From: an uncultured Alphaproteobacteria bacterium | Lineage (GTDB): Bacteria; Pseudomonadota; Alphaproteobacteria; HIMB59; GCA-002718135 | Direction: 5' to 3' | Length of the DNA stretch: 64,000 nucleotides | NCBI GenBank assembly: GCA_902582755.1 | Contig: CACHSZ010000002.1 | Coordinates: forward strand, 80,151-144,150 | Part shown: positions 1 through 64,000 of the stretch, piece by piece | Position numbering within the stretch: position 1 is the stretch's first letter | How the letters are laid out: every line of letters begins with the position of its first letter | Made by a program: the position numbers and the translations under genes | The notes under the pieces: generated by a model | Databases searched by the model: none | Told to the model about the DNA's origin: nothing | Seen by the model: the letters and a program-made list of their open reading frames with translations, nothing else

Positions 1-1134
1 GAATTTTTACAAACAGGTGATGATAATTTTAATTGGTCTTTACCTGAAGATGAATGGCAAGCAATCTCACTAAGCTATACATCAGGCACAACTGGTAAAC
101 CAAAAGGCGTTGTGTATCACCACCGTGGATCATATTTAATGTCAACAGGAAGTGTTACGGCATGGAACATGCCTAATAAATTGACATTTCTTTATACGGT
201 TCCAATGTTCCACTGTAACGGATGGGGTTATCCTTGGACAGCTGCTTTAATACATGCAAAGATTATTTGCTGCAGATACATTGTTGCAAAAGATATTTAT
301 AACTTAATAGATAAATATAAAGTAACTCATTTTGGAGGTGCTCCTATAGTTTTAAGTTTAATTGCTAACGCAGATGAGAAAGATAAAAAAGAAATAAATC
401 ATAAAGTATATGTATTAACTGCTGGGGCTCCACCAACGAGTGCAATTCTTGAAAAGATGGATAACTTAGGTTTTGAAGTTATGCATGTATATGGGTTAAC
501 CGAAACATATGGTCATATCCTTCAATGCGCTTGGAATGAAGAATGGGAATCACAATCAAAATCTAAAAAAGCTGATATTAAAGCAAGACAAGGTGTTCGT
601 TATCCAAATACTGAAGAAGTTTGTGTTGCAGATCCAGAGACCTATGAAAAAGTTCCAATGGATGGAGAAACCATGGGAGAGATTTTAATTCGAGGTAATG
701 TTGTAATGAAAGGATATTACAAAAATAAAGAGGCGACTGAAACATCCATGAAAAAAGGATGGTTTCACTCTGGTGATTTGGCCGTTGTCTATCCTGATGG
801 ATATATTCAAATAAAAGATAGATCGAAAGATATTATAATTTCTGGTGGAGAAAATATTTCATCTGTGGAAGTGGAAAATGTTGTTGCAAAACATCCAGCT
901 GTTTCCTTGGTTGCTGTAGTCGCTAAACCAGATGAGAAGTGGGGTGAAACACCTTGTGCTTTTGTAGAATTAGCACCTGGAAAAAATGCCACAGAGGATG
1001 ATATAATTCAGTTTTGTAAAGAAAATATGGCTGGATTTAAAAGGCCAAAGCATGTAATCTTCGGTGAATTACCAAAAACTTCAACTGGGAAGATACAAAA
1101 GTTTGAATTAAGAACAAAAGCAAAGGAGTTATAA
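1..1134 (+). CDS. AMP-forming acyl-CoA synthetase/ligase, 5'-truncated by the window edge
   Basis: Frame 1 is open from base 1 (EFLQTGDDNFNW...), so the ORF-track ATG at 112 is internal. Adenylate-forming motifs are present: SYTSGTTGKPKGV, YGLTE, GWFHSGD, STGKIQK. The MFHCNGWGYPW box is typical of short/medium-chain ligases. Confidence 0.9.
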   Translation, partial: EFLQTGDDNFNWSLPEDEWQAISLSYTSGTTGKPKGVVYHHRGSYLMSTGSVTAWNMPNKLTFLYTVPMFHCNGWGYPWTAALIHAKIICCRYIVAKDIYNLIDKYKVTHFGGAPIVLSLIANADEKDKKEINHKVYVLTAGAPPTSAILEKMDNLGFEVMHVYGLTETYGHILQCAWNEEWESQSKSKKADIKARQGVRYPNTEEVCVADPETYEKVPMDGETMGEILIRGNVVMKGYYKNKEATETSMKKGWFHSGDLAVVYPDGYIQIKDRSKDIIISGGENISSVEVENVVAKHPAVSLVAVVAKPDEKWGETPCAFVELAPGKNATEDDIIQFCKENMAGFKRPKHVIFGELPKTSTGKIQKFELRTKAKEL

Positions 1135-2445
1135 ATGGATCCAAAAACTTATAAATTTGACACACTTAGTCTACATGCTGGTTATCAACCGGGTAAAAAT
1201 GCTGGCTCAAGACAAGTACCAATTTATCAAACAACTTCATACATGTTTGATGATGTTGACCATGCAGCAGCACTTTTTAATCTAGAAAGAGGTGGTCATA
1301 TTTATAGTCGTATGTCTAATCCGACTGTTCAAGTTCTAGAGGAAAGAGTTTGTGCACTAGAAGGTGGAACAGCTGCTCTTGCAACTGCTTCTGGAATGAG
1401 TGCAATATTTTTAACTATTATGACTTTGTGTAATGCCGGTGATCATATGGTTGTATCTTCGCAATTATACGGAGGGACGGTAAATTTATTTAGATTAACA
1501 CTTCCTAAGTTTGGAATTAAAACAACTTTTGTAAAACCAAGGGATACTGAAGGTTTCAAAAAAGCAATTAAACCAAACACTAAAGGAATTTTTGGTGAGC
1601 TTGTTGGTAATCCAGGTAATGAATTAATGAACATGCCTGAAGTATCAAAAATTGCAAAAGAAGCTGGCATTCCACTTATTATTGATAGTACTTATCAAAC
1701 TCCATATTTATGCCGACCTTTTGAACACGGTGCTGACCTTGTAGTTCACTCATTAACTAAGTGGATGAGTGGTAATGGTTCTTCTATGGCAGGTATTTTA
1801 GTTGAAGGTGGAACATTTGATTGGATGCAAAATGATAAGTTTCCATCAATGACTGAACCTTATGAAGGTTATCACGGATTATCATTTGCAGAAGAATTTG
1901 GTCCAACAGCATTTACTATGATGGCAAGAGCTGAAGGAATGAGAGATATGGGACCTTGTTTAGCACCTCAAAATGCTTGGAATATTTTACATGGACTTGA
2001 AACTCTTTCGCTTCGTATGGAAAAACATTGTTCTAATGCTCTGAAGATGGTTGAATACTTATCAAATCATGAAAGTGTTGCTTGGGTATCTCATGCAAGT
2101 GCACCTGGTCATCCAGATAAGGAACTTGCAGAAAAAATTCTTCCTAAGGGAACTGGTTCAATGATTGCCTTTGGAATTAAAGGTGGAAAAGAAGCAGGTG
2201 CTGCGTTTATTAATAATGTTAAACTTGCATCTCATTTAGCTAATGTAGGTGATGCGAGAACATTAGTTATTCATCCGGCATCAGCAACTCACTCACAAAT
2301 GGATGAGGCAACTTTGAAATTTGCTGGATTATCTCATGATATGATTAGATTATCTGTTGGCTTAGAAGACTTTGAAGATATTGTAAACGATTTCGAAGAT
2401 GGATTCAGAGCTGCAAAAAAACCTCGTTTAGTTGCAAACAAATAA
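1135..2445 (+). CDS. metY: O-acetylhomoserine sulfhydrylase (PLP-dependent Cys/Met metabolism family)
   Basis: 436 aa. N-terminus reads FDTLSLHAG...SRQVPIYQTTSY. The PLP-lysine context is HSLTKWMSGNG and the C-terminus reads RLSVGLED. The start abuts the upstream stop (TAA|ATG). Confidence 0.88.
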   Translation: MDPKTYKFDTLSLHAGYQPGKNAGSRQVPIYQTTSYMFDDVDHAAALFNLERGGHIYSRMSNPTVQVLEERVCALEGGTAALATASGMSAIFLTIMTLCNAGDHMVVSSQLYGGTVNLFRLTLPKFGIKTTFVKPRDTEGFKKAIKPNTKGIFGELVGNPGNELMNMPEVSKIAKEAGIPLIIDSTYQTPYLCRPFEHGADLVVHSLTKWMSGNGSSMAGILVEGGTFDWMQNDKFPSMTEPYEGYHGLSFAEEFGPTAFTMMARAEGMRDMGPCLAPQNAWNILHGLETLSLRMEKHCSNALKMVEYLSNHESVAWVSHASAPGHPDKELAEKILPKGTGSMIAFGIKGGKEAGAAFINNVKLASHLANVGDARTLVIHPASATHSQMDEATLKFAGLSHDMIRLSVGLEDFEDIVNDFEDGFRAAKKPRLVANK

Positions 2446-3261
2446 ATGAAGTTTAAAGTTCGCGGAATTGATACGTTTGCCTCCACTGGAGGCAGACCTT
2501 TTGATAAAAATAAACCTCTTATAATCTTCGTTCACGGTAGTGGACTAAGTCACATGGTTTGGGTTTTACAAACGCGCTACTTTGCATTTCGTGGATACAG
2601 CGTTTTAGCCGTTGATCTACCAGGTCACGGACTTTCTTCTGGCGAAAGTTTAAAAACTATTGAAGAAATGGGAAACTGGGTTGGCGATGTAATTGGAGCA
2701 GTTGGATGTAAAGAAGCTTCTCTAGTTGGACATTCTCAAGGATGCCTTGTAACAATGGAATGTGTTGCTCAACACCCAGAAAAAATTAAAACGTTAACTC
2801 TTATGGGTGGTGCATCTGCTATTCCGATGAATCCAGAATTATTAAAGCTAGCTGAAGAGAGTAATCCTAAGGCTGTTGATCTTATGATGGATTTTGCGCA
2901 TGGTCCTGCAGGACATTTTGGAGGTCATCCTGTTCCAGGTTTATATCACCTAAATGTTGGCTCCATGATTGTTCAAAATAAAGAAATTAAAGATACTTTA
3001 GGTGTCGATTTTAGAGCATGTGATAATTATAAAAATGGACCTGAGGTTGCTAAGAAATTGGATTTACCTACTCTTTCTATATTAGGTGCACAAGACAGAA
3101 TGTGCCGTTTAAAAGATGGAAAAATTCTTGCTGATTATATTAAAGGATCGGAAGTAAAGATCATTGAAGATTGTGGGCATATGATGCTCTTAGAAGAAGC
3201 TGATCAAACATTAGAAATTCTAAAGAAGTTCATAGCTGAACATTATCCTTTACCTAGTTAG
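2446..3261 (+). CDS. alpha/beta-fold hydrolase
   Basis: 271 aa. Oxyanion-region HGSG, nucleophile elbow GHSQGC and a C-terminal CGH histidine. The start abuts the metY stop. Confidence 0.8.
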   Translation: MKFKVRGIDTFASTGGRPFDKNKPLIIFVHGSGLSHMVWVLQTRYFAFRGYSVLAVDLPGHGLSSGESLKTIEEMGNWVGDVIGAVGCKEASLVGHSQGCLVTMECVAQHPEKIKTLTLMGGASAIPMNPELLKLAEESNPKAVDLMMDFAHGPAGHFGGHPVPGLYHLNVGSMIVQNKEIKDTLGVDFRACDNYKNGPEVAKKLDLPTLSILGAQDRMCRLKDGKILADYIKGSEVKIIEDCGHMMLLEEADQTLEILKKFIAEHYPLPS

Positions 3262-3299
3262 TAAATTTTAAAAATTTTTAATAATTAATATTTCTGCTA

Positions 3300-3482
3300 T
3301 TATTGATTTTCTTCTTTATCAGGTCTTGTAAGTTCTTCGAGTTTACGCATTTCCTCTTCCATTTTAAGCTTTTCTTGCTCTTCACGTTTTCTTTTGCGTT
3401 CCTCAGCTTTCATTTTAAGCTTAAGCTCTTTCTGCATTTTGCGGTCTCCCGCTCTTGATTTGTGATTAAAATGGATTCCCAT
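3300..3482 (-). CDS. small Lys/Glu-rich hypothetical protein (predicted coiled coil)
   Basis: 60-aa ORF that fills an otherwise empty gap. The composition (KELKLKMKAEERKRKREEQEKLKMEEEMRKLEE) could also arise by chance in AT-rich DNA. Confidence 0.35.
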   Translation of the reverse strand: MGIHFNHKSRAGDRKMQKELKLKMKAEERKRKREEQEKLKMEEEMRKLEELTRPDKEENQ

Positions 3483-3532
3483 AATGTGCGAGTATATACT
3501 AAAAATTTAATGATTTATCTAGACTCTAAATT

Positions 3533-3727
3533 TTAATTTCTGGCTAGCCAGACAATAACGACAAAGACAAATATAGCTATAGCTTGAAAAAGCACTCTTA
3601 AACGCATTAGCTTATTACTATGATTTTTATTAAGTTTGCCATTTACAGCCATTGCTATGACCCCAATAATCACGACTGCTAGAGTTGCAGCCATAAATAA
3701 AACTAGCACTATTTGCATTGTACCCAT
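3533..3727 (-). CDS. HIG1-domain / twin-transmembrane-helix small protein
   Basis: Two hydrophobic helices flank the motif SNKLMRLRVLFQ, which matches the (S/Q)xxMRxRVxxQ box of HIG_1_N proteins. I place the start at the internal Met (MGTMQIV...) to avoid overlapping the divergent gene; the track start is 3787. Confidence 0.7.
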   Translation of the reverse strand: MGTMQIVLVLFMAATLAVVIIGVIAMAVNGKLNKNHSNKLMRLRVLFQAIAIFVFVVIVWLARN

Positions 3728-3755
3728 ATATCTATCTATATAAAACTTTTCTTGA

Positions 3756-4460
3756 ATGAAGCAAGAATTCATACATAAGGTCAGCATGGACGATATATTA
3801 TTAGGCCCATCAATATCAAAACACGATAATCCTAAAAAATTAATGGTAATGCTTCATGGTTATGGCGATAATGCTGCTAATTTTATTCATTTAGCAGAAC
3901 CTTTAGACCAAGATGAATGGGGAATGCACTATGTAGCTTTAAATGCACCAAGTATTATGCCCGGCAATCCAATGGGTTATCAATGGTTTGATTTATATCT
4001 GAACGGTGTTTATATTTCTGAAGTTGGTCCTAAAGAATTTGAAAATGTTAGAAATTTAATAAATGAAAATGTTAAAAAAATTTCTAATACAATATCTCTT
4101 CTTACAAATGATTTAAATATTGAGATGAGTGATTGTTTTGTCATGGGCTTTTCCCAAGGAGGAATAATGGCGTTTGAATTGGGTCAATCTCTTAATAAAA
4201 AATTAGCTGGCATAGCAATTATTTCTTCAAGAATAATTTCAAGAGAATTTGTTCCTAAAAATTCATTTTTAGAAACACCAATATTTATTTCACATGGTGG
4301 ACTAGATAATGTTCTGCCTGTTTCGAATTTTAATCAATCAGTTGAAATCCTAAAAAATTATAATTTTAAATTTGAATCTCACCTTTTACCAAATGATGAG
4401 CATACTATGTCGCAAGAAACAATAACTTTATTCAAAAATTTTATTAAAAAAAATATTTAA
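3756..4460 (+). CDS. phospholipase/carboxylesterase-family serine hydrolase
   Basis: LHGYGDNAANF, nucleophile elbow GFSQGG, and a late HGGLD...H triad context. An alternative start is ATG 3786. Confidence 0.8.
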   Translation: MKQEFIHKVSMDDILLGPSISKHDNPKKLMVMLHGYGDNAANFIHLAEPLDQDEWGMHYVALNAPSIMPGNPMGYQWFDLYLNGVYISEVGPKEFENVRNLINENVKKISNTISLLTNDLNIEMSDCFVMGFSQGGIMAFELGQSLNKKLAGIAIISSRIISREFVPKNSFLETPIFISHGGLDNVLPVSNFNQSVEILKNYNFKFESHLLPNDEHTMSQETITLFKNFIKKNI

Positions 4461-4524
4461 AGTAATCGAATCTTAATATTATATTACTATTTGTATAATA
4501 TGACTTGGGTGAGTAGAAAATAAA

Positions 4525-5079
4525 ATGAGTGCTGCAGAAAATCCAGCTTTGGTTCTTAATGCTGATTTTCGGCCTCTATCTTATTACCCTCTTTCCTTAT
4601 GTTCATGGCAAGACGCCATCAAAGCCGTTTTTCTTGAAAGAGTTTCAGTAATTGAAAATTATGAGCATGAGGTACATTCTCCAAATCTTACATTTAAGTT
4701 ACCAAGTGTAATTGCTTTAAAAGATTATGTAACACCTCAACGAAGACCCGCTTTTACTCGTTTTAACGTTTTTTTGAGAGATAATTTTACTTGTCAGTAT
4801 TGTACTAATCGTTTTCCCGCAAATGAACTAACATTTGATCATTTAGTTCCTAAATGTCTGAATGGAAAAACCACTTGGGAAAATGTTGTGTCTGCATGCA
4901 CATCTTGTAATTTAAAAAAAGGACGAAAATTAATTCACAATACAGATATGAAACTTTTTAAAAAACCTCTTCGACCATCGTCAATTCAATTACAAAATAA
5001 TGGTAGGAATTTCCCCCCTAATTTTTTGCATGAAACTTGGAGAGATTATTTATACTGGGATACAGAATTAGAAAATTAA
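4525..5079 (+). CDS. HNH endonuclease-domain protein
   Basis: The CQYC...FDHLVP...N...CTSCNLKKG arrangement shows the HNH/zinc-finger signature. Confidence 0.8.
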   Translation: MSAAENPALVLNADFRPLSYYPLSLCSWQDAIKAVFLERVSVIENYEHEVHSPNLTFKLPSVIALKDYVTPQRRPAFTRFNVFLRDNFTCQYCTNRFPANELTFDHLVPKCLNGKTTWENVVSACTSCNLKKGRKLIHNTDMKLFKKPLRPSSIQLQNNGRNFPPNFLHETWRDYLYWDTELEN

Positions 5080-5645
5080 ATTTTCTTTGATATAGCGATT
5101 GCTGTTTTACATCCAAGCTCTATTACCTTTGACATAATTTTATATCCTGGCGCGTTTTCCGCATCATGTTCTATTCCAATATCGTGATGTTCAAGTTCAT
5201 CATCTCTAAATTTGGAAATTGTTTTTTTTAAATCTTTGTGATCATCTCCTAAGAGCTCTAATTGTTCTTGATAATGTTCACCGATTACTTTTTCAACAGC
5301 TACAGTACATGCCATGGCAGCTTTTTCACCCATTAAGGCAGTGGATGCTCCAAGCGCATATCCTGCAACATTCCACAAAGGGAGGAGAGCAGTTGGTCTG
5401 ACCCTATGTTCCAATATTAACTCGTTAAATTTATCAATATGCTCTTGTTCTTGGTCAGCCATATGCTGAATTGTTTTTCCAAGCTTTGAGCTTTTCCCAA
5501 AAATTGCTATTTGGCCGTCATATATTTTAGTTGCACCATATTCACCAGCATGATCGACTCTTATGATTTCTTCTAATATCTCTCTATGAGTACTTCTATT
5601 TGACGAGGATTTTTTTTTAGATGTTTTTTTCTTTTTTATAGCCAT
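5076..5645 (-). CDS. coq7: demethoxyubiquinone hydroxylase (Coq7 family, di-iron carboxylate)
   Basis: RVDHAGEYGA plus two ExxH boxes (EQEHIDKF, ELEHHD). The start is placed at MAIKKKK...; the track start 5669 lies deeper inside the upstream gene. Confidence 0.85.
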   Translation of the reverse strand: MAIKKKKTSKKKSSSNRSTHREILEEIIRVDHAGEYGATKIYDGQIAIFGKSSKLGKTIQHMADQEQEHIDKFNELILEHRVRPTALLPLWNVAGYALGASTALMGEKAAMACTVAVEKVIGEHYQEQLELLGDDHKDLKKTISKFRDDELEHHDIGIEHDAENAPGYKIMSKVIELGCKTAIAISKKI

Positions 5646-6111
5646 AGTATCTAAATAAATAAATAGCATTAAAAATAAAAATAACTAGTAAAACAAGCGT
5701 ATTAATTGAAGCAGCAGAAATTCCAAAAAAACTCCAAACTACTTCATCGCAACTGATCACTTGCTTTGATAATATCTGCGCTTTAAGGTCTGTAGCATTT
5801 TCACTGTTTGTTAGCATCGCTGAACAACCTGCTGGTCCCCTAAGAATTTTATTTTCAACTCCAACATGCCATATTGAATAAAAAAGTCCGTAAACTGATA
5901 CAAATTGAATTACTACAAAAAGCCAAATTTTATTTAAATTTTTTAATAAAAATATGAAAACTAAACATATTAAAATTAAATAATAAGGATGTCTTTGCTT
6001 TAAACATAATTCACACGGCTGAAGATTGAAAATATATTCTGCAACTAATGCTGATGATATTGAGAAAAACGAAATTACAAATAAAAGCTTGGTCCAATTA
6101 CGAATTATCAT
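5617..6111 (-). CDS. dsbB: disulfide bond formation protein, DsbB family
   Basis: Four predicted TM helices. CELC (CxxC) lies in the first loop and a second Cys pair (GCS...ISC) in the second loop. Confidence 0.75.
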   Translation of the reverse strand: MIIRNWTKLLFVISFFSISSALVAEYIFNLQPCELCLKQRHPYYLILICLVFIFLLKNLNKIWLFVVIQFVSVYGLFYSIWHVGVENKILRGPAGCSAMLTNSENATDLKAQILSKQVISCDEVVWSFFGISAASINTLVLLVIFIFNAIYLFRYYGYKKEKNI

Positions 6112-6692
6112 ATAAATCTAATTATAAAAACACTTCCAACAAGTAAAATAAAAAACACAATAGTTAAAATATTAAAATATTTATCAATAATTAACTTAAT
6201 TTTTTCACCAAAAAAATACAGAAGTATTGCTATCAAATAAAATCTTAATCCTCGTCCAATAATAGAAATAATAATAAATAAAAAAATATTTAGTCCAAAT
6301 ACACCACTCGCAATTGTAATAAACTTATATGGAAAGGGCGTTATACCTGCGCCTAAAACAATTAAAATACCAAATTCTTTGTAGTAATTTTCAAAAATAC
6401 TAAAGGAATTCTCTAGATGATAAAACTCAACAATATAAATACCTAATGAATTATAAAAAAAATATCCTATTGCATATCCTAGTATTCCACCAAGAACAGA
6501 AGAGATGGTGCAGATCAATGCATAAAATAAGGCTCTTGCTTTAGAAGCTAAAACCATTGGTATTAGAACTATATCAGGTGGAATTGGAAAAAATGAACTC
6601 TCTACAAATGAAATTAAACTTAAATACCACTTTGCATTTTTGTGCTCAGCTTTTTTTAATGTCCAATCATATATATTTCTAAGAAAATTCAT
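6108..6692 (-). CDS. DedA/SNARE-associated family membrane protein
   Basis: ESSFFPIPPD motif in a polytopic membrane protein. The start is set at MNFLRNIY (6692) because the track start 6737 runs into the tRNA gene. Confidence 0.8.
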   Translation of the reverse strand: MNFLRNIYDWTLKKAEHKNAKWYLSLISFVESSFFPIPPDIVLIPMVLASKARALFYALICTISSVLGGILGYAIGYFFYNSLGIYIVEFYHLENSFSIFENYYKEFGILIVLGAGITPFPYKFITIASGVFGLNIFLFIIISIIGRGLRFYLIAILLYFFGEKIKLIIDKYFNILTIVFFILLVGSVFIIRFI

Positions 6693-6704
6693 CACAATTA
6701 ATCT

Positions 6705-6789
6705 TGGTAGGAGTAGAGGGAATCGAACCCACACCACCGAAGTGACCGGATTTTGAATCCGGCGCGTCTACCAGTTCCGCCATACTCCC
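6705..6789 (-). tRNA. tRNA-Leu (anticodon CAA), CCA encoded
   Basis: The reverse complement folds as GGGAGTA-TG-GCG-GAACTGGTAGA-CGC-G-CCGGA-TTCAAAA-TCCGG-TCACTTCGGTGGT-GTGGG-TTCGATT-CCCTC-TACTCCT-A-CCA. It has a 7-bp acceptor stem, a CAA anticodon, a long variable arm (class II) and a T-loop. Confidence 0.9.
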
Positions 6790-6941
6790 CTTAAATTTTT
6801 CATAATATTACTCGGTTTTAATAGCTAAGTCTATTAAGTTATAGGCCATTTTTAGAATGATAGGGTATCTATAAGGAATCTAAAATTTTATAAAAATATA
6901 GTTTAATTAAATAAGAGATTTTTATATTATCTTTTAAAGAT

Positions 6942-7625
6942 ATGTATTTAAAATTTATATTTATAATATTGTTTTTTATCACTTCAAAACTGATGGCTGA
7001 AGATACTATCCAAAGTAACTTTGCAAACTTAAAAAAACTATTAGATAGTAAAACTATTACAATAGAGCAGTTTAATAATGGTATAGATAAATTGTTAACT
7101 ACCTCTGAAGAATATAAAAGTTTAAAAGAATTATTCAAAAACAATGTTATTAATGAAAAAGATTACTTAGATATTTTGGAAAATTTAATTTTTGAAGGTG
7201 AAGACTTAGTTGAAAAGAGTAATATAGTTACAAATCAAGAATCTAAAGAATTAAATAAAGAAATTGAATTATCATTAATAATTACCCAGGTTGGACAGAA
7301 AGTTCCCTTATCATTAAATGCAAAAGTTGATAGCGAAGAAAGATTATCATTATTGATTAATGAAAACAAAGTTGAACAAATCATTATAAAAGAAAATTCA
7401 AATAATTTCTTTAGCGTTGATAATATTAAATCATTTAAAAATCTTAAGATAAATTTTGATAATCAGAAAAAATTGAAAGGTAAAGGTAGAATTGCTGTAA
7501 AATCTTTTCCTGATGCTAATTTAGTTATGTGGTGGGATATTGATCTTTCAAATGAGAATCCAATAGGAGAAATTAATATTGAAATTCCCGGCAAAGGACC
7601 TCAAATAAAATTAAAACCAAACTAA
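6942..7625 (+). CDS. hypothetical secreted protein
   Basis: 227 aa. N-terminal signal-peptide-like segment MYLKFIFIILFFITSKLMA|ED. Lys/Asn/Glu-rich with no recognisable domain. Confidence 0.5.
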   Translation: MYLKFIFIILFFITSKLMAEDTIQSNFANLKKLLDSKTITIEQFNNGIDKLLTTSEEYKSLKELFKNNVINEKDYLDILENLIFEGEDLVEKSNIVTNQESKELNKEIELSLIITQVGQKVPLSLNAKVDSEERLSLLINENKVEQIIIKENSNNFFSVDNIKSFKNLKINFDNQKKLKGKGRIAVKSFPDANLVMWWDIDLSNENPIGEINIEIPGKGPQIKLKPN

Positions 7626-7686
7626 AATACAAAATTTTTAAAAAAGATAACGTGCAAATAATTTTTTTAAGTATTTTAAATTTAGG

Positions 7687-8289
7687 CTATCTTTTCAAAT
7701 TAAATTTTGAAGTTACTGTTGTGTATTCACTGTATCCCATTCTGGCAATATAACGCATTGATACACTATCTACTCTATTATTTTTGATAAATTTATCATT
7801 TATAAAAATTCCAATTACTTCTCCAATAATCATTGTAGAAATTTTTTTTGAGTTTGATTTAAGCGTAATTGTTTTTACTAATTTACATTCTAAATTTACA
7901 GGACTATCTTTAACAGAGGGTGCGTTAACAAGTTTGGATTTTTTCTTTTTTAAATTAGATAAAATAAATTCATCTTCATTTGGTTTAAAATCCTTGGAAG
8001 ATATGTTCATTTGATTCCGAAAATCTGAAGTAACAAAATTTACAACAAATTCTTTTGTAGATAAAATATTTGATAATGAATCTTTATATTTTCCATGAGA
8101 TGGACTACCATTTGAACAAAACATAATTTGAGGAGGTTCATCTGCTACAGCGTTAAAGTATGAATATGGTGCTAAGTTTGATAATCCATCTTTACTAATT
8201 GAAGATATCCATCCAATTGGTCTTGGAAAAACAAGTGATTTAAATGGATCTATTTTAAATGGATTTCCCTTTTTTGGTTCATAAAACAT
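7687..8289 (-). CDS. flavin reductase-like (FMN-binding split-barrel) protein
   Basis: PRPIGWISS...NLAPYSYFN pattern typical of the flavin reductase-like domain. Confidence 0.8.
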   Translation of the reverse strand: MFYEPKKGNPFKIDPFKSLVFPRPIGWISSISKDGLSNLAPYSYFNAVADEPPQIMFCSNGSPSHGKYKDSLSNILSTKEFVVNFVTSDFRNQMNISSKDFKPNEDEFILSNLKKKKSKLVNAPSVKDSPVNLECKLVKTITLKSNSKKISTMIIGEVIGIFINDKFIKNNRVDSVSMRYIARMGYSEYTTVTSKFNLKR

Positions 8290-8298
8290 TATATATTT

Positions 8299-8712
8299 TT
8301 ATGTATACGAATTAGCATATTCTTTTATTTTCTCTAACATTGAGTAAACTCCATTTCTTCTTCCTGGAGTTAAAAGAGTATCAAGTTCTAAAACATTTAA
8401 CATGCTAAAATCAGAATTTTTAATCTCAGAGGGATTTCTATCTCCATAAATATCACATAGAATTGTAACCATGCCCTTTGATATAAATGCATCTGAGTCA
8501 TAATAAAATGAAAGTTTATTTTCATTTAATTGAGGCACTAACCAAACTTGTGCTTGACATCCTGAGACTTTAAAAGAATCATTCCTATATTCTTCAGGAA
8601 AATTTTTAGCATTTTTCGCCTGATCAATTAAAAACTTATACTTATCCATTCCATCATCAAAAAGATCTAGACTCTCTTTGTAGTAATTTATTTTTTCTTC
8701 TATTGTTTTCAT
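8299..8712 (-). CDS. sufE: SufE-like cysteine desulfuration (sulfur acceptor) protein
   Basis: 137 aa with the conserved FKVSGCQAQVWL active-site cysteine context. Confidence 0.85.
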   Translation of the reverse strand: MKTIEEKINYYKESLDLFDDGMDKYKFLIDQAKNAKNFPEEYRNDSFKVSGCQAQVWLVPQLNENKLSFYYDSDAFISKGMVTILCDIYGDRNPSEIKNSDFSMLNVLELDTLLTPGRRNGVYSMLEKIKEYANSYT

Positions 8713-9758
8713 GACATAAACTTCCTTAGTACTTTAGCAGAATCTTCTGGCAATACATCCATTATGAAAACACCAGCCATTGACTCAGAACCTGCTAATA
8801 TTTTTGGTTTATCACCGTGTCGTAAAGGTGGATAAAACTCAACGTGAAAATGAAAATGACTATCATCTAATTCAGGTGAAGCATGTAAACCCATTATATA
8901 CGGACATCTTTTATTGAGAAAAGTATCATAACCTTTCACTACTTTTCGAATACATTTAGAAAAATCTTCAATTTGCTTATCATTAAATTTCCATGGTCCT
9001 TCAATTTGAATTTTTGGTATTATCCATATCTCATAAGCATATCTAGCAAAGGGCGGTACGGCAGCAATAAAATTGTCATTTTGATATACATAATATTTTT
9101 CTTCTAGCTGCTTCATAATTTTAATTAAAAAATTCTCTTTTTTAAATGCTCTTATTTCTTTTTCTATTACTGGAGGAATAAAGGGATATGCATAAATTTG
9201 ACCATGTGGGTGATGAAGTGTAACACCACATTCTTCGCCTCTATTTTCAAAAGGGAGAATATATTTAACATCTGTTTTTTTTAGTAATTCAATGTATCTA
9301 TCAATCCAAACTTTAGTCAATAATTCTATTCTCTCTAAAGGCATTTCAGAAATAGTATCCAGATGTTCTGGTGAATACACAACTACCTCGCATTCTCCTT
9401 TCGAAGGTTTACTTAAAATATTTTCTAAAAATATATCTTCTCCCTGCGAATTAAAACTAGCCCATCGATTTGGAAAGACAGCAACCTCGAAATCTGAAAA
9501 TGGAATTTCAGTTGGATAATTTAAGTTTGCTCCTGGACAAAGAGGACAATATTCTTTTGGTGGAAATGAAGTTCTATCTTTTCTTCCTGCAGAGTAAGTA
9601 ACCCATTCCTCTCTTGAAGGATTCCATCGCATATGGGGTTTTGGAATTTCTGTTATCTCAAGTTGTTGGCTAGGGGTTTCTATGTGTTCTTTATAACCAT
9701 AAAGATAAAGTTCTTTTTGGTCATTTCTTACAAAAATTCTTTTATGTACTTGATTCAC
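8709..9758 (-). CDS. galT: galactose-1-phosphate uridylyltransferase (HIT superfamily, GalT type)
   Basis: Zinc site CPLCPG and active-site HHPHGQIY (HxHxQ). Overlaps sufE by 4 nt. Confidence 0.85.
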   Translation of the reverse strand: MNQVHKRIFVRNDQKELYLYGYKEHIETPSQQLEITEIPKPHMRWNPSREEWVTYSAGRKDRTSFPPKEYCPLCPGANLNYPTEIPFSDFEVAVFPNRWASFNSQGEDIFLENILSKPSKGECEVVVYSPEHLDTISEMPLERIELLTKVWIDRYIELLKKTDVKYILPFENRGEECGVTLHHPHGQIYAYPFIPPVIEKEIRAFKKENFLIKIMKQLEEKYYVYQNDNFIAAVPPFARYAYEIWIIPKIQIEGPWKFNDKQIEDFSKCIRKVVKGYDTFLNKRCPYIMGLHASPELDDSHFHFHVEFYPPLRHGDKPKILAGSESMAGVFIMDVLPEDSAKVLRKFMS

Positions 9759-10725
9759 TAATTTTTTCTTCCCATTTAATTGATGAATTAATAATTTCGT
9801 TTAGATCATTATATTTTGGTCTCCAATCAATATGTTTTAATATTTTTGAATTATCTGCAATTAATTTTTCAACATCACCATCTCTTCTATTTGAAAATTT
9901 ATAATTTATTTTATTTTGTGAGATTTTATTTGCAGTATTTATAACATCCAAAACACTAAAACCGTTTCCATAACCACAATTAAATAAATTAGATTCTGAA
10001 CCTTTTAATAAATATTTTGCTACTTCTAAATGGATATCAGCAAGATCGGAGACATGAACATAGTCTCTTATAGCTGTACCATCAGGAGTATTATAATCAT
10101 TGCCAAATATTTCAATATGATCTCTTTTACCTAAAACAACCTCAGATAAAATTTTAATTAAATGTGTCGATCTTTTAGATATTTGTCCTGATCTTAATTT
10201 TTTATCAGCACCTGCAACATTAAAGTATCGTAATATTATAAATTTGAAGTCATCCTTATTTTCAATTAAAAAATTTTCTGTTTTTATTTTAGATTCAGCA
10301 TATGGATTTTGAGGATTTAAATTTGTATTTTCATCAATTAATTTATTTTCACTTAGTAATCCGTATGCGGCAGCTGTTGAAGAAAAAACTATTTTATTTA
10401 ATCCATTATTTTTACAAGTTACAAATAATTTAGTTGCATTTTCAGTATTATTATCAAAATATTTCTGAGGATTTTTGACAGATTCCTCAACTTGAATAAA
10501 ACCGGCAAAGTGCATTAAAATATCAAACTTACTAGATTTTATTATCTTCGAAATTATTTTATCATCATTAATATTACATTTTGTAAAATATGCATTTTTA
10601 GGAATGAGACTTTCATTTCCAGTAGATAAATCATCAATAATATGAACATTGTGACCAGCATCCAGAAGAGAAAGAGCTGCATGACTTCCTATATATCCAG
10701 CTCCACCAGTTAAAAGAAAATTCAT
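9742..10725 (-). CDS. galE: UDP-glucose 4-epimerase
   Basis: Rossmann motif LLTGGAGYIGSH, catalytic YAESK (YxxxK), and the size of an extended SDR. Confidence 0.88.
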   Translation of the reverse strand: MNFLLTGGAGYIGSHAALSLLDAGHNVHIIDDLSTGNESLIPKNAYFTKCNINDDKIISKIIKSSKFDILMHFAGFIQVEESVKNPQKYFDNNTENATKLFVTCKNNGLNKIVFSSTAAAYGLLSENKLIDENTNLNPQNPYAESKIKTENFLIENKDDFKFIILRYFNVAGADKKLRSGQISKRSTHLIKILSEVVLGKRDHIEIFGNDYNTPDGTAIRDYVHVSDLADIHLEVAKYLLKGSESNLFNCGYGNGFSVLDVINTANKISQNKINYKFSNRRDGDVEKLIADNSKILKHIDWRPKYNDLNEIINSSIKWEEKISESST

Positions 10726-10862
10726 ATATGTATCTAATAAATTATTATTTATTAATTTAAAATTGATATATTTTGTAAATGACTACTATTATGAACTTCT
10801 TTATTTATTGAATTCAAAATAAAGTCTGTTAATGCTAAAAAAAAGACATATCATACTGACAT

Positions 10863-11600
10863 ATGAGATTAGATAAAAAAAATATAATAGTTACAGCAGC
10901 TGCACAAGGTATTGGAAGAGCAACAGCCATTAAATTTGCAAATGAGGGAGCTAAGGTTTTAGCAACTGATATTAATGAAGATAAACTTAAAGAATTAAAA
11001 AATGAGAATGAAAGTATCCAAACTATAAAATTAGATTCAACAAATAAAAATGATGTTGCAACCTTTTGCGCCTCTGTAGATAAGGTTGATGTTTTATTTC
11101 ATGCTGTAGGTTTTGTTCACCATGGAACAATTCTTGATTGTGATGAAAATGAATTTTTACGATCAATCAATGTCAATATATTTTCTGCATATTTAATGAC
11201 GTACAACCTTTTACCAAAAATGTTGAAAGCAAAGAAAGGTAATATAGTTATTGTTTCTTCTGCTGCATCTAGTGTTAAAGGTGTACCTAATAGGTTTATC
11301 TATGGAACTACAAAAGCAGCATTAAATGGTTTTGTTAAAGCTGTAGCTATTGATCATATAAAAGAGGGAATTCGCTGTAATGCCATTTTGCCAGGAACTG
11401 TTGAAACACCTTCTTGGGAAGGTAGAGTTAATATGGCCGATGATCCTGTTAAGGCAAGATCAGACTTTATAGCACGACAGGCTATGGGTAGATTGGCACA
11501 ACCAGAAGAGATAGCATCGCTTGCAACTTACTTAGCTAGTGACGAATCAGATTTTGTTACTGGAACATTAAATTTAATTGATGGAGGATGGACTTTATAA
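10863..11600 (+). CDS. short-chain dehydrogenase/reductase (classical SDR)
   Basis: VTAAAQGIG cofactor motif, catalytic YGTTK (YxxxK), 245 aa. Confidence 0.85.
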   Translation: MRLDKKNIIVTAAAQGIGRATAIKFANEGAKVLATDINEDKLKELKNENESIQTIKLDSTNKNDVATFCASVDKVDVLFHAVGFVHHGTILDCDENEFLRSINVNIFSAYLMTYNLLPKMLKAKKGNIVIVSSAASSVKGVPNRFIYGTTKAALNGFVKAVAIDHIKEGIRCNAILPGTVETPSWEGRVNMADDPVKARSDFIARQAMGRLAQPEEIASLATYLASDESDFVTGTLNLIDGGWTL

Positions 11601-12448
11601 TGAAAACTTTAAGATACAGAATTGGAAATGAAGTTAAGCCAGGAATACTTGATCAAGAAGGGAATATCCGTGATGTATCATCTCTTGTCATGGATTGGGA
11701 TAATAAAAATGTAACTATTGACAAATTGAATGAAGTGAAAAAAATTGATCCTACATCTTTACCTCTAGTTGAAAACAGTGATGGATATGCACCTTGTGTT
11801 CGTAAAGAAAGTATAGGAAAATTTATTTGTATCGGCCTAAATTATTCTGATCATGCTGAAGAAACAGGCCAGAAAGTTCCACCTGAACCAATTATTTTTG
11901 CAAAAGCAACAAGTGCCGTTATTGGACCAAACGATGATGTTGAGATTCCAAAAAAATCAGTAAAATCTGACTGGGAAGTTGAGCTTGGTGTTATTATTGG
12001 AAAAGAAGCAAAATATATTTCTGAGAGCGAATCACAATCTCATATTGCTGGATACTGTGTCATCAATGATCTCAGCGAAAGAGAATTTCAAATAGAACAT
12101 TCCGGTCAATGGGTTAAAGGAAAGTCTTGTGACACATTTGGTCCAATCGGACCATATTTGGTTACTACCGATGAAGTACCAGAACCTCAAAACTTAAAAA
12201 TGTGGCTTGATGTAAATGGTAAAAGAATGCAAGATGGATCAACAAGCACAATGGTTTACGGAGTAAACTTTTTAATAAGTTATTTAAGTCAATTCATGTC
12301 ATTACAACCTGGAGATATCATCTCAACAGGCACACCGCCAGGAGTTGGAATGGGAATGAAACCACAAGTATTTTTAAAAGCAGGTGATGTAATGAAACTT
12401 GGTATTGAGGGTTTGGGAGAACAAACTCAAAAAACTATTCAGGCGTAA
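11600..12448 (+). CDS. fumarylacetoacetate hydrolase (FAH)-family hydrolase
   Basis: GLNYSDHAEE, WEVELGVIIG and GTPPGVG motifs. I prefer ATG 11600 (TAATG coupling, GGAGGA upstream) over the track start 11588. Confidence 0.85.
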   Translation: MKTLRYRIGNEVKPGILDQEGNIRDVSSLVMDWDNKNVTIDKLNEVKKIDPTSLPLVENSDGYAPCVRKESIGKFICIGLNYSDHAEETGQKVPPEPIIFAKATSAVIGPNDDVEIPKKSVKSDWEVELGVIIGKEAKYISESESQSHIAGYCVINDLSEREFQIEHSGQWVKGKSCDTFGPIGPYLVTTDEVPEPQNLKMWLDVNGKRMQDGSTSTMVYGVNFLISYLSQFMSLQPGDIISTGTPPGVGMGMKPQVFLKAGDVMKLGIEGLGEQTQKTIQA

Positions 12449-13602
12449 TGTTTGGCAATATTAATAATTGTCATAATGTTAAAGATTTTAGAAACTTAGC
12501 AAAAAAAAGACTGCCTAGTCCAATATTCCATTACATCGATGGTGCTGCTGATGATGAGATAACTTATAAAAGAAATACAGATGCCTATGAGCAATGTGAC
12601 TTGATTCCAAATGTATTAAGTGGCGTTGATAAAGTTGATATGTCAACTACTGTAATGGGACAAAAGTTAGATATGCCTTTGTATTGTGCACCAACTGCTC
12701 TTCAAAGATTGTTTCATCATGAAGGTGAAATTGGAGTTGCAAAAGCTGCAGAAAAATTTGGAACAATGTTTGGAATTTCTTCTTTAGGGACTGCTAGCAT
12801 TGAAGAAATATCAAATTTAGTCAAAACACCAAAATTATTTCAACTTTATGTTCACAAAGACAAAGGTTTGAACAAAGCTCTTATAGAAAGATGTAAAGAA
12901 TCAAATTTTGAAGCAATGGCTGTGACTGTAGATACTGCTGTTGGAGGAAACCGTGAACGAGATTTGTATACAGGTTTTACAATTCCAATGAAGTTAAAAC
13001 TTAATAGTGTCTTAAGTTTTATGCTCCACCCAAAATGGGCAGTAGATTATTTTATAAAACCAAAATGGGAATTAAGTAATCTAAAGGATCACATTAATGA
13101 AGGCACAACAGTAATGACAACCATAGGAGATTACTTCACAAAAATGCTTGATAATTCCATGAGTTGGAAAGATGTAGAAAATATTAATAAAGAGTGGGGA
13201 CGACATTTTGCAATTAAAGGGGTGATGTCCGTAGACGATGCAAAAAAAGCTGTAGATGTAGGTGCGTCAGCCATAATGGTTTCAAATCATGGAGGTCGAC
13301 AATTAGATGGCTCTAGATCACCATTTGATCAACTAGCTGAAATTGTTGATGCTGTTGGAGATAAAATAGATGTAATTTGCGAAGGAGGAATCAGAAGAGG
13401 TACTCATGTTTTAAAAGCACTGTCACTTGGTGCAAAAGCTTGTTCTGGTGGAAGAATGTATTTATATGCTTTAGCAGCAGGAGGTCAAAAAGGTGTTGAA
13501 AAAAGTTTATCTAATTTACGTAATGAAATTGAACGAGATATGAAATTAATGGGAGTTTCTAACGTAAAAGAACTAACAAGAAAAAATCTCAAATTCAGAT
13601 AA
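12448..13602 (+). CDS. FMN-dependent alpha-hydroxy acid dehydrogenase (L-lactate dehydrogenase/glycolate oxidase type)
   Basis: 384 aa with the SNHGGRQLD signature and TIM-barrel FMN_dh features. TAATG overlap with the upstream gene. Confidence 0.85.
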   Translation: MFGNINNCHNVKDFRNLAKKRLPSPIFHYIDGAADDEITYKRNTDAYEQCDLIPNVLSGVDKVDMSTTVMGQKLDMPLYCAPTALQRLFHHEGEIGVAKAAEKFGTMFGISSLGTASIEEISNLVKTPKLFQLYVHKDKGLNKALIERCKESNFEAMAVTVDTAVGGNRERDLYTGFTIPMKLKLNSVLSFMLHPKWAVDYFIKPKWELSNLKDHINEGTTVMTTIGDYFTKMLDNSMSWKDVENINKEWGRHFAIKGVMSVDDAKKAVDVGASAIMVSNHGGRQLDGSRSPFDQLAEIVDAVGDKIDVICEGGIRRGTHVLKALSLGAKACSGGRMYLYALAAGGQKGVEKSLSNLRNEIERDMKLMGVSNVKELTRKNLKFR

Positions 13603-13662
13603 ATCAACAACTTTCTTAAAAAAAATATTTATTCTAATTCAATTTTATTTTACAAATTTTTT

Positions 13663-13983
13663 ATGAATGATGAAATTGAACCAATCCTAGTTGGTGAAAC
13701 TGATGATATTGAAGTTGGAACTGTGGAGAGTTTTGAACATGACGATTTTAATTACGCGGTCTATCATTTAGAGCCAGGATTTTTTTGTACACAAGGAAAC
13801 TGTAATTGCGAGGAGAAAGCACCTTTAAGTGAATCTGAAATTGAAGGAGAAGAGTTAGAGTGTGTTGGTTGTGGTAATACTTATAGTATTGTTTCGGGTG
13901 ATTGTATTAGTGATCCTGAATTAGAGGGCCTTAAGATCTTTGACATCTCCGAAGAGGATGGAAATATTTACTTAAATATCTAA
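13663..13983 (+). CDS. acidic Cys-rich protein with Rieske-fold-like pattern (all-Cys variant)
   Basis: 106 aa. C47-N-C49-x17-C67-V-G-C70 reproduces the spacing of the Rieske CxH-x(15-17)-CxxH motif with both His replaced by Cys. The flanking pattern (LxCxxCGxxYxxxxGxxxxxP...LKxFxxxxxxGxIY) is Rieske-ferredoxin-like. Confidence 0.5.
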   Translation: MNDEIEPILVGETDDIEVGTVESFEHDDFNYAVYHLEPGFFCTQGNCNCEEKAPLSESEIEGEELECVGCGNTYSIVSGDCISDPELEGLKIFDISEEDGNIYLNI

Positions 13984-14945
13984 CTTATAATATTAAGATT
14001 TATAATATTATTTTTGTTTAAATTTTTACTTTTAGTTAAAAAATCAAAAACATTTTCACACGACTCTACAGACATCCTTTTTCTGCATTCTAGAGTTAAA
14101 GCAGCATTATGTGGTGTCAACAAAGTATTACTTAAAGAAAATAGTTTATGTTTTTCTATTGGTGGCTCTTTTTCAAATACATCAACACCAGCTCCAAAGA
14201 TTTTTTTATTTTTTAACGCTTCATATAAGGCATCTTCATTAATTATACCACCTCTTGCTGTATTAATTAAAATCATATTAGATTTAAAGGTTTCAAATTG
14301 ATCAAAAGAAATCAAATTTTTAGTTTCTTCATTTAAAGGTAAATGGATACTTACATAATCAGCAATCTTAAAACCTTCTTCTTTATTGATTGGAATACAT
14401 TTATTATTTTTTATTTCTTCATCTGAAAGAAATGGATCATGAACATAAATTTCCATTTCAAACCCACTACATCTTTTTGCTAGAGCTTTTCCTATTCGAC
14501 CAAAACCAAGAATTAAAATTTTTTTATTATAGAGTTCAAAGTAGTCGGGTAGATTTCCCTTTTCTTGAAATTTACCTAATTTAACTAATCTATCTGATTC
14601 AAAAATATTTTTTGTTAAACAAAGCATCATTGTCATTACATGTTCAGCTACGCTGGTCGCATTTGCTTTTCCAGTAATGGCCATAGCTATTTTATTATTA
14701 TTTAAATATTGAGTATCCACATTGTCATAGCCAACACCGTGTCTAGCAACAATTTTTAGATTCTTTGCTTTTGAGAGAATATTTTTATTTAGTTCTGCCG
14801 TTCTTACGACAATACCATCCACATCTTTTAATTTTTCTATTAGATGATATTCATCACTATTATTAGTGACAAAGTATTCAATATTATTTTTATCAAATAT
14901 CTCATATCCACTAGGATGAATTTCACCAACAACCCCAACTTTCAT
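13980..14945 (-). CDS. D-isomer-specific 2-hydroxyacid dehydrogenase (phosphoglycerate dehydrogenase-like)
   Basis: NAD motif GFGRIGKALAKR with catalytic R/E/H contexts NTARGGII, DVFEKEP and TPHNAA. Confidence 0.85.
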   Translation of the reverse strand: MKVGVVGEIHPSGYEIFDKNNIEYFVTNNSDEYHLIEKLKDVDGIVVRTAELNKNILSKAKNLKIVARHGVGYDNVDTQYLNNNKIAMAITGKANATSVAEHVMTMMLCLTKNIFESDRLVKLGKFQEKGNLPDYFELYNKKILILGFGRIGKALAKRCSGFEMEIYVHDPFLSDEEIKNNKCIPINKEEGFKIADYVSIHLPLNEETKNLISFDQFETFKSNMILINTARGGIINEDALYEALKNKKIFGAGVDVFEKEPPIEKHKLFSLSNTLLTPHNAALTLECRKRMSVESCENVFDFLTKSKNLNKNNIINLNIIS

Positions 14946-15045
14946 GAATAATTTTATATTCTAAAATATTAGAAAAATAAATTGTTTAACTCTTTAAATT
15001 ATTTTTTTATTATAATAGTATGTATTTTTTTTGTGAAAGGAACAT

Positions 15046-16890
15046 ATGAAAACAGTTAGAATGTCATGTTCACATGCATTAATTAAATATTTAACTATGC
15101 AAAAAATTTTAATTAATGGAAAAAAAGAACCACTATTTCCAGGTGCTTTCGGTATTTATGGCCATGGTAATGTTGCTTGTATTGGACAAGCTATGGAAGA
15201 ATATCAAAATGAACTTCCTGGATACAGAGGTCATCATGAACAAAATATGGCACTAACAGGTATTGCATATGCTCGTGCCAAAAGAAGACAACAAATATTT
15301 GTAGCAACTTCATCTGTTGGACCTGGTTCTACTAATATGGTTACAGCTGCTGCAGTTGCTTTAAGTAATAGACTTCCAATTTTACTTTTACCAGGTGATA
15401 CATTTTCTAGTCGTTTTCCGGATCCTGTTTTACAACAAGTAGAACATTTTAATTCTCCCTCAGAAACTCAAAATGATTCATTTAAATCTGTATCAAGATA
15501 TTTTGATCGAATTACTAGGCCTGAACAAATTTTAACATCTTTACCTCAGGCAATTAATGTAATGCTTGATCCTGCAGACTGTGGCCCAGCAGTAATTTCT
15601 ATGTCTCAAGATGTTCAAGGAGAAGCCTATGATTATCCTGAAATCTTTTTTGAAGAAAAAATTCATGAAATTAGAAGAATTCATCCTGATCCAAATCAAA
15701 TACAAAAGGCAGCTGATAAATTAAAAAAATCTAAACAACCAATCATTATTTCAGGTGGAGGTGTTTTATATTCAGAAGCAGAAAAGGAAATTTCAGTTTT
15801 TGCAAAAAAACATAATATTCCTGTAACAGCAACCGTGATGGGTATTGGTTGTATGAAAAAAGATGATCCCTATTATATAAGTGCAATTGGATGTTTAGGA
15901 GAAGGCTCATCTAATAACCTTGCTACTGATACAGATTTAGCACTAGCTGTGGGAACAAAGTTAGGAGACTTTACAACTGGCTCTTGGACTAATTTTGAAA
16001 ATGAAAATTTTCAACTCGTATCAATAAATACTTCACGATTTGATACTACAAAACATCGCGCAACTCCTGTTGTAAGTGATGCAAAAATTGGACTTCAAGA
16101 ATTATCAAAGGCATTAGGAGATTGGAAAGCACCAGATAATTGGTACCAGCGTTCAATTGATGAAAGAAATAAATGGGATGAATATGTTACCAAAGAAAGT
16201 GGACCAACAAACCAAGAATTACCATCATATGCTCATGCTGTAGGTGCAGTTTACAGAAACTCAGATCCATCAGATATTGTAGTAACTGCAGCTGGAGGGT
16301 TAGTTGGCGAAGTGGTTCAAATATGGAAACCTAAAGAACTAAATACTTTTGAAACTGAATGGGGTTTTAGTTGCATGAGTTATGAAATATCAGGCGCACT
16401 TGGAATCAAAATGGCAAAACCTGAACAAGATGTAATTGTATTTGTAGGTGATGGTTCATATCTCTTACAAAATAGCGATATCTACAGTTCAGTTTTATAT
16501 GATAAAAAATTAATTATAGTTGTTTGTGATAATGGCGGTCACATGGTTATTAATAGATTGCAACTAGCAAAAGGTGGAAATGAATATCTTTGTAATCTCA
16601 ATGCAGCTAGGGCGACAAATGTACAGTTTGTAGATTTTGAGGCTCACGCAAAAAGTATGGGGGCAAATGGTGAGACTGTTAAATCCATTTCAGAGTTAGA
16701 GGCTGCTTTCAAAAGAGCAAAAGAATCAGACAAAACATATGTTATTTCTATGAAAACAGATGGGTATGAATGGTTAGAAGGGACAGCTTTCTGGGAAAGT
16801 CCAACACTTGAAGTAGATAATACCGAAGGTAAGAAATCAGCTCTTAATGAATTTTTAGAAGGAAAAAATAAACAACGTAAGGGTGTATAA
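15046..16890 (+). CDS. iolD: thiamine-diphosphate enzyme, IolD-like (3D-(3,5/4)-trihydroxycyclohexane-1,2-dione acylhydrolase family)
   Basis: 614 aa. N-terminal HALIKYL...FGIYGHGNV region. TPP motif GDGSYLL...CDNGG. The size and N-terminus fit IolD better than acetolactate synthase; an HMM search is needed to confirm the subfamily. Confidence 0.78.
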   Translation: MKTVRMSCSHALIKYLTMQKILINGKKEPLFPGAFGIYGHGNVACIGQAMEEYQNELPGYRGHHEQNMALTGIAYARAKRRQQIFVATSSVGPGSTNMVTAAAVALSNRLPILLLPGDTFSSRFPDPVLQQVEHFNSPSETQNDSFKSVSRYFDRITRPEQILTSLPQAINVMLDPADCGPAVISMSQDVQGEAYDYPEIFFEEKIHEIRRIHPDPNQIQKAADKLKKSKQPIIISGGGVLYSEAEKEISVFAKKHNIPVTATVMGIGCMKKDDPYYISAIGCLGEGSSNNLATDTDLALAVGTKLGDFTTGSWTNFENENFQLVSINTSRFDTTKHRATPVVSDAKIGLQELSKALGDWKAPDNWYQRSIDERNKWDEYVTKESGPTNQELPSYAHAVGAVYRNSDPSDIVVTAAGGLVGEVVQIWKPKELNTFETEWGFSCMSYEISGALGIKMAKPEQDVIVFVGDGSYLLQNSDIYSSVLYDKKLIIVVCDNGGHMVINRLQLAKGGNEYLCNLNAARATNVQFVDFEAHAKSMGANGETVKSISELEAAFKRAKESDKTYVISMKTDGYEWLEGTAFWESPTLEVDNTEGKKSALNEFLEGKNKQRKGV

Positions 16891-16919
16891 AAAAAATCTT
16901 CTTCTAAATTAAACATTGT

Positions 16920-17948
16920 ATGAGTCAAAACAAGCCTATAATTTTATTAGATCCATACCCAAGAACAATGGAGCTACTTTTTTCTAAAGAAAATTTACAA
17001 TATTTAAAAAAAAATTTTAAACTCATTACTGCTCCAAACAAAAATAAAAATAATTTTTATGAAAAAAACTTACCAAAGGCAGATTATATTTTTGGGCAAC
17101 CCAATTTACCTACATCTTTAATTTCTCAATCAACAAAACTTAAAGCAATATTTAATGTTGAAAGCAATTTTATGGACAATATGGATTACGATTATTGTTT
17201 TAGAAAAGGAATACATGTTTTAGCAACATCGCCTGTGTTTGCGCAACCTGTTGCTGAAATGGCAATGGGCCTTACTTTATCTATAGCCAGAAGTATTCAT
17301 ATCGCTCACTCAGACTTTATTTCAAAAAAAGAAAAATATGGTGGCGCGATAAGTCAGAATAATTTTTTAATAAAAAATAAAATATTTGGTTTAATTGGAT
17401 TTGGTGATTTAGCTAAATCACTTACTCCTATACTCAAAGCATTCTCTAATAATATCATTGCTTATGATCCTTGGGTTCCCAATAAAGAAATTGAAAAATT
17501 TGATGTTAACCCTACCAGTTTAAATTCATTACTCAAAAATGCTGACATAATTTATGTATTAGCTTCCATTACTTCCTCTAATGAATCTATGATTAATTCT
17601 TCTAAACTTAAATTAATAAAAGATGGATCAGTCTTTGTATTAATGAGTAGAGCAGCCATAATAAATTTTGATGATTTTTTTAATTTTTTAAAAAATAGAA
17701 ATGTGTTTGCTGCCATTGATGTTTTTCCACAAGAACCATTTCCTAAAAATCATAAATTAAGAAAACTCAAAAATGTAATTTTTTCACCGCATAGGGCTGG
17801 TGCATTAGACAGTGCGTTTAAAGAGATGGGTGAATTAGTAATTCAAGATTTAAAACTTATTTCAAAAGGCTTACCTCCGAAATTATGTAAAAAAGCTGAA
17901 AGAGAAACTGTTAAATATTTACGATCAAAACCAGTTGATATTAATTAA
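16920..17948 (+). CDS. D-2-hydroxyacid dehydrogenase-family NAD-binding protein
   Basis: GLIGFGDLAKS dinucleotide motif with R/E/H contexts SRAAII, DVFPQEP and SPHRAG. Confidence 0.75.
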   Translation: MSQNKPIILLDPYPRTMELLFSKENLQYLKKNFKLITAPNKNKNNFYEKNLPKADYIFGQPNLPTSLISQSTKLKAIFNVESNFMDNMDYDYCFRKGIHVLATSPVFAQPVAEMAMGLTLSIARSIHIAHSDFISKKEKYGGAISQNNFLIKNKIFGLIGFGDLAKSLTPILKAFSNNIIAYDPWVPNKEIEKFDVNPTSLNSLLKNADIIYVLASITSSNESMINSSKLKLIKDGSVFVLMSRAAIINFDDFFNFLKNRNVFAAIDVFPQEPFPKNHKLRKLKNVIFSPHRAGALDSAFKEMGELVIQDLKLISKGLPPKLCKKAERETVKYLRSKPVDIN

Positions 17949-17969
17949 AATTTATTTAAAAACACACTT

Positions 17970-18716
17970 ATGTCAGATAATTTAGTACTAGAAGCAAAAT
18001 CAGTTTCAAAATTTTTTGGTACTATTACAGCTCTTCAAAATGTAGATCTTCATTTAAATAAAGGCGAGGTACTTGGTGTCGTCGGCGATAACGGTGCTGG
18101 GAAATCTACATTAATGAAAGTTTTATCGGGACTATATAAGCCAAGTGAAGGTTCACTTTTTTTTGATCAAGAAAAGGTAACTTTAAATAGTCCCAGAGAC
18201 TCCCAAAATTTGGGTTTAGAAATGGTCTATCAGGATTTAGCACTAGCTGGGAATCTCCCTATCGGTGATAATATTTTTTTAGGAAGAGAACCAACAAGAA
18301 AAGTTGGTCCTTTTAATTTTTTAGATCATAAAAAAAGAAAACAATTAACGGAAGAGCATCTTTCAAAACTAAAAATAAACGTAAAGAGTGCTGATCAAAA
18401 GGTTGAAGAATTATCTGGTGGACAAAGACAAGCTGTTGCAATTGCTAGAGCTACAGCTTTTAATGCAAAAATTGTATTGATGGATGAACCAACAGCAGCA
18501 CTTGCTGTTAAGGAAGTTGGGAAAGTTTTAGATTTAATTTTAAATCTTAAAAAGTTAGGTGTTAGTGTAATAGTAATTAGTCACCGAATGGATGATATTT
18601 TTACTGTTTGTGATCGTGTAATGGCACTTTTTCAAGGAACAAACTTCGCTGAATCAGAATTAAAAAACACTTCAAGAGACGAAGTGATTGGATGGATCAT
18701 GGGGAAAAAAGATTAA
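17970..18716 (+). CDS. ABC transporter ATP-binding protein (CUT2 sugar type, single NBD)
   Basis: Walker A GDNGAGKST, signature LSGGQRQ, Walker B VLMDEPT. 248 aa. Confidence 0.9.
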   Translation: MSDNLVLEAKSVSKFFGTITALQNVDLHLNKGEVLGVVGDNGAGKSTLMKVLSGLYKPSEGSLFFDQEKVTLNSPRDSQNLGLEMVYQDLALAGNLPIGDNIFLGREPTRKVGPFNFLDHKKRKQLTEEHLSKLKINVKSADQKVEELSGGQRQAVAIARATAFNAKIVLMDEPTAALAVKEVGKVLDLILNLKKLGVSVIVISHRMDDIFTVCDRVMALFQGTNFAESELKNTSRDEVIGWIMGKKD

Positions 18717-19723
18717 TGGATAAGAATCAAGAATCTTTGTTTGTCAGACTTATTCCTTTTTTTGAAAGATATGGGATCTTATTACTTATTCTAATAATGA
18801 TTGCTGTCTTGCATTTGTTGCAACCTGATGTGTTTTTATCATGGAGAAATGTAACAAATATTTTTAAACAAGTTTCTTGGCAGTCTATGTTAGCACTTGG
18901 TGTCTTCATGGTAATAGTTACAGCAGGAATAGATTTATCAGTCGGCTCAATTATTATGTTATCATTAATGGGACTTGCTATTGCTTCAAAAGCAGGAATG
19001 CCTTGGTACGTGGTTATGTTAGTTGCACCAGCAATTGGATTTTTGTGCGGTATGTTTAATGGTATTGGCATTACCTTACTTCGAATGCCTCATCCGTTTA
19101 TTATGACTTTAGGAACGCTGTACATATTTAGAGGAATTGGAAACCTTATTTCTGGAGGAGTGCCAATAACAGGTTTTGCTGAACAGATAAGAGTTATCGG
19201 AAATGGTAAAATTAAACTGGATGTTTTTTTTGGAGAAGGGGCGCGAGAGTACATTCCTACAAGTTTAATTTTAATGATTGTTATATTCTTTATCTTTTGG
19301 GTTTTTTTAAACCATACACGAATAGGTAAATGGATTTATGCGATTGGTGGTAACCCTGGAGCAGCAAGAGCAGCAGGTATAAATGTCGATCGTATTTTAA
19401 TCGTAGTTTACACCCTTTGTGGTTTCTTGGCTGGTATTGGAGGTTTAATTTTAGCTGGAAGAACAAATTCTGCTTACCCAAATGCTGGTTTACAATCTGA
19501 GTTAGATGCGATTGCAGCAGTCATTATAGGTGGTGCAAGCTTCTTTGGGGGCAGAGGAACCGTTTTAGGTGTGTTTGCTGGAGTCATGATTATGGGCATA
19601 CTCCGAAATGGTCTAAATTTAATGAATGTTAGTGTTTTTTGGCAACAAGTTCTTATTGGGTCAATTATTATTTTGGCTGTTTATATTGATGTTCTTAGAA
19701 GACAGCTTGCGACCAGAACATAA
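18716..19723 (+). CDS. ABC sugar transporter permease (RbsC/BPD_transp_2 type)
   Basis: About 10 hydrophobic segments and a GGxSFFGGRGT motif. The start is set at ATG 18716 (TAATG overlap); track start 18692 lies inside the ATPase gene. Confidence 0.88.
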   Translation: MDKNQESLFVRLIPFFERYGILLLILIMIAVLHLLQPDVFLSWRNVTNIFKQVSWQSMLALGVFMVIVTAGIDLSVGSIIMLSLMGLAIASKAGMPWYVVMLVAPAIGFLCGMFNGIGITLLRMPHPFIMTLGTLYIFRGIGNLISGGVPITGFAEQIRVIGNGKIKLDVFFGEGAREYIPTSLILMIVIFFIFWVFLNHTRIGKWIYAIGGNPGAARAAGINVDRILIVVYTLCGFLAGIGGLILAGRTNSAYPNAGLQSELDAIAAVIIGGASFFGGRGTVLGVFAGVMIMGILRNGLNLMNVSVFWQQVLIGSIIILAVYIDVLRRQLATRT

Positions 19724-19811
19724 TATTAAAAAATAACAACTTTCTGACAAACAGTCACTTGATTAGATTTCATTTTTGATTAATGATTAAAAAAAAATTT
19801 TAGGAGGAAAA

Positions 19812-20729
19812 ATGAAATTTTTTATTTCTTTAATTACTACTTCTATATTGTTTTTTTCAGGTAGTCTGCTTGCAGGCTCACATGCAAAAACAATAATGCT
19901 AAGTACTAAAGGACCAGGTGCTGGAAACCCTTTTTGGGCTTCAGTTGAAGCTGGTGCTAAAGATGCTGCTGAAGAGTTTGGTGTAAACCTAATCATTCTT
20001 TCACCACCACAAGAAAGTGATGTTATGGCTCAGGTAGCTCAAATTGAAGACCAAATTGCAAAAGGTGTAGACGGTATTGCGATTGCACCAACTGACCCTA
20101 ACGCAGTTGCACCAATTCTTGATGATGCAATGGCTTCAGGTGTTCCAGTTGTATACATTGATACTAATGGAATTAATGAAGGTGTAACTTTCATTGGTAC
20201 AAACAATATCAATGGTGCTGCTTTAGCTGCTCAATACATTTGTGATAATGTTCCAAGTGGTTCTGATGTTGCAATTCTTCAAGGAATGATAACTCAAACT
20301 ACTGGTCAGCACAGAGCTGAAGGATCTAGCAAAGGTCTTAAAGCATGTGGTATGAACGTTGTTGCTGAACTTCCAGCTAACTGGGATACTGCACAAGGTA
20401 TGTCAGTAACGGAAGATATCATCACTGGTAACCCAAATCTAAAAGCAATCTTTGCTTCTAATGATAATATGGGTCTAGGCGCTATCCAAGCATTAAAAAA
20501 TGCGGATATGCTAGATGATGTTGTAGTTGTTGGATTTGATGCTAACCCTGATGCTGCTGCAAGTGTAATGGCTGGTGAAATGTCAGCAACTATTGCTCAA
20601 TTCTCATACAATATGGGATACATGGGTGTAGAAAATGCACTTAAATTAGCTAATGGTGAGAGTATTCCAGATAACATCGATACTGGAACTGTATTAGTTA
20701 CTAAAGAAAACGCTGCAGACTTTATGTAA
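19812..20729 (+). CDS. periplasmic sugar-binding protein (type I PBP, RbsB-like)
   Basis: Signal peptide MKFFISLITTSILFFSGSLLAGSHA. Motifs GVDGIAIAP and VVGFD. A strong AGGAGG Shine-Dalgarno lies upstream. Confidence 0.88.
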   Translation: MKFFISLITTSILFFSGSLLAGSHAKTIMLSTKGPGAGNPFWASVEAGAKDAAEEFGVNLIILSPPQESDVMAQVAQIEDQIAKGVDGIAIAPTDPNAVAPILDDAMASGVPVVYIDTNGINEGVTFIGTNNINGAALAAQYICDNVPSGSDVAILQGMITQTTGQHRAEGSSKGLKACGMNVVAELPANWDTAQGMSVTEDIITGNPNLKAIFASNDNMGLGAIQALKNADMLDDVVVVGFDANPDAAASVMAGEMSATIAQFSYNMGYMGVENALKLANGESIPDNIDTGTVLVTKENAADFM

Positions 20730-20754
20730 GTCAAAGCTAAAACTTATTTTAAAG

Positions 20755-20782
20755 GGCCGTAGTTATTACGGCCTTTTTTTTT
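20755..20782 (+). terminator. rho-independent terminator after the binding-protein gene
   Basis: GGCCGTA-gttat-TACGGCC hairpin followed by a run of 9 T. Confidence 0.75.
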
Positions 20783-20821
20783 ACTATTCCATCTTTTACA
20801 ATTGATTTATAGAAACAAATT

Positions 20822-21973
20822 ATGAAAAATATTGGACTAATTGGTTGTGGTAATATTGCAGAAACTTATTTTAGAGCTCAGGAATATTTTAATAATATAA
20901 ATTTTGTAGCTTGTGCTGATATCAATTTAGATGCAGCTAAAAAAACAGCTGAGCAGTACAATATTGCAGCTCTATCAGTTGATGAAATATTAAATGACAA
21001 AAATGTAGACATTATTCTTAATCTCACAATCCCTCAAGCGCACTATGAAATATCGAAAAGAGCTCTTGAGGCAAACAAACATGTTTATTGTGAAAAACCA
21101 ATGAGTGTTAAATTTGATGATGCAAAAGAATTATTAAATTTAGCAAAAAAAAATAGCTTATATATTGGTAATGCCCCTGATACTTTTTTAGGAGGAGGAG
21201 GACAGCTTACTAGAAATTTAATTGATAATAATGATATTGGACAAGTTCTTACCGGGAATTTTATTTTTGCTTTTCCAGGTGTTCAAGATTTTCACCCAAG
21301 TCCTGAGTCTTGGTTTCAAGAAGGAGGAGGGCCTGTAATAGATATGGGTCCATATTTTTTTACAACACTTGTTAATCTTCTAGGTCCTGTAAAAAATATA
21401 CGAGGAAGAGGAGCAAAATTTTTTGATAAAAGAGAATACAAAGCTGGTCCAAAAAAAGGAGAAACCTTTAATGTTGATATCCCAACTTCTTATATGTTTA
21501 ATATTGAGTTTCAAAATAAAGCTATCATTCAAGGTTTCATTTCATTTGATGTTTTAAATCATAAACGTAATCATATGGAACTTTATGGAACGAAAGGTTC
21601 AATAGTAGTGCCTGATCCAAATATGTTTGGTGGTCCTGTATCTATATCTGGTGAGTTTGGATCTGAATGGAAAGATATCAGTGTCGAAGATAAACCCCTT
21701 GGAAAAACAAATATAGTTAACCATAGCGGTAGAAGTAATGAAGCGCCTGAACAAGCAAACTATAGGGGTATTGGCCTTGCTGAAATGATTGATGCAATAG
21801 AAAATAATAGAATGCATAGATGTAATGGAGAACTTGCTCTTCACGTTTTGGATGTCATCGAGTGTGCCATGATTTCTTCAATTTATAAAGTGGAGGTTGA
21901 ACTTCGCTCCTCATGCGTGAAGCCTGAACCCATGCATGATGATTTCATAAGGCAAATCCTTAAAAAAATATAA
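20822..21973 (+). CDS. Gfo/Idh/MocA-family NAD(P) oxidoreductase
   Basis: N-terminal Rossmann motif GLIGCGNIA and the EKP motif (CEKPMS). Clear paralog of 37028-38170. Confidence 0.85.
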   Translation: MKNIGLIGCGNIAETYFRAQEYFNNINFVACADINLDAAKKTAEQYNIAALSVDEILNDKNVDIILNLTIPQAHYEISKRALEANKHVYCEKPMSVKFDDAKELLNLAKKNSLYIGNAPDTFLGGGGQLTRNLIDNNDIGQVLTGNFIFAFPGVQDFHPSPESWFQEGGGPVIDMGPYFFTTLVNLLGPVKNIRGRGAKFFDKREYKAGPKKGETFNVDIPTSYMFNIEFQNKAIIQGFISFDVLNHKRNHMELYGTKGSIVVPDPNMFGGPVSISGEFGSEWKDISVEDKPLGKTNIVNHSGRSNEAPEQANYRGIGLAEMIDAIENNRMHRCNGELALHVLDVIECAMISSIYKVEVELRSSCVKPEPMHDDFIRQILKKI

Positions 21974-22084
21974 ATTTTACTAAGCTACTGATCAGTGCGA
22001 TAATTTTACTACCTAATTCCCAATATTTCTCCTTGTTTTACATACCTATTCTTGTTAGGAAAAAATTATTTATAGGAGGAATGC

Positions 22085-23050
22085 ATGAAAAAAATTGCTT
22101 CAATTATTCTTGCCTCTGTAGCGCTTTTTGCTACTTCAGCGAAGGCAGAATACAAATTTAACTTCGTAATGCACAGTGATACGAACAATGCTTTCTGGGC
22201 AGCTGTTCATAAAGGTTTTAAAGATGCTTGTGCACAAATTAATGCTGATTGCCAAATGTTAACTCTTTCAGGTGATGGAGATCAACAAGAGCAATTACAA
22301 AACTTAGAGTCTTCAATAGCTCAAGGTGTTGATGGTATCGTAACTACAATTACTAACCCAACTATCTTTGATGCTGCAGTTGATGAAGCATTAGCTGCTG
22401 GTATTCCAGTAATTACAGCTAATACTGATGATCCAGAAGGTGCTGCTGGTAGTAACAGACTAGCATATGTTGGACAAGACTTAGAAGCAGCTGGTTATGA
22501 ATTAACAGCTAATCTTTCTGAAATGTTTCCTGATGGAGATATTCACGTTTTAATCGGTGTTGCAGACATGAACCAATCATGGGCATACACTAGAGGAAAC
22601 GGTATTGCACGTTTCATGGAAGATTACAAAGCGGCTAACCCTGATAGAAAAGTAACTTATGAGAAAATCGAGTCAGGTCTAGATCTTTCAACTGTTGGAA
22701 ACAGAGTGGCAGCTTATGTTCAAGCTAACCCAAATACAACTGCATATCTTGATGTAGGTTTCTGGGAAGCTGGTGCGGCTGCAGCAGTAAGAAACTTAGG
22801 TTATGGACCTGGTGAAATTCTTCTTGCTGGTTTCGACTTAGTTGACGTAGTTTTCGAAGAAATGGACAAAGGTTATGTTCAACTAACAGTTGACCAACAG
22901 CCATACTACCAAGGTTACATGTCAGTTCACCAATTATACTTAATGAACAAGTATGGTTTAAGTGCACTAGATATCAATACTGGTAAAGCTATGATTGGTC
23001 CTGATGATGTTGAAACAATCAGATCATTCAAAGGAATGTCAGTTAGATAA
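22085..23050 (+). CDS. periplasmic sugar-binding protein (type I PBP)
   Basis: Signal peptide MKKIASIILASVALFATSAKA. Contains GVDGIV and LAGFD. AGGAGGA Shine-Dalgarno upstream. Confidence 0.85.
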   Translation: MKKIASIILASVALFATSAKAEYKFNFVMHSDTNNAFWAAVHKGFKDACAQINADCQMLTLSGDGDQQEQLQNLESSIAQGVDGIVTTITNPTIFDAAVDEALAAGIPVITANTDDPEGAAGSNRLAYVGQDLEAAGYELTANLSEMFPDGDIHVLIGVADMNQSWAYTRGNGIARFMEDYKAANPDRKVTYEKIESGLDLSTVGNRVAAYVQANPNTTAYLDVGFWEAGAAAAVRNLGYGPGEILLAGFDLVDVVFEEMDKGYVQLTVDQQPYYQGYMSVHQLYLMNKYGLSALDINTGKAMIGPDDVETIRSFKGMSVR

Positions 23051-23059
23051 ATATCTTAA

Positions 23060-23091
23060 CCAGGCTCTTTAAATAGAGCCTGGTTTTTTTT
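23060..23091 (+). terminator. intra-operon hairpin/terminator between the binding-protein and permease genes
   Basis: CCAGGCTCT-ttaaat-AGAGCCTGG (9 bp) followed by 8 T. Confidence 0.75.
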
Positions 23092-23105
23092 AAAATAAAA
23101 AAAAT

Positions 23106-24086
23106 ATGAGTAAAAATTATAGTCTTAGAAGTTTATTAGTAAGACCAGAAGTAGCAACTTTCTTAATGTTTCTAGCAATAATGATCGGATTTTATATTGC
23201 TAATGAAAGATTTTTAGATGCAAGAAATATAAGAATAGTTATGGGTATTACACCCGAATATATTATTGTTGCTATTGGGATTGCAATATTAATGATCTCA
23301 GGTGAATTTGATTTATCTGTAGGCTCTGTTTTTGCATTAGTCCCGATGACTATTGTGCAAATGGTGCATCAAGGGATACCACCTTGGTTCGCTATTTTTC
23401 TAGGATTAATGATTGGTATTATTGTTGGTTTTGTTAATGGATTTATTACCTTAAGATTTGGAATTCCTTCTTTCATAGCAACTCTTGGAATGCTCTATAT
23501 TGCTAGAAGTCTTACAACTGTAGCTACTGCAGGATTTCCACCACCATTTCCTCATATTTTACCAAATGAGTTATTCGTTTATCAATTTGAGTTATTTAGA
23601 GCTTCCTTGTACTGGGCTCTTTTAGTTGCCGTAGTTTTAGGTGTTATGCTTCACAGAAGTAATGTTGGTAATTGGATCTATGCAACTGGCGGAGATCAAA
23701 ACGCTGCATCTTCAATGGGAATAAAGACTGGAAACGTTAAAATGTTTTGTTTCATCTTATGTGGTTTCTTAGCTGGCTTTGCTGGAATGATTCAAACATT
23801 TAGATTGGAAGCACCATTACCATCTCAAGGATACTTATTAGAACTAGAGTCAATTGCTGCAGCAGTTATTGGTGGCGTCAGTTTATTTGGAGGTATCGGA
23901 ACAGTTTTTGGTGCCGTTATTGGCGCAATACTAATCAGGTTTTTAGAAAGTGGAATCATTATGGCTAGAATAGATGCTGAATGGTTTAGAGCAGGTTTAG
24001 GTTCTTTAATTATTATAGCCGTCGTGTTTAATACTTATATAAGTAGAAGAGCGACGCGAATTGGTCAAAACAAGGCAAAGGATTAA
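23106..24086 (+). CDS. ABC sugar transporter permease (RbsC type)
   Basis: Polytopic membrane protein with GGVSLFGGIGT motif. Homologous to 18716-19723. Confidence 0.88.
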   Translation: MSKNYSLRSLLVRPEVATFLMFLAIMIGFYIANERFLDARNIRIVMGITPEYIIVAIGIAILMISGEFDLSVGSVFALVPMTIVQMVHQGIPPWFAIFLGLMIGIIVGFVNGFITLRFGIPSFIATLGMLYIARSLTTVATAGFPPPFPHILPNELFVYQFELFRASLYWALLVAVVLGVMLHRSNVGNWIYATGGDQNAASSMGIKTGNVKMFCFILCGFLAGFAGMIQTFRLEAPLPSQGYLLELESIAAAVIGGVSLFGGIGTVFGAVIGAILIRFLESGIIMARIDAEWFRAGLGSLIIIAVVFNTYISRRATRIGQNKAKD

Positions 24087-24088
24087 AG

Positions 24089-24826
24089 ATGGAAGATATA
24101 ATAGTTTGTGAGGGTTTAAACAAATACTATTCAGGAGTTCATGCTTTAAAAGATTTAAGCTTAAAGATAAAAAAAGACTCTGTTGTTGGTCTTATTGGAG
24201 ACAATGGTGCTGGTAAATCAACATTAATTAAAATTTTATCTGGAGCACATCAACCTGATTCAGGTCATATATATTTTGAAGGTAATAAGGTTAAATTTAA
24301 ATCTACAAAAGAAGCAATGAATTTAGGCATTGAAACAATTTATCAGTATTCAGCTTTGATCCCTGAAATGTCTATTGCAAGAAATATTTTTATTGGACGT
24401 GAACAAACTCAATATAATGTTGGCAATTTTGGTTTGATGAAAACTAAAACCATGCAGGACGATGCTATGAAAGCATTAACAGATGTAGAATTGCATCTTC
24501 GATCTCCAGATACACCAGTTAACCAATTATCTGGAGGGGAAAGACAAGGTGTTGTCATTGCAAGAGCAATGTATTTTAAATCAAAAGTTTTAATATTAGA
24601 CGAACCAACAAACCACCTATCAGTAAAAGAAACAAATAAAGTACTAAGGTTTGTAGAAGGATTAAAAAGCCAAGGCGTAACATCAATATTTATTACTCAC
24701 AACTTGAGTCATGTGTATCCAATTGCTGATCATTTATGTGTAATGGCAAGAGGTGAAAAAATTGCTGATTTGGATAAAAAGGATACAACAATAGATCATC
24801 TCACTGATTTATTAGTAAATGGATAA
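24089..24826 (+). CDS. ABC transporter ATP-binding protein (CUT2 type, single NBD)
   Basis: Walker A GDNGAGKST, signature LSGGERQ, Walker B LILDEPT. Confidence 0.9.
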   Translation: MEDIIVCEGLNKYYSGVHALKDLSLKIKKDSVVGLIGDNGAGKSTLIKILSGAHQPDSGHIYFEGNKVKFKSTKEAMNLGIETIYQYSALIPEMSIARNIFIGREQTQYNVGNFGLMKTKTMQDDAMKALTDVELHLRSPDTPVNQLSGGERQGVVIARAMYFKSKVLILDEPTNHLSVKETNKVLRFVEGLKSQGVTSIFITHNLSHVYPIADHLCVMARGEKIADLDKKDTTIDHLTDLLVNG

Positions 24827-24840
24827 TTTTGGGAGGAATT

Positions 24841-25776
24841 ATGATTAGTGATGCGCAAATAAAACAATATAACCAAGAAGGTTATACGATCGTTGAAAAT
24901 GTTTTTAGTATGGATGAGTTAAATCCAATATTAAATGAATTTGAAGAAATTGTTGATGATTTTGCAGAAAAAGCTTTTCAAGCTGGAAAAATTACAAACA
25001 AACATGATGATAAAGATGTTTTTAAAAGACTAGCTGCTCTCGAAAGAGATTTTAAAGGTTCTTCAGTTTTAATTCATCATAGAGGTGAATTAAAACCAGC
25101 ACTTGCTAACTTATGGGGATCAAAAAAACTTTTAGATATGGTTGAAAATTGGGTTGGCAAAGATATTTCTGGTCATCCAGTTTGGAATATTAGATCTAAA
25201 ACACCTCAGACAGCTAGGATGACAGTTCCATGGCACCAAGATTCTGCTTATTTAAAAGATGGAGCAGAAAAAACCACTCAGCCTGCTGCGTGGATTCCAT
25301 TTCTTGATGTAAATAAACATAATGGATGCATGCAAGTTGTTCCTGGGGGACATAGACCTGAAAGAGTTTTGAATCATAAATTAGAAAAGAAAGATGGTTC
25401 AGTAAAAGATTCTTGGTATTTATTTATTGAAGACAAAGATATTCCAGAGGAGAAAGTTGTTACTTGTGAAATGAAGGCTGGTTCAGTTTTATTTTTACAT
25501 CAATTAGTTCCTCATCGATCACTTGAAAATTTATCTGAGGATGTAAGATGGAGTGTTGACCTAAGATTTCAAAATCCAAAAGATGAAGCTGGTTTTCATA
25601 CTGGTTTGGTTGATCCAATCATAATGAGAAAATCAGAAGACCCAAGCTATACAGCTGATTGGGATTCTTGGTTTAAAGGTTATGAAGAAGAACACACTAA
25701 ATTTAGAGGGACTTCAAAAAAAGACCAATTTGACTCCACAGTTGATGGGTCATGGTTAGATCGTTGGGATAATTAA
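24841..25776 (+). CDS. PhyH-family Fe(II)/2-oxoglutarate dioxygenase
   Basis: YNQEGYTIVENVF N-terminus, HxD triad WHQDSAY, NGCMQVVPGGH, and distal His in LVPHRS. The track TTG start at 24829 is actually the GGGAGGA Shine-Dalgarno; the ATG is at 24841. Confidence 0.8.
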   Translation: MISDAQIKQYNQEGYTIVENVFSMDELNPILNEFEEIVDDFAEKAFQAGKITNKHDDKDVFKRLAALERDFKGSSVLIHHRGELKPALANLWGSKKLLDMVENWVGKDISGHPVWNIRSKTPQTARMTVPWHQDSAYLKDGAEKTTQPAAWIPFLDVNKHNGCMQVVPGGHRPERVLNHKLEKKDGSVKDSWYLFIEDKDIPEEKVVTCEMKAGSVLFLHQLVPHRSLENLSEDVRWSVDLRFQNPKDEAGFHTGLVDPIIMRKSEDPSYTADWDSWFKGYEEEHTKFRGTSKKDQFDSTVDGSWLDRWDN

Positions 25777-25790
25777 TTTAATTATCAAGC

Positions 25791-26774
25791 ATGGAAGTTA
25801 ATCTCGATGATTGGTACAGACCAGAAGTCGACAGAAAAAAATTAAAAACCTTAAGTAAAAGAAGAGATCTACCTGGACTAATCCATTTCTTTTTTTATTT
25901 TTTATCTTTATTTGCATCAGGTTATCTAGCGTACCTAACTTTAGGAACTTGGTGGACATATTTGTTCTTTTTTATTTACGGTACAATTTACGCTTTTAGT
26001 GTAGCGAACTGGCACGAAACTGTTCATCGAACTGCTTTTAAGACACGTTGGATAAATGAATTTTTTTATCACATCAGTTCTTTCATGTGTGATTTTGAAG
26101 GATTTAGATGGCGTTGGAGTCATACTTTTCATCACTCAAAAACAATGCAAACTGAAGATGATTATGACCACGAAATACAAGTCTCAAGACCAATAGAACT
26201 ACTTGCATTTTTCTTAAATTTTATTCCTTTAACAGATTTATTATATCCACATAAATTAATTAAATTCGAAGTCTTAAAACATGCGTTTGGAAAATTTACT
26301 CCAGTTATTGATATAACTGCTCCAAAAGAAGAAAAGAAAAAAATTCTTTGGAACTCAAGATTGTATGTCTTTATTTGGGTATTAGTAATTGTATACTCTT
26401 TTTACATAGGTTCTTTCTTACCAATAATTTATATTATTTTACCAACTTATATTGGGAAACCAATTTGGTTTGCAGTTAATGTAACTCAACATCTGGCAGC
26501 AAAAGTTGACACAAAGGATCATCGTCTCAGCACATATTCTGTGAGAATTAATCCAGTTCTAAGTTTCCTATATTGGCACATGGAATACCATTTAGAACAT
26601 CATATGTTTCCAATGGTACCATCATATAATTTGAAGAAATTAAGAAAAGAAATTGATAACGAGTTGCCGAAGCCATTCACCAGTCTCTATGATTTTTATA
26701 AAAAAGTTTTACCAGCAGTTATTGCCTTAGCAACTGATCAAAATAAATATTATAAAGTAAATTTAAATAACTAA
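25791..26774 (+). CDS. membrane fatty-acid-desaturase/hydroxylase-family di-iron protein
   Basis: Three His boxes, HETVH (Hx3H), HTFHH (Hx2HH) and HLEHH (Hx2HH), plus several TM helices. Confidence 0.8.
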   Translation: MEVNLDDWYRPEVDRKKLKTLSKRRDLPGLIHFFFYFLSLFASGYLAYLTLGTWWTYLFFFIYGTIYAFSVANWHETVHRTAFKTRWINEFFYHISSFMCDFEGFRWRWSHTFHHSKTMQTEDDYDHEIQVSRPIELLAFFLNFIPLTDLLYPHKLIKFEVLKHAFGKFTPVIDITAPKEEKKKILWNSRLYVFIWVLVIVYSFYIGSFLPIIYIILPTYIGKPIWFAVNVTQHLAAKVDTKDHRLSTYSVRINPVLSFLYWHMEYHLEHHMFPMVPSYNLKKLRKEIDNELPKPFTSLYDFYKKVLPAVIALATDQNKYYKVNLNN

Positions 26775-26776
26775 AT

Positions 26777-27202
26777 TTACCAGGAACCAGAATTCTCCAT
26801 TGATTTCCAAGGTTCTTGTTCTGGTAAAGATTCTCCTTCTTGTAAGATTTCAATAGAAATCCCATCAGGTGATCGCACAAATGCCATATGTCCATCACGA
26901 GGAGGTCTGTTAATTGTAACACCATTGTCCATTAATTTTTGACACACATCATAAATATTACTAACACTATAAGCTAGATGACCAAAGTTTCTGCCACCAG
27001 AATATTTTTCTGGATCCCAGTTATAGGTTAATTCTAATAAACCAGTTTTTTCATCACTATTTTCAGCAGCTAAAAAAATTAGTGTAAATTTTCCTTTTTC
27101 GTTTTCAATTCTTCTAACTTCTTTTAGACCAAGTTTATTACAATAAAAATCAAGTGAAGCATCGACATTTTCAACCCTAACCATTGTGTGTAAATATTTC
27201 AT
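26777..27202 (-). CDS. gloA: lactoylglutathione lyase (glyoxalase I)
   Basis: HTMVRVENVDASLDFY N-terminus, ELTYNW and GHLAY. VOC-fold size (141 aa). Confidence 0.88.
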   Translation of the reverse strand: MKYLHTMVRVENVDASLDFYCNKLGLKEVRRIENEKGKFTLIFLAAENSDEKTGLLELTYNWDPEKYSGGRNFGHLAYSVSNIYDVCQKLMDNGVTINRPPRDGHMAFVRSPDGISIEILQEGESLPEQEPWKSMENSGSW

Positions 27203-27422
27203 TGAGAATAATTAACACTATAAATTATTTTTTTTCAATTATTATTTTATTTAAAAAATCCGAAAAAATTAATTTTAATAATTAATTCATTGATGAGTAT
27301 TAAAAAATGTAATTATTGCCAATAAATATCATTATTTTAAAAAATTTTAGATCTTAAAAATATTGTATAAATTTCTATATCCGCTAGATTAAATTCATTA
27401 TTTAAACATATTGGGAGGAAAA

Positions 27423-28718
27423 ATGAATATTTTAAATTTTGTAATTAAGAAAATTTACCTAATTACTTTATCTTTTTTTCTATCATTTGGTTTTATATCA
27501 AGCAGCTATGCGATTGATATAACGATTTGGGATTTAAGTGGTAGAAATGGTCAGGATGAATTTTATGATAATCTTAACAAGGAATACAAAAAAATTAATC
27601 CTGATGTAAATATAATTTTACAAACATTTGAAAATGAAGCTTACAAAACTCAAATTCAAGTAGCCTTAAATGGTAATGATGGACCGGATGTATTTTTTAA
27701 CTGGTTTGGAGAAGATAGTGCTCGTTTAGCAAGAGCGGGATTAGCATTAGATATCACTCCTTACGCAAATGTTGAGGGTGGCTACGGTAATTACATAAGT
27801 GAAGGATTATCAAATACAACAGCTGTTAATGGTAAAATATATGGAGTTCCAAATACTTCAGTATCAAAATATTTTCACTATGACCCTGCTTTTTTTGAAG
27901 CAAATAGTTTGGAAGTTCCAAAAACATTTGATGATTTATTAAATCTTTGTAAAGACATCAGAGCAATTGATTCCTCAATTGTTCCATGGCCTCTAGGAAA
28001 CTCAGAAAGATGGAAGCTTAATCACGTTATAACTATGTTAAACCAAAGAGTTGTAGGTGAAGAAAATACTGCGGCAGATTATAACTTATCTGCATCAGAA
28101 GATGAGTTATTTACTAACCCAGCGTATGTTGAGGCTTGGCAAAAAGTTGTAGATCTGCAAGATGCAGGTTGTTTCCAAGATGCTCCAAACGCTACACATC
28201 CAGATCTAACAAGATCAATGTTTGCATCACAAATTTCACCAATGATTTATTGTGGTACATGGTGTGGAGGTATCTTTAATGGTGAAGGTTTTTCTGACTT
28301 TAGCTATTTTAGATTCCCAGAAGTAGTTGGTGGTGCTGGTGCAGCAACTGTAGGTTTCTTAGTTCCATCAGGTATGATGGTATCAGCAAAAACACCTCAT
28401 CCAGAAATTGCAGCACATGTTGCCTCGTTTATGGTTTCAGATGATATGGCATTGCAAGCAGCTGAACTAATGGGTTTCATGCCTTCTAATCCAACAAAAA
28501 TTGGCGAAATGAGTAATCCAACTCATTGGTTTAATTTTTATGTTAATGATATTGCAGACAAAACAGGTCATGTAAATGTTTTGGATGTTTTATTAGAAGC
28601 TAATGTTTCAAATGCTTATCTTGATATGGGTACTGAAATTCTAAATAGAACGAAGACTCCACAAGAAGCTATGGATTTTATTAGGCAGGTTGCTTTAGAA
28701 GCTAAAGCAGCGATGTAA
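27423..28718 (+). CDS. ABC transporter extracellular solute-binding protein, family 1 (CUT1 sugar type)
   Basis: Signal-peptide-like N-terminus ending SSSYA. About 430 aa, the size and composition of MalE/UgpB-type binding proteins. The track TTG at 27411 lies in the GGGAGGA Shine-Dalgarno; the ATG is at 27423. Confidence 0.85.
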   Translation: MNILNFVIKKIYLITLSFFLSFGFISSSYAIDITIWDLSGRNGQDEFYDNLNKEYKKINPDVNIILQTFENEAYKTQIQVALNGNDGPDVFFNWFGEDSARLARAGLALDITPYANVEGGYGNYISEGLSNTTAVNGKIYGVPNTSVSKYFHYDPAFFEANSLEVPKTFDDLLNLCKDIRAIDSSIVPWPLGNSERWKLNHVITMLNQRVVGEENTAADYNLSASEDELFTNPAYVEAWQKVVDLQDAGCFQDAPNATHPDLTRSMFASQISPMIYCGTWCGGIFNGEGFSDFSYFRFPEVVGGAGAATVGFLVPSGMMVSAKTPHPEIAAHVASFMVSDDMALQAAELMGFMPSNPTKIGEMSNPTHWFNFYVNDIADKTGHVNVLDVLLEANVSNAYLDMGTEILNRTKTPQEAMDFIRQVALEAKAAM

Positions 28719-28728
28719 ATATTTTATT

Positions 28729-28762
28729 AATTTCGGCTATTTCTTAATAGCCGAAATTTTTT
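28729..28762 (+). terminator. intra-operon hairpin/terminator after the binding-protein gene
   Basis: 13-bp stem AATTTCGGCTATT / AATAGCCGAAATT with loop tctt, running into a T-rich tract that ends at the permease ATG. Confidence 0.7.
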
Positions 28763-29668
28763 ATGAACAAAAATAATACACAAACAAATATTTTTTCTTT
28801 GTCAAATGACAAAGTATCAGCCACTATACTTCTTGTACCGGCTTTAATATTTTGTACGATTTTTATCTTTATTCCTGCCATTGGTACAATTGTAGGATCA
28901 TTTTATAGCTACAGCCTTACCTCAATGAACAATTGGAAATGGGTTGGCTTTGGGAATTACGTTCAAGCAACGCAGGATGAATATTTTTGGGTAGCGTTGA
29001 AAAATAACTTTATAATAGTTTTTGCTTCTATTGTTCTTCAGGTAGGTGTTGGAACAATTTTAGCAGCAATTCTTGATCGAGGAATAAAATATGGAAGGGT
29101 AATTTTTCGAACCATAATATTTACTCCAATGGTCATATCATCAGTTGCAGTGAGTTTAATTTGGTTAATAATCTATGACCCAAATGTTGGTATATTAAAT
29201 GCTATCTTTAAATCTATTGGTTTATCAACACCGTCTAAGGGGTGGTTAGGAGATCCTAATATTTCAATTTGGATGATAATGATAACAGCTGCATGGCAAA
29301 ATACAGGGTTTATGATGGTCTTAATTCTTGCTGGTCTGCAAGGAGTTTCTAAAGAGGTGTATGATGCAGCTGAAATAGATGGTGCAACTGGAGTTAAAGC
29401 TTTTTGGTATATTACGCTTCCAATGATTAGAAATGTTTTGATTGTTGCAATTTTGATAACAACCATAGGGGCATTTAAAGTTTTTGAATTTATTTTTGTA
29501 TTTACTCAAGGAGGGCCATCCAATGCAACTCAAGTTTTAGGTACTTACATTTATTTACAAGCATTCAATTTGCTACATATGGGATATGCTAATGCATTAT
29601 CCGTAATACTTCTTTTAATCGCATTATTTTTGGGATGGTTACAACTTAAATCCAGCAGGAAAGCTTAA
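28763..29668 (+). CDS. ABC sugar transporter permease (MalF/UgpA type)
   Basis: Six TM segments. EAA-loop region EVYDAAEIDGATGVKAFWYITLP. Confidence 0.88.
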   Translation: MNKNNTQTNIFSLSNDKVSATILLVPALIFCTIFIFIPAIGTIVGSFYSYSLTSMNNWKWVGFGNYVQATQDEYFWVALKNNFIIVFASIVLQVGVGTILAAILDRGIKYGRVIFRTIIFTPMVISSVAVSLIWLIIYDPNVGILNAIFKSIGLSTPSKGWLGDPNISIWMIMITAAWQNTGFMMVLILAGLQGVSKEVYDAAEIDGATGVKAFWYITLPMIRNVLIVAILITTIGAFKVFEFIFVFTQGGPSNATQVLGTYIYLQAFNLLHMGYANALSVILLLIALFLGWLQLKSSRKA

Positions 29669-30486
29669 TGAGTAGATTTAAAATAGCAAACATAATAGCT
29701 TATGGTTTTGTAACACTGTTTAGTATTTATGTTTTAATGCCAATTTTAGTAATGGTATTAACAACATTTAAATCTAAAAGAGAAATTTTTTTAGAACCTT
29801 TAGGATTGCCTGGTCAATTTGGCTTATCTTCATTTGAAAGAGCTCTAACTGTAGGGCTTGGCAGTTTCATGTTAAATTCTTTTATTGTATCTTTTTTTGC
29901 TGTTTTTTTAATTGTTACCATTTCAGGAATGGCAGCGTATGTACTATCAAGAATTGATTTTAAAATTAATAAATATGTTTATTTACTAATAGTAGCAGGT
30001 TTTGCAATTCCACCTGCTGCAGTGCTTGTTCCTTTATATACGATGGTTTCAAACTTAAATTTATTAAACAGTTTATTTGGGGTTATCATGCCTCTAACTG
30101 CATTTGGTATTCCTTTTACTGTTATACTTTTTTATGCTTTCTTTTTAGACTTTCCAAAAGAAGTAGAAGAGGCAGCTACTATTGATGGTTGTACAAAACT
30201 TCAAATTTTTTTTAGAATTATTGTACCTCTTTCTGGACCAGTCATTGCAAGTGCTGCAATCTTCCAAACTGTTTGGATTTGGAATGAATTTTTATTAGCA
30301 TTAATAATGCTAACTTCAGACGACTTCAAAACTTTGCCTATAGGTCTTTTAAAACTAAGAGGAGAGTGGGCATCTGATTGGGGGGCGATTATGGCAGGAC
30401 TTACAATAGCCGTAATTCCTGTGTTAATAGTATTCCTAATATTCCAAAAGTATTTTGTTAGATCATTGGCAGGGTTAGGAAAATAG
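29668..30486 (+). CDS. ABC sugar transporter permease (MalG/UgpE type)
   Basis: EAA loop EVEEAATIDGCTKLQIFFRIIVP. TAATG overlap with the preceding permease. Confidence 0.88.
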   Translation: MSRFKIANIIAYGFVTLFSIYVLMPILVMVLTTFKSKREIFLEPLGLPGQFGLSSFERALTVGLGSFMLNSFIVSFFAVFLIVTISGMAAYVLSRIDFKINKYVYLLIVAGFAIPPAAVLVPLYTMVSNLNLLNSLFGVIMPLTAFGIPFTVILFYAFFLDFPKEVEEAATIDGCTKLQIFFRIIVPLSGPVIASAAIFQTVWIWNEFLLALIMLTSDDFKTLPIGLLKLRGEWASDWGAIMAGLTIAVIPVLIVFLIFQKYFVRSLAGLGK

Positions 30487-30500
30487 TATAGGTTTATTTT

Positions 30501-30779
30501 ATGGCAAAAAGACAAAAGGTTTTAGTTCTCTATTTAAAGTTTCCTAGTTTAGAGGCTGAAGTCATTTCTTGGGCTACTTTTGATGGTACAGGAAAAAAAC
30601 TACATATGACTGGTGATAGTGATGAGCCCCCTTATCCAACAGGTCTTGATGCACTATTAGATGGTTGGAGATTATTTCAATCGAGCCAAGCTATTCCAGA
30701 ATATCCAGGTCAAGAATTTAGAACATCATATTTAAAACATGAGTTCTTTTTTGAAAAATTAGAAGAAGGAGATTTTTAG
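30501..30779 (+). CDS. hypothetical 92-aa protein
   Basis: ORF packed between the permease (14-nt gap) and the dioxygenase (1-nt gap). Non-repetitive, mixed composition. No domain recognised. Confidence 0.5.
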   Translation: MAKRQKVLVLYLKFPSLEAEVISWATFDGTGKKLHMTGDSDEPPYPTGLDALLDGWRLFQSSQAIPEYPGQEFRTSYLKHEFFFEKLEEGDF

Positions 30780-30780
30780 T

Positions 30781-31701
30781 ATGCCAAAATTATTAACTAC
30801 AGAACAAATGGCAGAATTTGCCAGCAGTGGATGTCTATTTTTTGAGGAACTAATTGATGAACAAACTAATAAAGAATTTTTAGACGATATTGGTCATACC
30901 AGTGTAGAAAATGTTGAGAGTGTTCAAACATATTTTGATAATATAAAGTCAACTAGCAGCATTCCAAGAATACCAGCTGGAACTCCACTTAAAGACTCGT
31001 ATCCTAAGAATTCACCTCTTGAAAAAATTTTAAAAAATGAGGTTGTAGATGGAGCAATAAAAAGCTTAGTTGGATCTAATCCACTTGTAGATCACCAGGC
31101 TCTTCATTTAACTTTTCCAACTAAATATTTCAAAGGAGCCAATCAAAGACAAATGTCTCAACAAAATCATCAGGATAGCACTATTGATCCAAGATCTACA
31201 TTTGACATTCAGGTTTTCTATTTTCCAACCGAGGTAACAAAAGAAATGGGAGGTACAAGATATCATCCTGGAACTCATTTACGAGTTGTTAATGAGTTTG
31301 GTATTGCAAAATATCAGAATATTAAAGGCCAAAAGAGTATTGTTTGTAAACCAGGCACAGTTGGAATATTTCATAACGGATTGTGGCATGGCGCAGGTGT
31401 GAATTTCTCTGAAGAAATTAGATATATGTTTAAAGTAAGGTTACAACCAACAGAGAAACAAGAATTATTATGGGATCCAGAAAAAAAATATCAGCCCTTA
31501 CCAAATAGAGCACTTTATTGGTCTGATGAAGTTAAGGAAGTAACCATCAATGATATTTTAATGAGGTCCTATCCTTGGCAAGAAGCAGATACAAATAGAC
31601 TTGATAAAATAAATGTTGTCAAGTTTTGGAGGTTATTAACTGGTCACAAGAAAATGGATGTTGACTATTGGCTTACAAGAATTGAAAACGAATTATATTA
31701 A
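30781..31701 (+). CDS. PhyH-like Fe(II)/2-oxoglutarate dioxygenase (divergent)
   Basis: LTTEQMAEFASSGCLFF N-terminus, HxD in NHQDSTID, GGTRYHPGTH, and distal His in GLWHGAGVN. Confidence 0.7.
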   Translation: MPKLLTTEQMAEFASSGCLFFEELIDEQTNKEFLDDIGHTSVENVESVQTYFDNIKSTSSIPRIPAGTPLKDSYPKNSPLEKILKNEVVDGAIKSLVGSNPLVDHQALHLTFPTKYFKGANQRQMSQQNHQDSTIDPRSTFDIQVFYFPTEVTKEMGGTRYHPGTHLRVVNEFGIAKYQNIKGQKSIVCKPGTVGIFHNGLWHGAGVNFSEEIRYMFKVRLQPTEKQELLWDPEKKYQPLPNRALYWSDEVKEVTINDILMRSYPWQEADTNRLDKINVVKFWRLLTGHKKMDVDYWLTRIENELY

Positions 31702-33206
31702 TTGAAATTTCTTTCATCACCTTTAAATGGAACAACATCACATGTTTCTTGGTACCATGAAAGCATTTTTTCTTTTAAGTTTTTAAGCTCTAATGCATAT
31801 TGTGGATCGTCAATAACATTATTAATTTCTCCAGGATCTTCAATTAAATTATAAAGTTCATCTTTTTCGTAAGCTCTTTTTATATATTTAAATTTTTTAT
31901 TTCTGCACATTGTTGCTTTGGTGTGCATTAAAATTTCATCCTCTTTACTTTGTAAGTTTACTCTTGGAAAATATAAGCCATGGGGTAAATTTAAACTTTG
32001 ACTTTCATTTGCTTGTCTCTCTAATCTAAGCCTGCCACCTTCTGTAAATACTTCTTCTCTATGATTATCAGTTTTCTGTTCTATAAAATTTTTAATACTT
32101 TTGCCAAAATGCCAATATGAAGGATTGATATTACTGTAATCATATATTGTCCCAGCAATATCAATTAATTCTATCATTGTGTCACTTATACCATTTAATG
32201 TATTTTTACTTTTTGGTGGTTTAATTACAAGAGGTACATTCGTAAGACAATCCTGAAAAGTATTTTGTGTTTTTTCCACCAAATTGTAATCACCTGTAAA
32301 GTCACCATGATCAGATAAAAAAATTATTAAAGTATCGTCATACAAATTACTTTCTTTAAGTTGATTGACTAAAAGTCCAAATTGATAGTCTACTCTTGAA
32401 CACATACCAAGATATACCGCTCGCAATTCATTCCAACGTTCATCAGTCCAATCTTGCATTCTTTGTCCATCCATTATTCCTTTTAAAAGACTTGGCTTGT
32501 CCTCCCATGTTTTGTATTGATATCTGTTAGGTATCAAATTTCTATCAATTGAAGAGAACCATGGATCCTCAACACAGTAAGGGGGATGCGGATAACCAAG
32601 TGGTAGAAATAAACAGAATGGTTTTTCTTTTTTATAATCTTTTATGAAATCTAATGCTCCATAAACCATGGACCAATCATCATCAAAATAAATATCCTTA
32701 TCTTTTTTATCTAATTTTCCTTTAAAGAAACTATAATAATTATCTCCATCTTTAGGCCCTCTCCATGATAGATCTCCACCATGTGTACCTGGTTGTTGAG
32801 TGTAATTCCATTTTTTAAAATCTCTATCAGTTGGTTCAAAATAAATATCACAATGATTACGATATCCTTCCTGACCTGCTATTAAATCATTTTTTCCACC
32901 CCACCAAATAAAGAAATCATCATCTTTTAGCTCTGATAAAATACTAGAGTCACCCTGATCTGTATGTAACATATAATGCATTGTTCTATGACCATGAACA
33001 TGTGGATACCATCCAGTCATAAATGAACAACGACTTGGTGTACAAACTGTTGCTTGGCAAAAAGCATTCTTAAATGCAATTGCATCTTCTTTAATAATAT
33101 TATCTAAATTAGGAGTTTTTGCACCTGGATATTCTAGATATCCGAGCATATCTCCTCTCCACTGATCGGGGTTAAAAATAACAATATTCGGTTTTTTCTG
33201 GTTCAT
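31698..33206 (-). CDS. Cys-type sulfatase (S1 / alkaline-phosphatase superfamily), no signal peptide
   Basis: Formylglycine motif CTPSRCSFMTGWYP. Metal ligands are present in NPDQWRGD and LSDHGDF. The catalytic fold starts at about residue 6 (PNIVIFNPDQ). Confidence 0.88.
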   Translation of the reverse strand: MNQKKPNIVIFNPDQWRGDMLGYLEYPGAKTPNLDNIIKEDAIAFKNAFCQATVCTPSRCSFMTGWYPHVHGHRTMHYMLHTDQGDSSILSELKDDDFFIWWGGKNDLIAGQEGYRNHCDIYFEPTDRDFKKWNYTQQPGTHGGDLSWRGPKDGDNYYSFFKGKLDKKDKDIYFDDDWSMVYGALDFIKDYKKEKPFCLFLPLGYPHPPYCVEDPWFSSIDRNLIPNRYQYKTWEDKPSLLKGIMDGQRMQDWTDERWNELRAVYLGMCSRVDYQFGLLVNQLKESNLYDDTLIIFLSDHGDFTGDYNLVEKTQNTFQDCLTNVPLVIKPPKSKNTLNGISDTMIELIDIAGTIYDYSNINPSYWHFGKSIKNFIEQKTDNHREEVFTEGGRLRLERQANESQSLNLPHGLYFPRVNLQSKEDEILMHTKATMCRNKKFKYIKRAYEKDELYNLIEDPGEINNVIDDPQYALELKNLKEKMLSWYQETCDVVPFKGDERNFN

Positions 33207-33286
33207 GTATCCCTAAAATTCAGTTGACAATTTACCAGAAAAATTCATGTTAAAACAATAATATTAACAAATTTCTGGGAGGAAAA

Positions 33287-34537
33287 ATGAGATTAATAAA
33301 ATTATTTTTAAGTGTCATTTTTTTGTTAGGGATATCATTTAACGCCAATGCAGTAACAATCAAATGGCTTGGATTGGCACAAGATGACTCTGCGCATAAA
33401 GAAGACATTGATGCAGCAATTGCTGATTGGGAAGCAAAAACTGGCCATGAAGTTAAGTGGCAGTATATGGCTGGTCCAGACTTAAAACTAAAATTACCTA
33501 CAATGTTGCAAAGTGACGATGCTCCACATTTATTTTACAGTTGGGGTGGAGGAGTTATGTTTGATCAAGCTGATGCTGGATTTTTACAAGACATTTCTGC
33601 TTTAGTTCCAGATAGTTATTTAGAAAATTTAAGTCCTGCAGCAGCAGATGCTTTTACATACAAAGGTGAAAGAGTTGGTCTGCCAAATTTATTTAACCAA
33701 GTAGTATTTTGGTACAACAAAGATTTAACTGAAAAAGCAGGAGTTGATCCTTCAAAGGTTGTTATGTGGAACGATCTTCTAGAAGTAGTAAAAGATATAA
33801 AAGATGCTGGCATAACACCAATTTGTGTTGGTGGTAAAAATAAATGGCCTATTCATTTCTATTGGACACTACTCCATGTAAGAAATGGAGGCAAGGCAGC
33901 TTTCTTTGACGCTTTAGAAAATGGCGGATGGGATAGAGAAGAATACATTAAATCTGGATATGAATTCCAACAGCTTGTTGACCTTGAGCCTTTTCAAGAT
34001 GGTTTTATGGCAGTTGAATATGGTGATGCTTCAGCAGCATTTGGTAATGGAGAGTGTGCTCTTCACCTAATGGGAAGTTGGGATTACAATGGTGCTAAAA
34101 GAAGAAGTACTTCTGGGGAAGGAATTCCTGATGATAGAATGGGAACATTCCAATTTCCTATGACTGAAAATGGAAAAGGAAATCCTTCAGATACACTTGG
34201 TGGAATTAATGGATGGTTAGTTTCTAAAAATGCACCAAAAGAAGCAGTCGATTTCTTAATGCATTATATCTCAATGAAATATCAATCAATGGGAGCAAAA
34301 AGTGGAGCGTATATGCCTATTTATAAAGGAGCTGAAACAGAAATGGGTAACAGATTCTTTAAACAGCAAGCGCTTAATGTTGCAAACTCAACCTTCCATT
34401 CTATTTTCTGGGATCAATATCTTGGAAGAGATATTGGTGAGGTTGTAAACGATGTTTCAGTTGAACTAGCAACTAAAGACATCACTCCAGAAGAAGCTTG
34501 TCAAAGAGTACAAGAGGCTTGGGAGTTTAATCAATAA
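33287..34537 (+). CDS. ABC transporter extracellular solute-binding protein, family 1 (CUT1 sugar type)
   Basis: Signal peptide MRLIKLFLSVIFLLGISFNANA. 416 aa. GGGAGGA Shine-Dalgarno upstream. Confidence 0.85.
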   Translation: MRLIKLFLSVIFLLGISFNANAVTIKWLGLAQDDSAHKEDIDAAIADWEAKTGHEVKWQYMAGPDLKLKLPTMLQSDDAPHLFYSWGGGVMFDQADAGFLQDISALVPDSYLENLSPAAADAFTYKGERVGLPNLFNQVVFWYNKDLTEKAGVDPSKVVMWNDLLEVVKDIKDAGITPICVGGKNKWPIHFYWTLLHVRNGGKAAFFDALENGGWDREEYIKSGYEFQQLVDLEPFQDGFMAVEYGDASAAFGNGECALHLMGSWDYNGAKRRSTSGEGIPDDRMGTFQFPMTENGKGNPSDTLGGINGWLVSKNAPKEAVDFLMHYISMKYQSMGAKSGAYMPIYKGAETEMGNRFFKQQALNVANSTFHSIFWDQYLGRDIGEVVNDVSVELATKDITPEEACQRVQEAWEFNQ

Positions 34538-34546
34538 ATATCAATT

Positions 34547-34572
34547 AGAGGGGCAAATAATTTTGCCCCTCT
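34547..34572 (+). terminator. GC-rich hairpin after the binding-protein gene (attenuator or mRNA stabiliser; T-run displaced)
   Basis: 11-bp stem AGAGGGGCAAA-taat-TTTGCCCCTCT. The nearest T-run starts about 12 nt downstream, so it is not a textbook terminator. Confidence 0.5.
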
Positions 34573-34594
34573 CTATAAAAGTTATTTTTTTTGA

Positions 34595-35491
34595 ATGATA
34601 AAGAAAAACATCACATCTGCATTTGTTGAAAAATATTCCACAATAATCATTTTTTTAGTTCCAGCATTAACTTTATTTACTGTTTTTGTTGTTATGCCAA
34701 TTTTTGAAGCAGCTTATTTTAGTTTCTATCGGTGGAATGGAATGGGACCACCAGAAAAATATGTTGGATTTAAAAATTATGCTTTTTTATTTAAAAACGG
34801 AATTTTTTTAAATGCTCTGAAAAATAATTTTTGGATTATTTTTGTCTCACTCTTTATCCAATTACCCTTTGCGTTATTTCTAGCTCTTTTTTTAGCAAAT
34901 AATTTTAGGGGAGCAGCTATATTTAGAAGTTTATTTTTCTTACCATATATTTTAGCTGAAATTGTTGCCAGTTTGATTTGGGTTTATATTTACAAAGGAG
35001 ATTATGGATTAGTTGGTGCAATTTGGGGTTTGTTTGGAGCTGATGCGCCTTGGATTACTGCAGATAAAGAGTGGGCATTGACAGCTATACTAATAGTTGT
35101 CGTTTGGAAATATTTTGGAATACATATGATGATTATGATTTCAGGTCTTCAAGGTATATCTAAAGAAGTAATTGAAGCTGCAAAAATTGATGGTGCTGGA
35201 CCAGTAACAACTGCTTTAAGAATAAAAATTCCGATTTTGTGGCCAACAATTACTCTATCTATATTTCTTTCAACGCTCGGAAGTTTACAGCTATTTGATT
35301 TAATTATGCCTTTAACAATGGGAGGTCCATCAAATGTTACTCACTCAATGGTTACTTATTTGTACGATTTTGGTGTTGGAAGAATGAGACTTGGTTTTGG
35401 AAGTGCCATTAGTGTGGTAATTTTTATAATATGTTTTGTTGTTGCTTTAATTTATCAAACAACAATTTTAAAAGATAAAGGATATAACTAA
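34595..35491 (+). CDS. ABC sugar transporter permease (MalF/UgpA type)
   Basis: EAA loop EVIEAAKIDGAGPVTTALRIKIP. Six TM segments. Confidence 0.88.
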   Translation: MIKKNITSAFVEKYSTIIIFLVPALTLFTVFVVMPIFEAAYFSFYRWNGMGPPEKYVGFKNYAFLFKNGIFLNALKNNFWIIFVSLFIQLPFALFLALFLANNFRGAAIFRSLFFLPYILAEIVASLIWVYIYKGDYGLVGAIWGLFGADAPWITADKEWALTAILIVVVWKYFGIHMMIMISGLQGISKEVIEAAKIDGAGPVTTALRIKIPILWPTITLSIFLSTLGSLQLFDLIMPLTMGGPSNVTHSMVTYLYDFGVGRMRLGFGSAISVVIFIICFVVALIYQTTILKDKGYN

Positions 35492-36315
35492 TGCAATCAA
35501 AATTATCAAAATTTTATATGTATCTTTTCTTAACTTTCTTAGCAGGAATAATTTTAGTACCTTTATACTTAACTTTTATAAGTAGCTTTAAAACTTTAGG
35601 TGATTTAAGTTCTAATGTTATTGGATTGCCAAGAGAGTGGATTTTATCAAATTATACAGATGTTTTTGGTATGGAATATTTTTGGTCATTTGCCTGGAAT
35701 TCACTTGTATACGGAGTCTTAACAACAGTGTTAACTTTAATTTGTGCATCTATGGCAGCATTCGTATTCGCTCATATTAGATTTTTTGGAAATAGATTTT
35801 TATTTAATTATTTGTTGATTGGGTTAATGTTCCCTTTTGCCTCTGCAATCATTCCTTTATTTCTAAAGGTAAGAGATTTTGGATTACTTGGAACTTATTG
35901 GGCAGTAGTTTTACCTCAAATTGCATTTGGTCTTGGTTTTGCTATTTTACTTTTTAGAGGTTTTTTCAAACAAATACCACCAGAATTATTTGATGCCGCA
36001 TACGTTGATGGTTGTAATTATTCAAATTTCTTTTTCCGAATAACTATCCCGCTATCTGTTCCAATTTTCTCTACTGTAGCAGTTGTAACTTTTGTAACAA
36101 GCTGGAATAATTATCTACTTCCATTAATTATGGTTAGTAATGAGGAGTTATACCCTTGGCCTATGGGTATAATGTTTTTTAGAGGTGAGTATGACACAGA
36201 TTGGTCAATGGTTCTAACTTACGTTTCTTTAACATTGATACCTGCAATAGTATTTTTTCTTTTAGCTCAAAAATACATCATTGCTGGACTTACTGGTGGA
36301 GCAGTAAAAGAGTAA
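35491..36315 (+). CDS. ABC sugar transporter permease (MalG/UgpE type)
   Basis: EAA loop ELFDAAYVDGCNYSNFFFRITIP. TAATG overlap upstream. Confidence 0.88.
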   Translation: MQSKLSKFYMYLFLTFLAGIILVPLYLTFISSFKTLGDLSSNVIGLPREWILSNYTDVFGMEYFWSFAWNSLVYGVLTTVLTLICASMAAFVFAHIRFFGNRFLFNYLLIGLMFPFASAIIPLFLKVRDFGLLGTYWAVVLPQIAFGLGFAILLFRGFFKQIPPELFDAAYVDGCNYSNFFFRITIPLSVPIFSTVAVVTFVTSWNNYLLPLIMVSNEELYPWPMGIMFFRGEYDTDWSMVLTYVSLTLIPAIVFFLLAQKYIIAGLTGGAVKE

Positions 36316-37028
36316 TGCTGAAAGAAAATGAAGTAAAATTCTATAATCAAAATGGTTATTTAATTTTAAAGGATAAATTGGACAAGGAGACATTGTCAGA
36401 CTTAAAAAATTCAACGACTCAACTGATAGAAGAATTTAAAAAAAACCAATCAACTTTTATAAGAGATAAAAATAGAAATATATCTAAGCATGGTAAAATG
36501 TTTTTATCTAATCGTTGTGAAGATTTTCCTTTGATGGAAAAATTCACTAAGGGTAATTTTGTTAAATCTATTTGTAGGTCAATATTAGGTGAAAAAATTT
36601 ACTTATTTAATGAACAAGTAGTAAATAAGGAGCCACAAACTGAAAGTAAATTTGCGTGGCATCAAGATTCTGGTTATGTAGGACATGATCATAAGGTATA
36701 TCTATCTATTTGGATTGCTTTATGTGATACAAATGAAAATAATGGAGCATTAAGAATATTGCCAATAAATCTAGAAAGAGAAGCTAAGATTGAAGAACAT
36801 GTTTGGTCCGAACAATCATCAGATTTAAGTATGAAAGTTCAGGAAGAGAAGTCAATTTCGTGTACAATTGAGGAAGGTGGATTAGTCTTATTTTCGAGTA
36901 GAACACCTCATGCTTCTTTTCCAAATAAATCAAACAAAAACAGACCAGCATATTTATGTCAGTACTCATCTGAGCCAATTATACCTCCGCCCGGTTCAAA
37001 TAAAAAATTTAGAGCAGAGTTAATTTAA
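36315..37028 (+). CDS. PhyH-family Fe(II)/2-oxoglutarate dioxygenase
   Basis: FYNQNGYLILKD N-terminus, HxD in WHQDSGYV, and distal His in TPHASFPN. The start is at ATG 36315 (TAATG overlap); the track start 36201 lies inside the permease gene. Confidence 0.8.
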   Translation: MLKENEVKFYNQNGYLILKDKLDKETLSDLKNSTTQLIEEFKKNQSTFIRDKNRNISKHGKMFLSNRCEDFPLMEKFTKGNFVKSICRSILGEKIYLFNEQVVNKEPQTESKFAWHQDSGYVGHDHKVYLSIWIALCDTNENNGALRILPINLEREAKIEEHVWSEQSSDLSMKVQEEKSISCTIEEGGLVLFSSRTPHASFPNKSNKNRPAYLCQYSSEPIIPPPGSNKKFRAELI

Positions 37029-38170
37029 TGAAAGTTGGAATTATAGGATGTGGAAATATAGCAGATATATATTTTAAAAATTCTCAAAAATATTTTAATA
37101 ATTTTGACATCATTGCATGTGCAGATATTAAAGAAGATGCATCTGTTCATTATTCCAAACTTTATGGAGTTGAAAATTTATCAGTGGATAAATTATTAAA
37201 TCATAGTGAAATAGAATTAATTATTAATTTAACAATTCCTGACGTCCACTTTGAAGTTTCGCAATCAATTCTTCAAGCTGGAAAGCATTCATACTCTGAA
37301 AAACCTCTTTCAATTGAATTTAACCACGGAAAGCAATTGTTAGATTTATCGAAAGAGAAAAATTTGTATTTAGGTTGTGCGCCTGATACATTTCTGGGAG
37401 CAGGTATTCAAGAATCAAAGAAAATTCTAGAAAATAACATAATTGGAAATATTAATATGGGAAGTATTGCAATGGGCGTTGCGGGTCACGAAATATGGCA
37501 TCCTAATCCAGACTTTTACTATAAGTATGGTGGAGGACCAGTATTGGATATGGGCCCATACTATTTTACAGCATTAGTCAATTTATTAGGTCCTGCAAAA
37601 TCTGTCTATTCTCAATCTAGAACAGTTTATAAAAAAAGAATTATTGGAAGTGGTAGCAGAAAAGACGAAGAAGTAATTGTAGATATTCCAACTACTCTAG
37701 TTTCTCAAATTGAGTTTCAAAATGGAGCGCTTATAGATTCTTTTTTCTCTTTTGATACATGGAAGCATAATAAAAACCATATTGAACTTTATGGAGATAA
37801 GGGTTCAATAAATATTCCAGATCCCAATACTTTTGGCGGCTTAATAAATGTTTGCACATCAAAAAATGGAGAATGGGAAACTATAGAAACTGATAAAAAT
37901 AATTTAGGAAAGATCAATATCCACAATAGTAAAAAAACAAATGAAAATCCTGGAATTGCCAATTACAGAGGAATTGGTGTTAGTGAGATGGTTGATTCTA
38001 TAAATAACAAAAGACTAAACAGGTGCAGTGGTGAATTAAGTTTACATGTTTTAGATATATTAGATACAATTATTAAATCTTCTGAAAAGGATAAAAAATT
38101 ACAATTAAGAAGTTCTATTAATGAAGTTAGTTACTTTGCTGAGGGTGAAATAAGTAAATTATTAAATTGA
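37028..38170 (+). CDS. Gfo/Idh/MocA-family oxidoreductase (ThuB-like by context)
   Basis: GIIGCGNIA Rossmann motif and SEKP motif. Paralog of 20822-21973. Directly followed by a ThuA-like gene. Confidence 0.85.
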   Translation: MKVGIIGCGNIADIYFKNSQKYFNNFDIIACADIKEDASVHYSKLYGVENLSVDKLLNHSEIELIINLTIPDVHFEVSQSILQAGKHSYSEKPLSIEFNHGKQLLDLSKEKNLYLGCAPDTFLGAGIQESKKILENNIIGNINMGSIAMGVAGHEIWHPNPDFYYKYGGGPVLDMGPYYFTALVNLLGPAKSVYSQSRTVYKKRIIGSGSRKDEEVIVDIPTTLVSQIEFQNGALIDSFFSFDTWKHNKNHIELYGDKGSINIPDPNTFGGLINVCTSKNGEWETIETDKNNLGKINIHNSKKTNENPGIANYRGIGVSEMVDSINNKRLNRCSGELSLHVLDILDTIIKSSEKDKKLQLRSSINEVSYFAEGEISKLLN

Positions 38171-38180
38171 AAGGAATAAA

Positions 38181-38894
38181 ATGAAAAAAGCTTTAATAGT
38201 TTATGGAGGTTGGCCAGGACATGAGCCAGAGAAATGTACTGAAATAATTAAAGGCATGCTGGAACCTGAAGGATATGAGGTAAGAGCAGAATATCAAACT
38301 TCTGCATTTGCAGAAGATTATGTTCACGAAATGGATTTGCTTATACCTATAGTGACTATGGCCTTTCATTTTGATCCAAGAGGAGAAATAAAAAAAACCG
38401 CTGTTAACAATGTTATTAAAGCTGTTCATAATGGATGCGGTCTTGCTGGTCATCACGGTGGAATGTGTGATGCATTTAGACAATCAATTGATTGGCAGTT
38501 TTTAACAGGAGGTCAATGGGTAAGTCACCCAAATGGTATTCATGATTATAAAGTAAATATAACAAAAAAAGATGATCCAATCATGGAAGGTATTGAAGAT
38601 TTTGATTATCATTCAGAGCAATATTACATGCATGTGGATCCATTAAATGAAGTTTTAGCAACGACGACATTTAAAGGTAACGAAGTTTGGAAGCTTGAAC
38701 AAGAACCTGGTTCATCAAGTGGTGACGCATATACAACAGAATGGTTAAAAGGTGTAGAAATGCCAGTTGCTTGGAAAAGACGAATTGGGAAAGGTAAAAT
38801 TTTTTATATCTCTCTTGGTCATTTTGCACATGAATTAAACCATCCACAAATGAATAAAATTTATAAACGTGGTTTACTTTGGGCATCAAGATAG
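38181..38894 (+). CDS. ThuA-like (trehalose-utilisation domain) protein
   Basis: ALIVYGGWPGHEP N-terminus, HHGG, WVSHP, and C-terminal GKGKIFYISLGH typical of the ThuA domain. Confidence 0.8.
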   Translation: MKKALIVYGGWPGHEPEKCTEIIKGMLEPEGYEVRAEYQTSAFAEDYVHEMDLLIPIVTMAFHFDPRGEIKKTAVNNVIKAVHNGCGLAGHHGGMCDAFRQSIDWQFLTGGQWVSHPNGIHDYKVNITKKDDPIMEGIEDFDYHSEQYYMHVDPLNEVLATTTFKGNEVWKLEQEPGSSSGDAYTTEWLKGVEMPVAWKRRIGKGKIFYISLGHFAHELNHPQMNKIYKRGLLWASR

Positions 38895-38917
38895 AGTAAT
38901 ATAATATAGGAAATCGT

Positions 38918-40231
38918 ATGACAGAATACTTTAGTAAAATACCAGAGATTAAATTTGAAGGCGAAGAAAGCACAAATCCATTTGCTTTTAAATTTTACGA
39001 TGAAAATAAAAAAGTTTTAGGCAAGTCTATGAAAGAGCATTTAAGGTTTGCTACTTGTTATTGGCATACATTTACTTGGCCTGGCCTTGATCCATTTGGT
39101 GGTCAAACATTTGATAGACCGTGGATGCAAGCAGGTGATGAAATGAAAATGGCTGAAATGAAACTTGATGCTGCATTTGATTTTTTCACTAAAATAAAAA
39201 CACCCTTTTTCTGCTTTCACGATAGAGACATTTCTCCTGAAGGTTCGAATTATGCTCAGACACAAAAAAATTTCTTTCATATTATAGACATAATGGAACA
39301 AAAAATTAATGAATCAGGAATGAAATTACTTTGGGGAACAGCAAATGCTTTTTCTCATAAAAGATATATGAGTGGAGCTTCGACTAATCCAGACCCAGAA
39401 GTTTTTGCATATAAAGCTGCACAAGTAAAAGATTGTATGGATGCAACGATGAGATTGGGTGGTCAAAACTACGTTCTTTGGGGTGGAAGAGAAGGATACG
39501 AAACAATTCTTAATACTGATATGACTAAGGAAACAGCTAATCTTCAAAGATTTTTAGAATTAGTTGTTAATTATAAACACAAGATAGGATTTAAAGGTCA
39601 AATTTTATTGGAACCAAAACCTCATGAACCAACTAAACATCAATATGATTTTGACTCTGCCACTTGCTTAGCGTTTTTACGAAAGGCAGGTTTAGAAAAT
39701 GAGATTAAATTAAATGTTGAAGTTAATCATGCAACTTTATCTGGTCATAATTTTGAACATGAAATTGCTTATGCAACTTCAAACAGTGCCTTAGGAAGTA
39801 TTGATATTAATAGGGGTGATACTTTAATAGGTTGGGATACGGATCAATTCCCAAATAATCCTGCAGACTTAATTATGTCATTTTATTTTATTTTTAAGAA
39901 TGGCGGCTTAGGTCAAGGAGGCATGAACTTTGATGCAAAAATAAGAAGACAATCTATTGATGCTGAAGATTTATTTCATGCTCACATTGGGGGTATGGAT
40001 GTATGTGCAAAAACACTTATTGCTGTTGAAAAATTAATGAATGATAATGTTATTCCTAAGTTTATTGAAGATAGATATGAAGACTGGGATAAAAATTTGG
40101 GTCAGTTTATTCATAATAAAGATACTGGATTAGATGATATAAATAAAAAAGTAATCGATGATAATATTGAACCAGAACCTCGTTCAGGAAGACAAGAATA
40201 TCTGGAAAACATCTTAAATAAATATTTGTAG
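38918..40231 (+). CDS. xylA: xylose isomerase (class II)
   Basis: 437 aa. FEGEESTNPFAFKFYD N-terminus, FCFHDRD, LWGGREGY, LLEPKPHEPTKHQYDFD, VNHATLSGH. Confidence 0.92.
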   Translation: MTEYFSKIPEIKFEGEESTNPFAFKFYDENKKVLGKSMKEHLRFATCYWHTFTWPGLDPFGGQTFDRPWMQAGDEMKMAEMKLDAAFDFFTKIKTPFFCFHDRDISPEGSNYAQTQKNFFHIIDIMEQKINESGMKLLWGTANAFSHKRYMSGASTNPDPEVFAYKAAQVKDCMDATMRLGGQNYVLWGGREGYETILNTDMTKETANLQRFLELVVNYKHKIGFKGQILLEPKPHEPTKHQYDFDSATCLAFLRKAGLENEIKLNVEVNHATLSGHNFEHEIAYATSNSALGSIDINRGDTLIGWDTDQFPNNPADLIMSFYFIFKNGGLGQGGMNFDAKIRRQSIDAEDLFHAHIGGMDVCAKTLIAVEKLMNDNVIPKFIEDRYEDWDKNLGQFIHNKDTGLDDINKKVIDDNIEPEPRSGRQEYLENILNKYL

Positions 40232-40273
40232 TTACTGGCCATAAGTTTCTATACTAATTGATTTATAAATATT

Positions 40274-41203
40274 ATGAAAATTTATAAATTAGACACAGAA
40301 TCAGAGTTTGAAAAATTAAACCTTTGTCTCGCAATAGGTAATTTTGATGGAATACATAAAGGACATCAAGAAATAATAAATAAAATTAAAGAGATTGCAT
40401 CAAACAATAATTTATTGTCTTCTATAATGAGTTTTAATCCTCATCCTCGTGTTTACTTTAATCAAATTAATGAGCCTTTTAATATTTATACTCAAAGTGA
40501 TAAAATAAATTTTCTTGAACGATTGGGTTTAGATACATTTATAGATTTTTCTTTTGATAACAATCTATCAATATTATCAGCTGATGATTTTGTAACTAAA
40601 ATTCTTATTGATAAATTAAATATTAAATACTTAGTTATAGGTAGTGACTTTAAGTTTGGAAAAGACAGAAAAGGTAATTTTAAAACATTAGAAAAATATG
40701 CTGAAAAAAATAATTTTAATATTCATTTAATCGATCCTATTATGCTTGCAGATAAATCGGATAAATATTCATCTTCAATAATTCGATCACAAATAAAAGA
40801 TGGTTATATGGAAGATGTTACAGAGTCTTTAGGCAGGCCCTGGCATATGCATGGAAAAATAATTAAAGGTGATAAAAGAGCTAGAGAAATCAATTTTCCG
40901 ACTGCTAATATTATACCAGATCAACATATATTACCAAAAAGAGGTGTTTATTGTGTAGAAGTGCTTTTAGAAGGTAAAAAATACAAAGGTGTTTCAAATT
41001 TTGGTTTAAGACCAACAGTCGATGGAAGCAAACTCCTTCTTGAGACACATATGTTTAATTTTAGTGAAGAAATATATGGTAAAGAATTGACTGTTGAATT
41101 CCTTACATTTATTAGGTCTGAACAAAAATTTAATAATTTTGAAGAACTAACCAAGCAAATCAATAAAGATATAAATAAAGCAAAAGAATATCACCAATTA
41201 TAA
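40274..41203 (+). CDS. ribF: bifunctional riboflavin kinase / FMN adenylyltransferase
   Basis: GNFDGIHKGH nucleotidyltransferase motif, and a kinase domain with INFPTANI and ETHMFNF. Confidence 0.92.
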   Translation: MKIYKLDTESEFEKLNLCLAIGNFDGIHKGHQEIINKIKEIASNNNLLSSIMSFNPHPRVYFNQINEPFNIYTQSDKINFLERLGLDTFIDFSFDNNLSILSADDFVTKILIDKLNIKYLVIGSDFKFGKDRKGNFKTLEKYAEKNNFNIHLIDPIMLADKSDKYSSSIIRSQIKDGYMEDVTESLGRPWHMHGKIIKGDKRAREINFPTANIIPDQHILPKRGVYCVEVLLEGKKYKGVSNFGLRPTVDGSKLLLETHMFNFSEEIYGKELTVEFLTFIRSEQKFNNFEELTKQINKDINKAKEYHQL

Positions 41204-43977
41204 TGGAATATAAAGATACAATTTTTCTTCCCAAAACATCTTTTGAAATGAGAGCTAATCTACCATCAAAAGAACCTGCAATAATAGAGGAGTGGGATAA
41301 AAAAAATATTTTTAAAAAGCTAAGAGATAAATCCAAAGGTAGAGAAAAATTTGTTCTTCATGATGGACCACCATATGCAAATGGACATATTCATATGGGG
41401 ACAGCTCTTAATAAAATTTTAAAAGATGTCATTGTGCGAACACAACAAATGGCTGGAAAAGACTCTATTTATGTTCCTGGATGGGATTGTCACGGTTTAC
41501 CAATTGAATGGAAAATAGAGGAGGAGTATAGAAAAAAAGGAAAGAACAAGGATGATGTTCCAACTGTTCAATTTAGAAATGAGTGTAGAGAGTTTGCAGA
41601 AAAATGGATCGATATACAAAAAAAAGAATTTAGACGACTTGGTGTTGAAGGGGATTGGGAAAATCCATATCTTACAATGTCCAATCAAGCAGAAGCACAA
41701 ATTGTTCGAGAGCTTGGAAAATTTTTACTTGATGAAAGTTTGTATAAAGGAGCAAAACCAGTTCTCTGGTCCGTTGTAGAAAAGACAGCTCTAGCTGATG
41801 CCGAAGTTGAATATGAAGATCATACGTCCAACACTATATATGTTAAATTTTTAATTAAAAATTCTACCGATAAAGATTTAATTGATTCTAATATTGTTAT
41901 TTGGACTACAACTCCTTGGACGATTCCAGGTAACCGAGCTCTGGCTTATGGTAAAAAATTAGATTATTCACTTATTGTTGTTGAAGAATTAGAAGAAAAT
42001 AGTTTAGTCAAAAAAAATGATAAATTAATATTTGCTTCAGAACTTCTAGAAAATGTAACCAAAGAAATTGGAATTAAACAATTTAGTACAAAAAAGAAAT
42101 TTAAAGGAGATAATTTATCTACTTGCGAATGTGAGCATCCATTTAAACAATTGGGTTATGATTTTATTGTAAAACCATTTCATGGGGATTTTGTTAACTT
42201 AGAACAGGGAACAGGAGTTGTACATATAGCTCCTGGACACGGAGATGACGATTATGTTTTAGGGATAGAAAATAATGTTGATATTATCCAGACAGTTCAA
42301 GATGATGGAAAGTATAATCAACATGCTGTTGGTTTTGAAGGTGAACATATTTATAAAGTGGATCACAAAATTGCAGATAAATTAGAAGAATTTTCAAAAT
42401 TATTATTTAAAGGGACGCTTCGTCATAGCTACCCACATTCATGGAGGTCTAAAGCTCCTCTTATTTATAGAAATACTCCACAATGGTTCATTTCCATGGA
42501 AAAAAATAATTTAAGAGACATTGCTCTTAAATCAATTGATGAAACTATTTTCTATCCTCCTCAAGGCCAAACAAGACTTAGATCAATGATTGAAACTAGA
42601 CCAGATTGGTGTGTATCTAGACAAAGAGTGTGGGGTGTACCTTTACCATTATTTGTAAGTAAAAAAACGGGTCAACCTTTAAGAGATGAAAATATTATCA
42701 ATAGAATAGCAGATATTTATGAAAAAGAAGGTAGCAATACGTGGTTTACCGAAGATCCACAAAGGTTTTTAGGGGATGAATATTCACTTGAAGATTATGA
42801 GCAGGTTAAAGATGTAGTTGAAGTATGGTTTGATAGTGGTTCTACACATGCTTTTTGTCTAGAACAAAGAGAAGATTTGAAATGGCCTGCATCGATGTAC
42901 TTAGAAGGAAGTGATCAACACAGAGGATGGTTTCATTCATCTCTTTTAGAATCTTCTGGTACAAGAGGAAAAGCCCCATATGAAAGCGTTTTAACTCACG
43001 GTTTTGTTGTTGATGGAAGAGGTCGTAAAATGTCTAAATCTTTAGGTAATGTCATTTCTCCTGATGATATTTTAAAAAAATATGGAGTAGATATTTTAAG
43101 ATTATGGGTAGTGGCTTCCGATTATTATGATGATCTGAAGCTAGATAATGCTATCCTTCAATCACAAGCTGAGTCTTATAGAAGAATAAGAAATACCTTT
43201 CGTTTTTTAATTGGCAATTTAAATGATTTTACTAAAGAGGAAGCTATTGATGAGAGTGAGTTTCCAGAGTTAGAAAAATATCTACTTCATCGATTGTGGG
43301 AAGTTGATCAAACTGTACAAAGATGTGTGAAGACTTTTAATTTTCATTTGATGTTTACTACACTTTTAAATTTTTGCTCAAGTGATCTTTCAGCTTTTTA
43401 TTTTGATATCAGAAAAGACACTATATACTGTGATAGTAAACAGTCCATTAAAAGAAGATCTACTAGAACACTATTAAATATAATATTTAATCATTTAGTA
43501 AGGTGGTTTGCACCATCTATCTCTTTCACTACTGAAGAAGCATGGAAAGCTATGGGAAATACTGAAAGTATACACCTACAAGATTTTTTACAATGTAAAA
43601 ATGAATATGAAGATAATCAATTAAATGAAAAATGGAATTTAATTAAAAATATTAGAAAAGTTGCTACTGGATCAATTGAGAAAATTAGAGAAGAAAAAAT
43701 TATACGTTCAAGTTTAGAAGCTCATTTGGACATTTATATTTCTAAAGAAAGTTTTGATAAAGTTAATGAAGTTATGTTTGATGAAATTACTATTACTTCA
43801 TCATTTAAATTGCATATACTAGATGAAAATAGCCAAGGTTTTTCAATAGATGATATTGAAAATGTAAAAGTGCAGGCATCTAAGGTGAGTGGCCAAAAAT
43901 GTCAAAGATGTTGGAAATATGAAAAAGAATTAATAAAAAATGAAATTTGCAATCGTTGTAATGATGCAATAAGTTAA
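41203..43977 (+). CDS. ileS: isoleucyl-tRNA synthetase
   Basis: 924 aa. PYANGHIHMGTA (HIGH), KMSKSLGN (KMSKS), and a C-terminal Cys4 finger CQRCW...CNRC. Confidence 0.95.
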   Translation: MEYKDTIFLPKTSFEMRANLPSKEPAIIEEWDKKNIFKKLRDKSKGREKFVLHDGPPYANGHIHMGTALNKILKDVIVRTQQMAGKDSIYVPGWDCHGLPIEWKIEEEYRKKGKNKDDVPTVQFRNECREFAEKWIDIQKKEFRRLGVEGDWENPYLTMSNQAEAQIVRELGKFLLDESLYKGAKPVLWSVVEKTALADAEVEYEDHTSNTIYVKFLIKNSTDKDLIDSNIVIWTTTPWTIPGNRALAYGKKLDYSLIVVEELEENSLVKKNDKLIFASELLENVTKEIGIKQFSTKKKFKGDNLSTCECEHPFKQLGYDFIVKPFHGDFVNLEQGTGVVHIAPGHGDDDYVLGIENNVDIIQTVQDDGKYNQHAVGFEGEHIYKVDHKIADKLEEFSKLLFKGTLRHSYPHSWRSKAPLIYRNTPQWFISMEKNNLRDIALKSIDETIFYPPQGQTRLRSMIETRPDWCVSRQRVWGVPLPLFVSKKTGQPLRDENIINRIADIYEKEGSNTWFTEDPQRFLGDEYSLEDYEQVKDVVEVWFDSGSTHAFCLEQREDLKWPASMYLEGSDQHRGWFHSSLLESSGTRGKAPYESVLTHGFVVDGRGRKMSKSLGNVISPDDILKKYGVDILRLWVVASDYYDDLKLDNAILQSQAESYRRIRNTFRFLIGNLNDFTKEEAIDESEFPELEKYLLHRLWEVDQTVQRCVKTFNFHLMFTTLLNFCSSDLSAFYFDIRKDTIYCDSKQSIKRRSTRTLLNIIFNHLVRWFAPSISFTTEEAWKAMGNTESIHLQDFLQCKNEYEDNQLNEKWNLIKNIRKVATGSIEKIREEKIIRSSLEAHLDIYISKESFDKVNEVMFDEITITSSFKLHILDENSQGFSIDDIENVKVQASKVSGQKCQRCWKYEKELIKNEICNRCNDAIS

Positions 43978-44430
43978 GTGATTAAGATAGCTATACTAGT
44001 ATCATTAATTTTTTTTGATCTTCTAACTAAGTATTTAATTCAAAATAATTTGTTTTTAAATCAATCAATAAAAATCAATGAATATTTTGATTTAGTTTAT
44101 GTTCAGAACTTTGGAGTTTCTTTTGGTTTATTTTCAGGTTATGTTTCGCATTGGATATTAATATTTATAGCCTTAATAGTTGTTATATTAATTTTTTATT
44201 TATTTATTAAATCAGATAAACAACTTGAAAAACTGGCTTATTTTTTTGTTATAATTGGGGCTTTATCAAATATTATTGATAGATTGATAAATAGTTATGT
44301 TGTTGACTTTATCTTACTACATTATGAAAATTTTTATTGGCCAGCATTTAATTTAGCAGATATCTATATTACAATTGGAATTATCATGTTAATAATAAGT
44401 TTTTTTATAAAATCAAAAACAGCAAAATGA
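43978..44430 (+). CDS. lspA: lipoprotein signal peptidase (signal peptidase II)
   Basis: GTG start abutting the ileS stop. Motifs NFGVSFG and FNLADIYITIG, with four TM segments. Confidence 0.88.
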   Translation: MIKIAILVSLIFFDLLTKYLIQNNLFLNQSIKINEYFDLVYVQNFGVSFGLFSGYVSHWILIFIALIVVILIFYLFIKSDKQLEKLAYFFVIIGALSNIIDRLINSYVVDFILLHYENFYWPAFNLADIYITIGIIMLIISFFIKSKTAK

Positions 44431-44927
44431 AAAAAGTTATTTTTGTAACAATCATTTCCTCAATTTTTCTATCTTCTTGTAATACTATTAGAAGTAGTGC
44501 CGGTGTAGAAAGAAAAGTAATAGATGAATATAATGTAGTTGAAAATCCTCCATTAGTAATTCCACCAAATTTTAATTTACTACCACCTGATCAAATTGAA
44601 TCAAAAGATATTGATGATACCGATAGTGAGCTTGCAAAGGAAATTCTCTTTGGCCTGGATGAAGAAAGTGATGAAACATCTTCTGAAAATTCTGTTATCG
44701 ACAATATTTTAAAAGAAACTGAAGCAGATCAAGTAGATAATAGTATCAGAGAAGATCTTGATGGAAACTCAGAAGATGAAATAAGCCAAGATAATACAGA
44801 TGTTGAAAGCGAAAATATAGAAGAGCCAAAAAAGAAGAAAAGATTTTTCTTTTTCAACAGTAAAAAAGAAAATGAAGATGACGAAGAAGGTGAGTCTAAA
44901 AAGAAGAAAAGATTTTTCTTCTTTTAA
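44427..44927 (+). CDS. acidic lipoprotein with duplicated KKKKRFFFF C-terminus
   Basis: Lipobox FLSSC|N, a PPLVIPPNFNLLPP segment, an Asp/Glu-rich body and two KKKKRFFFF units. ATGA overlap with lspA. Confidence 0.7.
   Translation: MKKVIFVTIISSIFLSSCNTIRSSAGVERKVIDEYNVVENPPLVIPPNFNLLPPDQIESKDIDDTDSELAKEILFGLDEESDETSSENSVIDNILKETEADQVDNSIREDLDGNSEDEISQDNTDVESENIEEPKKKKRFFFFNSKKENEDDEEGESKKKKRFFFF
44828..44924 (+). repeat. two copies of an approximately 27-nt direct repeat inside the lipoprotein gene
   Basis: AAAAAGAAGAAAAGATTTTTCTT(T/C)TTT occurs at 44828-44854 and 44898-44924, each encoding KKKKRFFFF. Confidence 0.7.
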
Positions 44928-44935
44928 TTTTATAA

Positions 44936-46135
44936 ATGGAAATAAAATTCTTTAATTCAAATTTTGACAAAATCACTCAAAATAAAGATACTGATCAAAG
45001 TATAACTAATTTAATAGAAAAACTTCCTTCTCTGAATATTGTTTCAGATAAAAATTTATTAGAAGAAACTATAAAAATTTCAAATCAATTTAAAGAGAAA
45101 AAGGAAAAAATAATTGTATTTGGTACAGGAGGTTCAAATTTAGGAGCTAGAGCATTAAATAATATTATTTCCAATAATAAAATTATCTTAGAATTTTATG
45201 ATAATGTTGACCCTATTAATTTTGAAAAAAATTTTCAAAATATTAATTTTGAGCTAACTGGGTTCTTGGTTATTTCAAAATCGGGTACTACACCAGAGAC
45301 ATTATCTCAATTTTCATGTCTCTATCAAAAGGCAATAGAAGCTAACAAAGTTGAAGATTTTTTTTCAAATACTCTAATCATAACTGAATTTAAAGAATCA
45401 CCACTTTTTAAAATTGCAAAAGATAATAATTGTTTACTATTAGAGCATCATAAAGATGTTGGGGGCAGATATTCTATATTTACCAATGTTGGTATAGTTC
45501 CTGCAATCATTTCTGGATTAAATATAGATGCACTTTTTGGTGGAGCATCTGAAGTAATTAATAATATTGATAATTATAAACCGTACGATCTTGGAAGATA
45601 TTTAACTCAAAAAGAAAATGTAAAATTTACTAATAATGTTTTAATGACATATTCTGATTCACTTTATTTTTTTGGAAAATGGTATCTGCAACTTTGGGCA
45701 GAAAGTATTGGAAAAAATAATAAAGGTATTACAGCAATTCATTCAGTAGGGACCACTGATCAGCATAGTCAATTACAACTCTATTTAGATGGACCTAAAG
45801 ATAAATACTTCACCTTTATAACTACAGATCATTCAAATAAAGGTATAAAAATTAATAATAGTATGTTTGAAGGTACTGCTATTGACTATTTTAAAGATAA
45901 AACAATGGGAGATTTAATGGAAGCTGAACAGCGTGCAACCATTGAAACTTTTAAATTAAATAATTTTAGTTTTAGAGAAATCTATATTCCCAAAATAGAT
46001 GAACAAAACTTAGGTAAATTATTATCGTTTAGTATAATAGAAACAATTGCTTCCTGTATGTATTTAGATGTTGATCCTTTTGATCAACCTGCTGTTGAAC
46101 AGGGTAAAAAACTAACTAAAACTTATTTAAGATAA
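44936..46135 (+). CDS. pgi: glucose-6-phosphate isomerase (short form)
   Basis: FGTGGSNLGARAL, ISKSGTTPET, and the PGI signature DVGGRYSIF. Confidence 0.85.
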   Translation: MEIKFFNSNFDKITQNKDTDQSITNLIEKLPSLNIVSDKNLLEETIKISNQFKEKKEKIIVFGTGGSNLGARALNNIISNNKIILEFYDNVDPINFEKNFQNINFELTGFLVISKSGTTPETLSQFSCLYQKAIEANKVEDFFSNTLIITEFKESPLFKIAKDNNCLLLEHHKDVGGRYSIFTNVGIVPAIISGLNIDALFGGASEVINNIDNYKPYDLGRYLTQKENVKFTNNVLMTYSDSLYFFGKWYLQLWAESIGKNNKGITAIHSVGTTDQHSQLQLYLDGPKDKYFTFITTDHSNKGIKINNSMFEGTAIDYFKDKTMGDLMEAEQRATIETFKLNNFSFREIYIPKIDEQNLGKLLSFSIIETIASCMYLDVDPFDQPAVEQGKKLTKTYLR

Positions 46136-46687
46136 TTTAAAAAAATAAATTATTGTTTTACCATAAGTTTTTTTTTGAAGCAGATTTAAATTTTCTGGCA
46201 CAATAATATTATCTTTCACACTAGTTTCCAAACCAATCAAAGTATTACCTTTAATTTTATTTGATAAACTTTCTAAAAGTTTTGTTAAATTATATTTTGC
46301 ATATGGTGGATCAATATAAATAACTGAAATATTTTGAAATTCTATTTCTAATTTAGAATTAATCAGGTCTTCATCATAAATTTTAAATTGATTATTTTTA
46401 CAAATACCTAAACAATTTTTTCTTAAAATATTAATAACCTCAATATTATTCTCAAAAAAAATTACCTCACTTATACCTCTAGAAATTGCTTCTAAACCCA
46501 TTGTGCCAATACCTGCGAAAAGATCTAAAAAAATTTTATTTTTATATAATTCAATAGAATTTTTGATTGCATAACTTTCAATAATTGAAAAAAAAGCCTC
46601 TCTTTTTAGAGAAGAAGTTGGTCTTACAAAATCATTAATGCTAGCTAATTTTTTTTGCTTAAACTTTCCTCCTGTAATCCGTATCAT
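46127..46687 (-). CDS. rsmD: 16S rRNA (guanine966-N2)-methyltransferase
   Basis: SAM motif DLFAGIGTMGLEAISRG and the DPPY box. Confidence 0.85.
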   Translation of the reverse strand: MIRITGGKFKQKKLASINDFVRPTSSLKREAFFSIIESYAIKNSIELYKNKIFLDLFAGIGTMGLEAISRGISEVIFFENNIEVINILRKNCLGICKNNQFKIYDEDLINSKLEIEFQNISVIYIDPPYAKYNLTKLLESLSNKIKGNTLIGLETSVKDNIIVPENLNLLQKKTYGKTIIYFFKLS

Positions 46688-47376
46688 TTTCTAATTGAAT
46701 TTAATTTTTGAAATTGTCCTTCTTTGAGTCTACCGAGCTTATAAGGGCCATATCCAATTCTTATTAATTTAACTATATTCCATGAAAAATAATTACAAAT
46801 ATTTCTAATTTCTCTATTTTTTCCTTCTTTAAGTTTAAAAATTAACCAACTATGATTTTTTAATTTTTTTTCAAAGGCAACTTTAATCTTTTTATAACTT
46901 ATTTCTTTAATTGTAATGCCTTTATTTATTTTTTGTAAATCAGTATTTTGTATATTGCTATTTATACAAACTTTATAAATCCGCTCAATGTTTGAAGATG
47001 GATGTTCTAAATATCTTGAATAATCACCATTATTAGTTAGTAAGATCAATCCTTCACTCATATAATCCAATCTTCCAACACTTATCAATTTGCCGATATT
47101 TTTTGGTAATAAATCAAATATTTTTTTTCTACCTAAGTTATCTTTTGTACTACAAATATATTTAATTGGTTTGTATAACTTCCACACTTCAACTTCATTT
47201 ATTTTTTTAACAATTTTATTATTAACTTTAATAACATCCAAATCACTCACTTTATGACTTGGATGAACACATAGTTGATTATTAATTTTAATTTTTTTTT
47301 CAACAATTAATTTTTCTGCATCTCTTCGTGAACAAATTCCAGCACTTGATAGATATTTTGAAATTCTAATATTCAC
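46684..47376 (-). CDS. pseudouridine synthase, RsuA/RluB family, with S4 domain
   Basis: N-terminal S4-like RISKYLSSAGICSRRDAEKLI and catalytic GRLDYMSEGLILLTNNG. Confidence 0.85.
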   Translation of the reverse strand: MNIRISKYLSSAGICSRRDAEKLIVEKKIKINNQLCVHPSHKVSDLDVIKVNNKIVKKINEVEVWKLYKPIKYICSTKDNLGRKKIFDLLPKNIGKLISVGRLDYMSEGLILLTNNGDYSRYLEHPSSNIERIYKVCINSNIQNTDLQKINKGITIKEISYKKIKVAFEKKLKNHSWLIFKLKEGKNREIRNICNYFSWNIVKLIRIGYGPYKLGRLKEGQFQKLNSIRK

Positions 47377-48071
47377 TTTGCTTCATTAATAAAATTTTTT
47401 ATTATTTTTATATCATATTTTGTAATTAAAAATTCAGGATGCCATTGTAAGCCAATGCACCATTTGTGTTTTTTGTGCTCTATTCCTTCAATAATACCAT
47501 CATTGGCTGTGCATGAAACATTCAAGTCTTTACCAATTTTTTTCACTGACTGATGATGTGCACTATTAACTTTAATTTTTTGACTTCCACATATTGTATG
47601 TAATTGAGTATTTTTTGAAATATTAACAATATGACTAGTTTGATTTCTTGGATTTACTTGTTCATGGTTTATCGGATCTCTATTTAAATCTTGTATTAAT
47701 GTTCCACCACATGCAACATTAATAAGTTGTGCACCACCACAAATTCCCAATATAGGTTTGTTATATTTAAAAAAATTATTGAAAATATTTATTTCAAAAT
47801 TTGTTCTCTTATTTTTAATATTTTTAGATTGAGTGTTACTTGCTTTATATAATTTTGGATTAATATCAAAATCTCCTCCAGTAATAATTAAACCATCAAT
47901 TAAATGACAAAAATCATCAATATATTTTTTTTCGTGCAACAGAGGAAACGGAATAGCATTAAATTTTGTTAAGGAAGTTAAGTAATTTTCCCTCAATGCA
48001 TACCATGGAAATTTTGAGTATGTTTTCTTTTTTTCACTATCAAGAGTTATTCCAATAATTGGTTTTTTCAT
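47373..48071 (-). CDS. class I glutamine amidotransferase-like peptidase C26 (gamma-glutamyl-GABA hydrolase type)
   Basis: Nucleophile elbow GICGGAQL, NSAHHQ, and LQWHPE. Confidence 0.8.
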   Translation of the reverse strand: MKKPIIGITLDSEKKKTYSKFPWYALRENYLTSLTKFNAIPFPLLHEKKYIDDFCHLIDGLIITGGDFDINPKLYKASNTQSKNIKNKRTNFEINIFNNFFKYNKPILGICGGAQLINVACGGTLIQDLNRDPINHEQVNPRNQTSHIVNISKNTQLHTICGSQKIKVNSAHHQSVKKIGKDLNVSCTANDGIIEGIEHKKHKWCIGLQWHPEFLITKYDIKIIKNFINEAK

Positions 48072-48111
48072 TATAATTCAATTATAATGTACAACATAAG
48101 TGTGTTCCAGA

Positions 48112-48567
48112 ATGAACGTTGATTTTTTTATGAAAGAAGCAATTATTGAAGCAGACAAAGCTTATAATTTAAATGAGGTTCCAGTTGGGGGAATACTTGT
48201 CGATAATACAACGAATAAGATTGTAACCAGAAGCTACAATACAGTAAATAAAGATAAAAATGCTATTAAACATTGTGAATTAAATCTAATTCAAGAAACT
48301 TGCGAAAGATTAAAGCTGAAATATTTAGAGGATATGACATTATTTGTTACCTTGGAACCATGCACTATGTGCGTTAGTGCAATAAGTGAGGTACATATTA
48401 AAGATGTATATTTTGGGGCTTATGATGAAAAAAATGGAGGAATTGAAAAACTTCGAGTTGCTTTTCAAAGACAAAATATATTTATGCCAAATATTTATGG
48501 TGGCATTATGGAAAAAGAATGTAGTTATTTATTAAAAAAATTTTTTAAAAATAAAAGTGATAGATAA
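48112..48567 (+). CDS. tadA: tRNA-specific adenosine deaminase
   Basis: HCELNLI (H[AC]E) and PCTMC (PCxxC) zinc motifs. Start uncertain (GTG 48100, ATG 48112 or ATG 48130). Confidence 0.85.
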   Translation: MNVDFFMKEAIIEADKAYNLNEVPVGGILVDNTTNKIVTRSYNTVNKDKNAIKHCELNLIQETCERLKLKYLEDMTLFVTLEPCTMCVSAISEVHIKDVYFGAYDEKNGGIEKLRVAFQRQNIFMPNIYGGIMEKECSYLLKKFFKNKSDR

Positions 48568-49888
48568 AATTAATATACCAGAATTTGAGGTTTCAGAATT
48601 TAACCAAGCTTTTAAAGAAGTAATTGAGTCCAATTTTAATTATGTAAGAATTAAAGGAGAAATTTCTGAAGTTAAAACTGCAACAAGAGGTCAAATCTAT
48701 TTAACACTTAAAGACGAGGATTCTATTTTAAGTGGAGTTATCTGGGATCAGAAAAAAAAATATTTAGATATAAATCCAGAAATAGGACTAGAAATAATAG
48801 CAACTGGCAGAATCACCACTTGGTCTCGCTATAAAACTACTTACCAAATAGATATTGATAAAATTGAAATTGCAGGAGAGGGGGCACTTTTAAAACTTAT
48901 TGAAGAAAGAAAAAAAAGACTTCAAAAAAAAGGCTATTTTGATGAGGATAAAAAAATCCCATTACCTTTTTTGCCTGAGAGATTAGGTATTATTACCTCT
49001 CCCACTGGCTCTGTAGTACATGACATAATTAATAGGGTGAATGATCGTTTTCCAATGCCATTAGATATATGGCCTGTTTCTGTTCAGGGTGTTGACGCAG
49101 CAGATAGCATTATAAATGCTATTGAAGGTTTCAATAAACTTAAATCTAGTAAACCAGATATTCTTATTGTTGCTAGAGGTGGAGGTAGTACTGAAGATTT
49201 AATGGCATTTAATGATGAAAATCTTGCAACAAGTGTTTTTGAATCAAAGATACCAATTATTTCAGCAATAGGTCATGAAACAGATACAACAATTATTGAT
49301 TTAGTATCAGATTTGAGAGCTTCTACACCAACTGCAGCAGCTGAAAAAGCTACCCCAGTTAGATTTGAATTAATAGAAAAAATTAAAAATTTACAACTTA
49401 GATTAAGCACAAAAGTAAATTCACAAATTCAATCCAAAAAAGAAAATTATGAATATTTAAATAAATTTCTCAAATCTCCAAGCTTGATAGTTAATAATTA
49501 TAAGGAAAAGCTTTTAGATGATTTTAAAAATTTAACATTATCAATTGAAAACAAATTTAGTATATCAAAATTGAATCTTGTTAACCTGGGAAAATCTATT
49601 ATTGCACCAGATTCATCAATAAATTTAAAACAAACAAAGATTAACAATCTTTCAAAAAATCTTAATTTGAATATAGCCAATAATTACAAAGATAAGCTTG
49701 AAAAATATAAGTCTAATATAAGATTGCTCAATTCAAATTCTATTTCTTCAAATCTTAAAAAAGGATACTCAATTTTGATGGATAAAAAGAAAATTGTTAA
49801 GACAAGTAAAAAAATTACTACTGACGATCAATTATCAGTGAAACTTATTGATGGTACAATTGATATAAAAGTAACAAAAATTAACTAA
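48557..49888 (+). CDS. xseA: exodeoxyribonuclease VII large subunit
   Basis: GTG start, N-terminal OB-fold region VRIKGEISEV, and ARGGGSTEDL. Confidence 0.88.
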   Translation: MIDKINIPEFEVSEFNQAFKEVIESNFNYVRIKGEISEVKTATRGQIYLTLKDEDSILSGVIWDQKKKYLDINPEIGLEIIATGRITTWSRYKTTYQIDIDKIEIAGEGALLKLIEERKKRLQKKGYFDEDKKIPLPFLPERLGIITSPTGSVVHDIINRVNDRFPMPLDIWPVSVQGVDAADSIINAIEGFNKLKSSKPDILIVARGGGSTEDLMAFNDENLATSVFESKIPIISAIGHETDTTIIDLVSDLRASTPTAAAEKATPVRFELIEKIKNLQLRLSTKVNSQIQSKKENYEYLNKFLKSPSLIVNNYKEKLLDDFKNLTLSIENKFSISKLNLVNLGKSIIAPDSSINLKQTKINNLSKNLNLNIANNYKDKLEKYKSNIRLLNSNSISSNLKKGYSILMDKKKIVKTSKKITTDDQLSVKLIDGTIDIKVTKIN

Positions 49889-50744
49889 ATCTTTTATGCT
49901 GCCAGAACCATTGACTGGGCTCTGCTTTAATCCACTGTTCAACCTTATTATGAATTTCTTCCATCATCTGAGTATCATTAATTCCTAAATTATTATGATA
50001 AATTGGTTCTAAAAACGTAAGCTCAATATTTCCATTATCAATTCTTTTATTTTGTATTGGAATTATTGGTAAGTTATATTTTCTAGCTATTTTTAAAAAA
50101 CCTGTTTGCGTTTTAACTTTTTTATTAAAAAACATTACTTCTTCTCCTGAGGAGTCTTTTTGATCTATTAATAATACAATTGATAAAGAATTATTAATTG
50201 CATCAACAACATCTTTGGCACTTTTCTTACCCTTGGGAGTGTAAAAGCTATTTTTAGAAACAAGTGAACTTTGTCTAATATTAAGTATTAGTTTATCAAT
50301 AAAATTATTGTTTATATGCCTATAAATACCACCAATATTAATTCCAATTCTATCTAAACCTGGAACTAATACTTCCCAATTAGATTGATGAATACTAATA
50401 AAAATTGCTTGTTTTCTATTTTTAATAAAATCTTCTATATTTTCTAGATTGATATATTTTATTTTATTTTTAATAAAAATATCATTTAATCTGAGAAGTT
50501 CACAAATTGTAATTCCAAGATTATTCCAACTTTTTTTAATAATTTTTTGTATTTCTTCATCTTTAAGATTTGGGAAAACATACTTACAATTATTTATAGC
50601 TGTTTTGTTGGCTCGTGAAAATTTACCAAAAGTGCTAAATAAAAATGATGAAACTTTCAAAGATAGATTGAGTGGTAAAATTTTATATAAAAAATAAATA
50701 AAAATAAATCCAATATACTGTAAAAAGTAAATTATTTGCTTCAT
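49881..50744 (-). CDS. lpxL: lipid A biosynthesis (lauroyl/late) acyltransferase
   Basis: N-terminal TM helix and the HX4E acyltransferase motif HQSNWE. Sits within the lipid A gene cluster. Confidence 0.8.
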   Translation of the reverse strand: MKQIIYFLQYIGFIFIYFLYKILPLNLSLKVSSFLFSTFGKFSRANKTAINNCKYVFPNLKDEEIQKIIKKSWNNLGITICELLRLNDIFIKNKIKYINLENIEDFIKNRKQAIFISIHQSNWEVLVPGLDRIGINIGGIYRHINNNFIDKLILNIRQSSLVSKNSFYTPKGKKSAKDVVDAINNSLSIVLLIDQKDSSGEEVMFFNKKVKTQTGFLKIARKYNLPIIPIQNKRIDNGNIELTFLEPIYHNNLGINDTQMMEEIHNKVEQWIKAEPSQWFWQHKRFS

Positions 50745-51739
50745 ATTGCTAAATCATTAATTTTATTTTCTAGTACATTGCTTAAAATTTCTTTTAGTAA
50801 ATTTTCATCTTCAAATTTGATTTCACCATTAAGAGTGCTGACTAAAGAACGATATGATTTTGGTATTCTTACAAAATCTTTTTTTGTAGTAACCAATACA
50901 GATTTAGTAAGATTAGCATTTTCTGCAAGATTTAACATGTCATTTTCATCAAATATATGATGATCTGGATAGCTAATTTTTTTTTCTAAAATAGCACCTT
51001 GTTCACTTAGTGAATTATAAAATTTTTCAGGATAAGCAATGCCTGCAAAAGCTGTCACTTTTTGATTTTTATAAATTTTATTATCTGTACTAATTTGAAA
51101 CTTTGCATGAATAACCGGAACAGTACTAGGAATTTTATCTTTAACATCTTGAGCAATTTCACCAATTACAATTACTAAATTTGCTCTAGAAATACCTCTT
51201 GATATGCTTTCCCTAAGAGGTCCAGATGGAATCACTCTTTTATTTCCAAATCCTTGTTCACCATTAATTACTATAATTGAAAAATCTTTCTGAAGAGTTG
51301 GATTTTGAAAGCCATCATCCATAATTATACAGTCAGCACCTTTTTCTTTAGCTAAAATAAAGGATTTATTTCTATCCTGTCCAATCCAAGTTGGAGCAAC
51401 TTCAGCTAGCAACAGGGATTCATCTCCAACACTTTTTGCCGAATGCCACTCTTTAACGAGAACATTAGATGTTTCAACTCCTCCATAACCCTTTGAAACA
51501 AAGTGAGGATTATATCCATTAAGTTTTAATAAATTTCCAATTTTTAACGCAACAGGTGTTTTACCAGCACCTCCCACCACTATATTGCCAATACAAATCA
51601 CAGGAATTCCAGAAGATATTTTTCTGCTTACAAAATTTCTTATTTTTGTTCCAAATCTAAATAGTAATGAGAGTGGGTATAAAGAATTAGATAAATATGT
51701 ATCATTTTTTTTATACCAAAATTTAGGAGCTTTAAGCAT
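50741..51739 (-). CDS. lpxK: tetraacyldisaccharide 4'-kinase
   Basis: P-loop GNIVVGGAGKTP. I prefer the start MLKAPKFWY (51739), one nt after the waaA stop; the track start is 51787. Confidence 0.85.
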   Translation of the reverse strand: MLKAPKFWYKKNDTYLSNSLYPLSLLFRFGTKIRNFVSRKISSGIPVICIGNIVVGGAGKTPVALKIGNLLKLNGYNPHFVSKGYGGVETSNVLVKEWHSAKSVGDESLLLAEVAPTWIGQDRNKSFILAKEKGADCIIMDDGFQNPTLQKDFSIIVINGEQGFGNKRVIPSGPLRESISRGISRANLVIVIGEIAQDVKDKIPSTVPVIHAKFQISTDNKIYKNQKVTAFAGIAYPEKFYNSLSEQGAILEKKISYPDHHIFDENDMLNLAENANLTKSVLVTTKKDFVRIPKSYRSLVSTLNGEIKFEDENLLKEILSNVLENKINDLAI

Positions 51740-51740
51740 T

Positions 51741-52961
51741 TTAATTAATGTATTTTTCGATGTCTTTGAAAAGCTTTTCTTTTTCAAAGAAAGATCTATT
51801 AGAAAACTTTAGTGCACTTGCTTGAATTTTTTTTATTTCCAAATTATTATTTAGTAGTTCTTTCATCTTTATATCAATATCTTCATACTTATTTACCATT
51901 ATACATGATTTCGCTTTTACCATATCTTCATAAATATTAGTCCAATTATCAACATAATTACCGCTAATAATAGCACATCCATAACTTGCAGGCTCTATAG
52001 GATTATGCCCGCCAATATTTTTTAAAAAAGAACCACCTAAAATAACTAAATTGCTAATTTTAAAATATTGATCTAATTTTCCAAAACTATCAATTATTAC
52101 GATATTATTTTCTTCAAATTCTTTTTTTGATTCTAAAGAAATATTAAATCCTTCTTTATTTAATTCTCGCTTAATTGTACTAATTCTTTCTGGATGCCTT
52201 GGTGCAAGATAAATTTTTAAATTAAATTCACGAATTGTTTTTTTAATACATTTAATTATCTCTTTTTCCTCATTAGAATGAGTACTTGCAATCATGATTG
52301 TATTTGATTGATCTTTATTTATTATAGAATTATTTTTATTATTAGCTAATTTTAAATTTCCAATATAGCCAATTTGTAAGTTTGTTAATTCTTGAATTCT
52401 TTTTTTGTCATTTATGCTTTGTGCGAAAATTTTATTAAAACTCATTAATGAATTTCTGTAGAAATTTTTTGTACTTTTCCATTTTTTAAAAGATGTTGGA
52501 GAAATCCTTGCATTTAAATATAAACAACTGATATTTTTAACTCTAATTTTATTAAGCATATTTGGCCAAATATCTGACTCTATCCATAGAATTAGATTTG
52601 GTTTCCAAAAGTTTAAAAATCTTGAACACCACAGAGATACATCAAATGGGATGTACTGATGGATAATTTTATTTTTATAAAACTCTTCAATATATTTTGC
52701 TGAAGATTTTGTTGTTGTAGTAACTAAAATATCAAATACTTTATGATATCGTTCTATAATTAAATCTGAAGATTTAAATTCGCCAATACTTGCAGCATGT
52801 ATCCATAAAGTTTTTTTCTTAGTATTTTTTTTTACCGTTGGTTTTCCAAACCTTTCAATAAATCTTAGCCTATCCTCTTTTTTTCTATAAATACGAATAA
52901 ATATATTAAAAATAATTAATGGTATGAGAAGAGTACTGAGTATTTGATATATTCTAAACAT
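51741..52961 (-). CDS. waaA: 3-deoxy-D-manno-octulosonic acid (Kdo) transferase
   Basis: 406 aa. N-terminal anchor helix, WIHAASIGE, and GGSF...GGHNPIEP motifs. Confidence 0.85.
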   Translation of the reverse strand: MFRIYQILSTLLIPLIIFNIFIRIYRKKEDRLRFIERFGKPTVKKNTKKKTLWIHAASIGEFKSSDLIIERYHKVFDILVTTTTKSSAKYIEEFYKNKIIHQYIPFDVSLWCSRFLNFWKPNLILWIESDIWPNMLNKIRVKNISCLYLNARISPTSFKKWKSTKNFYRNSLMSFNKIFAQSINDKKRIQELTNLQIGYIGNLKLANNKNNSIINKDQSNTIMIASTHSNEEKEIIKCIKKTIREFNLKIYLAPRHPERISTIKRELNKEGFNISLESKKEFEENNIVIIDSFGKLDQYFKISNLVILGGSFLKNIGGHNPIEPASYGCAIISGNYVDNWTNIYEDMVKAKSCIMVNKYEDIDIKMKELLNNNLEIKKIQASALKFSNRSFFEKEKLFKDIEKYIN

Positions 52962-53625
52962 TTAGATTTTTTTCTGCTGATTCTATGCAATCATTAATTT
53001 TTTCTTCCAAGAAATTTTTATATCTATCTAAATCATCATCTTTAGTAGAAGAAGGAATAATAATTGGCTCACCCCAAACAAATCTACATTTTGAAAATGG
53101 ATATGTTATTAAAAATGAGTCCCAAGATTTAAGTTTAAGATTTTTATTTGAGGCAAAACCAAGTGGTATTATTGGGACTTGAGAATGAATTGCAATTTTT
53201 ATAATTCCTTCTGAGACTTTTTTATTTGGTCCTCTTGGTCCATCAGGAGTAATACCAATATAATTTCTATCTTTTAAAATTTTAAATACTTTCCTTAATG
53301 AGGGTGATTTATTTTTTGACATTATAGAAACATTTTTTAAATTAAAATGACTTGCAATATATGCACCAAATCGACCATCACTATGGCTAGATGCTAACAT
53401 ATTTAACACAGCTTTACTTTTCCATACATGTCCTATCATCATCAATTGACCATGCCAAAATGCTAAAATAAATGGTTTATTCTCTCTCCACAATTTTTCT
53501 GGTAATTCAGAGTTTATAATCTGTATTTTAGAAGTGTAACATACGAATAAGATATATAGGTAAACTATAAATGCCAAAATTTTTTGAGATATAGAAAATT
53601 TAAAAATTTTTTTTTTAAAACTCAT
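52954..53625 (-). CDS. DUF374-type lysophospholipid acyltransferase-like protein
   Basis: Conserved position between msbA and waaA. Contains the FWHGQLMM and ITPDGPRGP motifs. Confidence 0.7.
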   Translation of the reverse strand: MSFKKKIFKFSISQKILAFIVYLYILFVCYTSKIQIINSELPEKLWRENKPFILAFWHGQLMMIGHVWKSKAVLNMLASSHSDGRFGAYIASHFNLKNVSIMSKNKSPSLRKVFKILKDRNYIGITPDGPRGPNKKVSEGIIKIAIHSQVPIIPLGFASNKNLKLKSWDSFLITYPFSKCRFVWGEPIIIPSSTKDDDLDRYKNFLEEKINDCIESAEKNLNV

Positions 53626-55363
53626 CTTCCAACTGTTCTCTTAGTTGTAATTTTTTATAAATTGTTGATTTTGAAATTAACTCTTCGTGCTTTCCCTGAC
53701 TTTCAATTTTGCCTTTATCTAAAACGTAGATAATGTCTGCATCTTCTATTGTACTTAATCTATGTGCAATTATTAATTTGGTTTTATTATTCATAAGACT
53801 ATTGATTGTTTCATGAATTTTATTTTCAGTTATGTTATCTAAAGAAGATGTAGCTTCATCCATAATTAAAAGTGGCGCATCTTTTATTAGAGCTCGGGCA
53901 ATAGCAATTCTTTGTCGTTGTCCACCTGATAATTTTATGCCGTTTTCTCCTATAACAGTATGTAGTTTTTGTTCTAATTCTTCTGAAAAACTATCCACTC
54001 CAGCATTTTTAGCAACTAAAATTATCTCTTCATCACTTGCTTTTAAGTTTCCATATTTAATATTATTAAATATACTCTCGTTGAATAAAATCGTTTCTTG
54101 CGTAACTATTGAAACACAATTTCTTACATCTGTTAGATCTAATTCTTTTATATCTTTAGAATTTATTAATATAGAGCCTGAATAATTGTCATATAATCGC
54201 AAAATTATATTAGCTATTGTCGATTTACCAGAACCAGATAAGCCAACTAATGCAACTTTTTTTCCTTTTGGTATCGTTAAATTTATTTTATCAAGCACTA
54301 AATTGTCATTATATGCAAACGAAACATTTTTAAAAACAATGTCTCCATTTAGGTCTATGGTTTTTTCTGTAGAAATATTTTCCATATTATTTTCACTTGT
54401 ATCTAAAAGTTTAAAAATTCTCTCAGCTCCAGCTAATCCTTCCTGGACACTAATATTTAAATTTCCAAGAGCTTTTACTGGTTGATAAGCCAGAAGAAGG
54501 CTTACTAAAAAACTCATAAATTGACCTGTTGTCATACTTTCATTTAAGACAAAAACTCCCCCAGCGTAAATTGAAAGTGCTACTGCTAAACTTCCAATAA
54601 ATTCCATTAAAGGACTTAAGCGATTGCTAATAAAAGCAGATTTTGTAAAATATTTTTCAATAAAACTTATTGTTTCAAAAGCTCTTTGTTTTTCATAGTT
54701 TTCTCGTGAGTATGCTTTTACTTGTCTAATACCCTTAATACTCTCTGCTAATACATTAGAAAAAACTGCTATTTCGTTTTGGATAGTGTAAGTAATTTTT
54801 CTTATACTCTTTCCAATTTTCCTTATGGGCCAGATTGCTAAAGGAAATGCAAAAAAAGCAAAAAGAGTTAGAGTCCAGCTTTGGTAAAACATATTACCTA
54901 GTAAAAAAATGATAACTAAGACATCTTTTATAATTCCTGTTACAGATTTAACTATTGCAAGTCTTAAGTAGTAAGTATCATTTATAAGTCTTGAAATTAA
55001 ATTACCTGATTTAGAGTCATTGTAAAATTTCATATTCAAATACATTAGTTTTTCAAACATCTGAGTTTGAAGTTTTGCAATAATTGAATGTGCAACTTTA
55101 CTCATTTGATACGAGTGAGTATATGTTGCCAATCCTTTACAGAGAGTCACTATAATAATTGCAATTGGAATTAAAAATAACATTTCTTTATTTCCTTTGA
55201 TTAAAACTTCATCAAGTGCAGGTCTTACTAACCAAGCATGCAAACCTGTTGCTGCTGCTGATATAACCATCATAAATAAAGCTAATATTATTTTGAGTTT
55301 ATGACTCATTAAATATTGAAAAACTATTCTTGAAGTAACTGACTGTTTTTTATCTGAAGACAT
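53615..55363 (-). CDS. msbA: lipid A export ABC transporter (fused permease/ATPase)
   Basis: Six-TM domain plus Walker A GLSGSGKST, signature LSGGQRQR and Walker B LLIMDEATS. Confidence 0.88.
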   Translation of the reverse strand: MSSDKKQSVTSRIVFQYLMSHKLKIILALFMMVISAAATGLHAWLVRPALDEVLIKGNKEMLFLIPIAIIIVTLCKGLATYTHSYQMSKVAHSIIAKLQTQMFEKLMYLNMKFYNDSKSGNLISRLINDTYYLRLAIVKSVTGIIKDVLVIIFLLGNMFYQSWTLTLFAFFAFPLAIWPIRKIGKSIRKITYTIQNEIAVFSNVLAESIKGIRQVKAYSRENYEKQRAFETISFIEKYFTKSAFISNRLSPLMEFIGSLAVALSIYAGGVFVLNESMTTGQFMSFLVSLLLAYQPVKALGNLNISVQEGLAGAERIFKLLDTSENNMENISTEKTIDLNGDIVFKNVSFAYNDNLVLDKINLTIPKGKKVALVGLSGSGKSTIANIILRLYDNYSGSILINSKDIKELDLTDVRNCVSIVTQETILFNESIFNNIKYGNLKASDEEIILVAKNAGVDSFSEELEQKLHTVIGENGIKLSGGQRQRIAIARALIKDAPLLIMDEATSSLDNITENKIHETINSLMNNKTKLIIAHRLSTIEDADIIYVLDKGKIESQGKHEELISKSTIYKKLQLREQLEDEF

Positions 55364-56226
55364 TAAAAACTTTGTAAAAGTAAAAATAACATAATTGCAA
55401 AAAAATTATTTTGTCTGAAATAATAATTTGAGCTTAACGGTGATGTTATATCCCATTTCTGAATTGCTATATACGTACAAATTGCGATAGTGGCTATAAT
55501 AATTGAACTAAGTAAAAAATTTGAGGAATTCCATACAAAATAAGACAATATAATTAGGATAATAAGATAACATGTTTGAACAAATCTTTTACCATTTTTA
55601 TCAAAATAAACTGCAGTAGATTTGATTTTATTTAAAACATCATCTGCTCTATCTTGGTAGGCATAAATCGTATCATATGCCAATGTCCAAAAAATACATA
55701 CAAAATACAATAAAAGATAATCAAATGTAATTTGTTTATTGAATTGCATTGAAACTATTAGCACACCCCAACTAAAAATAATTCCAAGGAATAGCTGTGG
55801 GAAGTAAGTTATTCTTTTCATAAAAGGATATAAAATTACAAATGGCAAACTTAACAAACCCAATAAAATTGATTTAAAGTTAAATTCGAGAAGAATGAAA
55901 AAACTAATTATTAATAATATAATTAATAATAATATGGATTCAGTAATAGAAATTTTTTTGGATGCTAAAGGTCTAAATTTGGTACGTGTAACTTTTTGAT
56001 CAAAATCAATATCGATGATGTCATTAATTATACAACCTGCACTTCTCATTAAAAAAGAACCAATTAAAAAAAGTAAATACCAAAATAATAGTTTAGAAGT
56101 TTCTATTTCTAGTAACGCTAAACCAAACCAGCAAGGCCACATTAATAGAAGGAAACCAATTGGTTTGTTAAGTCTTATTAACTCACAGTAATCAAATATT
56201 TTTTTTACAACTAAGTTATCCCACAT
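55363..56226 (-). CDS. ubiA: 4-hydroxybenzoate polyprenyltransferase
   Basis: NDIIDIDFD (NDxxDxxxD) and a second Asp-rich box YAYQDRADD. Polytopic membrane protein. Confidence 0.88.
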   Translation of the reverse strand: MWDNLVVKKIFDYCELIRLNKPIGFLLLMWPCWFGLALLEIETSKLLFWYLLFLIGSFLMRSAGCIINDIIDIDFDQKVTRTKFRPLASKKISITESILLLIILLIISFFILLEFNFKSILLGLLSLPFVILYPFMKRITYFPQLFLGIIFSWGVLIVSMQFNKQITFDYLLLYFVCIFWTLAYDTIYAYQDRADDVLNKIKSTAVYFDKNGKRFVQTCYLIILIILSYFVWNSSNFLLSSIIIATIAICTYIAIQKWDITSPLSSNYYFRQNNFFAIMLFLLLQSF

Positions 56227-56261
56227 ATATGAATATAATGTTATAATTCTAAACTATTGTA

Positions 56262-56993
56262 ATGAAAATGTCCAAAACACGATTATTTGTAACAAAAAAA
56301 TTATCATCCAATATTTTAATTTATATAAAAAATAAGCAGCACCACTTTTTGAAAAATGTTCTTAGAATCAAAAAAGAAGATAACATAAATTTATTTGATG
56401 GTTTGACAGGTGAATGGTTATCTAAAGTAATTTCTATCAATAGAGATAACATTGTTTTACAAATACAAAACAAATTGAGAGAGATTCCTCAAGAGTCTGA
56501 TTTATGGCTAATATTTGCACCAATCAAATCTTATAGAATGAATATCACCATTCAAAAAGCTACCGAGCTTGGTATCTCTAGATTTATTCCAATTTTGACA
56601 GAATATACAAATCAATCAAAAATAAATTTTAAAAATTTCGAATTAAATATCATTGAAGCATCAGAACAATCTGACAGATTGTCCATTCCATCTTTAGATA
56701 AAACAATTAAACTAGATGATTTAGTTAATAATTTTCCATCTGATAGAGGGTTAGTTTTTTGTAATGAAGGAGATGAAAATTTACCAACTATTTACAATGC
56801 ATTAATCAAAGAAACAGAAAAATATAAAAAATGGGCTGTCATTATTGGACCTGAAGGTGGTTTTTCTGAAAAGGAACGAAGAACCATCTCATCTTTGTCT
56901 TCATGCATATCTGTCTCTTTGGGAAAAAGAATTCTACGATCAGACACCGCAACAACAGCAGCAATTTTTTCTATTCAATCGGTTATTGAATAA
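56262..56993 (+). CDS. rsmE: 16S rRNA (uracil1498-N3)-methyltransferase
   Basis: HHFLKNVLRIKKED N-terminal PUA-like region and C-terminal IIGPEGGFSEKE...LGKRILRSDTA. Confidence 0.85.
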   Translation: MKMSKTRLFVTKKLSSNILIYIKNKQHHFLKNVLRIKKEDNINLFDGLTGEWLSKVISINRDNIVLQIQNKLREIPQESDLWLIFAPIKSYRMNITIQKATELGISRFIPILTEYTNQSKINFKNFELNIIEASEQSDRLSIPSLDKTIKLDDLVNNFPSDRGLVFCNEGDENLPTIYNALIKETEKYKKWAVIIGPEGGFSEKERRTISSLSSCISVSLGKRILRSDTATTAAIFSIQSVIE

Positions 56994-57091
56994 ATTATAA
57001 TGAGCGACAACCTGTCCTAGAATTTTGCCTCTAAATCACTGGTTAATTTACTGAATAATTTATTTATTAGTGTATACAATAACTAATTAAG

Positions 57092-59501
<2,410 letters not shown>

Positions 59502-59506
59502 TTTTA

Positions 59507-60427
59507 GTGGATGCTAAATCCTTAGAAGCTGGTTATAGCAATAATTTTCTTTTAAGAAAATTCAAAGGTTATTACGAACTAATGAAACCAAGAGTTATGT
59601 CCTTGGTTATCTTTACAGCATTTGTTGGAATGTTTTTGGCACCAGGGCAGATAACATTTCTAAACAGTTTTCTAGTAATTGTTGCTATTGCATTAGGAGC
59701 TGGTTCTTCAGCAGCAATCAATATGTGGTTTGATGAAGATATTGATAAAACTATGGAAAGAACAAAATTAAGACCAATTCCACTTGGAATAGTTTCAAAA
59801 AATGAGGCACTAGTTGTAGGAATATTAACAGGTACTATTTCTTTAATTTTGATGCAATGGTTCTCAAATTCATTAGCAACAAGTTTACTTCTTTTTACAA
59901 TTCTTTTTTATGTATTTATTTATACATTTTGGCTTAAACGAACAACTTCATTAAACATAGTTATTGGAGGCGCAGCCGGAGCAATTCCTCCAATTATTGG
60001 ATGGACTGCAGTTGTTCCAGAATTAAGTTTTTTACCAATTAGTTTATTTATAATTATATTTTTCTGGACCCCACCGCATTTTTGGGCCTTATCAGTTTAT
60101 AGATATAATGATTATAAAAACGCGAACGTGCCTATGTTACCAAATGTAAGTAGTATTGATGATACAAAAAAACAGATTGTTTATTATGCTGTAATATTAA
60201 TTTTATCGAGTTATCTTCCATACTTAGATAGTAAAGTTGGAATAATATACCTAACTATTGTTACTATATTAAATTTATTATTATTTAATAGTTCGCTAAA
60301 GTTAAAAAAATCTAAAGAAAAAAAATCAATACCAAATTCTGAAGGATTAAAATTTTTTGCTATTTCAATCCTTTACCTATTCAGTTTATTTTCAGCATTG
60401 TTGATTGATCATGTGGTATTAAGATGA
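59507..60427 (+). CDS. ctaB: protoheme IX farnesyltransferase (heme O synthase)
   Basis: GTG start, YYELMKPRV, a UbiA-family Asp-rich box NMWFDEDIDKTMERT, and PPHFWAL. Confidence 0.9.
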   Translation: MDAKSLEAGYSNNFLLRKFKGYYELMKPRVMSLVIFTAFVGMFLAPGQITFLNSFLVIVAIALGAGSSAAINMWFDEDIDKTMERTKLRPIPLGIVSKNEALVVGILTGTISLILMQWFSNSLATSLLLFTILFYVFIYTFWLKRTTSLNIVIGGAAGAIPPIIGWTAVVPELSFLPISLFIIIFFWTPPHFWALSVYRYNDYKNANVPMLPNVSSIDDTKKQIVYYAVILILSSYLPYLDSKVGIIYLTIVTILNLLLFNSSLKLKKSKEKKSIPNSEGLKFFAISILYLFSLFSALLIDHVVLR

Positions 60428-60531
60428 AAAATAGAAGAAGAAAAAATATTATAACTCTAATTATTTTACTTTGTATAGTTGCATTTTTTTATTTATGGAC
60501 TCTGTTTAAGGCTAATATTTTTGGAGTATAA
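60424..60531 (+). CDS. 35-aa single-TM protein between ctaB and ctaG (not in the ORF track)
   Basis: MKNRRRKNIITLIILLCIVAFFYLWTLFKANIFGV. Its ATG overlaps the ctaB stop (ATGA) and its TAA overlaps the ctaG ATG (TAATG). It has a positive-inside N-terminus plus one hydrophobic helix. Confidence 0.45.
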   Translation: MKNRRRKNIITLIILLCIVAFFYLWTLFKANIFGV

Positions 60532-61046
60532 TGACTAATACTAGAACAGCTTTAGGACTATCATTAATTGTTTTAACAATGATTACTTTAGTTGCGTTTT
60601 CGGTACCGTTATATGACTTATTTTGTCGTGTTACTGGTTATGGCGGTAAGACAAGTACATCTGAGTTCCTTTCATCATCAATTTTAGAAAGAGATATTAA
60701 TCTTAAATTTAATGCTGATGTTAATGATAGTATAAATTGGACTTTTACTGCACCAGAAAATATTAAATTTAAAGTCGGTGAAAATAAACTTGTTAATTAC
60801 AAAGCTACTAATCAATCTGACGTAGAAACAATCGGAACTGCGACATTTAATGTTCTACCAGAAAAGGTTGGTCCATATTTTATTAAAACACAGTGTTTCT
60901 GTTTCGAAAAGCAGGCTTTGAAACCTGGAGAAACAGTTGAAATGCCTGTTGTGTTTTATATAGACCCTTCAATTAACGAAGATCCAACAATGAAAGATGT
61001 TGAAGAGATAACGTTGTCATATACCTTTTTTAAATATATAGAATAA
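60531..61046 (+). CDS. ctaG: cytochrome c oxidase copper-insertion protein CtaG/Cox11
   Basis: N-terminal anchor, LYDLFCRVTGYGG, and the copper-binding CFCF motif (KTQCFCFEKQ). Confidence 0.9.
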   Translation: MTNTRTALGLSLIVLTMITLVAFSVPLYDLFCRVTGYGGKTSTSEFLSSSILERDINLKFNADVNDSINWTFTAPENIKFKVGENKLVNYKATNQSDVETIGTATFNVLPEKVGPYFIKTQCFCFEKQALKPGETVEMPVVFYIDPSINEDPTMKDVEEITLSYTFFKYIE

Positions 61047-61049
61047 TCA

Positions 61050-61895
61050 ATGGCTAATAAATCAACAACAGGGCAGAAACATCCATATCATTTAGTTGAT
61101 CCAAGCCCACTTCCATTTTTATCATCAATAGCTGGTCTTGCAATGGCTGCTGGTCTTGTATTTTATATGCATTATGGAACTTCTTGGCTCCTCATTCTAG
61201 GCACTATTGGTTTACTAACTATTATGTTTCTATGGTGGAGAGATGTAATCAAAGAGTCAACTTTTCAAAAGGTTCACACACCTGTCGTAGAACTTGGATT
61301 AAGATATGGAATGGCGCTTTTTATTGCTTCAGAAGTTATGTTCTTTGTTGCTTTTTTCTGGGCTTTTTTTGATGCAAGTTTAACACCTAAATTACCTATA
61401 GAAGAATTTTCAGAAACTTTTGATAGTAATGGTGCAGTTGGAATTTGGCCACCAGAAGGTATTAAAACCTTTGATCCACTTGATGTGCCTTTTTTAAATA
61501 CATTAATATTATTAATGTCAGGTACTACTTGTACATGGGCTCACCATGCTGTTAGAGAAGGACATAGAGATCAAGCCATTCAGGCATTATGGTGCACTGT
61601 TGGTCTTGGAATTTTCTTCTCATTTATGCAGGGTGTAGAATATTATGAGGCAGCTCATCATTATTTTAGTTTTACTGATGGAATATATCCATCAGTATTT
61701 TATATGGCTACTGGTTTTCATGGATTTCATGTAATGGTTGGAACAGCATTCTTAGCTGTTTGTTTGTATCGTGTTTACAAAAATCATTTTACCCCAGACA
61801 GACATTTCGGTTTAGAAGCAGCAGCATGGTACTGGCACTTTGTTGACGTAGTTTGGCTGTTCTTGTTTGTCTGCGTTTATGTTTGGGGTGCATAA
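61050..61895 (+). CDS. coxC: cytochrome c oxidase subunit III
   Basis: HPYHLVDPSP N-terminus, GFHGFHV, and AAWYWHFVDVVWLFLF. Confidence 0.93.
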   Translation: MANKSTTGQKHPYHLVDPSPLPFLSSIAGLAMAAGLVFYMHYGTSWLLILGTIGLLTIMFLWWRDVIKESTFQKVHTPVVELGLRYGMALFIASEVMFFVAFFWAFFDASLTPKLPIEEFSETFDSNGAVGIWPPEGIKTFDPLDVPFLNTLILLMSGTTCTWAHHAVREGHRDQAIQALWCTVGLGIFFSFMQGVEYYEAAHHYFSFTDGIYPSVFYMATGFHGFHVMVGTAFLAVCLYRVYKNHFTPDRHFGLEAAAWYWHFVDVVWLFLFVCVYVWGA

Positions 61896-62585
61896 ATTAA
61901 AAACTTTCCAGTAAAATTTTTTATATTCAGTTCATTTTGTGTTGCACTGACAATATTTTTAGGAATTTGGCAATTGCAAAGACTGGAATGGAAAGAAAAA
62001 ATTATAGCTGAATTTAATGAACTAAAAAACCAAAAACCACTGTCACTATCAATGGGAAAAATGAAGTATCCAAACATTGATGAGTTTACTAAAGTTATCA
62101 CTTTAGGAACTGTTGACAGAAGTAAAAAAATTTTTTTCCCGGCTGAAACATTGAATGGGATTTCTGGTGTTAGAATAGCCAGTTTATTGTCAGATAATCA
62201 TGGTAATAATTATTTAATTGATGAAGGTTGGTTTGAGCAAAGTAGATATGATTATTTTAAAGACAATAATGAAATAATAAATGCTGAAATTCTAGGATAC
62301 ATCCGATATCCAACTCAAAAAAAGATGTTTACTCCCGAGAATTCTATCTCTTCAAATGAATGGTATTATTATGATTTGGAGCAAATTCAAACTTTCTTAA
62401 ATGTTAAGATCAATCAGAAATTTTTTATTAGAAATATGAGCAATTATGCAGAGAATTTCTTAATACCATCATCTCAAAATCATAATTTTTCAAATAATCA
62501 TTTGCAGTATGCAATTACATGGTTTTTGATGAGTTTTTCTTTTTTGATTATTTTTATAATTTATTTATTTAGGAAGAAAAAATGA
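61896..62585 (+). CDS. surf1: SURF1-family cytochrome oxidase assembly protein (start codon unresolved)
   Basis: LGIWQLQRLEWK box, C-terminal NNHLQYAITWF plus a TM helix. The conserved N-terminal helix lies upstream of the track start (TTG 61974). The 5' boundary is given as the first sense codon after the coxC stop. Confidence 0.8.
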   Translation: MKNFPVKFFIFSSFCVALTIFLGIWQLQRLEWKEKIIAEFNELKNQKPLSLSMGKMKYPNIDEFTKVITLGTVDRSKKIFFPAETLNGISGVRIASLLSDNHGNNYLIDEGWFEQSRYDYFKDNNEIINAEILGYIRYPTQKKMFTPENSISSNEWYYYDLEQIQTFLNVKINQKFFIRNMSNYAENFLIPSSQNHNFSNNHLQYAITWFLMSFSFLIIFIIYLFRKKK

Positions 62586-64000
62586 AAACATATTTAAAAC
62601 TTAAAGAGATCTTTAATGAAGCTTCATTGACATCAGATATTGCAGGTATTTTACACTGGGATATGGCAACAATGATGCCGAGCAGCTCACGAGATCAAAG
62701 ATCAGATCAATTAGCCTATTTATCAAAACTTAGTCATAGTAAAATTTCATCTTCTGAAGTTGGTGATTTAATTGAAGACTCAAAGAATCTTAATCTAAAT
62801 AACAGTGATCAGAAAAACTTAAATGAAATGGATAGAGAATATAAATTAGCTTCTGCTATTCCAACGGAGCTTGTAGAAAAAATTTCAAAATCTTCAGCTA
62901 AATGTGAAGGTGTTTGGCAAGATGCAAGGGAAAAGTCAGATTTTAATTTAGTAAAAAAAGATTTAGAAGAACTTATAAATTTAACAAAAGAAGAAGCAAA
63001 TATTTTAGGGGAAACTTTTAAAGTTTCTCCTTATGAAGCACTAATAAATAAATTTGAACCTTCTTCAGAAGAAAATAAAATATCTGAAGTATTTGATGAT
63101 TTACAAAAATTTCTTACACCACTTATTGATAAAATTATTGATAAGCAAAAAAAAGAAGAAACATTTCAATTTGAAACAAGTATTGATGAAGAAATGCAGA
63201 AAAATATTTCTGAATATATAATGAAACAAATAGGTTTTGATTTTACAAGAGGAAGACTTGATAAAAGCGTCCACCCTTTTTGTGGAGGATCTACAAATGA
63301 TGTTAGAATTACAACAAGATATAATAATGAAAATCCATTTTCATCTTTAGATGGTGTTATGCATGAAACTGGACATGCATTATATGAGCTAAACCTACCA
63401 AAAGATTGGATACATCAGCCAGCAGGCAAATCTAGAGGGATGGCCATGCATGAAAGTCAATCACTATTAATTGAAATGCAAATCACTAGATCTTTAGCTT
63501 TTAAAAAATTTTTATCTAATACTTTAAATAAAAAATTTAATATTAAAGATAAAGCTACAAACCCAGACAATCTTTACAAATTAGGTACTCGAGTAAATAA
63601 ATCTTTTATAAGAGTTGAGTCGGATGAAGTAACCTATCCCTTGCATATTATTTTAAGATTTAATTTAGAAAGAAAAATTTTTAACAATGAAATAAATATT
63701 GCAGATATCCGAGATGCTTGGAATGATGAATTTAATAGATTATTTAATTTATCGATAAATAAAGACACTGATGGATGTCTACAAGATATTCATTGGTTTG
63801 CTGGATTATTTGGATACTTTCCAACATATTCATTAGGAGCACTCACTGCTGCTCAATTTGCGTCTCAATTGAGAACTGATCAAAAGGAATTAGATAATGA
63901 AATAGAAAATGGTGAATTTTCAAATTTAGTAAATTGGCTTAAAAAAAATATCCATGAAAAAGCTAGTTTTTTTTCAACTAATGAGGTTTTAGAACAGGTT
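62582..64000 (+). CDS. carboxypeptidase Taq-type (M32) metallopeptidase, 3'-truncated by the window edge
   Basis: Open frame from ATG 62582 (ATGA overlap with surf1) to the window end. Absent from the ORF track because it has no stop codon. Motifs: VHPFCGG, DVRITTRY, HEXXH as HETGHALYE, HESQS, IRVESDE. Confidence 0.88.
   Translation, partial: MKTYLKLKEIFNEASLTSDIAGILHWDMATMMPSSSRDQRSDQLAYLSKLSHSKISSSEVGDLIEDSKNLNLNNSDQKNLNEMDREYKLASAIPTELVEKISKSSAKCEGVWQDAREKSDFNLVKKDLEELINLTKEEANILGETFKVSPYEALINKFEPSSEENKISEVFDDLQKFLTPLIDKIIDKQKKEETFQFETSIDEEMQKNISEYIMKQIGFDFTRGRLDKSVHPFCGGSTNDVRITTRYNNENPFSSLDGVMHETGHALYELNLPKDWIHQPAGKSRGMAMHESQSLLIEMQITRSLAFKKFLSNTLNKKFNIKDKATNPDNLYKLGTRVNKSFIRVESDEVTYPLHIILRFNLERKIFNNEINIADIRDAWNDEFNRLFNLSINKDTDGCLQDIHWFAGLFGYFPTYSLGALTAAQFASQLRTDQKELDNEIENGEFSNLVNWLKKNIHEKASFFSTNEVLEQV

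What the first reader, a model, noticed from the sequence alone, without database searches (positions are those of the whole stretch)
22085..37028. Three ABC importers each run directly into a PhyH-family Fe(II)/2-oxoglutarate dioxygenase
The same architecture occurs three times within 15 kb on the + strand. First, the CUT2 system 22085-24826 is followed after 14 nt (a GGGAGGA Shine-Dalgarno) by PhyH 24841-25776. Second, the CUT1 system 27423-30486 is followed by a 92-aa ORF and then PhyH-like 30781-31701. Third, the CUT1 system 33287-36315 is followed by PhyH 36315-37028 with a TAATG stop/start overlap. All three dioxygenases keep the HxD...H iron triad (WHQDSAY, NHQDSTI, WHQDSGY, plus distal His). 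They are only distantly similar to each other by eye, so they are not recent tandem copies. Textbook sugar catabolism has no step for a 2OG dioxygenase. Characterised PhyH-family members hydroxylate or oxidatively remove groups on small polar molecules (phytanoyl-CoA, ectoine-type and phosphonate substrates, the aminoglycoside KanJ). One reading is an uptake-coupled oxidative unmasking system for modified sugars or polyols (methylated, sulfated/sulfonated or aminated). This fits the sulfatase, the desaturase-like oxygenase and the Gfo/Idh/MocA reductases nearby. I consider it the best candidate in the window for an undescribed pathway.
Basis: partly seen in the sequence, partly recalled or inferred. 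Interest (0 to 1): 0.72.

Follow-up and report, generated by a model that had tools for sequence, protein, structure and literature searches.

The report
SAR11 sugar importers paired with PhyH oxygenases
A variable sugar- and cyclitol-uptake island of the abundant ocean bacterium SAR11 carries three unrelated iron/2-oxoglutarate oxygenases that most likely strip blocking groups such as methyl ethers from imported sugars, and one of them always travels with a small, previously undescribed partner protein.

Summary
The window comes from a Pelagibacteraceae (SAR11) genome. It has three ABC importers, each followed on the + strand by a PhyH-family (PF05721) oxygenase with an intact HxD...H...R site. 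The three oxygenases are anciently diverged (at most 26% identity).

The importer linkage differs by enzyme:
- PhyH1: CUT2 importer + PhyH1 + MocD-like di-iron oxygenase is invariant in about 55 SAR11 genomes. It recurs, rearranged and with a Rieske ferredoxin, in distant Alphaproteobacteria. A true IolD lies alongside, which points to a modified cyclitol.
- PhyH3: it groups (99/100 bootstraps) with experimentally verified sugar O-methyl-ether demethylases (FJS clade, NAR 2025). It is facultative: sister SAR11 loci join the importer directly to the next gene.
- PhyH2: importer linkage exists only in SAR11. Its constant companion is the 92-aa ORF, adjacent in 72/72 testable loci, 63% identical between SAR11 and Streptomyces, and fused to the oxygenase in some lineages.

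The most likely function is cytoplasmic oxidative unmasking of imported modified sugars and cyclitols, chiefly O-demethylation. Precedents exist (tauABCD, SqoD, FJS/PHYHD1, MahX), so this is a new variant of a known kind. The orf92-PhyH2 two-part oxygenase is the novel element. No substrate is established.

The parts
13663..13983 (+). Rieske-fold small protein, a possible MocE-like electron carrier for the di-iron oxygenase. It is atypical because both His ligands are missing.
   Evidence: Pfam Rieske E 2.6e-5. Best NCBIfam hit is the MocE family at 35.6 bits against a cut-off of 136. The sequence reads CTQ... and CVGCG where CxH and CxxH are expected. Canonical Rieske genes flank FAdes/PhyH1 in L061, L063, L082 and L091.
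15046..16890 (+). IolD, the ring-cleaving hydrolase of inositol catabolism.
   Evidence: NCBIfam TIGR04377 equivalog, 769 bits against a cut-off of 715. Syntenic with the PhyH1 module in most SAR11 genomes, and directly upstream of the CUT2-PhyH1 unit in L065.
17970..20729 (+). CUT2 importer #0 (ATPase, permease, RbsB-like SBP). It is not followed by a PhyH.
   Evidence: Pfam. SBP best NCBIfam hit is RbsB at 177 bits against a cut-off of 337.
20822..21973 (+). Gfo/Idh/MocA oxidoreductase 1, part of the invariant SAR11 module 1.
   Evidence: Pfam. Levoglucosan dehydrogenase and IolG hits are far below cut-off. Synteny.
22085..24826 (+). CUT2 importer #1: SBP 22085-23050, permease 23106-24086, ATPase 24089-24826.
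   Evidence: Pfam. SBP best NCBIfam hit is the rhizopine-catabolism SBP at 98.5 bits against a cut-off of 420. The SBP has a signal peptide.
24841..25776 (+). PhyH1, an Fe(II)/2OG oxygenase.
   Evidence: PF05721 E 1.8e-30. HxD..H..R present. AF2 model pLDDT 78, PhyH-type fold, closest structures 13-20% identical. Conserved next to CUT2 and FAdes.
25791..26774 (+). Membrane di-iron oxygenase of the FA_desaturase family, MocD-like.
   Evidence: Pfam E 1.1e-33. His boxes HETVH, HTFHH and HLEHH. 36.6% identical to the first gene of an Agrobacterium operon: FAdes, MocE ferredoxin, FAD reductase, PanB-like, purU, folD.
26777..27202 (-). Glyoxalase/VOC-family protein that closes module 1 in a convergent orientation.
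   Evidence: Pfam. Invariantly syntenic with PhyH1-FAdes in SAR11. The metaldehyde cluster pairs the PhyH-family MahX with MahY, which that paper searched for using the Glyoxalase_4 profile.
27423..30486 (+). CUT1 importer #1: SBP 27423-28718, permeases 28763-29668 and 29668-30486. No ATPase.
   Evidence: Pfam. SBP closest solved relative is the ABC-transporter SBP 4g68, E 1.6e-33. No MalK-type ATPase in the window.
30501..30779 (+). orf92, a small partner subunit of PhyH2 with no known family.
   Evidence: No Pfam, NCBIfam or PDB match. 63.5% identical to the Streptomyces gene next to the PhyH2 homologue. Adjacent to a PhyH2-type gene in 70/72 testable loci by tblastn, plus 2 by phmmer. Fused to the oxygenase in P0484, P0540, P0554 and P0563.
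30781..31701 (+). PhyH2, a divergent Fe(II)/2OG oxygenase from a small subfamily.
   Evidence: PF05721 E 2.7e-11. No NCBIfam hit. 353 representative clusters in 1.84 billion proteins. Best PDB sequence hit is fungal SptF, E 9e-6.
31698..33206 (-). Cytoplasmic Cys-type sulfatase, tail-to-tail with PhyH2 and divergent from importer #2.
   Evidence: Pfam Sulfatase E 3.5e-32. No signal peptide; CTPSR motif at residue 55. Sulfatases recur beside PhyH3-family genes.
33287..36315 (+). CUT1 importer #2: SBP 33287-34537, permeases 34595-35491 and 35491-36315. No ATPase.
   Evidence: Pfam. The SBP matches PDB 8XBA, named 'XylA' by its depositors, over its full length, E 2.8e-96; next-best hits include a xylo-oligosaccharide binding protein (3zkk).
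36315..37028 (+). PhyH3, an Fe(II)/2OG oxygenase sister to the verified sugar O-demethylase clade.
   Evidence: PF05721 E 6.6e-27. 28-33% identical to FJS and to the Acidisoma, Sphingomonas and Poribacteria demethylases, E down to 1.6e-37. Joint clade found in 99/100 bootstraps.
37028..38894 (+). Gfo/Idh/MocA oxidoreductase 2 (37028-38170) and ThuA (38181-38894).
   Evidence: Pfam. Same partners beside PhyH3 relatives at 75%, 74% and 45% identity, rearranged in the last case.
38918..40231 (+). Xylose isomerase XylA, the last gene of the island before ribF-ileS.
   Evidence: NCBIfam PRK05474 688.7 bits against 459, and TIGR02630 651.7 bits against 533.

Best explanation
Window 22-40 kb is the variable part of a SAR11 carbohydrate and cyclitol utilisation island. 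It is built from three independent uptake-plus-tailoring cassettes. In each, a periplasmic binding protein and permeases import a chemically blocked sugar or cyclitol. A cytoplasmic PhyH-family Fe(II)/2-oxoglutarate oxygenase then hydroxylates a C-H next to the blocking group. The most likely target is an O-methyl ether, which then falls off as formaldehyde. The free sugar or cyclitol can then be used by the ordinary enzymes encoded alongside.

Module 1 (SBP weakly resembling the rhizopine SBP, CUT2 permease and ATPase, PhyH1, MocD-like di-iron oxygenase, VOC protein; Gfo/Idh/MocA and IolD upstream) handles a modified cyclitol.

Module 3 (8XBA/XOS-type SBP, PhyH3, Gfo/Idh/MocA, ThuA, xylose isomerase) handles a modified pentose or xyloside. 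PhyH3 is an optional add-on that widens the substrate range.

Module 2 uses a two-part oxygenase, orf92 plus PhyH2, beside a cytoplasmic sulfatase. Its substrate is unknown.

Shown: gene content, intact catalytic residues, conservation of the partnerships, and the clade relationship of PhyH3. Inferred: the reaction type, all substrates, and the routing of formaldehyde into SAR11's tetrahydrofolate C1 oxidation.
For: Origin: SAR11, on a 247-kb contig.

Catalytic competence: HxD..H..R is intact in all three, and none has a signal peptide, whereas all four SBPs do.

PhyH1:
- Gfo>SBP>permease>ATPase>PhyH1>FAdes>Glyox< is invariant in about 55 SAR11 genomes.
- The same unit occurs in a different neighbourhood at 75% identity.
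- At 48-50% identity, alphaproteobacterial MAGs keep Rieske<, FAdes<, PhyH1>, then SBP, two permeases and ATPase, with Gfo nearby.
- CUT2 families top the neighbour count of distant homologues: BPD_transp_2 9, Peripla_BP_4 5, ABC_tran 4, FA_desaturase 3, GCV_T 3.
- A true IolD is syntenic.

C1 link:
- The Agrobacterium FAdes homologue heads an operon of MocE ferredoxin, FAD reductase, PanB-like, purU and folD.
- PanB-like genes flank PhyH genes in L001 and L005.
- SAR11 oxidises C1 units via THF (PMC3160333, title and abstract listing).

PhyH3:
- 28-33% identity to verified O-demethylases, which are themselves 48-65% identical to members of the PhyH3 hit list.
- Monophyly in 99/100 bootstraps.
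- The verified enzymes convert a sugar 2'-O-methyl ether to the free OH plus formaldehyde.
- The gene set PhyH3 + Gfo + ThuA + sulfatase + CUT1 is kept at 45% identity in a rearranged order.

PhyH2: obligate pairing with orf92 and natural fusions. The Streptomyces pair lies beside Gfo, a TIM-barrel gene and iolD/B/C.

General precedents:
- SqoD with a TRAP importer and the SquF reductase.
- MahX ether cleavage.
- SAR11 flexible islands carry transporter-plus-enzyme cassettes.
Against: - No substrate or activity is known for any of the three enzymes. At 30% identity, specificity and even reaction type can differ within PF05721, which includes hydroxylases, halogenases, epimerases and the deaminase KanJ.
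- PhyH3 is missing from four complete sister SAR11 loci, where the importer abuts Gfo_2 after 7-36 nt. The importer and downstream pathway therefore work without it.
- PhyH2-orf92 has no importer link outside SAR11: AraC regulator in 9 of 109 neighbours, ABC_tran in 2. Even within SAR11 it sometimes follows sulfatases instead of an importer.
- About half of the long distant PhyH1 loci show no ABC component nearby.
- The supporting alphaproteobacterial MAGs L082, L086 and L091 look closely related, so independent confirmations are few.
- The SAR11 genomes share synteny by descent.
- The window has no folD, purU, PanB-like or GCV_T gene and no MocF-type reductase.
- Its Rieske protein lacks the His ligands.
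- The tree is NJ on 248 columns and omits EctD and other PhyH clades.
Confidence: 0.55

Rival explanations
1. The logic is the same (a tailoring oxygenase for an imported solute) but the chemistry differs. Options are C-H hydroxylation of deoxy- or C-methyl-cyclitols and sugars, oxidative removal of sulfate esters to a keto or aldehyde sugar (AtsK-like) followed by Gfo/ThuA reduction, or KanJ-like oxidative deamination of inosamines and amino sugars.
For: - Sulfatases recur next to PhyH3-family genes, and the window sulfatase is cytoplasmic.
- The commonest SAR11 variant of this region is a CUT1 permease plus three sulfatases.
- Gfo/Idh/MocA and ThuA directly follow PhyH3, as a keto-sugar reductase would. 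SqoD/SquF is a precedent.
- The module-1 SBP's best family hit is the rhizopine (inosamine) SBP.
- PF05721 structural neighbours are mostly hydroxylases.
Against: - The nearest characterised relatives of PhyH3 are O-demethylases, not sulfate-ester or amine oxidases.
- A dedicated hydrolytic sulfatase is already present, which makes oxidative desulfation redundant.
- KanJ did not appear among the PDB sequence hits.
- C1-handling genes such as PanB-like, folD, purU and GCV_T recur around homologues.
Confidence: 0.25
2. The adjacency has no functional meaning. In a compact genome rich in ABC importers, and within a recombination-prone flexible island, PhyH genes simply landed after importers. They serve unrelated roles such as osmolyte or amino-acid hydroxylation.
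For: - PhyH3 is dispensable in sister loci.
- PhyH2-orf92 is a self-contained unit with its own AraC regulator in soil bacteria and no importer.
- About half of the distant PhyH1 loci lack ABC genes.
- The region is hypervariable.
- SAR11 islands shuffle cassettes.
Against: - Translational coupling is tight: a 14-nt gap with a Shine-Dalgarno sequence, and TAATG overlaps on both sides of PhyH3.
- All three landing after importers has a 0.2% permutation probability.
- The PhyH1 + CUT2 + FAdes + Rieske set survives rearrangement in larger genomes with 1.8-4 Mb contigs.
- The PhyH3 + Gfo + ThuA + sulfatase + CUT1 set survives rearrangement at 45% identity.
- Relatives sit after TRAP or beside MFS importers.
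Confidence: 0.12
3. PhyH3 is literally a 2'-O-methyl-ribonucleoside demethylase used for nucleoside salvage, like its verified relatives, and is not a carbohydrate-catabolic enzyme.
For: Its clade relationship with FJS and the Acidisoma, Sphingomonas and Poribacteria enzymes, all active on 2'-O-methyl nucleosides.
Against: - Identity is only 28-33%, and PhyH3 is sister to the verified clade, not inside it.
- Its partners are a CUT1 SBP whose relatives include a XOS-binding protein, Gfo/Idh/MocA, ThuA and xylose isomerase. There are no nucleoside hydrolase, phosphorylase or Bmp-type genes.
- The Novosphingobium gene closest to the verified Sphingomonas enzyme also sits among sugar genes: AKR, LLM monooxygenase, GH31, uxaC.
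- FJS has millimolar Km and broad tolerance, and free methyl sugars were never tested.
Confidence: 0.08

Closest known systems
FJS / PHYHD1-type 2'-O-methyl-nucleoside demethylases (PF05721; Stonkus et al., NAR 2025, PMC12709175)
   Same: Same Pfam family and same HxD..H site. PhyH3 shares 28-33% identity over nearly its full length, plus the motifs AWHQDSGYV, DHK.Y, EENG and QYS.EP. It forms a 99/100 clade with the four verified bacterial enzymes. The verified reaction is oxidative removal of a methyl ether from a sugar ring with formaldehyde release.
   Different: PhyH3 is a sister lineage, not nested among the verified enzymes. It is shorter (237 aa against 285 aa) and lacks the C-terminal helices. 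It sits in a pentose or xyloside uptake operon. PhyH1 (24%, E 1.5e-9) and PhyH2 (about none) are not members. No activity has been measured here.
Rhizopine catabolism moc genes (MocA, MocB, MocD, MocE, MocF; Sinorhizobium and Rhizobium; PMC10107442)
   Same: Module 1 and its distant relatives combine a CUT2 SBP whose best family hit is the rhizopine SBP, a Gfo/Idh/MocA dehydrogenase, an FA_desaturase-type oxygenase and a Rieske ferredoxin. The context is inositol-related, with IolD present.
   Different: All scores are far below the equivalog cut-offs: SBP 98.5 against 420, Rieske 35.6 against 136. There is no MocC, MocF or MocR in the window, and the window Rieske lacks its His ligands. A PhyH oxygenase is present, which the moc system does not have.
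Sulfoquinovose dioxygenase pathway (SqoD + SquF + TRAP importer; PMC10507154) and E. coli tauABCD (own knowledge)
   Same: The architecture and logic match: a binding-protein-dependent importer is encoded with an Fe(II)/2OG dioxygenase that removes a blocking group from the imported solute. In the SqoD case a reductase then restores a normal sugar. Compare PhyH3 followed by Gfo/Idh/MocA.
   Different: Those dioxygenases belong to the TauD family (PF02668), not PhyH (PF05721). They cleave C-S bonds of sulfonates. No sulfonate-related genes are present here.
MahX/MahS metaldehyde oxygenases (PF05721; PMC9676059)
   Same: These PhyH-family 2OG oxygenases cleave an ether or acetal by hydroxylating the adjacent C-H. 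MahX is encoded next to MahY, which that paper searched for with the Glyoxalase_4 profile. This resembles PhyH1...Glyox in the window.
   Different: The substrate is a xenobiotic, the genes are plasmid- and IS-borne, and there is no importer. Sequence similarity to the window PhyHs was not measured.
Cytochrome P450 carbohydrate demethylases of marine Bacteroidetes (6-O-methyl-D-galactose; PMC6292453)
   Same: The proposed physiological role is the same: oxidative O-demethylation of an algal methyl sugar, releasing formaldehyde, so that ordinary sugar catabolism can proceed.
   Different: The enzyme class is unrelated: haem P450 with ferredoxin and a reductase. The genes lie in polysaccharide utilisation loci, not ABC-importer operons.

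Membership tests
PhyH family (Pfam PF05721) Fe(II)/2OG oxygenases | Profile score above the Pfam gathering threshold (22 bits). | tested here: met
   PhyH1 107.3, PhyH2 44.6, PhyH3 95.6 bits.
PhyH family (Pfam PF05721) Fe(II)/2OG oxygenases | HxD...H iron triad, plus an Arg after the distal His that binds the 2OG C5 carboxylate. | tested here: met
   HQD in all three. Distal His at VPH, LWH and TPH. The Arg aligns in one column. The role of the Arg is assigned from family knowledge.
PhyH family (Pfam PF05721) Fe(II)/2OG oxygenases | Double-stranded beta-helix fold. | tested here: met
   PhyH1 only: AF2 pLDDT 78, pTM 0.82, Foldseek probability 1.00 to H11, PtlH, PHYHD1 and EctD. PhyH2 and PhyH3 were not modelled.
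FJS/PHYHD1-type sugar 2'-O-methyl-ether demethylases | Groups phylogenetically with experimentally verified members. | tested here: inconclusive
   PhyH3 is sister to the clade of four verified bacterial enzymes, with the joint clade at 99/100 NJ bootstraps, but at only 28-33% identity. PhyH1 and PhyH2 fall outside. Other PhyH clades such as EctD were not in the tree.
FJS/PHYHD1-type sugar 2'-O-methyl-ether demethylases | 2OG-dependent conversion of a 2'-O-methyl nucleoside to the nucleoside plus formaldehyde. | not testable with these tools
   Requires an enzyme assay.
Rhizopine catabolism (moc) system | MocB-type SBP reaching the NCBIfam NF052284 equivalog cut-off (420 bits). | tested here: not met
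   98.5 bits for SBP 22085-23050, although this is its best hit.
Rhizopine catabolism (moc) system | MocDEF three-component oxygenase: FA_desaturase-type MocD, MocE Rieske ferredoxin, MocF reductase. | tested here: not met
   A MocD-like gene is present, 36.6% identical to the Agrobacterium operon gene. The Rieske scores 35.6 against 136 bits, lacks the His ligands, and lies 12 kb away. No FAD reductase is in the window.
TauD-family importer-linked dioxygenases (tauABCD, SqoD) | TauD/TfdA domain (PF02668). | tested here: not met
   Only PF05721 hits were found for all three.
Complete CUT1 ABC importer | SBP, two permeases and a MalK/MsiK-type ATPase. | tested here: not met
   The SBP and two permeases are present twice. 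No such ATPase is anywhere in the 64-kb window. A shared ATPase encoded elsewhere is the presumed solution (inference).
Canonical iol inositol pathway | IolG, IolE, IolD, IolB, IolC and IolJ together. | tested here: not met
   Only IolD passes its equivalog cut-off (769 against 715). The Gfo proteins score about 60 bits against 355 for IolG. No IolE, IolB, IolC or IolJ appeared in the Pfam annotation of the island.
Two-component orf92 + PhyH2 oxygenase (proposed here; no published family) | The small protein is always adjacent to, or fused with, the PhyH2-type oxygenase. | tested here: met
   70/72 testable loci by tblastn, plus 2 by phmmer. Fusions in both orders. The only plasmid record with orf92 is also the only one with PhyH2.

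The most novel reading that the evidence does not exclude
The ocean's most abundant heterotroph uses a set of three unrelated PhyH-family oxygenases, coupled to high-affinity importers, to strip methyl and possibly other blocking groups from algal methylated sugars and cyclitols. The released formaldehyde feeds its C1-oxidation pathway. This would be an unrecognised sink for methylated carbohydrates in marine dissolved organic matter. One of the three, orf92 plus PhyH2, would represent a previously undescribed heteromeric class of Fe(II)/2OG oxygenase that depends on a roughly 90-aa partner domain conserved from SAR11 to Streptomyces.
Probability: 0.3. Interest if true: 0.75.

Novelty: new variant of a known kind. 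Interest (0 to 1): 0.58.

Why it matters
SAR11 dominates surface-ocean heterotrophy, yet it has few glycoside hydrolases and a small known substrate range. If these cassettes demethylate or otherwise unmask modified sugars and cyclitols, they would extend the compounds SAR11 can use. They would link carbohydrate use to its known C1 oxidation. They would also help explain why this island varies so much between cells, since each cassette would match a different algal product.

The clade relationship of PhyH3 to the FJS demethylases suggests that the physiological substrates of many bacterial 'phytanoyl-CoA dioxygenase family proteins' are methylated sugars rather than nucleosides.

Separately, orf92 marks a conserved, unannotated partner domain of a 2OG oxygenase subfamily found in marine and soil bacteria. 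It gives a concrete handle on an uncharacterised enzyme type.

Tried and rejected
- SqoD-like sulfoquinovose dioxygenase for PhyH3: prompted by AKR, LLM, GH31 and sulfatase neighbours of the sphingomonad homologues. Rejected as membership because SqoD is TauD-family. Kept as a functional analogy.
- Curated equivalogs (ectoine hydroxylase, PhnY-type methylphosphonate hydroxylase, PtlH, chlorinating enzyme): all NCBIfam scores are 16-42 bits against cut-offs of 226-550.
- orf92 as a phosphopantetheine carrier protein (GDSD motif): the Ser is not conserved across 33 family members, and there is no PP-binding hit at E up to 10.
- orf92-PhyH2 as a formylglycine-generating system for the neighbouring sulfatase: sulfatase is not among the top-25 recurrent neighbour families in soil loci.
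- Structure of orf92: only a single-sequence AF2 run was allowed. pLDDT 50.6 is unusable, so no fold search was run.
- PDB 8XBA 'XylA': no paper was found in the library, so the ligand of the closest SBP relative remains unknown to me.
- Plasmid tblastn for PhyH1 and PhyH3 gave only distant hits of 36% identity or less.
- Literature searches for SAR11 with PhyH, inositol or xylose found nothing specific.
- Fold search of PhyH1 gave only generic family neighbours.
- Search of the rest of the window for C1 genes, a CUT1 ATPase or further PhyH copies found none.

Full report
**1. Observation**

ORF listing, Pfam and direct reading confirm every coordinate in the finding.

- Module 1. A CUT2 importer (SBP 22085-23050, permease 23106-24086, single-domain ATPase 24089-24826) is followed after 14 nt (TTTTGGGAGGAATT) by PhyH1, 24841-25776 (PF05721, E 1.8e-30).
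- Module 2. A CUT1 importer (SBP 27423-28718, permeases to 30486) is followed by orf92 (30501-30779). One nucleotide later comes PhyH2, 30781-31701 (E 2.7e-11).
- Module 3. A second CUT1 importer (33287-36315) overlaps PhyH3, 36315-37028 (E 6.6e-27), by TAATG. PhyH3 overlaps the next gene in the same way.

All three keep HxD, the distal His and an aligned Arg. They are old paralogues: PhyH1/PhyH3 share 23% identity, PhyH1/PhyH2 share 26% over 89 aa, and PhyH2/PhyH3 are not significantly similar.

Permuting the island's 23 gene units puts all three PhyH units directly behind an ABC block in 0.22% of trials. This test was done post hoc.

Two CUT1 systems have no ATPase in the window, and there are no further PhyH genes.

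**2. Context**

Exact-sequence look-ups place the window on a 247-kb Pelagibacteraceae (SAR11) contig, and all the proteins belong to large marine clusters.

Window 8.7-40.2 kb is a carbohydrate and cyclitol island. In order it holds:
- GalT and GalE
- an SDR, an FAH-family hydrolase and an FMN-dependent lactate dehydrogenase
- a Rieske-like protein and two 2-hydroxyacid dehydrogenases
- a true IolD (TIGR04377, 769 bits against a cut-off of 715)
- a fourth importer (CUT2 #0) and Gfo/Idh/MocA 1
- the three modules
- Gfo/Idh/MocA 2, ThuA and a true xylose isomerase

Housekeeping genes flank the island on both sides.

The sulfatase at 31698-33206(-) has no signal peptide and a CTPSR motif. It should therefore act in the cytoplasm on an imported solute. 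All four SBPs have signal peptides.

**3. PhyH1**

A scan of species-representative genomes found 579 relatives.

- In about 55 SAR11 single-cell genomes the string Gfo>SBP>permease>ATPase>PhyH1>FAdes>Glyox< is invariant. The DNA downstream is hypervariable.
- At 75% identity the same unit lies in another neighbourhood, with FAdes inverted.
- At 48-50% identity, alphaproteobacterial MAGs with 1.8-4 Mb contigs carry Rieske<, FAdes<, PhyH1>, then SBP, two permeases and ATPase, with a Gfo/Idh/MocA gene nearby.
- Among 106 neighbours of distant homologues, the top families are BPD_transp_2 (9), Peripla_BP_4 (5), ABC_tran (4), further PhyH (4), GCV_T (3) and FA_desaturase (3).
- About half of the long distant loci show no ABC gene.

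The tightest partner is the FA_desaturase-type oxygenase. Its Agrobacterium homologue (36.6% identity) heads an operon of MocE-family ferredoxin, FAD oxidoreductase, PanB-like hydroxymethyltransferase, purU and folD, next to a sugar importer. That is what an oxidative demethylase feeding tetrahydrofolate C1 oxidation would need.

The SBP's best family hit is the rhizopine SBP, and the Rieske's best hit is MocE. Both are far below cut-off. The window Rieske also lacks its His ligands. Module 1 therefore works like a moc-type modified-cyclitol system but is not a member of it.

The PhyH1 model (pLDDT 78) has only generic family neighbours at 13-20% identity.

**4. PhyH3**

Relatives at 74-75% identity keep the order SBP, two permeases, PhyH3, Gfo, ThuA.

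At 45% identity the same gene set (two Gfo/Idh/MocA genes, ThuA, a sulfatase, a CUT1 importer and an MFS transporter) surrounds a lone PhyH in a different arrangement.

More distant relatives follow a TRAP importer, face a sulfatase, or sit with AKR, LLM monooxygenase, MFS and sulfatase genes. One at 50% identity lies between a GH2 gene and a PanB-like gene, beside CUT1 importers.

In four complete sister SAR11 loci, a CUT1 importer of the same type (SBP 55-57% identical) abuts Gfo_2 after 7-36 nt with no PhyH3; a fifth locus is truncated before that junction. PhyH3 is therefore an accessory gene.

A full-text search for 'PF05721' led to Stonkus et al. 2025 (PMC12709175). They show that FJS, PHYHD1 and several bacterial PhyH-family enzymes demethylate 2'-O-methyl ribonucleosides, releasing formaldehyde. 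Using their supplementary sequences:
- PhyH3 is 28-33% identical to the four bacterial enzymes, with E down to 1.6e-37.
- Those enzymes are 48-65% identical to members of my PhyH3 hit list.
- PhyH3's marine clade is sister to theirs, with 99/100 bootstraps for the joint clade.

Only nucleosides, nucleotides and phytanoyl-CoA are reported as tested, and FJS has millimolar Km.

The module-3 SBP is a full-length relative of PDB 8XBA 'XylA', and its next-best solved relatives include a xylo-oligosaccharide binding protein. The operon ends in xylose isomerase. A methylated pentose or xyloside is my best guess for the substrate.

**5. PhyH2 and orf92**

PhyH2 belongs to a small subfamily: 353 representative clusters in 1.84 billion proteins.

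Its one plasmid homologue, on a Streptomyces plasmid (35% identity), is followed by an 87-aa gene that is 63.5% identical to orf92. That pair lies beside Gfo, a TIM-barrel gene and iolD/B/C.

A metagenome scan seeded on orf92 motifs gave 80 loci. In 70 of 72 testable loci by tblastn, and in the other two by phmmer, a PhyH2-type gene is adjacent. The order is orf92>PhyH2 in low- and mid-GC marine contigs, and PhyH2>orf92 in high-GC soil contigs.

Natural fusions exist in both orders: P0484 and P0540 have orf92 at the N-terminus, and P0554 and P0563 have it at the C-terminus.

orf92 has no Pfam, NCBIfam or PDB relative.

Outside SAR11 the only recurrent neighbour is a divergent AraC regulator, and ABC genes are rare. 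Within SAR11 the pair usually follows CUT1 #1 but sometimes follows sulfatases. So orf92 belongs to the oxygenase, and the importer link is lineage-specific.

**6. Mechanism and rivals**

The best-supported reading is cytoplasmic oxidative unmasking of imported modified sugars and cyclitols, chiefly O-demethylation (confidence 0.55).

- Shown: architecture, catalytic residues, the conserved partnerships and the PhyH3 clade.
- Inferred: the reaction, the substrates and the fate of formaldehyde.

Rivals:
- Other tailoring chemistry such as hydroxylation, oxidative desulfation or deamination (0.25).
- Meaningless adjacency in a shuffled island (0.12).
- PhyH3 as a literal nucleoside demethylase (0.08).

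**7. Comparison and novelty**

Importer-linked 2OG dioxygenases are known: tauABCD (own knowledge) and SqoD. PhyH-family ether cleavage and sugar O-demethylation are known: MahX and FJS/PHYHD1. SAR11 islands are known to shuffle transporter-plus-enzyme cassettes, though the paper describing this does not mention PhyH. Marine carbohydrate demethylation has so far been ascribed to P450s.

The finding is therefore a new variant of a known kind. The orf92-PhyH2 two-part oxygenase is the element without precedent.

Noticed in passing
window 30501-30779; L009 9801-10064; L092-L171; P0484, P0540, P0554, P0563: orf92 is a family-less protein of about 90 aa. It is 63.5% identical between SAR11 and Streptomyces, always lies next to a PhyH2-type oxygenase, and is fused to it in some lineages. 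The conserved signature is RQ.VLVL..W..DG.G..GD..PP..G..AL..GW.L.Q..G.E.
   Followed up: yes
window 27203-38170 compared with L012-L069 and L092-L105: The stretch between the glyoxalase gene and Gfo_2/ThuA/XylA is hypervariable among SAR11 cells. The commonest variant is a CUT1 permease plus three or four sulfatases. Others carry CUT1#1 + orf92-PhyH2, with or without the sulfatase, CUT1#2 and PhyH3. Some go straight to Gfo_2 or XylA.
   Followed up: partly
window 13663-13983: This Rieske-fold protein has lost both His ligands (CTQ and CVGCG replace CxH and CxxH) but keeps several Cys residues. Whether it still binds an Fe-S cluster is unclear.
   Followed up: partly
window 15046-16890 and 10863-17948: A true IolD is present without IolE, IolB, IolC or IolJ. 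It is flanked by two 2-hydroxyacid dehydrogenases, an SDR, an FAH-family hydrolase (diketo-deoxy-rhamnonate-hydrolase-like, 389 bits against a 500 cut-off) and an FMN lactate dehydrogenase. This may be a non-canonical downstream route for the ring-opened product.
   Followed up: no
L001 6046-7736; L005 10725-11558; L172 11599-14227: PanB-like hydroxymethyltransferase genes recur beside PhyH, FA_desaturase and FA_hydroxylase oxygenases. In Agrobacterium the PanB-like gene is followed by purU and folD. It may act as a formaldehyde or hydroxymethyl-to-THF capture enzyme rather than in pantothenate synthesis.
   Followed up: partly
window 27423-30486 and 33287-36315: Both CUT1 importers lack an ATPase gene, and none of the MalK/MsiK type exists in the 64-kb window. 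The only other ABC ATPase hit, 53615-55363(-), 582 aa, is weak and looks exporter-sized.
   Followed up: partly
window 31698-33206 (-): This Cys-type sulfatase (CTPSR motif) has no signal peptide, and no formylglycine-generating enzyme was seen in the annotated parts of the window (about 1-47 kb). How it is matured in SAR11 is open.
   Followed up: no
window 26777-27202 (-): This glyoxalase/VOC-family gene is invariantly linked to PhyH1-FAdes in SAR11. The arrangement parallels the metaldehyde cluster, where the PhyH-type MahX is paired with MahY (searched for with the Glyoxalase_4 profile in that paper).
   Followed up: partly
L172 2193-6955: On the Agrobacterium plasmid, a TauD/TfdA dioxygenase lies on the same strand directly after an ABC importer (SBP, two permeases, ATPase). 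This is another example of the importer-plus-2OG-dioxygenase layout.
   Followed up: no
L010 (Novosphingobium plasmid) 9013-12035: The gene closest to the verified Sphingomonas colocasiae 2'-O-methyl-nucleoside demethylase sits with an aldo-keto reductase, an LLM monooxygenase, GH31, uxaC and mannonate genes, not nucleoside genes. The bacterial FJS clade may act on methylated sugars in vivo.
   Followed up: partly
window 4525-5079: A stand-alone HNH endonuclease ORF lies among housekeeping genes upstream of the island.
   Followed up: no
L177-L179, 5101-6600 (-): A conserved 499-aa protein with no Pfam hit lies between a Gfo/Idh/MocA gene and a sulfatase, in the rearranged locus of the PhyH3 relative at 45% identity.
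   Followed up: no

Follow-up and report, generated by a model that had tools for sequence, protein, structure and literature searches.

The window, by which we mean the whole 64-kb stretch of DNA analysed, contains a run of same-strand genes in which a sugar-type importer is followed directly by two genes for iron-dependent oxygenases (Table 1). A gene for a Gfo/Idh/MocA-family dehydrogenase (GFO1) lies upstream of the importer, and downstream come a PhyH-family dioxygenase (PhyH1) and a predicted membrane protein with three histidine boxes, hereafter the MocD-like protein. The original prediction had set these two oxygenase genes back to back, 14 nt apart, immediately after a CUT2 ATPase, and the open reading frames and histidine boxes were found as placed. 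Spacing upstream is similarly tight, with 2 nt between the permease and ATPase genes and 14 nt between the ATPase and PhyH genes. Because the PhyH gene follows so closely on those of the CUT2-type importer, the four downstream genes are probably read as one transcript, and the PhyH and MocD-like pair is probably co-transcribed with the importer. The hairpin and T run 3' of the binding-protein gene look like an attenuator or terminator, as a pattern match only, and promoter-like matches occurred at background frequency (32 found against 35 expected).

Table 1. Features of the importer and oxygenase locus and the Rieske-fold gene, in window coordinates
Feature	Position	Strand	Detail
Rieske-fold protein	13663..13983	+	PF00355, 24.5 bits; CxC...CxxC replacing CxH...CxxH
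Gfo/Idh/MocA-family dehydrogenase GFO1	20822..21973	+	PF01408 and PF22725
Sugar-type periplasmic substrate-binding protein SBP2, CUT2 importer	22085..23050	+	PF13407
GC-rich hairpin then T run, 3' of SBP gene	23058..23085	+	11-bp stem, 6 GC pairs
ABC permease perm2	23106..24086	+	PF02653
ABC ATPase, ATPase2	24089..24826	+	PF00005
PhyH-family Fe(II)/2-oxoglutarate dioxygenase PhyH1	24841..25776	+	PF05721
Predicted MocD-like membrane di-iron oxygenase, FA_desaturase superfamily	25791..26774	+	PF00487
His box 1, HETVH	26013..26027	+	residues 75-79; H75, H79 invariant, including in rhizobial MocD
His box 2, HTFHH	26121..26135	+	residues 111-115; H111, H114, H115 invariant
His box 3, HLEHH	26589..26603	+	residues 267-271; H267, H270, H271 invariant
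Glyoxalase I-like gene, convergent	26777..27202	-	TIGR00068, 116 bits against a cut-off of 120

The best NCBIfam match of SBP2 was a rhizopine-catabolism binding protein (98.5 bits against a cut-off of 420), and those of GFO1 were levoglucosan and inositol 2-dehydrogenases, both far under cut-off. GFO1 lies upstream of SBP2 in most orthologous loci and probably supplies the module's downstream dehydrogenase step. The glyoxalase I-like gene ends 2 nt from the MocD-like stop codon and follows 53 of the 55 PhyH-MocD-like pairs described below; it is a conserved neighbour with a putative role in the module. Further away are an IolD-like gene (15046-16890), the sole inositol-type pathway gene in a window from which the full pathway is absent, and a Flavin_Reduct protein on the minus strand (7687-8289), found in Pfam scans of the flanking open reading frames. 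Tail genes of a 6-deoxyhexose pathway occupy 10863-13602.

PhyH1 matched PF05721 with an E value of 1.9e-30 (107 bits against a threshold of 22). Its reading frame is open from 24829, and the start at 24841 is likely right because that ATG is preceded by a Shine-Dalgarno sequence, GGGAGGA. The HxD...H triad (H132, D134, H225) and the 2-oxoglutarate-binding Arg236 were invariant in 19 homologs. The structural model (pLDDT 82) shares its fold, triad and arginine with PtlH, proline hydroxylase H11, EctD, PHYHD1, SnoK/SnoN and EvdO2 (Foldseek probability 1.0, TM about 0.5), and several of these hydroxylases act on polar small molecules or sugars. PhyH1 is nevertheless only 14-20% identical to them, and the named equivalog models scored far below cut-off, at 41.9 bits against 550 for the best, PtlH-type, and 27.2 against 336.5 for ectoine hydroxylase. 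The fold search thus brought up only PhyH-family hydroxylases of a general kind and gave no closer indication of the substrate.

Linkage of the pair in SAR11 relatives

The window derives from a genome of SAR11 type, and species-representative genomes yielded at least 589 stretches related to it. An exact-sequence look-up of the window protein in the assembly collection gave no match, and the comparison used relatives instead. A PhyH gene lies directly upstream, on the same strand, of 55 of the 65 MocD-like orthologs examined, and a single gene intervenes in 3 more. The same binding protein, permease and ATPase precede 46 of the 55 pairs, with the ATPase gene directly upstream of PhyH in 48. 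Recurrence in 55 of 65 orthologous loci argues that the pairing is not a chance juxtaposition, and the proposal that two distinct O2-activating iron enzymes are paired here was borne out. Purifying selection acts on the two genes alike: dN/dS is 0.03-0.09 for the MocD-like gene and 0.04-0.13 for PhyH1 (0.03-0.13 over the two).

The pairing is lineage-specific, since PhyH1 homologs outside SAR11 (47-56% identity) have no adjacent FA_desaturase gene and the PhyH gene is absent from all four cultured MocDEF clusters (L001, L002, L090 and L091), unlike the window, where it stands directly upstream. The MocD-like gene belongs to a flexible island of carbohydrate genes, where a single locus can have as many as five paralogs. 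We found no description of this SAR11 module of MocD-like gene, PhyH gene and importer in the literature.

Kinship of the histidine-box protein with MocD

The product of 25791-26774 matched PF00487 with an E value of 1.1e-33 (117.5 bits against a gathering score of 29.7). Among named relatives it most resembles MocD of the MocDEF systems in the moc regions of Sinorhizobium meliloti and Rhizobium leguminosarum. Identity to MocD of Agrobacterium and S. meliloti is 36-37% over 98% of the length: 37% over 320 residues for Agrobacterium (E 2e-68, 206 bits, pairwise) and 36% over the full length for S. meliloti (L002:8923-10008). The resemblance extends beyond the histidine boxes, as the eight box histidines, Q233-H234 and D243-H244-R245 were all invariant in a 15-sequence alignment that included rhizobial MocD. 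A tblastn search of plasmids returned 281 records, all below 60% identity at 80% or more query coverage and mostly from Rhizobium and Sinorhizobium. In Agrobacterium NZ_CP139999 the genes after the match encode a 'MocE family 2Fe-2S ferredoxin', an FAD oxidoreductase and a PanB-like protein, and then come purU and folD; on S. meliloti T073 pSymA its neighbours are genes for MocR, MocE, a reductase of ferredoxin, a PanB-like protein and PurU. The latter locus is a true moc cluster, given its moc-type neighbours and its passing of the MocR (NF052281, 764 bits against 650) and MocE (TIGR02377, 184 against 136) models.

In a neighbour-joining tree of 104 family members, built without support values, all ten SAR11 paralog clusters formed one clade, sister to the clade holding S. 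meliloti and Agrobacterium MocD. The phylogenetic classification that had been suggested for the histidine-box protein therefore places it beside MocD, and, unlike rhizobial MocD, within a separate SAR11 radiation of at least ten paralog clusters. By contrast, models of other enzymes of the superfamily scored poorly: DesB (NF052549) 43.3 bits and DesA (NF052548) 21.9, each against a cut-off of 500, and CrtR (NF045688) 21.8 against 475. A carotenoid hydroxylase or ketolase was rejected on score, and a housekeeping lipid desaturase on model scores together with gene context. Orthology to acyl-lipid desaturases and a lack of linkage to the PhyH and ABC genes, which would have told against the original prediction, were both contradicted, by the low DesA and DesB scores and by the conserved pair and importer. 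By sequence, the 25791-26774 product is a predicted MocD-family membrane di-iron monooxygenase, not an acyl-lipid desaturase.

For the MocD-like protein, a Kyte-Doolittle profile gave a single strong hydrophobic stretch (189-222), and the low-confidence AlphaFold model (pLDDT 62) has an aromatic-rich helical stretch at 26-78. With this poor model Foldseek returned two marginal, uninformative matches to chains of the chloroplast Ycf2-FtsHi complex. PDB chains, AlkB included, gave no sequence match at E values up to 1.

The surroundings also resemble moc loci in associating a sugar-type binding protein, a Gfo/Idh/MocA dehydrogenase and inositol-type genes with the oxygenase, and a Caballeronia MocDEF cluster lies near homologs of the CUT2 transporter (41-57% identity; 41% for SBP2, 50% for perm2). 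Unlike moc loci, the window has no adjacent MocE or MocF, MocR, or PanB-like, PurU or FolD genes. Even so, genes of this C1 type are found repeatedly beside members of the family, in SAR11 as well as in rhizobia: MocD-like paralogs of SAR11 islands are flanked by PanB-like genes, rhizobial moc clusters by PanB-like, PurU and FolD genes, and C1 genes also adjoin orthologs of the PhyH-MocD-like pair in L003, L047, L058, L059 and L080. Together, these comparisons show that predicted oxygenases of the MocDEF type reach well beyond rhizobia.

To our knowledge, MocD itself is defined by genetics rather than enzymology, and at 36-37% identity the substrate of the MocD-like protein, and even its type of reaction, may differ. 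MocD has been described as the rhizopine oxygenase that converts 3-O-methyl-scyllo-inosamine (3-O-MSI) to SI (PMC2593844), and mocDEF as a rhizopine-induced operon (PMC10107442). The original prediction had suggested that the substrate may be amphipathic, on the grounds that a lipid desaturase suits a sugar importer poorly; this step is unnecessary, because MocD is reported to convert a water-soluble cyclitol and is found in similar gene clusters, with a sugar-type binding protein and a Gfo/Idh/MocA dehydrogenase.

Proposed chemistry, electron supply and alternatives

Kinship with MocD and pairing with PhyH behind a sugar-type importer suggest that the substrate is most likely a water-soluble sugar or cyclitol, not a lipid. 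We lean modestly towards a reading in which an imported methylated cyclitol or sugar is oxidatively tailored, probably by O-demethylation, by the MocD-family oxygenase encoded beside PhyH. The importer would take up a decorated, most plausibly O-methylated, cyclitol or sugar. The MocD-like enzyme would hydroxylate the decoration with O2 and a pair of electrons, the latter supplied by a Rieske-type ferredoxin with its reductase, which would be encoded elsewhere in the genome; an O-methyl group would pass through a hemiacetal and release a C1 unit. PhyH would carry out a second, independent oxidation on the same substrate or its product, and the stripped sugar or cyclitol would enter dehydrogenase-based catabolism through GFO1 and the IolD-like protein. 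[quoted passage not shown]

Two other systems offer points of comparison. In marine Bacteroidota, a cytochrome P450 with its ferredoxin and reductase demethylates 6-O-methyl-D-galactose (PMC6292453, PMC9400963), so that a methylated sugar from algae becomes open to catabolism by a marine bacterium. The proposed route would resemble it by functional analogy only, in that O2 would be used to take an O-methyl group off a sugar as formaldehyde, with a ferredoxin and a reductase required; it would differ in using a membrane di-iron enzyme rather than a haem P450, in other bacteria and in a gene context other than polysaccharide utilisation loci. GntB, the guanitoxin L-arginine gamma-hydroxylase, is a membrane enzyme of the FA_desaturase superfamily that acts on a free water-soluble metabolite and so offers a non-lipid precedent, although the MocD-like protein resembles it only very distantly (22.5 bits, with the cut-off at 380).

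It is possible, though we think it unlikely, that the MocD-like enzyme instead hydroxylates a C-H bond of the imported sugar or cyclitol without demethylation, for example the C6 methyl of a 6-deoxyhexose or a C-methyl cyclitol, with PhyH adding a second hydroxyl. AlkB and XylM, which belong to the same superfamily, are terminal-methyl hydroxylases and lend this some plausibility, as do the absence of a PanB-like C1-handling gene from the window, the 6-deoxyhexose pathway genes within it and the abundance of 6-deoxy sugars in marine DOM (PMC4817625). Against it, the role given to MocD, the closest relative with a name, is to convert 3-O-MSI to SI, and the C1 genes that recur beside family members do so beside orthologs of this very pair. 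Like AlkB and XylM, the MocD-like protein carries the di-iron motif of eight histidines and requires a small electron carrier of the Fe-S or Fe(Cys)4 type; unlike those enzymes of hydrophobic substrates, it matched no AlkB family model and stands in the context of a sugar importer.

The expectation that the histidine-box enzyme needs an external electron donor was supported, and tblastn and Pfam scans placed none beside it; among the flanking frames Pfam brought up no more than the Flavin_Reduct protein and the Rieske-like frame at 13663. Across the 64-kb window tblastn detected no MocE-like or MocF-like gene; neither a rubredoxin, sought in the scanned open reading frames, nor a PanB-like gene occurs there, and no MocR-type regulator was present among the scanned frames. 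The absence of MocE, MocF, rubredoxin and PanB-like genes from the 64 kb counts against the favoured reading and leaves its electron path conjectural in this window. Relatives indicate the type of donor that the family uses. Gene order is MocD-MocE-MocF in all four cultured clusters, MocE being a Rieske ferredoxin and MocF a reductase. In the marine relative L064, genes for an HcaD-like reductase and a ferredoxin of MocE-like type (126 bits) come directly after a 73% identical ortholog, and in marine relative L059 MocE-like and MocF-like genes lie within the same island as the ortholog, as canonical donors do in some relatives. Family representatives also occur fused to a Rieske domain (five), to Rieske and FNR domains (one) or to rubredoxin and rubredoxin reductase (two). 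PhyH was considered as a stand-in for MocE and MocF and rejected: 2-oxoglutarate dioxygenases donate no electrons, and L059 and L064 carry PhyH as well as MocE and MocF.

The Rieske-like open reading frame at 13663 had been named as the only Fe-S-like candidate in the region. It is indeed the sole small Fe-S-type frame in 64 kb; its claim to be the donor fared less well, and we consider it doubtful that this protein serves as a dedicated donor of the MocD-like enzyme in MocE-less genomes, whether it worked as a carrier of Rieske fold, a rubredoxin-like one or an all-Cys [2Fe-2S] one. Among NCBIfam models it comes closest to the MocE family TIGR02377, marine MocE-like proteins share 32-33% identity with it, and the FA_desaturase family takes both Rieske and rubredoxin donors. 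Yet the match fails (35.6 bits against a cut-off of 136.15), and cysteine replaces both histidine ligands (CNC...CVGC), a substitution kept across its SAR11 family; we found nothing on Cys-ligated Rieske proteins in the literature. Furthermore, the gene lies 12 kb from the MocD-like gene, beyond other operons and with no adjacent reductase, in an invariant context of SDR, FAH and LldD-like genes followed by the frame itself. The same LldD-like context is present in L084-L089, where no FA_desaturase gene occurs within 10 kb. The 13663-13983 frame is thus probably outside the module and tied to the LldD-like operon.

A desaturase or hydroxylase of a lipid or amphipathic substrate, such as an acyl or alkyl sugar, a glycolipid head group or a membrane lipid, is improbable in our estimate. 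Pfam places the protein, which has hydrophobic segments, in FA_desaturase, and the Delta(10) desaturase DesB heads its named NCBIfam matches; that score is, however, less than a tenth of the cut-off, whereas the pairwise alignment with MocD reaches 206 bits. The flexible island with several paralogs per locus is a non-housekeeping pattern, the family uses Rieske ferredoxin partners, and the linkage is to a sugar-type importer whose homologs also lie near Caballeronia MocDEF. Finally, a decaying, non-working remnant left by loss of MocE and MocF is barely credible: the donor genes are missing from the window, yet every catalytic histidine is intact, about 35 species-level genomes have the same donor-less arrangement, and a pseudogene was rejected on dN/dS, which is 0.03-0.05 in comparisons with many orthologs whose dS reaches 2.

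Implications for SAR11 and marine organic matter

A broader proposal, which we put forward as a long shot, is that the diversified SAR11 MocD-like set, often paired with PhyH and PanB-like C1-transfer enzymes, might constitute an unrecognised demethylation route for methylated DOM sugars and cyclitols, passing C1 units to folate-linked oxidation, and that in the donor-less variant the Cys-Rieske-fold protein at 13663 might be a new electron carrier. The proteins of the module that can be tested directly are three: the binding protein, the PhyH enzyme and the MocD-like enzyme. The results also correct a misleading annotation, 'fatty acid desaturase', carried by hundreds of marine genes. SAR11 is the most abundant heterotroph of the surface ocean, and a large part of marine DOM consists of methylated and 6-deoxy sugars that are degraded slowly. 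If modules of this kind remove sugar or cyclitol decorations, they would provide a concrete enzyme system for the turnover of that material, and decoration removal would be tied to the known appetite of SAR11 for C1 units.

The importer-PhyH-MocD-like block and its affiliation with MocD

Five genes on one strand (22085-26774) form the block within the AT-rich window (~30% G+C). As originally predicted, a PhyH-family dioxygenase gene and a His-box protein gene lie back to back behind a CUT2 ATPase gene; both have Pfam matches and they are separated by 14 nt. Only 2 nt separate the permease and ATPase genes and 14 nt the ATPase gene from the PhyH ATG at 24841, which is preceded by GGGAGGA. From this tight spacing, we infer that the permease, ATPase, PhyH and MocD-like genes form one transcript. 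A hairpin followed by a T run (23058-23085), 3' of the binding-protein gene, is the sole such element within the block, and promoter-like matches in the window did not exceed background level. Convergent to the His-box gene is a glyoxalase-I-like gene that ends 2 nt beyond it.

Features of the importer-PhyH-MocD-like block
Feature	Position	Strand	Pfam match
Periplasmic sugar-type binding protein	22085-23050	+	PF13407
Permease	23106-24086	+	PF02653
ABC ATPase	24089-24826	+	PF00005
PhyH-family dioxygenase	24829/24841-25776	+	PF05721, E 1.9e-30
FA_desaturase-family (MocD-like) protein	25791-26774	+	PF00487, E 1.1e-33

The three predicted His boxes are present exactly as described (HETVH 75-79, HTFHH 111-115 and HLEHH 267-271), and the PhyH protein retains H132, D134, H225 and R236. 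The PhyH structure model was good (pLDDT 82) but matched only generic family members at TM ~0.5 (PtlH, proline hydroxylase H11, SyrB2, PHYHD1, EctD, SnoK/N and EvdO2). The MocD-like protein modelled poorly (pLDDT 62), and a fold search with that model was uninformative. The protein belongs to the FA_desaturase superfamily (PF00487, three His boxes) but does not score as a DesA/DesB-type lipid desaturase: among NCBI curated models the best was DesB, at 43 bits against a cut-off of 500, with DesA, CrtR and GntB at ~22 bits each. A PDB sequence search gave no match.

In a translated plasmid search, full-length matches numbered 281; they had 36-42% identity and came mostly from Rhizobium and Sinorhizobium. 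On an Agrobacterium plasmid, the match is followed by genes for a 'MocE family 2Fe-2S ferredoxin', an FAD-dependent oxidoreductase and a PanB-like protein, then purU and folD. On S. meliloti T073 pSymA, it adjoins the gene of a regulator that passes the model for rhizopine MocR (764 bits, cut-off 650). After the match come genes for a protein passing the MocE model (184 bits, cut-off 136) and for a ferredoxin-NAD reductase, then a PanB-like gene and PurU. Upstream of it are IolE-like and IolG-like genes as well as one for a sugar-binding protein. This S. meliloti stretch is therefore a true moc locus, devoted to rhizopine catabolism, and the match is mocD.

Over its whole length, the window protein aligns with rhizobial MocD (37% identity, E 2e-68), with the eight box histidines, Q233-H234 and D243-H244-R245 invariant. 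Of 1.84 billion representative proteins searched, 2267 were relatives at E <=0.001 but only 94 at E <=1e-30, the latter group including the MocD representatives. A phylogenetic classification, as called for in the original prediction, covered 104 family members: in a neighbour-joining tree with no support values, all ten SAR11 paralog clusters formed one clade, sister to the clade containing S. meliloti and Agrobacterium MocD. At sequence level, these comparisons place the His-box protein in the MocD branch of the FA_desaturase superfamily. Unlike canonical MocDEF clusters, the window gene has neither adjoining MocE/MocF genes nor a MocR gene.

Candidate electron donors

The gene order MocD, MocE, MocF occurs in four of four cultured relatives. 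In one marine locus (L064), a 73% ortholog of the window MocD-like gene is directly followed by genes for an HcaD-like reductase and a MocE-like ferredoxin (126 bits), with the PhyH ortholog convergent to them; in another (L059), reductase and MocE-like genes share an island with the PhyH/MocD-like pair. Among family representatives, natural fusions join the protein to a Rieske domain in five cases, to Rieske with an FNR-type reductase in one and to rubredoxin with rubredoxin reductase in two (P0362, P0369, P0370, P0379, P0384, P0404, P0414 and P0490); they serve as Rosetta-stone evidence for the donors of this branch. Gene order, neighbours and fusions together indicate that the family draws electrons from a Rieske ferredoxin, with rubredoxin serving a more distant branch. 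The remark that no donor is encoded nearby was correct for this genome: tblastn found no MocE-like or MocF-like gene in the window, and a scan of its remaining ORFs for a donor gave only a Flavin_Reduct protein (7687-8289). The enzyme must use an unconventional donor or one whose gene lies elsewhere.

The donor candidate first put forward, the 106-residue ORF at 13663-13983, has a Rieske fold (PF00355, 24.5 bits), and among curated models it comes closest to the MocE family (35.6 bits, cut-off 136). Relative to four MocE proteins, however, Cys replaces both cluster His residues (CNC...CVGC versus CTH...CPxH), a replacement kept in eight of eight SAR11 members aligned. The family has 353 database members (clusters), and almost every listed one has a length of 106 residues. 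In six of six independent loci, genes for an SDR, an FAH-type hydrolase and an LldD-like FMN dehydrogenase precede the ORF, and a divergent 2-hydroxyacid dehydrogenase gene and then an IolD-like gene lie beyond it; none has an FA_desaturase gene within 10 kb. This invariant context ties the ORF, by sequence, to the LldD-like operon, and we consider it quite unlikely that its product feeds the MocD-like enzyme. The ORF product could carry an all-Cys [2Fe-2S], rubredoxin-like or Zn site on a Rieske scaffold, and the LldD-like enzyme may be its redox partner. The window's SDR, FAH-type hydrolase (best match 2,4-didehydro-3-deoxy-L-rhamnonate hydrolase, 389 bits, cut-off 500) and LldD-like genes lie together at 10863-13602 and resemble the last part of a pathway, non-phosphorylative and for a 6-deoxyhexose (rhamnose or fucose), that ends in lactate.

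Proposed reaction and substrate

In the best-supported scheme, the importer would take in a water-soluble decorated cyclitol or sugar, the MocD-like enzyme, supplied with O2 and with a Rieske-type ferredoxin system as electron source, would hydroxylate the decoration, and the PhyH enzyme would make a second oxidative step. From there, the Gfo/Idh/MocA gene (20822-21973) and the IolD-like gene (15046-16890; TIGR04377, 769 bits, cut-off 715) would channel the product into dehydrogenase-based catabolism. Our literature search found no publication describing such a module.

MocD is described as a rhizopine oxygenase converting 3-O-methyl-scyllo-inosamine to scyllo-inosamine (PMC2593844), and mocDEF as a rhizopine-induced operon (PMC10107442). 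O-demethylation is favoured for the MocD-like enzyme because of this precedent, because two distant lineages repeatedly have C1 genes (PanB-like, PurU and FolD) next to family members, and because methylated sugars are plentiful in marine DOM (PMC4817625). Plain C-H hydroxylation is the main rival to O-demethylation and, we think, the less likely by some way; the window itself contains no PanB-like gene. A lipid or amphipathic substrate, the latter having been suggested first, is poorly supported and appears very unlikely. The closest known relative reportedly acts on a water-soluble methylated cyclitol and not on a lipid. The P450-based 6-O-methyl-galactose demethylase of marine Bacteroidota resembles the proposed O-demethylating role but belongs to an unrelated enzyme family (PMC6292453, PMC9400963).

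PanB-like genes (3-methyl-2-oxobutanoate hydroxymethyltransferase paralogs) flank MocD-like genes in SAR11 islands (L003, L010-L012, L047, L058-L064 and L076-L083) and likewise in two rhizobial moc clusters (L001 and L002), followed there by purU and folD. They score under the true PanB cut-off in SAR11 islands and moc clusters alike, and their products may capture a C1 unit on tetrahydrofolate.

Conservation of the pair and its island setting

At least 589 related stretches turned up when species-representative genomes were scanned. Nearly all of the best 75 loci are from single-cell genomes labelled uncultured Alphaproteobacteria, with one labelled Pelagibacteraceae, labels that point to SAR11 as the host lineage. 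We mapped the window proteins onto the relatives' loci and ran profile searches of those loci. The pair, whose co-occurrence had been proposed as a check, does recur: PhyH lies directly upstream on the same strand in 55 of 65 orthologs (66-97% identity), with one gene inserted in three more. Among these 55 pairs (ortholog >=81% identity), the ATPase gene is directly upstream in 48, the whole importer is present in 46 and the glyoxalase-like gene is downstream in 53. PhyH also lies 5' of a 58-62% paralog in two sub-lineages (L007/L008 and L076-L083). PhyH homologs in other bacteria (47-56% identity) had no adjoining FA_desaturase genes, and canonical MocDEF clusters differ in having no PhyH partner (none in four cultured clusters). 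The pairing is real yet lineage-specific. Both genes are under strong purifying selection (dN/dS 0.03-0.13), and decay of the MocD-like gene is hardly credible.

Against four close loci (L009, L013, L016 and L026), dS changes sharply at the PhyH/MocD-like junction (~25776-25791), from 0.02-0.11 in the PhyH gene to 0.56-0.81 in the MocD-like gene, which suggests a recombination boundary and a window MocD-like allele unlike that of its closest relatives. In L058, L059 and L080, an opposite-strand ORF of 330 residues (for example L059:8945-9937, minus), without an NCBIfam match, separates the two orthologs.

The block lies in a flexible island bounded by the LldD/IolD-like block and xylA-ribF-ileS. 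Upstream of this island, an HNH endonuclease gene (4525-5079) sits amid housekeeping genes (COQ7, DsbB, SufE and GalT/GalE-like). In other genomes, the island can carry as many as five MocD-like paralogs (40-55% identity), and PanB-like genes frequently flank these; L060 and L061 each hold five in a single island, which shows that the family is strongly expanded locally in some SAR11 genomes. The window has three modules of an ABC importer followed by a PhyH-family dioxygenase (22085-25776, 27411-31701 and 33287-37028), one CUT2-type and two CUT1-type. A sulfatase gene (31698-33206, minus) separates the second and third, and Gfo/Idh/MocA and ThuA genes follow the third. For the third PhyH ORF (36201-37028), a TTG start was called mechanically; from there the ORF overlaps the preceding permease gene (35491-36315) by ~115 nt, and its real start is probably further downstream. 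PhyH enzymes appear to be a recurrent first-step tool of this carbohydrate island.

Follow-up and report, generated by a model that had tools for sequence, protein, structure and literature searches.

What does a sulfatase that carries no export signal do in a SAR11 bacterium, and on what might it act? The gene that raises this question lies in a stretch of 64,000 nucleotides, the whole of which was analyzed and is here called the window (Table 1). Its CoxA, IleS, and XylA match proteins named Pelagibacteraceae, its GC content is 30.7%, and we assign the genome to the Pelagibacteraceae (SAR11). An initial annotation had proposed that the enzyme works in the cytoplasm on an imported sulfate ester.

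Table 1. Features around the sulfatase gene, in window coordinates
Feature	Position	Strand	Basis or remark
SBP1, binding protein of a second CUT1 importer	27411-28718	plus	Pfam
SBP1-system permeases (two)	28763-29668, 29668-30486	plus	Pfam
p92, 92 aa	30501-30779	plus	always paired with a PhyH-family gene
PhyH-like Fe(II)/2OG dioxygenase, 306 aa, HxD...H triad	30781-31701	plus	PF05721, E 2.7e-11
Leaderless Cys-type S1 sulfatase, 502 aa	31698-33206	minus	ATG start; PF00884 + SGSH_C
Divergent intergenic spacer, 80 nt, between sulfatase and SBP2 operon	33207-33286		both promoters presumed here
SBP2, CUT1 solute-binding protein with signal peptide	33287-34537	plus	PF01547/PF13416
SBP2-system ABC permeases (two)	34595-35491, 35491-36315	plus	synteny with sister loci (clusters perm1/perm2)
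Canonical PhyH-family Fe(II)/2OG dioxygenase	36315-37028	plus	PF05721, E 1.1e-26, on ORF listed from 36201; start likely ATG 36315, overlapping the permease stop, as judged from MLKENEVKF
GFO/IDH/MocA oxidoreductase	37028-38170	plus	Pfam, synteny
ThuA-like protein	38181-38894	plus	Pfam, synteny
Xylose isomerase	38918-40231	plus	named from protein match; Pfam, synteny

The gene is real and intact, and its product lacks an export signal. Pfam places the sulfatase domain at residues 6 to 358 (PF00884, E 3.5e-32, 112.4 bits, cut-off 25) and also reports an SGSH_C match; in the AlphaFold model, residues 7 to 13 form the first strand. The first 30 residues (MNQKKPNIVIFNPDQWRGDMLGYLEYPGAK) form a polar N terminus with no hydrophobic core, twin arginine, or lipobox. 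Immediately before the start, the in-frame codons read TAG-GGA-TAC-ATG; because this TAG lies only three codons upstream, the frame cannot be extended in the 5' direction and a leader is blocked. The initial annotation had placed the beginning of the fold at about residue 6, with no room for a leader, and had allowed that homologues might support an upstream start encoding a signal peptide. The former holds, and as to the latter, homologues share the same start. Its description of the neighborhood was also accurate, in both the 80-nt spacer to the divergent binding-protein gene and the TTAA at 31698-31701 common to the convergent stop codons.

The predicted S1 catalytic set is complete, as had been claimed, and we class the protein as an S1-type Cys sulfatase. 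The nucleophile motif CTPSRCSFMTGWYP contains C55-T-P-S-R59, which fits C/S-x-P/A-x-R and in which C55 is the formylglycine precursor; the metal ligands are D14/Q15 in NPDQ and D299/H300 in LSDHGD. All of these residues are invariant across 25 homologues from at least six lineages, and the ligands correspond in alignment to DQ and DH in 4uph and 4upi. In the same homologues, K105, H207, and K312 vary little or not at all and, by position only, may serve in sulfate binding or at the leaving group. Also specific to the family is H69-x2-G72-H73-R74-T75-M76, an invariant stretch that follows the nucleophile motif. Around the active-site loop, the AlphaFold model is of low confidence (pLDDT <50, residues 52 to 80).

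More than 4,700 homologues were found at E <= 1e-10. Most relatives, down to ~30% identity, align from their own residues 1 to 5, and homologues of ~500 aa in other phyla, at 55 to 60% identity, start at the same point as the window protein; the family as a whole thus appears to be leaderless across phyla. Within SAR11, identity to the orthologues is 89 to 95% in 33 of 34 species-level genomes and 81% in the other (L031). Together with the identity retained across phyla, these values strongly suggest that the gene is under strong purifying selection. Its 90%-identity cluster holds 1,976 member sequences in metagenomes. A neighborhood shared by the orthologues outside SAR11 was sought and not found, as contexts differ between lineages.

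The initial annotation had seen the gene as accessory metabolism, atypical of SAR11-like oligotrophs, but the survey of related genomes that it suggested shows that the gene is not peculiar to one genome. The sulfatase occupies the same chromosomal site in at least 34 SAR11 species-level genomes, usually in the company of four more leaderless PF00884 Cys-type sulfatases: 23 of the 34 loci hold five, whereas the window has one. That one belongs to the type found in every locus. Sister loci additionally carry a third CUT1 system and sometimes GHL6, a putative glycosidase. The island varies within SAR11; the window has a reduced version of it, in which this sulfatase has been kept. The GFO/IDH/MocA oxidoreductase, the ThuA-like protein, and the xylose isomerase are constant and occur in every sister locus. 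The additional sulfatases, the third CUT1 system, and GHL6 fit a stepwise removal of sulfate, inside the cell, from sugars that are sulfated several times or in various ways. Recent horizontal transfer of the island was considered and rejected, as the GC content of island genes (0.30 to 0.37) matches that of core genes. In the literature, a paper on SAR11 isolate genomes makes no mention of sulfatases, and one SAR11 pangenome paper describes two sulfatases adjoining a TRAP transporter.

The sulfatase is flanked by two CUT1 sugar importers. SBP1 matches 4g68 (E 1.6e-33), which we take to be a xylo-oligosaccharide binder, as well as 8xba (E 5e-24) and 3zkk (E 2.4e-22), the last of these named as an XOS binding protein. 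SBP2 matches PDB 8XBA over its full length (E 2.8e-96, 326 bits); this entry is XylC, the beta-1,3-xylooligosaccharide binding protein of Vibrio sp. EA2 (PMC12125979), and SBP2 is a close homologue of it. Orthologues of the SBP2-system permeases in one sister locus (L083) match BPD_transp_1. Two observations weigh against the reading proposed below: some sister loci keep the sulfatase and have no SBP2 system, and the window contains neither a glycoside hydrolase nor an ABC ATPase that would serve the CUT1 importers.

Taken together, we favor, with a probability of roughly 60%, a functional, formylglycine-dependent S1 sulfatase that acts in the cytoplasm on an imported small sulfated carbohydrate. 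Such a compound would cross the inner membrane through one or the other CUT1 ABC importer encoded beside the sulfatase. Its sulfate ester would then be removed by hydrated formylglycine derived from C55, with a divalent metal held on D14, Q15, D299, and H300, and the desulfated sugar would pass to central metabolism, plausibly via the GFO oxidoreductase, ThuA, and xylose isomerase. The benefit would be carbon, not sulfur. Maturation of C55 would depend on a gene located in another part of the genome or on some system yet to be identified. Because the protein is leaderless, lies amid importers, and is the last of a five-copy island, SAR11 probably imports small sulfated sugars and desulfates them internally. 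Of the earlier proposal, the missing leader and the position between two CUT1 importers support cytoplasmic action, while the substrate is something we infer; to name sulfated xylose or a sulfated xylo-oligosaccharide would be only a guess.

A Cys-type sulfatase would need its C55 converted, and we looked for the enzyme responsible. Among window ORFs of at least 70 aa, there was no C-x3-C-x2-C radical-SAM motif and no RGGS[WFY] or GFR FGE-type motif; PF03781 and PF04055 matched none of the 35 window proteins scanned with Pfam, the remaining ORFs being covered by motif only. Neither FGE nor anSME lies within 10 kb of the sulfatase in the 34 sister SAR11 loci, and a radical-SAM/SPASM gene was seen only near a Lentisphaerae orthologue. 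The initial annotation had stressed that neither maturase is in the 64-kb window. This absence stands, but it is less puzzling than was implied, because Cys-type sulfatases and phosphonate-monoester hydrolases (PMHs) acquire formylglycine in E. coli via an unidentified endogenous enzyme (PMC5870055). Literature searches linking SAR11 or Pelagibacter to formylglycine, FGE, or SUMF gave nothing relevant, and a search for "cytoplasmic sulfatase" with formylglycine gave nothing.

If the SAR11 genomes with these sulfatases do lack both FGE and anSME, formylglycine would have to come from a still-unidentified third bacterial system. We regard it as highly improbable that SAR11 combines one to five cytoplasmic Cys-type sulfatases with a lack of FGE and anSME and relies on such a system, for which p92 and the PhyH-like protein would be a candidate. 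The pair is considered because most SAR11 loci show it translationally coupled to a sulfatase and because it clusters with sulfatases in Streptomyces; it could act by hydroxylating the Cys beta-carbon, after which H2S would be lost. A role as an oxidative desulfating enzyme like AtsK is an alternative. Were this genome of ~1.3 Mb to lack FGE and anSME, it would offer a small search space for the Cys-to-formylglycine system inferred from E. coli.

The pair itself is distinctive. p92 has no Pfam or NCBIfam match and no PDB fold match, yet it has 581 homologues, with 63 to 70% identity in Actinobacteria and Deltaproteobacteria, and a PF05721 gene adjoins it in every context examined. In the window, the PhyH-like gene begins 1 nt after the end of p92 and is convergent with the sulfatase, which it adjoins in 28 of 34 SAR11 loci. 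Its product weakly matches the SptF dioxygenase, and only close SAR11 relatives were among the 120 matches listed by the homologue search. p92-PhyH is a two-gene module conserved across phyla that stands beside sulfatases in SAR11 and Streptomyces and not elsewhere. As an obligate sulfatase partner it was downgraded, as five of eight contexts outside the window have no sulfatase within 8 kb and four informative SAR11 loci have sulfatases without the pair.

Curated models did not settle on a subfamily, as the sulfatase missed every cut-off: those for arylsulfatase PRK13759 (162.1 bits against 481), PehA NF045661 (SulfAtlas S1_0; 161.2 against 900), choline-sulfatase TIGR03417 (S1_12; 133 against 433.45), and Mn-dependent arylsulfatase NF052527 (90.3 against 850). 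The characterized proteins nearest to it fall in S1_0 (PMHs) and S1_12, apart from one S1 protein that is unclassified. It is possible to read the protein as a phosphonate-monoester or phosphodiester hydrolase, or as a promiscuous enzyme like RlPMH and BcPMH, through which SAR11 would obtain phosphorus from intracellular organophosphorus esters, and the initial annotation had named grouping with such enzymes as an outcome that would overturn its claim. SAR11 cells in oligotrophic gyres are phosphorus-stressed, the top fold matches (2vqr, 2w8s, 4uph, and 4upk) are PMHs, which are also among the top sequence matches, the D-Q/D-H pattern of metal ligands is common to the PMH group and the sulfatase, and PehA is the second-best NCBIfam match. 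That outcome does not arise, however: identity to the PMHs is only 20 to 24%, PMHs score about equally with arylsulfatases, choline sulfatase, and carrageenan sulfatase, and PehA falls far below its cut-off. Neither the window nor the sister loci yielded pst, phn, or pho genes; the neighbors there are sugar importers and sugar enzymes, and five paralogues in one island are easier to reconcile with sulfates at different positions than with the scavenging of phosphorus. We thus consider this reading quite improbable.

A cytoplasmic sulfatase for a noncarbohydrate ester (a sulfated lipid, isoprenoid, sterol, or aromatic, or choline-O-sulfate), its place beside importers being a coincidence of island packing, is unlikely in our view, and yet it has points in its favor. 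Gammaproteobacteria orthologues lie not among sugar genes but amid enoyl-CoA hydratases, family III CoA-transferases, acyl-CoA dehydrogenases, SDRs, carboxylesterases, and PhyH-family oxygenases, and therefore the substrate of the family may be a noncarbohydrate. The p92-PhyH module elsewhere adjoins P450s, ECH, and CoA-transferases, and the identity held across phyla points to a single small substrate that is conserved. Against this, sulfatases in both SAR11 and Streptomyces are packed together with CUT1 sugar importers, the choline-sulfatase model was missed and bet genes are absent nearby, and no lipid-catabolic genes stand beside the sulfatase in the window. That the gene is instead a decaying remnant, with four of five sulfatases lost and the protein left unmodified and inactive for want of a maturase, would agree with the single copy in the window and with the lack of a maturase there, but we find it scarcely credible, as the ORF is intact with all catalytic residues kept, it is the one sulfatase that all loci share and is closely conserved among them, its GC content is typical of the genome, and its 90%-identity cluster is well populated in metagenomes.

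A cytoplasmic sulfatase for imported sulfated carbohydrate would matter beyond this locus. SAR11 is the most abundant heterotroph of the surface ocean and is usually viewed as a consumer of simple, unsubstituted compounds of low molecular weight. Conserved in SAR11, this locus pairs importers of the xylo-oligosaccharide type with between one and five cytoplasmic sulfatases, which suggests that SAR11 also takes up sulfated sugars set free by polysaccharide degraders or algae; if true, this would add a turnover route for sulfated organic carbon. As the clade of uncharacterized leaderless sulfatases is large, highly conserved, and spread over many phyla, identifying the substrate would annotate thousands of genes.

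Among known systems, the closest sequence and fold matches come from the PMH/dimeric arylsulfatase group (RlPMH 2VQR, BcPMH 2W8S, Agrobacterium radiobacter PMH 4UPH, SpAS1 4UPI, and SpAS2 4UPL). Shared features are Cys-x-Pro-x-Arg, the Asp-Gln and Asp-His ligands, a length of ~500 aa, and an SGSH_C-like C-terminal region, and members of the group obtain formylglycine in the bacterial cytoplasm without a dedicated neighboring maturase (PMC5870055). The window protein differs in its low identity to the group (19 to 24%), in fold (TM 0.63 to 0.70), in its sugar-import context, and in the H69-M76 stretch, which falls at about the position of choline sulfatase Asn75 by residue counting from the nucleophile Cys rather than by alignment. 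These nearest structures are of promiscuous enzymes whose natural substrates are themselves unknown. The ligand set as a whole resembles that of the group formed by Mn-dependent PMHs, dimeric arylsulfatases, and choline sulfatases.

BetC choline-O-sulfatase (S1_12; 6FNY and 6G5Z) is a cytoplasmic enzyme and offers a functional parallel: it is a Cys-type S1 protein of similar size whose ligands are related, which prefers Mn and whose substrate is a small sulfate ester that the cell imports. The window sulfatase is unlike it in the missed TIGR03417 cut-off and in fold (TM 0.57 to 0.63), and betA, betB, and betI are not among the window ORFs. Carbohydrate sulfatases of PULs are exported and act in the periplasm or at the cell surface. 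Such enzymes (for example, PsS1_NC exo-2S-iota-carrageenan sulfatase 6PT4 and Bacteroides S1_11 and S1_46) have the S1 fold and catalytic residues in common with the window protein, with 6pt4 aligning to residues 4 to 361 (E 8e-30), but the latter lacks a Sec/Tat signal or lipobox, and the window offers it neither a SusC/D nor a TonB partner. The sulfatase cluster of Bifidobacterium breve UCC2003 presumably carries its own anaerobic radical-SAM maturase, whereas none is near the SAR11 gene. The logic of the two would nonetheless be shared: in B. breve, a sulfated monosaccharide freed by other organisms, GlcNAc-6-sulfate, is imported and then desulfated inside the cell (PMC7326374).

The focal sulfatase carries all of the S1 motifs that had been quoted for it in the initial annotation, namely C55-T-P-S-R59 (C55 being the formylglycine precursor), D14-Q15 within NPDQ, and D299-H300 within LSDHGD. 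It had also been described as leaderless, and this description holds. The in-frame codons 5' of the ATG are, reading upstream, TAC, GGA, and TAG, and this stop makes an N-terminal extension impossible. The N terminus, MNQKKPNIVIFNPDQWRGD, lacks a hydrophobic core, a twin-arginine motif, and a lipobox. Residues 6 to 358 match Pfam Sulfatase (E 3.5e-32, 112 bits; cut-off 25), an SGSH_C match lies C-terminal of this domain in the Pfam scan, and in the AlphaFold model the first strand is formed by residues 7 to 13. The gene is separated from the divergent binding-protein gene by the 80-nt spacer originally reported, and it converges with the PhyH-like gene such that both stop codons fall in a common TTAA (31698-31701).

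Features of the window in and around the sulfatase island
Feature	Position	Strand	Remark
Block with two CUT2-type ABC systems	15046-24826		upstream of island
2-Hydroxyacid dehydrogenase	16920-17948		Pfam scan
GFO-like ORF	20822		
PhyH-family dioxygenase	24829-25776		
Fatty-acid desaturase	25791-26774		
Glyoxalase-family gene	26777-27202		
CUT1 system with SBP1	27411-30486		
SBP1	27411-28718		
p92-PhyH pair	30501-31701		
p92	30501-30779		92 aa
PhyH-like gene (PF05721)	30781-31701		
S1-type Cys sulfatase	31698-33206	-	502 aa, ATG start
CUT1 system with SBP2	33287-36315		
SBP2	33287-34537		
PhyH-family dioxygenase	36315-37028		
GFO gene	37028		

More than 4700 homologues were found at E <= 1e-10, and the nearest 90%-identity cluster has 1976 member sequences. 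We aligned 25 homologues (55-60% identity to the window sulfatase) from SAR11, Gammaproteobacteria, Lentisphaerae, Chloroflexota, Asgard archaea, and others. All 25 are ~500 aa long and begin at the catalytic fold, so that homologues, like the closed reading frame, leave no place for an upstream start with a signal peptide. D14, Q15, C55, T56, P57, S58, R59, H207, D299, H300, and K312 are invariant among them, and K105 is nearly so. Scanning all cluster representatives gave 377 clusters at E <= 1e-30. Full-length relatives down to ~30% identity mostly start their alignment at residues 1 to 5 of their own sequence; the absence of a leader is therefore a property of a large sulfatase clade and no annotation accident.

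The window has a GC content of 30.7%, and its CoxA, IleS, and XylA products match proteins named Pelagibacteraceae. With one genome per species scanned, 34 SAR11-type loci with a sulfatase orthologue were recovered (33 at 89-95% identity, one at 81%), all of them sharing one position, upstream of GFO-ThuA-xylose isomerase-ribF-ileS. Five sulfatase genes are present in 23 of the 34 loci, and at least two in every locus with enough flanking sequence; the window has one. The four extra sulfatases (503, 455, 499, and 513 aa; PF00884; CxPxR or CxAxR motif; e.g., L011:12707-18687, among sister loci L002-L033) each begin directly at the fold; a third CUT1 importer comes after them. As tblastn found no trace of these four in the window, we conclude that the multi-sulfatase island is variable and, in the window, reduced; the focal sulfatase is its constant member. 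The GC content of island genes matches that of core genes. In two SAR11 genomes (L005:15956-18016; L009), the island is interrupted by a gene for a 686-aa putative glycoside hydrolase of the GHL6 family; it is the only glycosidase candidate among all island variants seen. We found no paper that describes this SAR11 island locus; one SAR11 pangenome study reports two sulfatases beside a TRAP transporter. Three of the findings extend the first reading of this DNA: the five-sulfatase island, the neighboring importer of xylo-oligosaccharide type, and the conservation of the p92-PhyH module.

Both CUT1 systems flanking the sulfatase consist of a binding protein and two permeases without an ATPase gene; an ATPase from elsewhere in the genome presumably serves both. 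The best PDB matches of SBP1 are 4g68, 8xba, and 3zkk; the latter two are documented xylo-oligosaccharide binders, and we take 4g68 to be one as well. SBP2 aligns end to end with 8XBA (E 2.8e-96, 326 bits), which is XylC, the binding protein that serves the ABC transporter for beta-1,3-xylooligosaccharide in Vibrio sp. EA2 (PMC12125979). Together with a xylose isomerase downstream of the SBP2 system, these relatives point to imported sugars that may be xylose-based or similar. The window contains no xylosidase, and the SBP2 system is absent from some sister loci. The block upstream of the island looks like inositol or sugar catabolism. It comprises an IolD-like ORF of 614 aa, an ORF resembling GFO-family oxidoreductases, and the two CUT2-type systems, all three judged by N-terminal sequences only.

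Three PhyH-family genes lie within 12 kb, close to the desaturase and glyoxalase-family genes. For the third, the ORF finder placed the start at a TTG (36201), a 115-nt overlap with the permease; to judge from the Pfam match and the sequence MLKENEVKF, the real start is probably ATG 36315, which overlaps the permease stop. The GFO gene in turn overlaps the stop of this PhyH gene by 1 nt, and the SBP2 operon is therefore tightly coupled.

A 1-nt gap separates the p92 gene from the PhyH-like gene that follows it. The two are translationally coupled, and the pair is conserved across phyla (loci L081-L090). The pair adjoins the sulfatase in 28/34 SAR11 loci, in most of these directly after the 503-aa sulfatase without a gap. 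No Pfam or NCBIfam model matches p92, nor does any PDB fold; its 581 homologues include proteins at 63-70% identity in Streptomyces, Actinorhabdospora, and Deltaproteobacteria, and it adjoins a 260-310-aa PF05721 gene in 8/8 contexts outside the window. Of the loci examined, two from another Pelagibacteraceae lineage have sulfatases near the pair, as do two from Streptomyces, in which the cluster comprises CUT1 ABC, two sulfatases, AraC, PhyH, and p89. The remaining contexts have no sulfatase nearby and P450s, ECH, CoA-transferases, or GH20 instead. This distribution argues for an independent module recruited to sulfatase clusters more than once, and the pair appears to be a two-component Fe(II)/2OG oxygenase that has not been described before.

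As noted initially, the window encodes no maturase: radical-SAM C-x3-C-x2-C and FGE-type motifs are absent from ORFs of at least 70 aa, and FGE-sulfatase and Radical_SAM domains from 35 Pfam-scanned proteins. A radical-SAM/SPASM gene lies 8 kb from a Lentisphaerae orthologue. Such a maturase-less neighborhood is not anomalous, because Cys-type sulfatases and PMHs acquire formylglycine in E. coli via an unknown endogenous enzyme (PMC5870055). It is very improbable that SAR11 depends on an unknown formylglycine-forming system, possibly p92-PhyH.

Taken together, we favor, at a probability of roughly 0.6, a sulfatase that would act in the cytoplasm on a small imported sulfated carbohydrate. The ester would be hydrolyzed after import, with carbon as the pay-off. 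SAR11 is not known to carry out assimilatory sulfate reduction, and sulfate is abundant in seawater, making sulfur scavenging unlikely. That the gene is a decaying, inactive remnant is hardly credible; the island is reduced in the window, and the catalytic motifs are intact. A non-carbohydrate sulfate ester is an unlikely substrate given importers on both sides of the gene, and yet it draws support from the Gammaproteobacteria, where orthologues occupy at least three neighborhood types: ECH, alpha/beta hydrolase, double CoA-transferase, and PNPOx-like protein; PhyH-HEAT, carboxylesterase, HpcH aldolase, and TonB-dependent receptor; or inositol-monophosphatase-family protein, SDR, and acyl-CoA dehydrogenase. 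These non-carbohydrate contexts weaken the case for a universal sugar substrate across the family. In loci L052, L053, L055, L056, L058, and L064, a 530-650-aa PhyH-like/HEAT-repeat fusion precedes the orthologue, and that of L064 shares 25% identity with the PhyH-like protein of the window across 233 aa (E 3e-13). In L047-L049, L057, and L060, an inositol-monophosphatase/CysQ-family gene lies directly upstream, with SDR and acyl-CoA dehydrogenase genes downstream.

A PMH-like phosphorus-ester hydrolase, with promiscuous or phosphonate-ester activity, is improbable as well, although the top PDB sequence matches are the PMH/dimeric-arylsulfatase group (4uph, 4upi, 2vqr, 4upl, and 2w8s; E 1e-31 to 5e-26). 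The exo-2S-iota-carrageenan sulfatase 6pt4 (E 8e-30) falls inside this range, and it and the choline sulfatases rank level with or just behind that group. Foldseek gave the same order (TM 0.63-0.70, 19-24% identity) with an AlphaFold model of mean pLDDT 73.6 and pTM 0.82 that is poor at residues 52 to 80. No NCBIfam equivalog cut-off was reached, all being missed by wide margins: arylsulfatase PRK13759 (162 bits; cut-off 481), choline-sulfatase TIGR03417 (133; 433), Mn-dependent arylsulfatase NF052527 (90; 850), and PehA (161; 900), the last speaking against a grouping with phosphonate/phosphodiesterase members. In SulfAtlas, PMHs are the outgroup S1_0 and choline sulfatase is S1_12 (PMC5066984). 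The matches, the missed cut-offs, and the Asp-Gln plus Asp-His ligand pattern common to the window sulfatase and the PMH/arylsulfatase matches argue for an S1-type enzyme of an uncharacterized subfamily whose place in the tree is close to the cytoplasmic PMHs, arylsulfatases, and choline sulfatases. Around the PMH/arylsulfatase neighborhood, Mn is the likely or proven metal (PMC5870055; PMC12421950).
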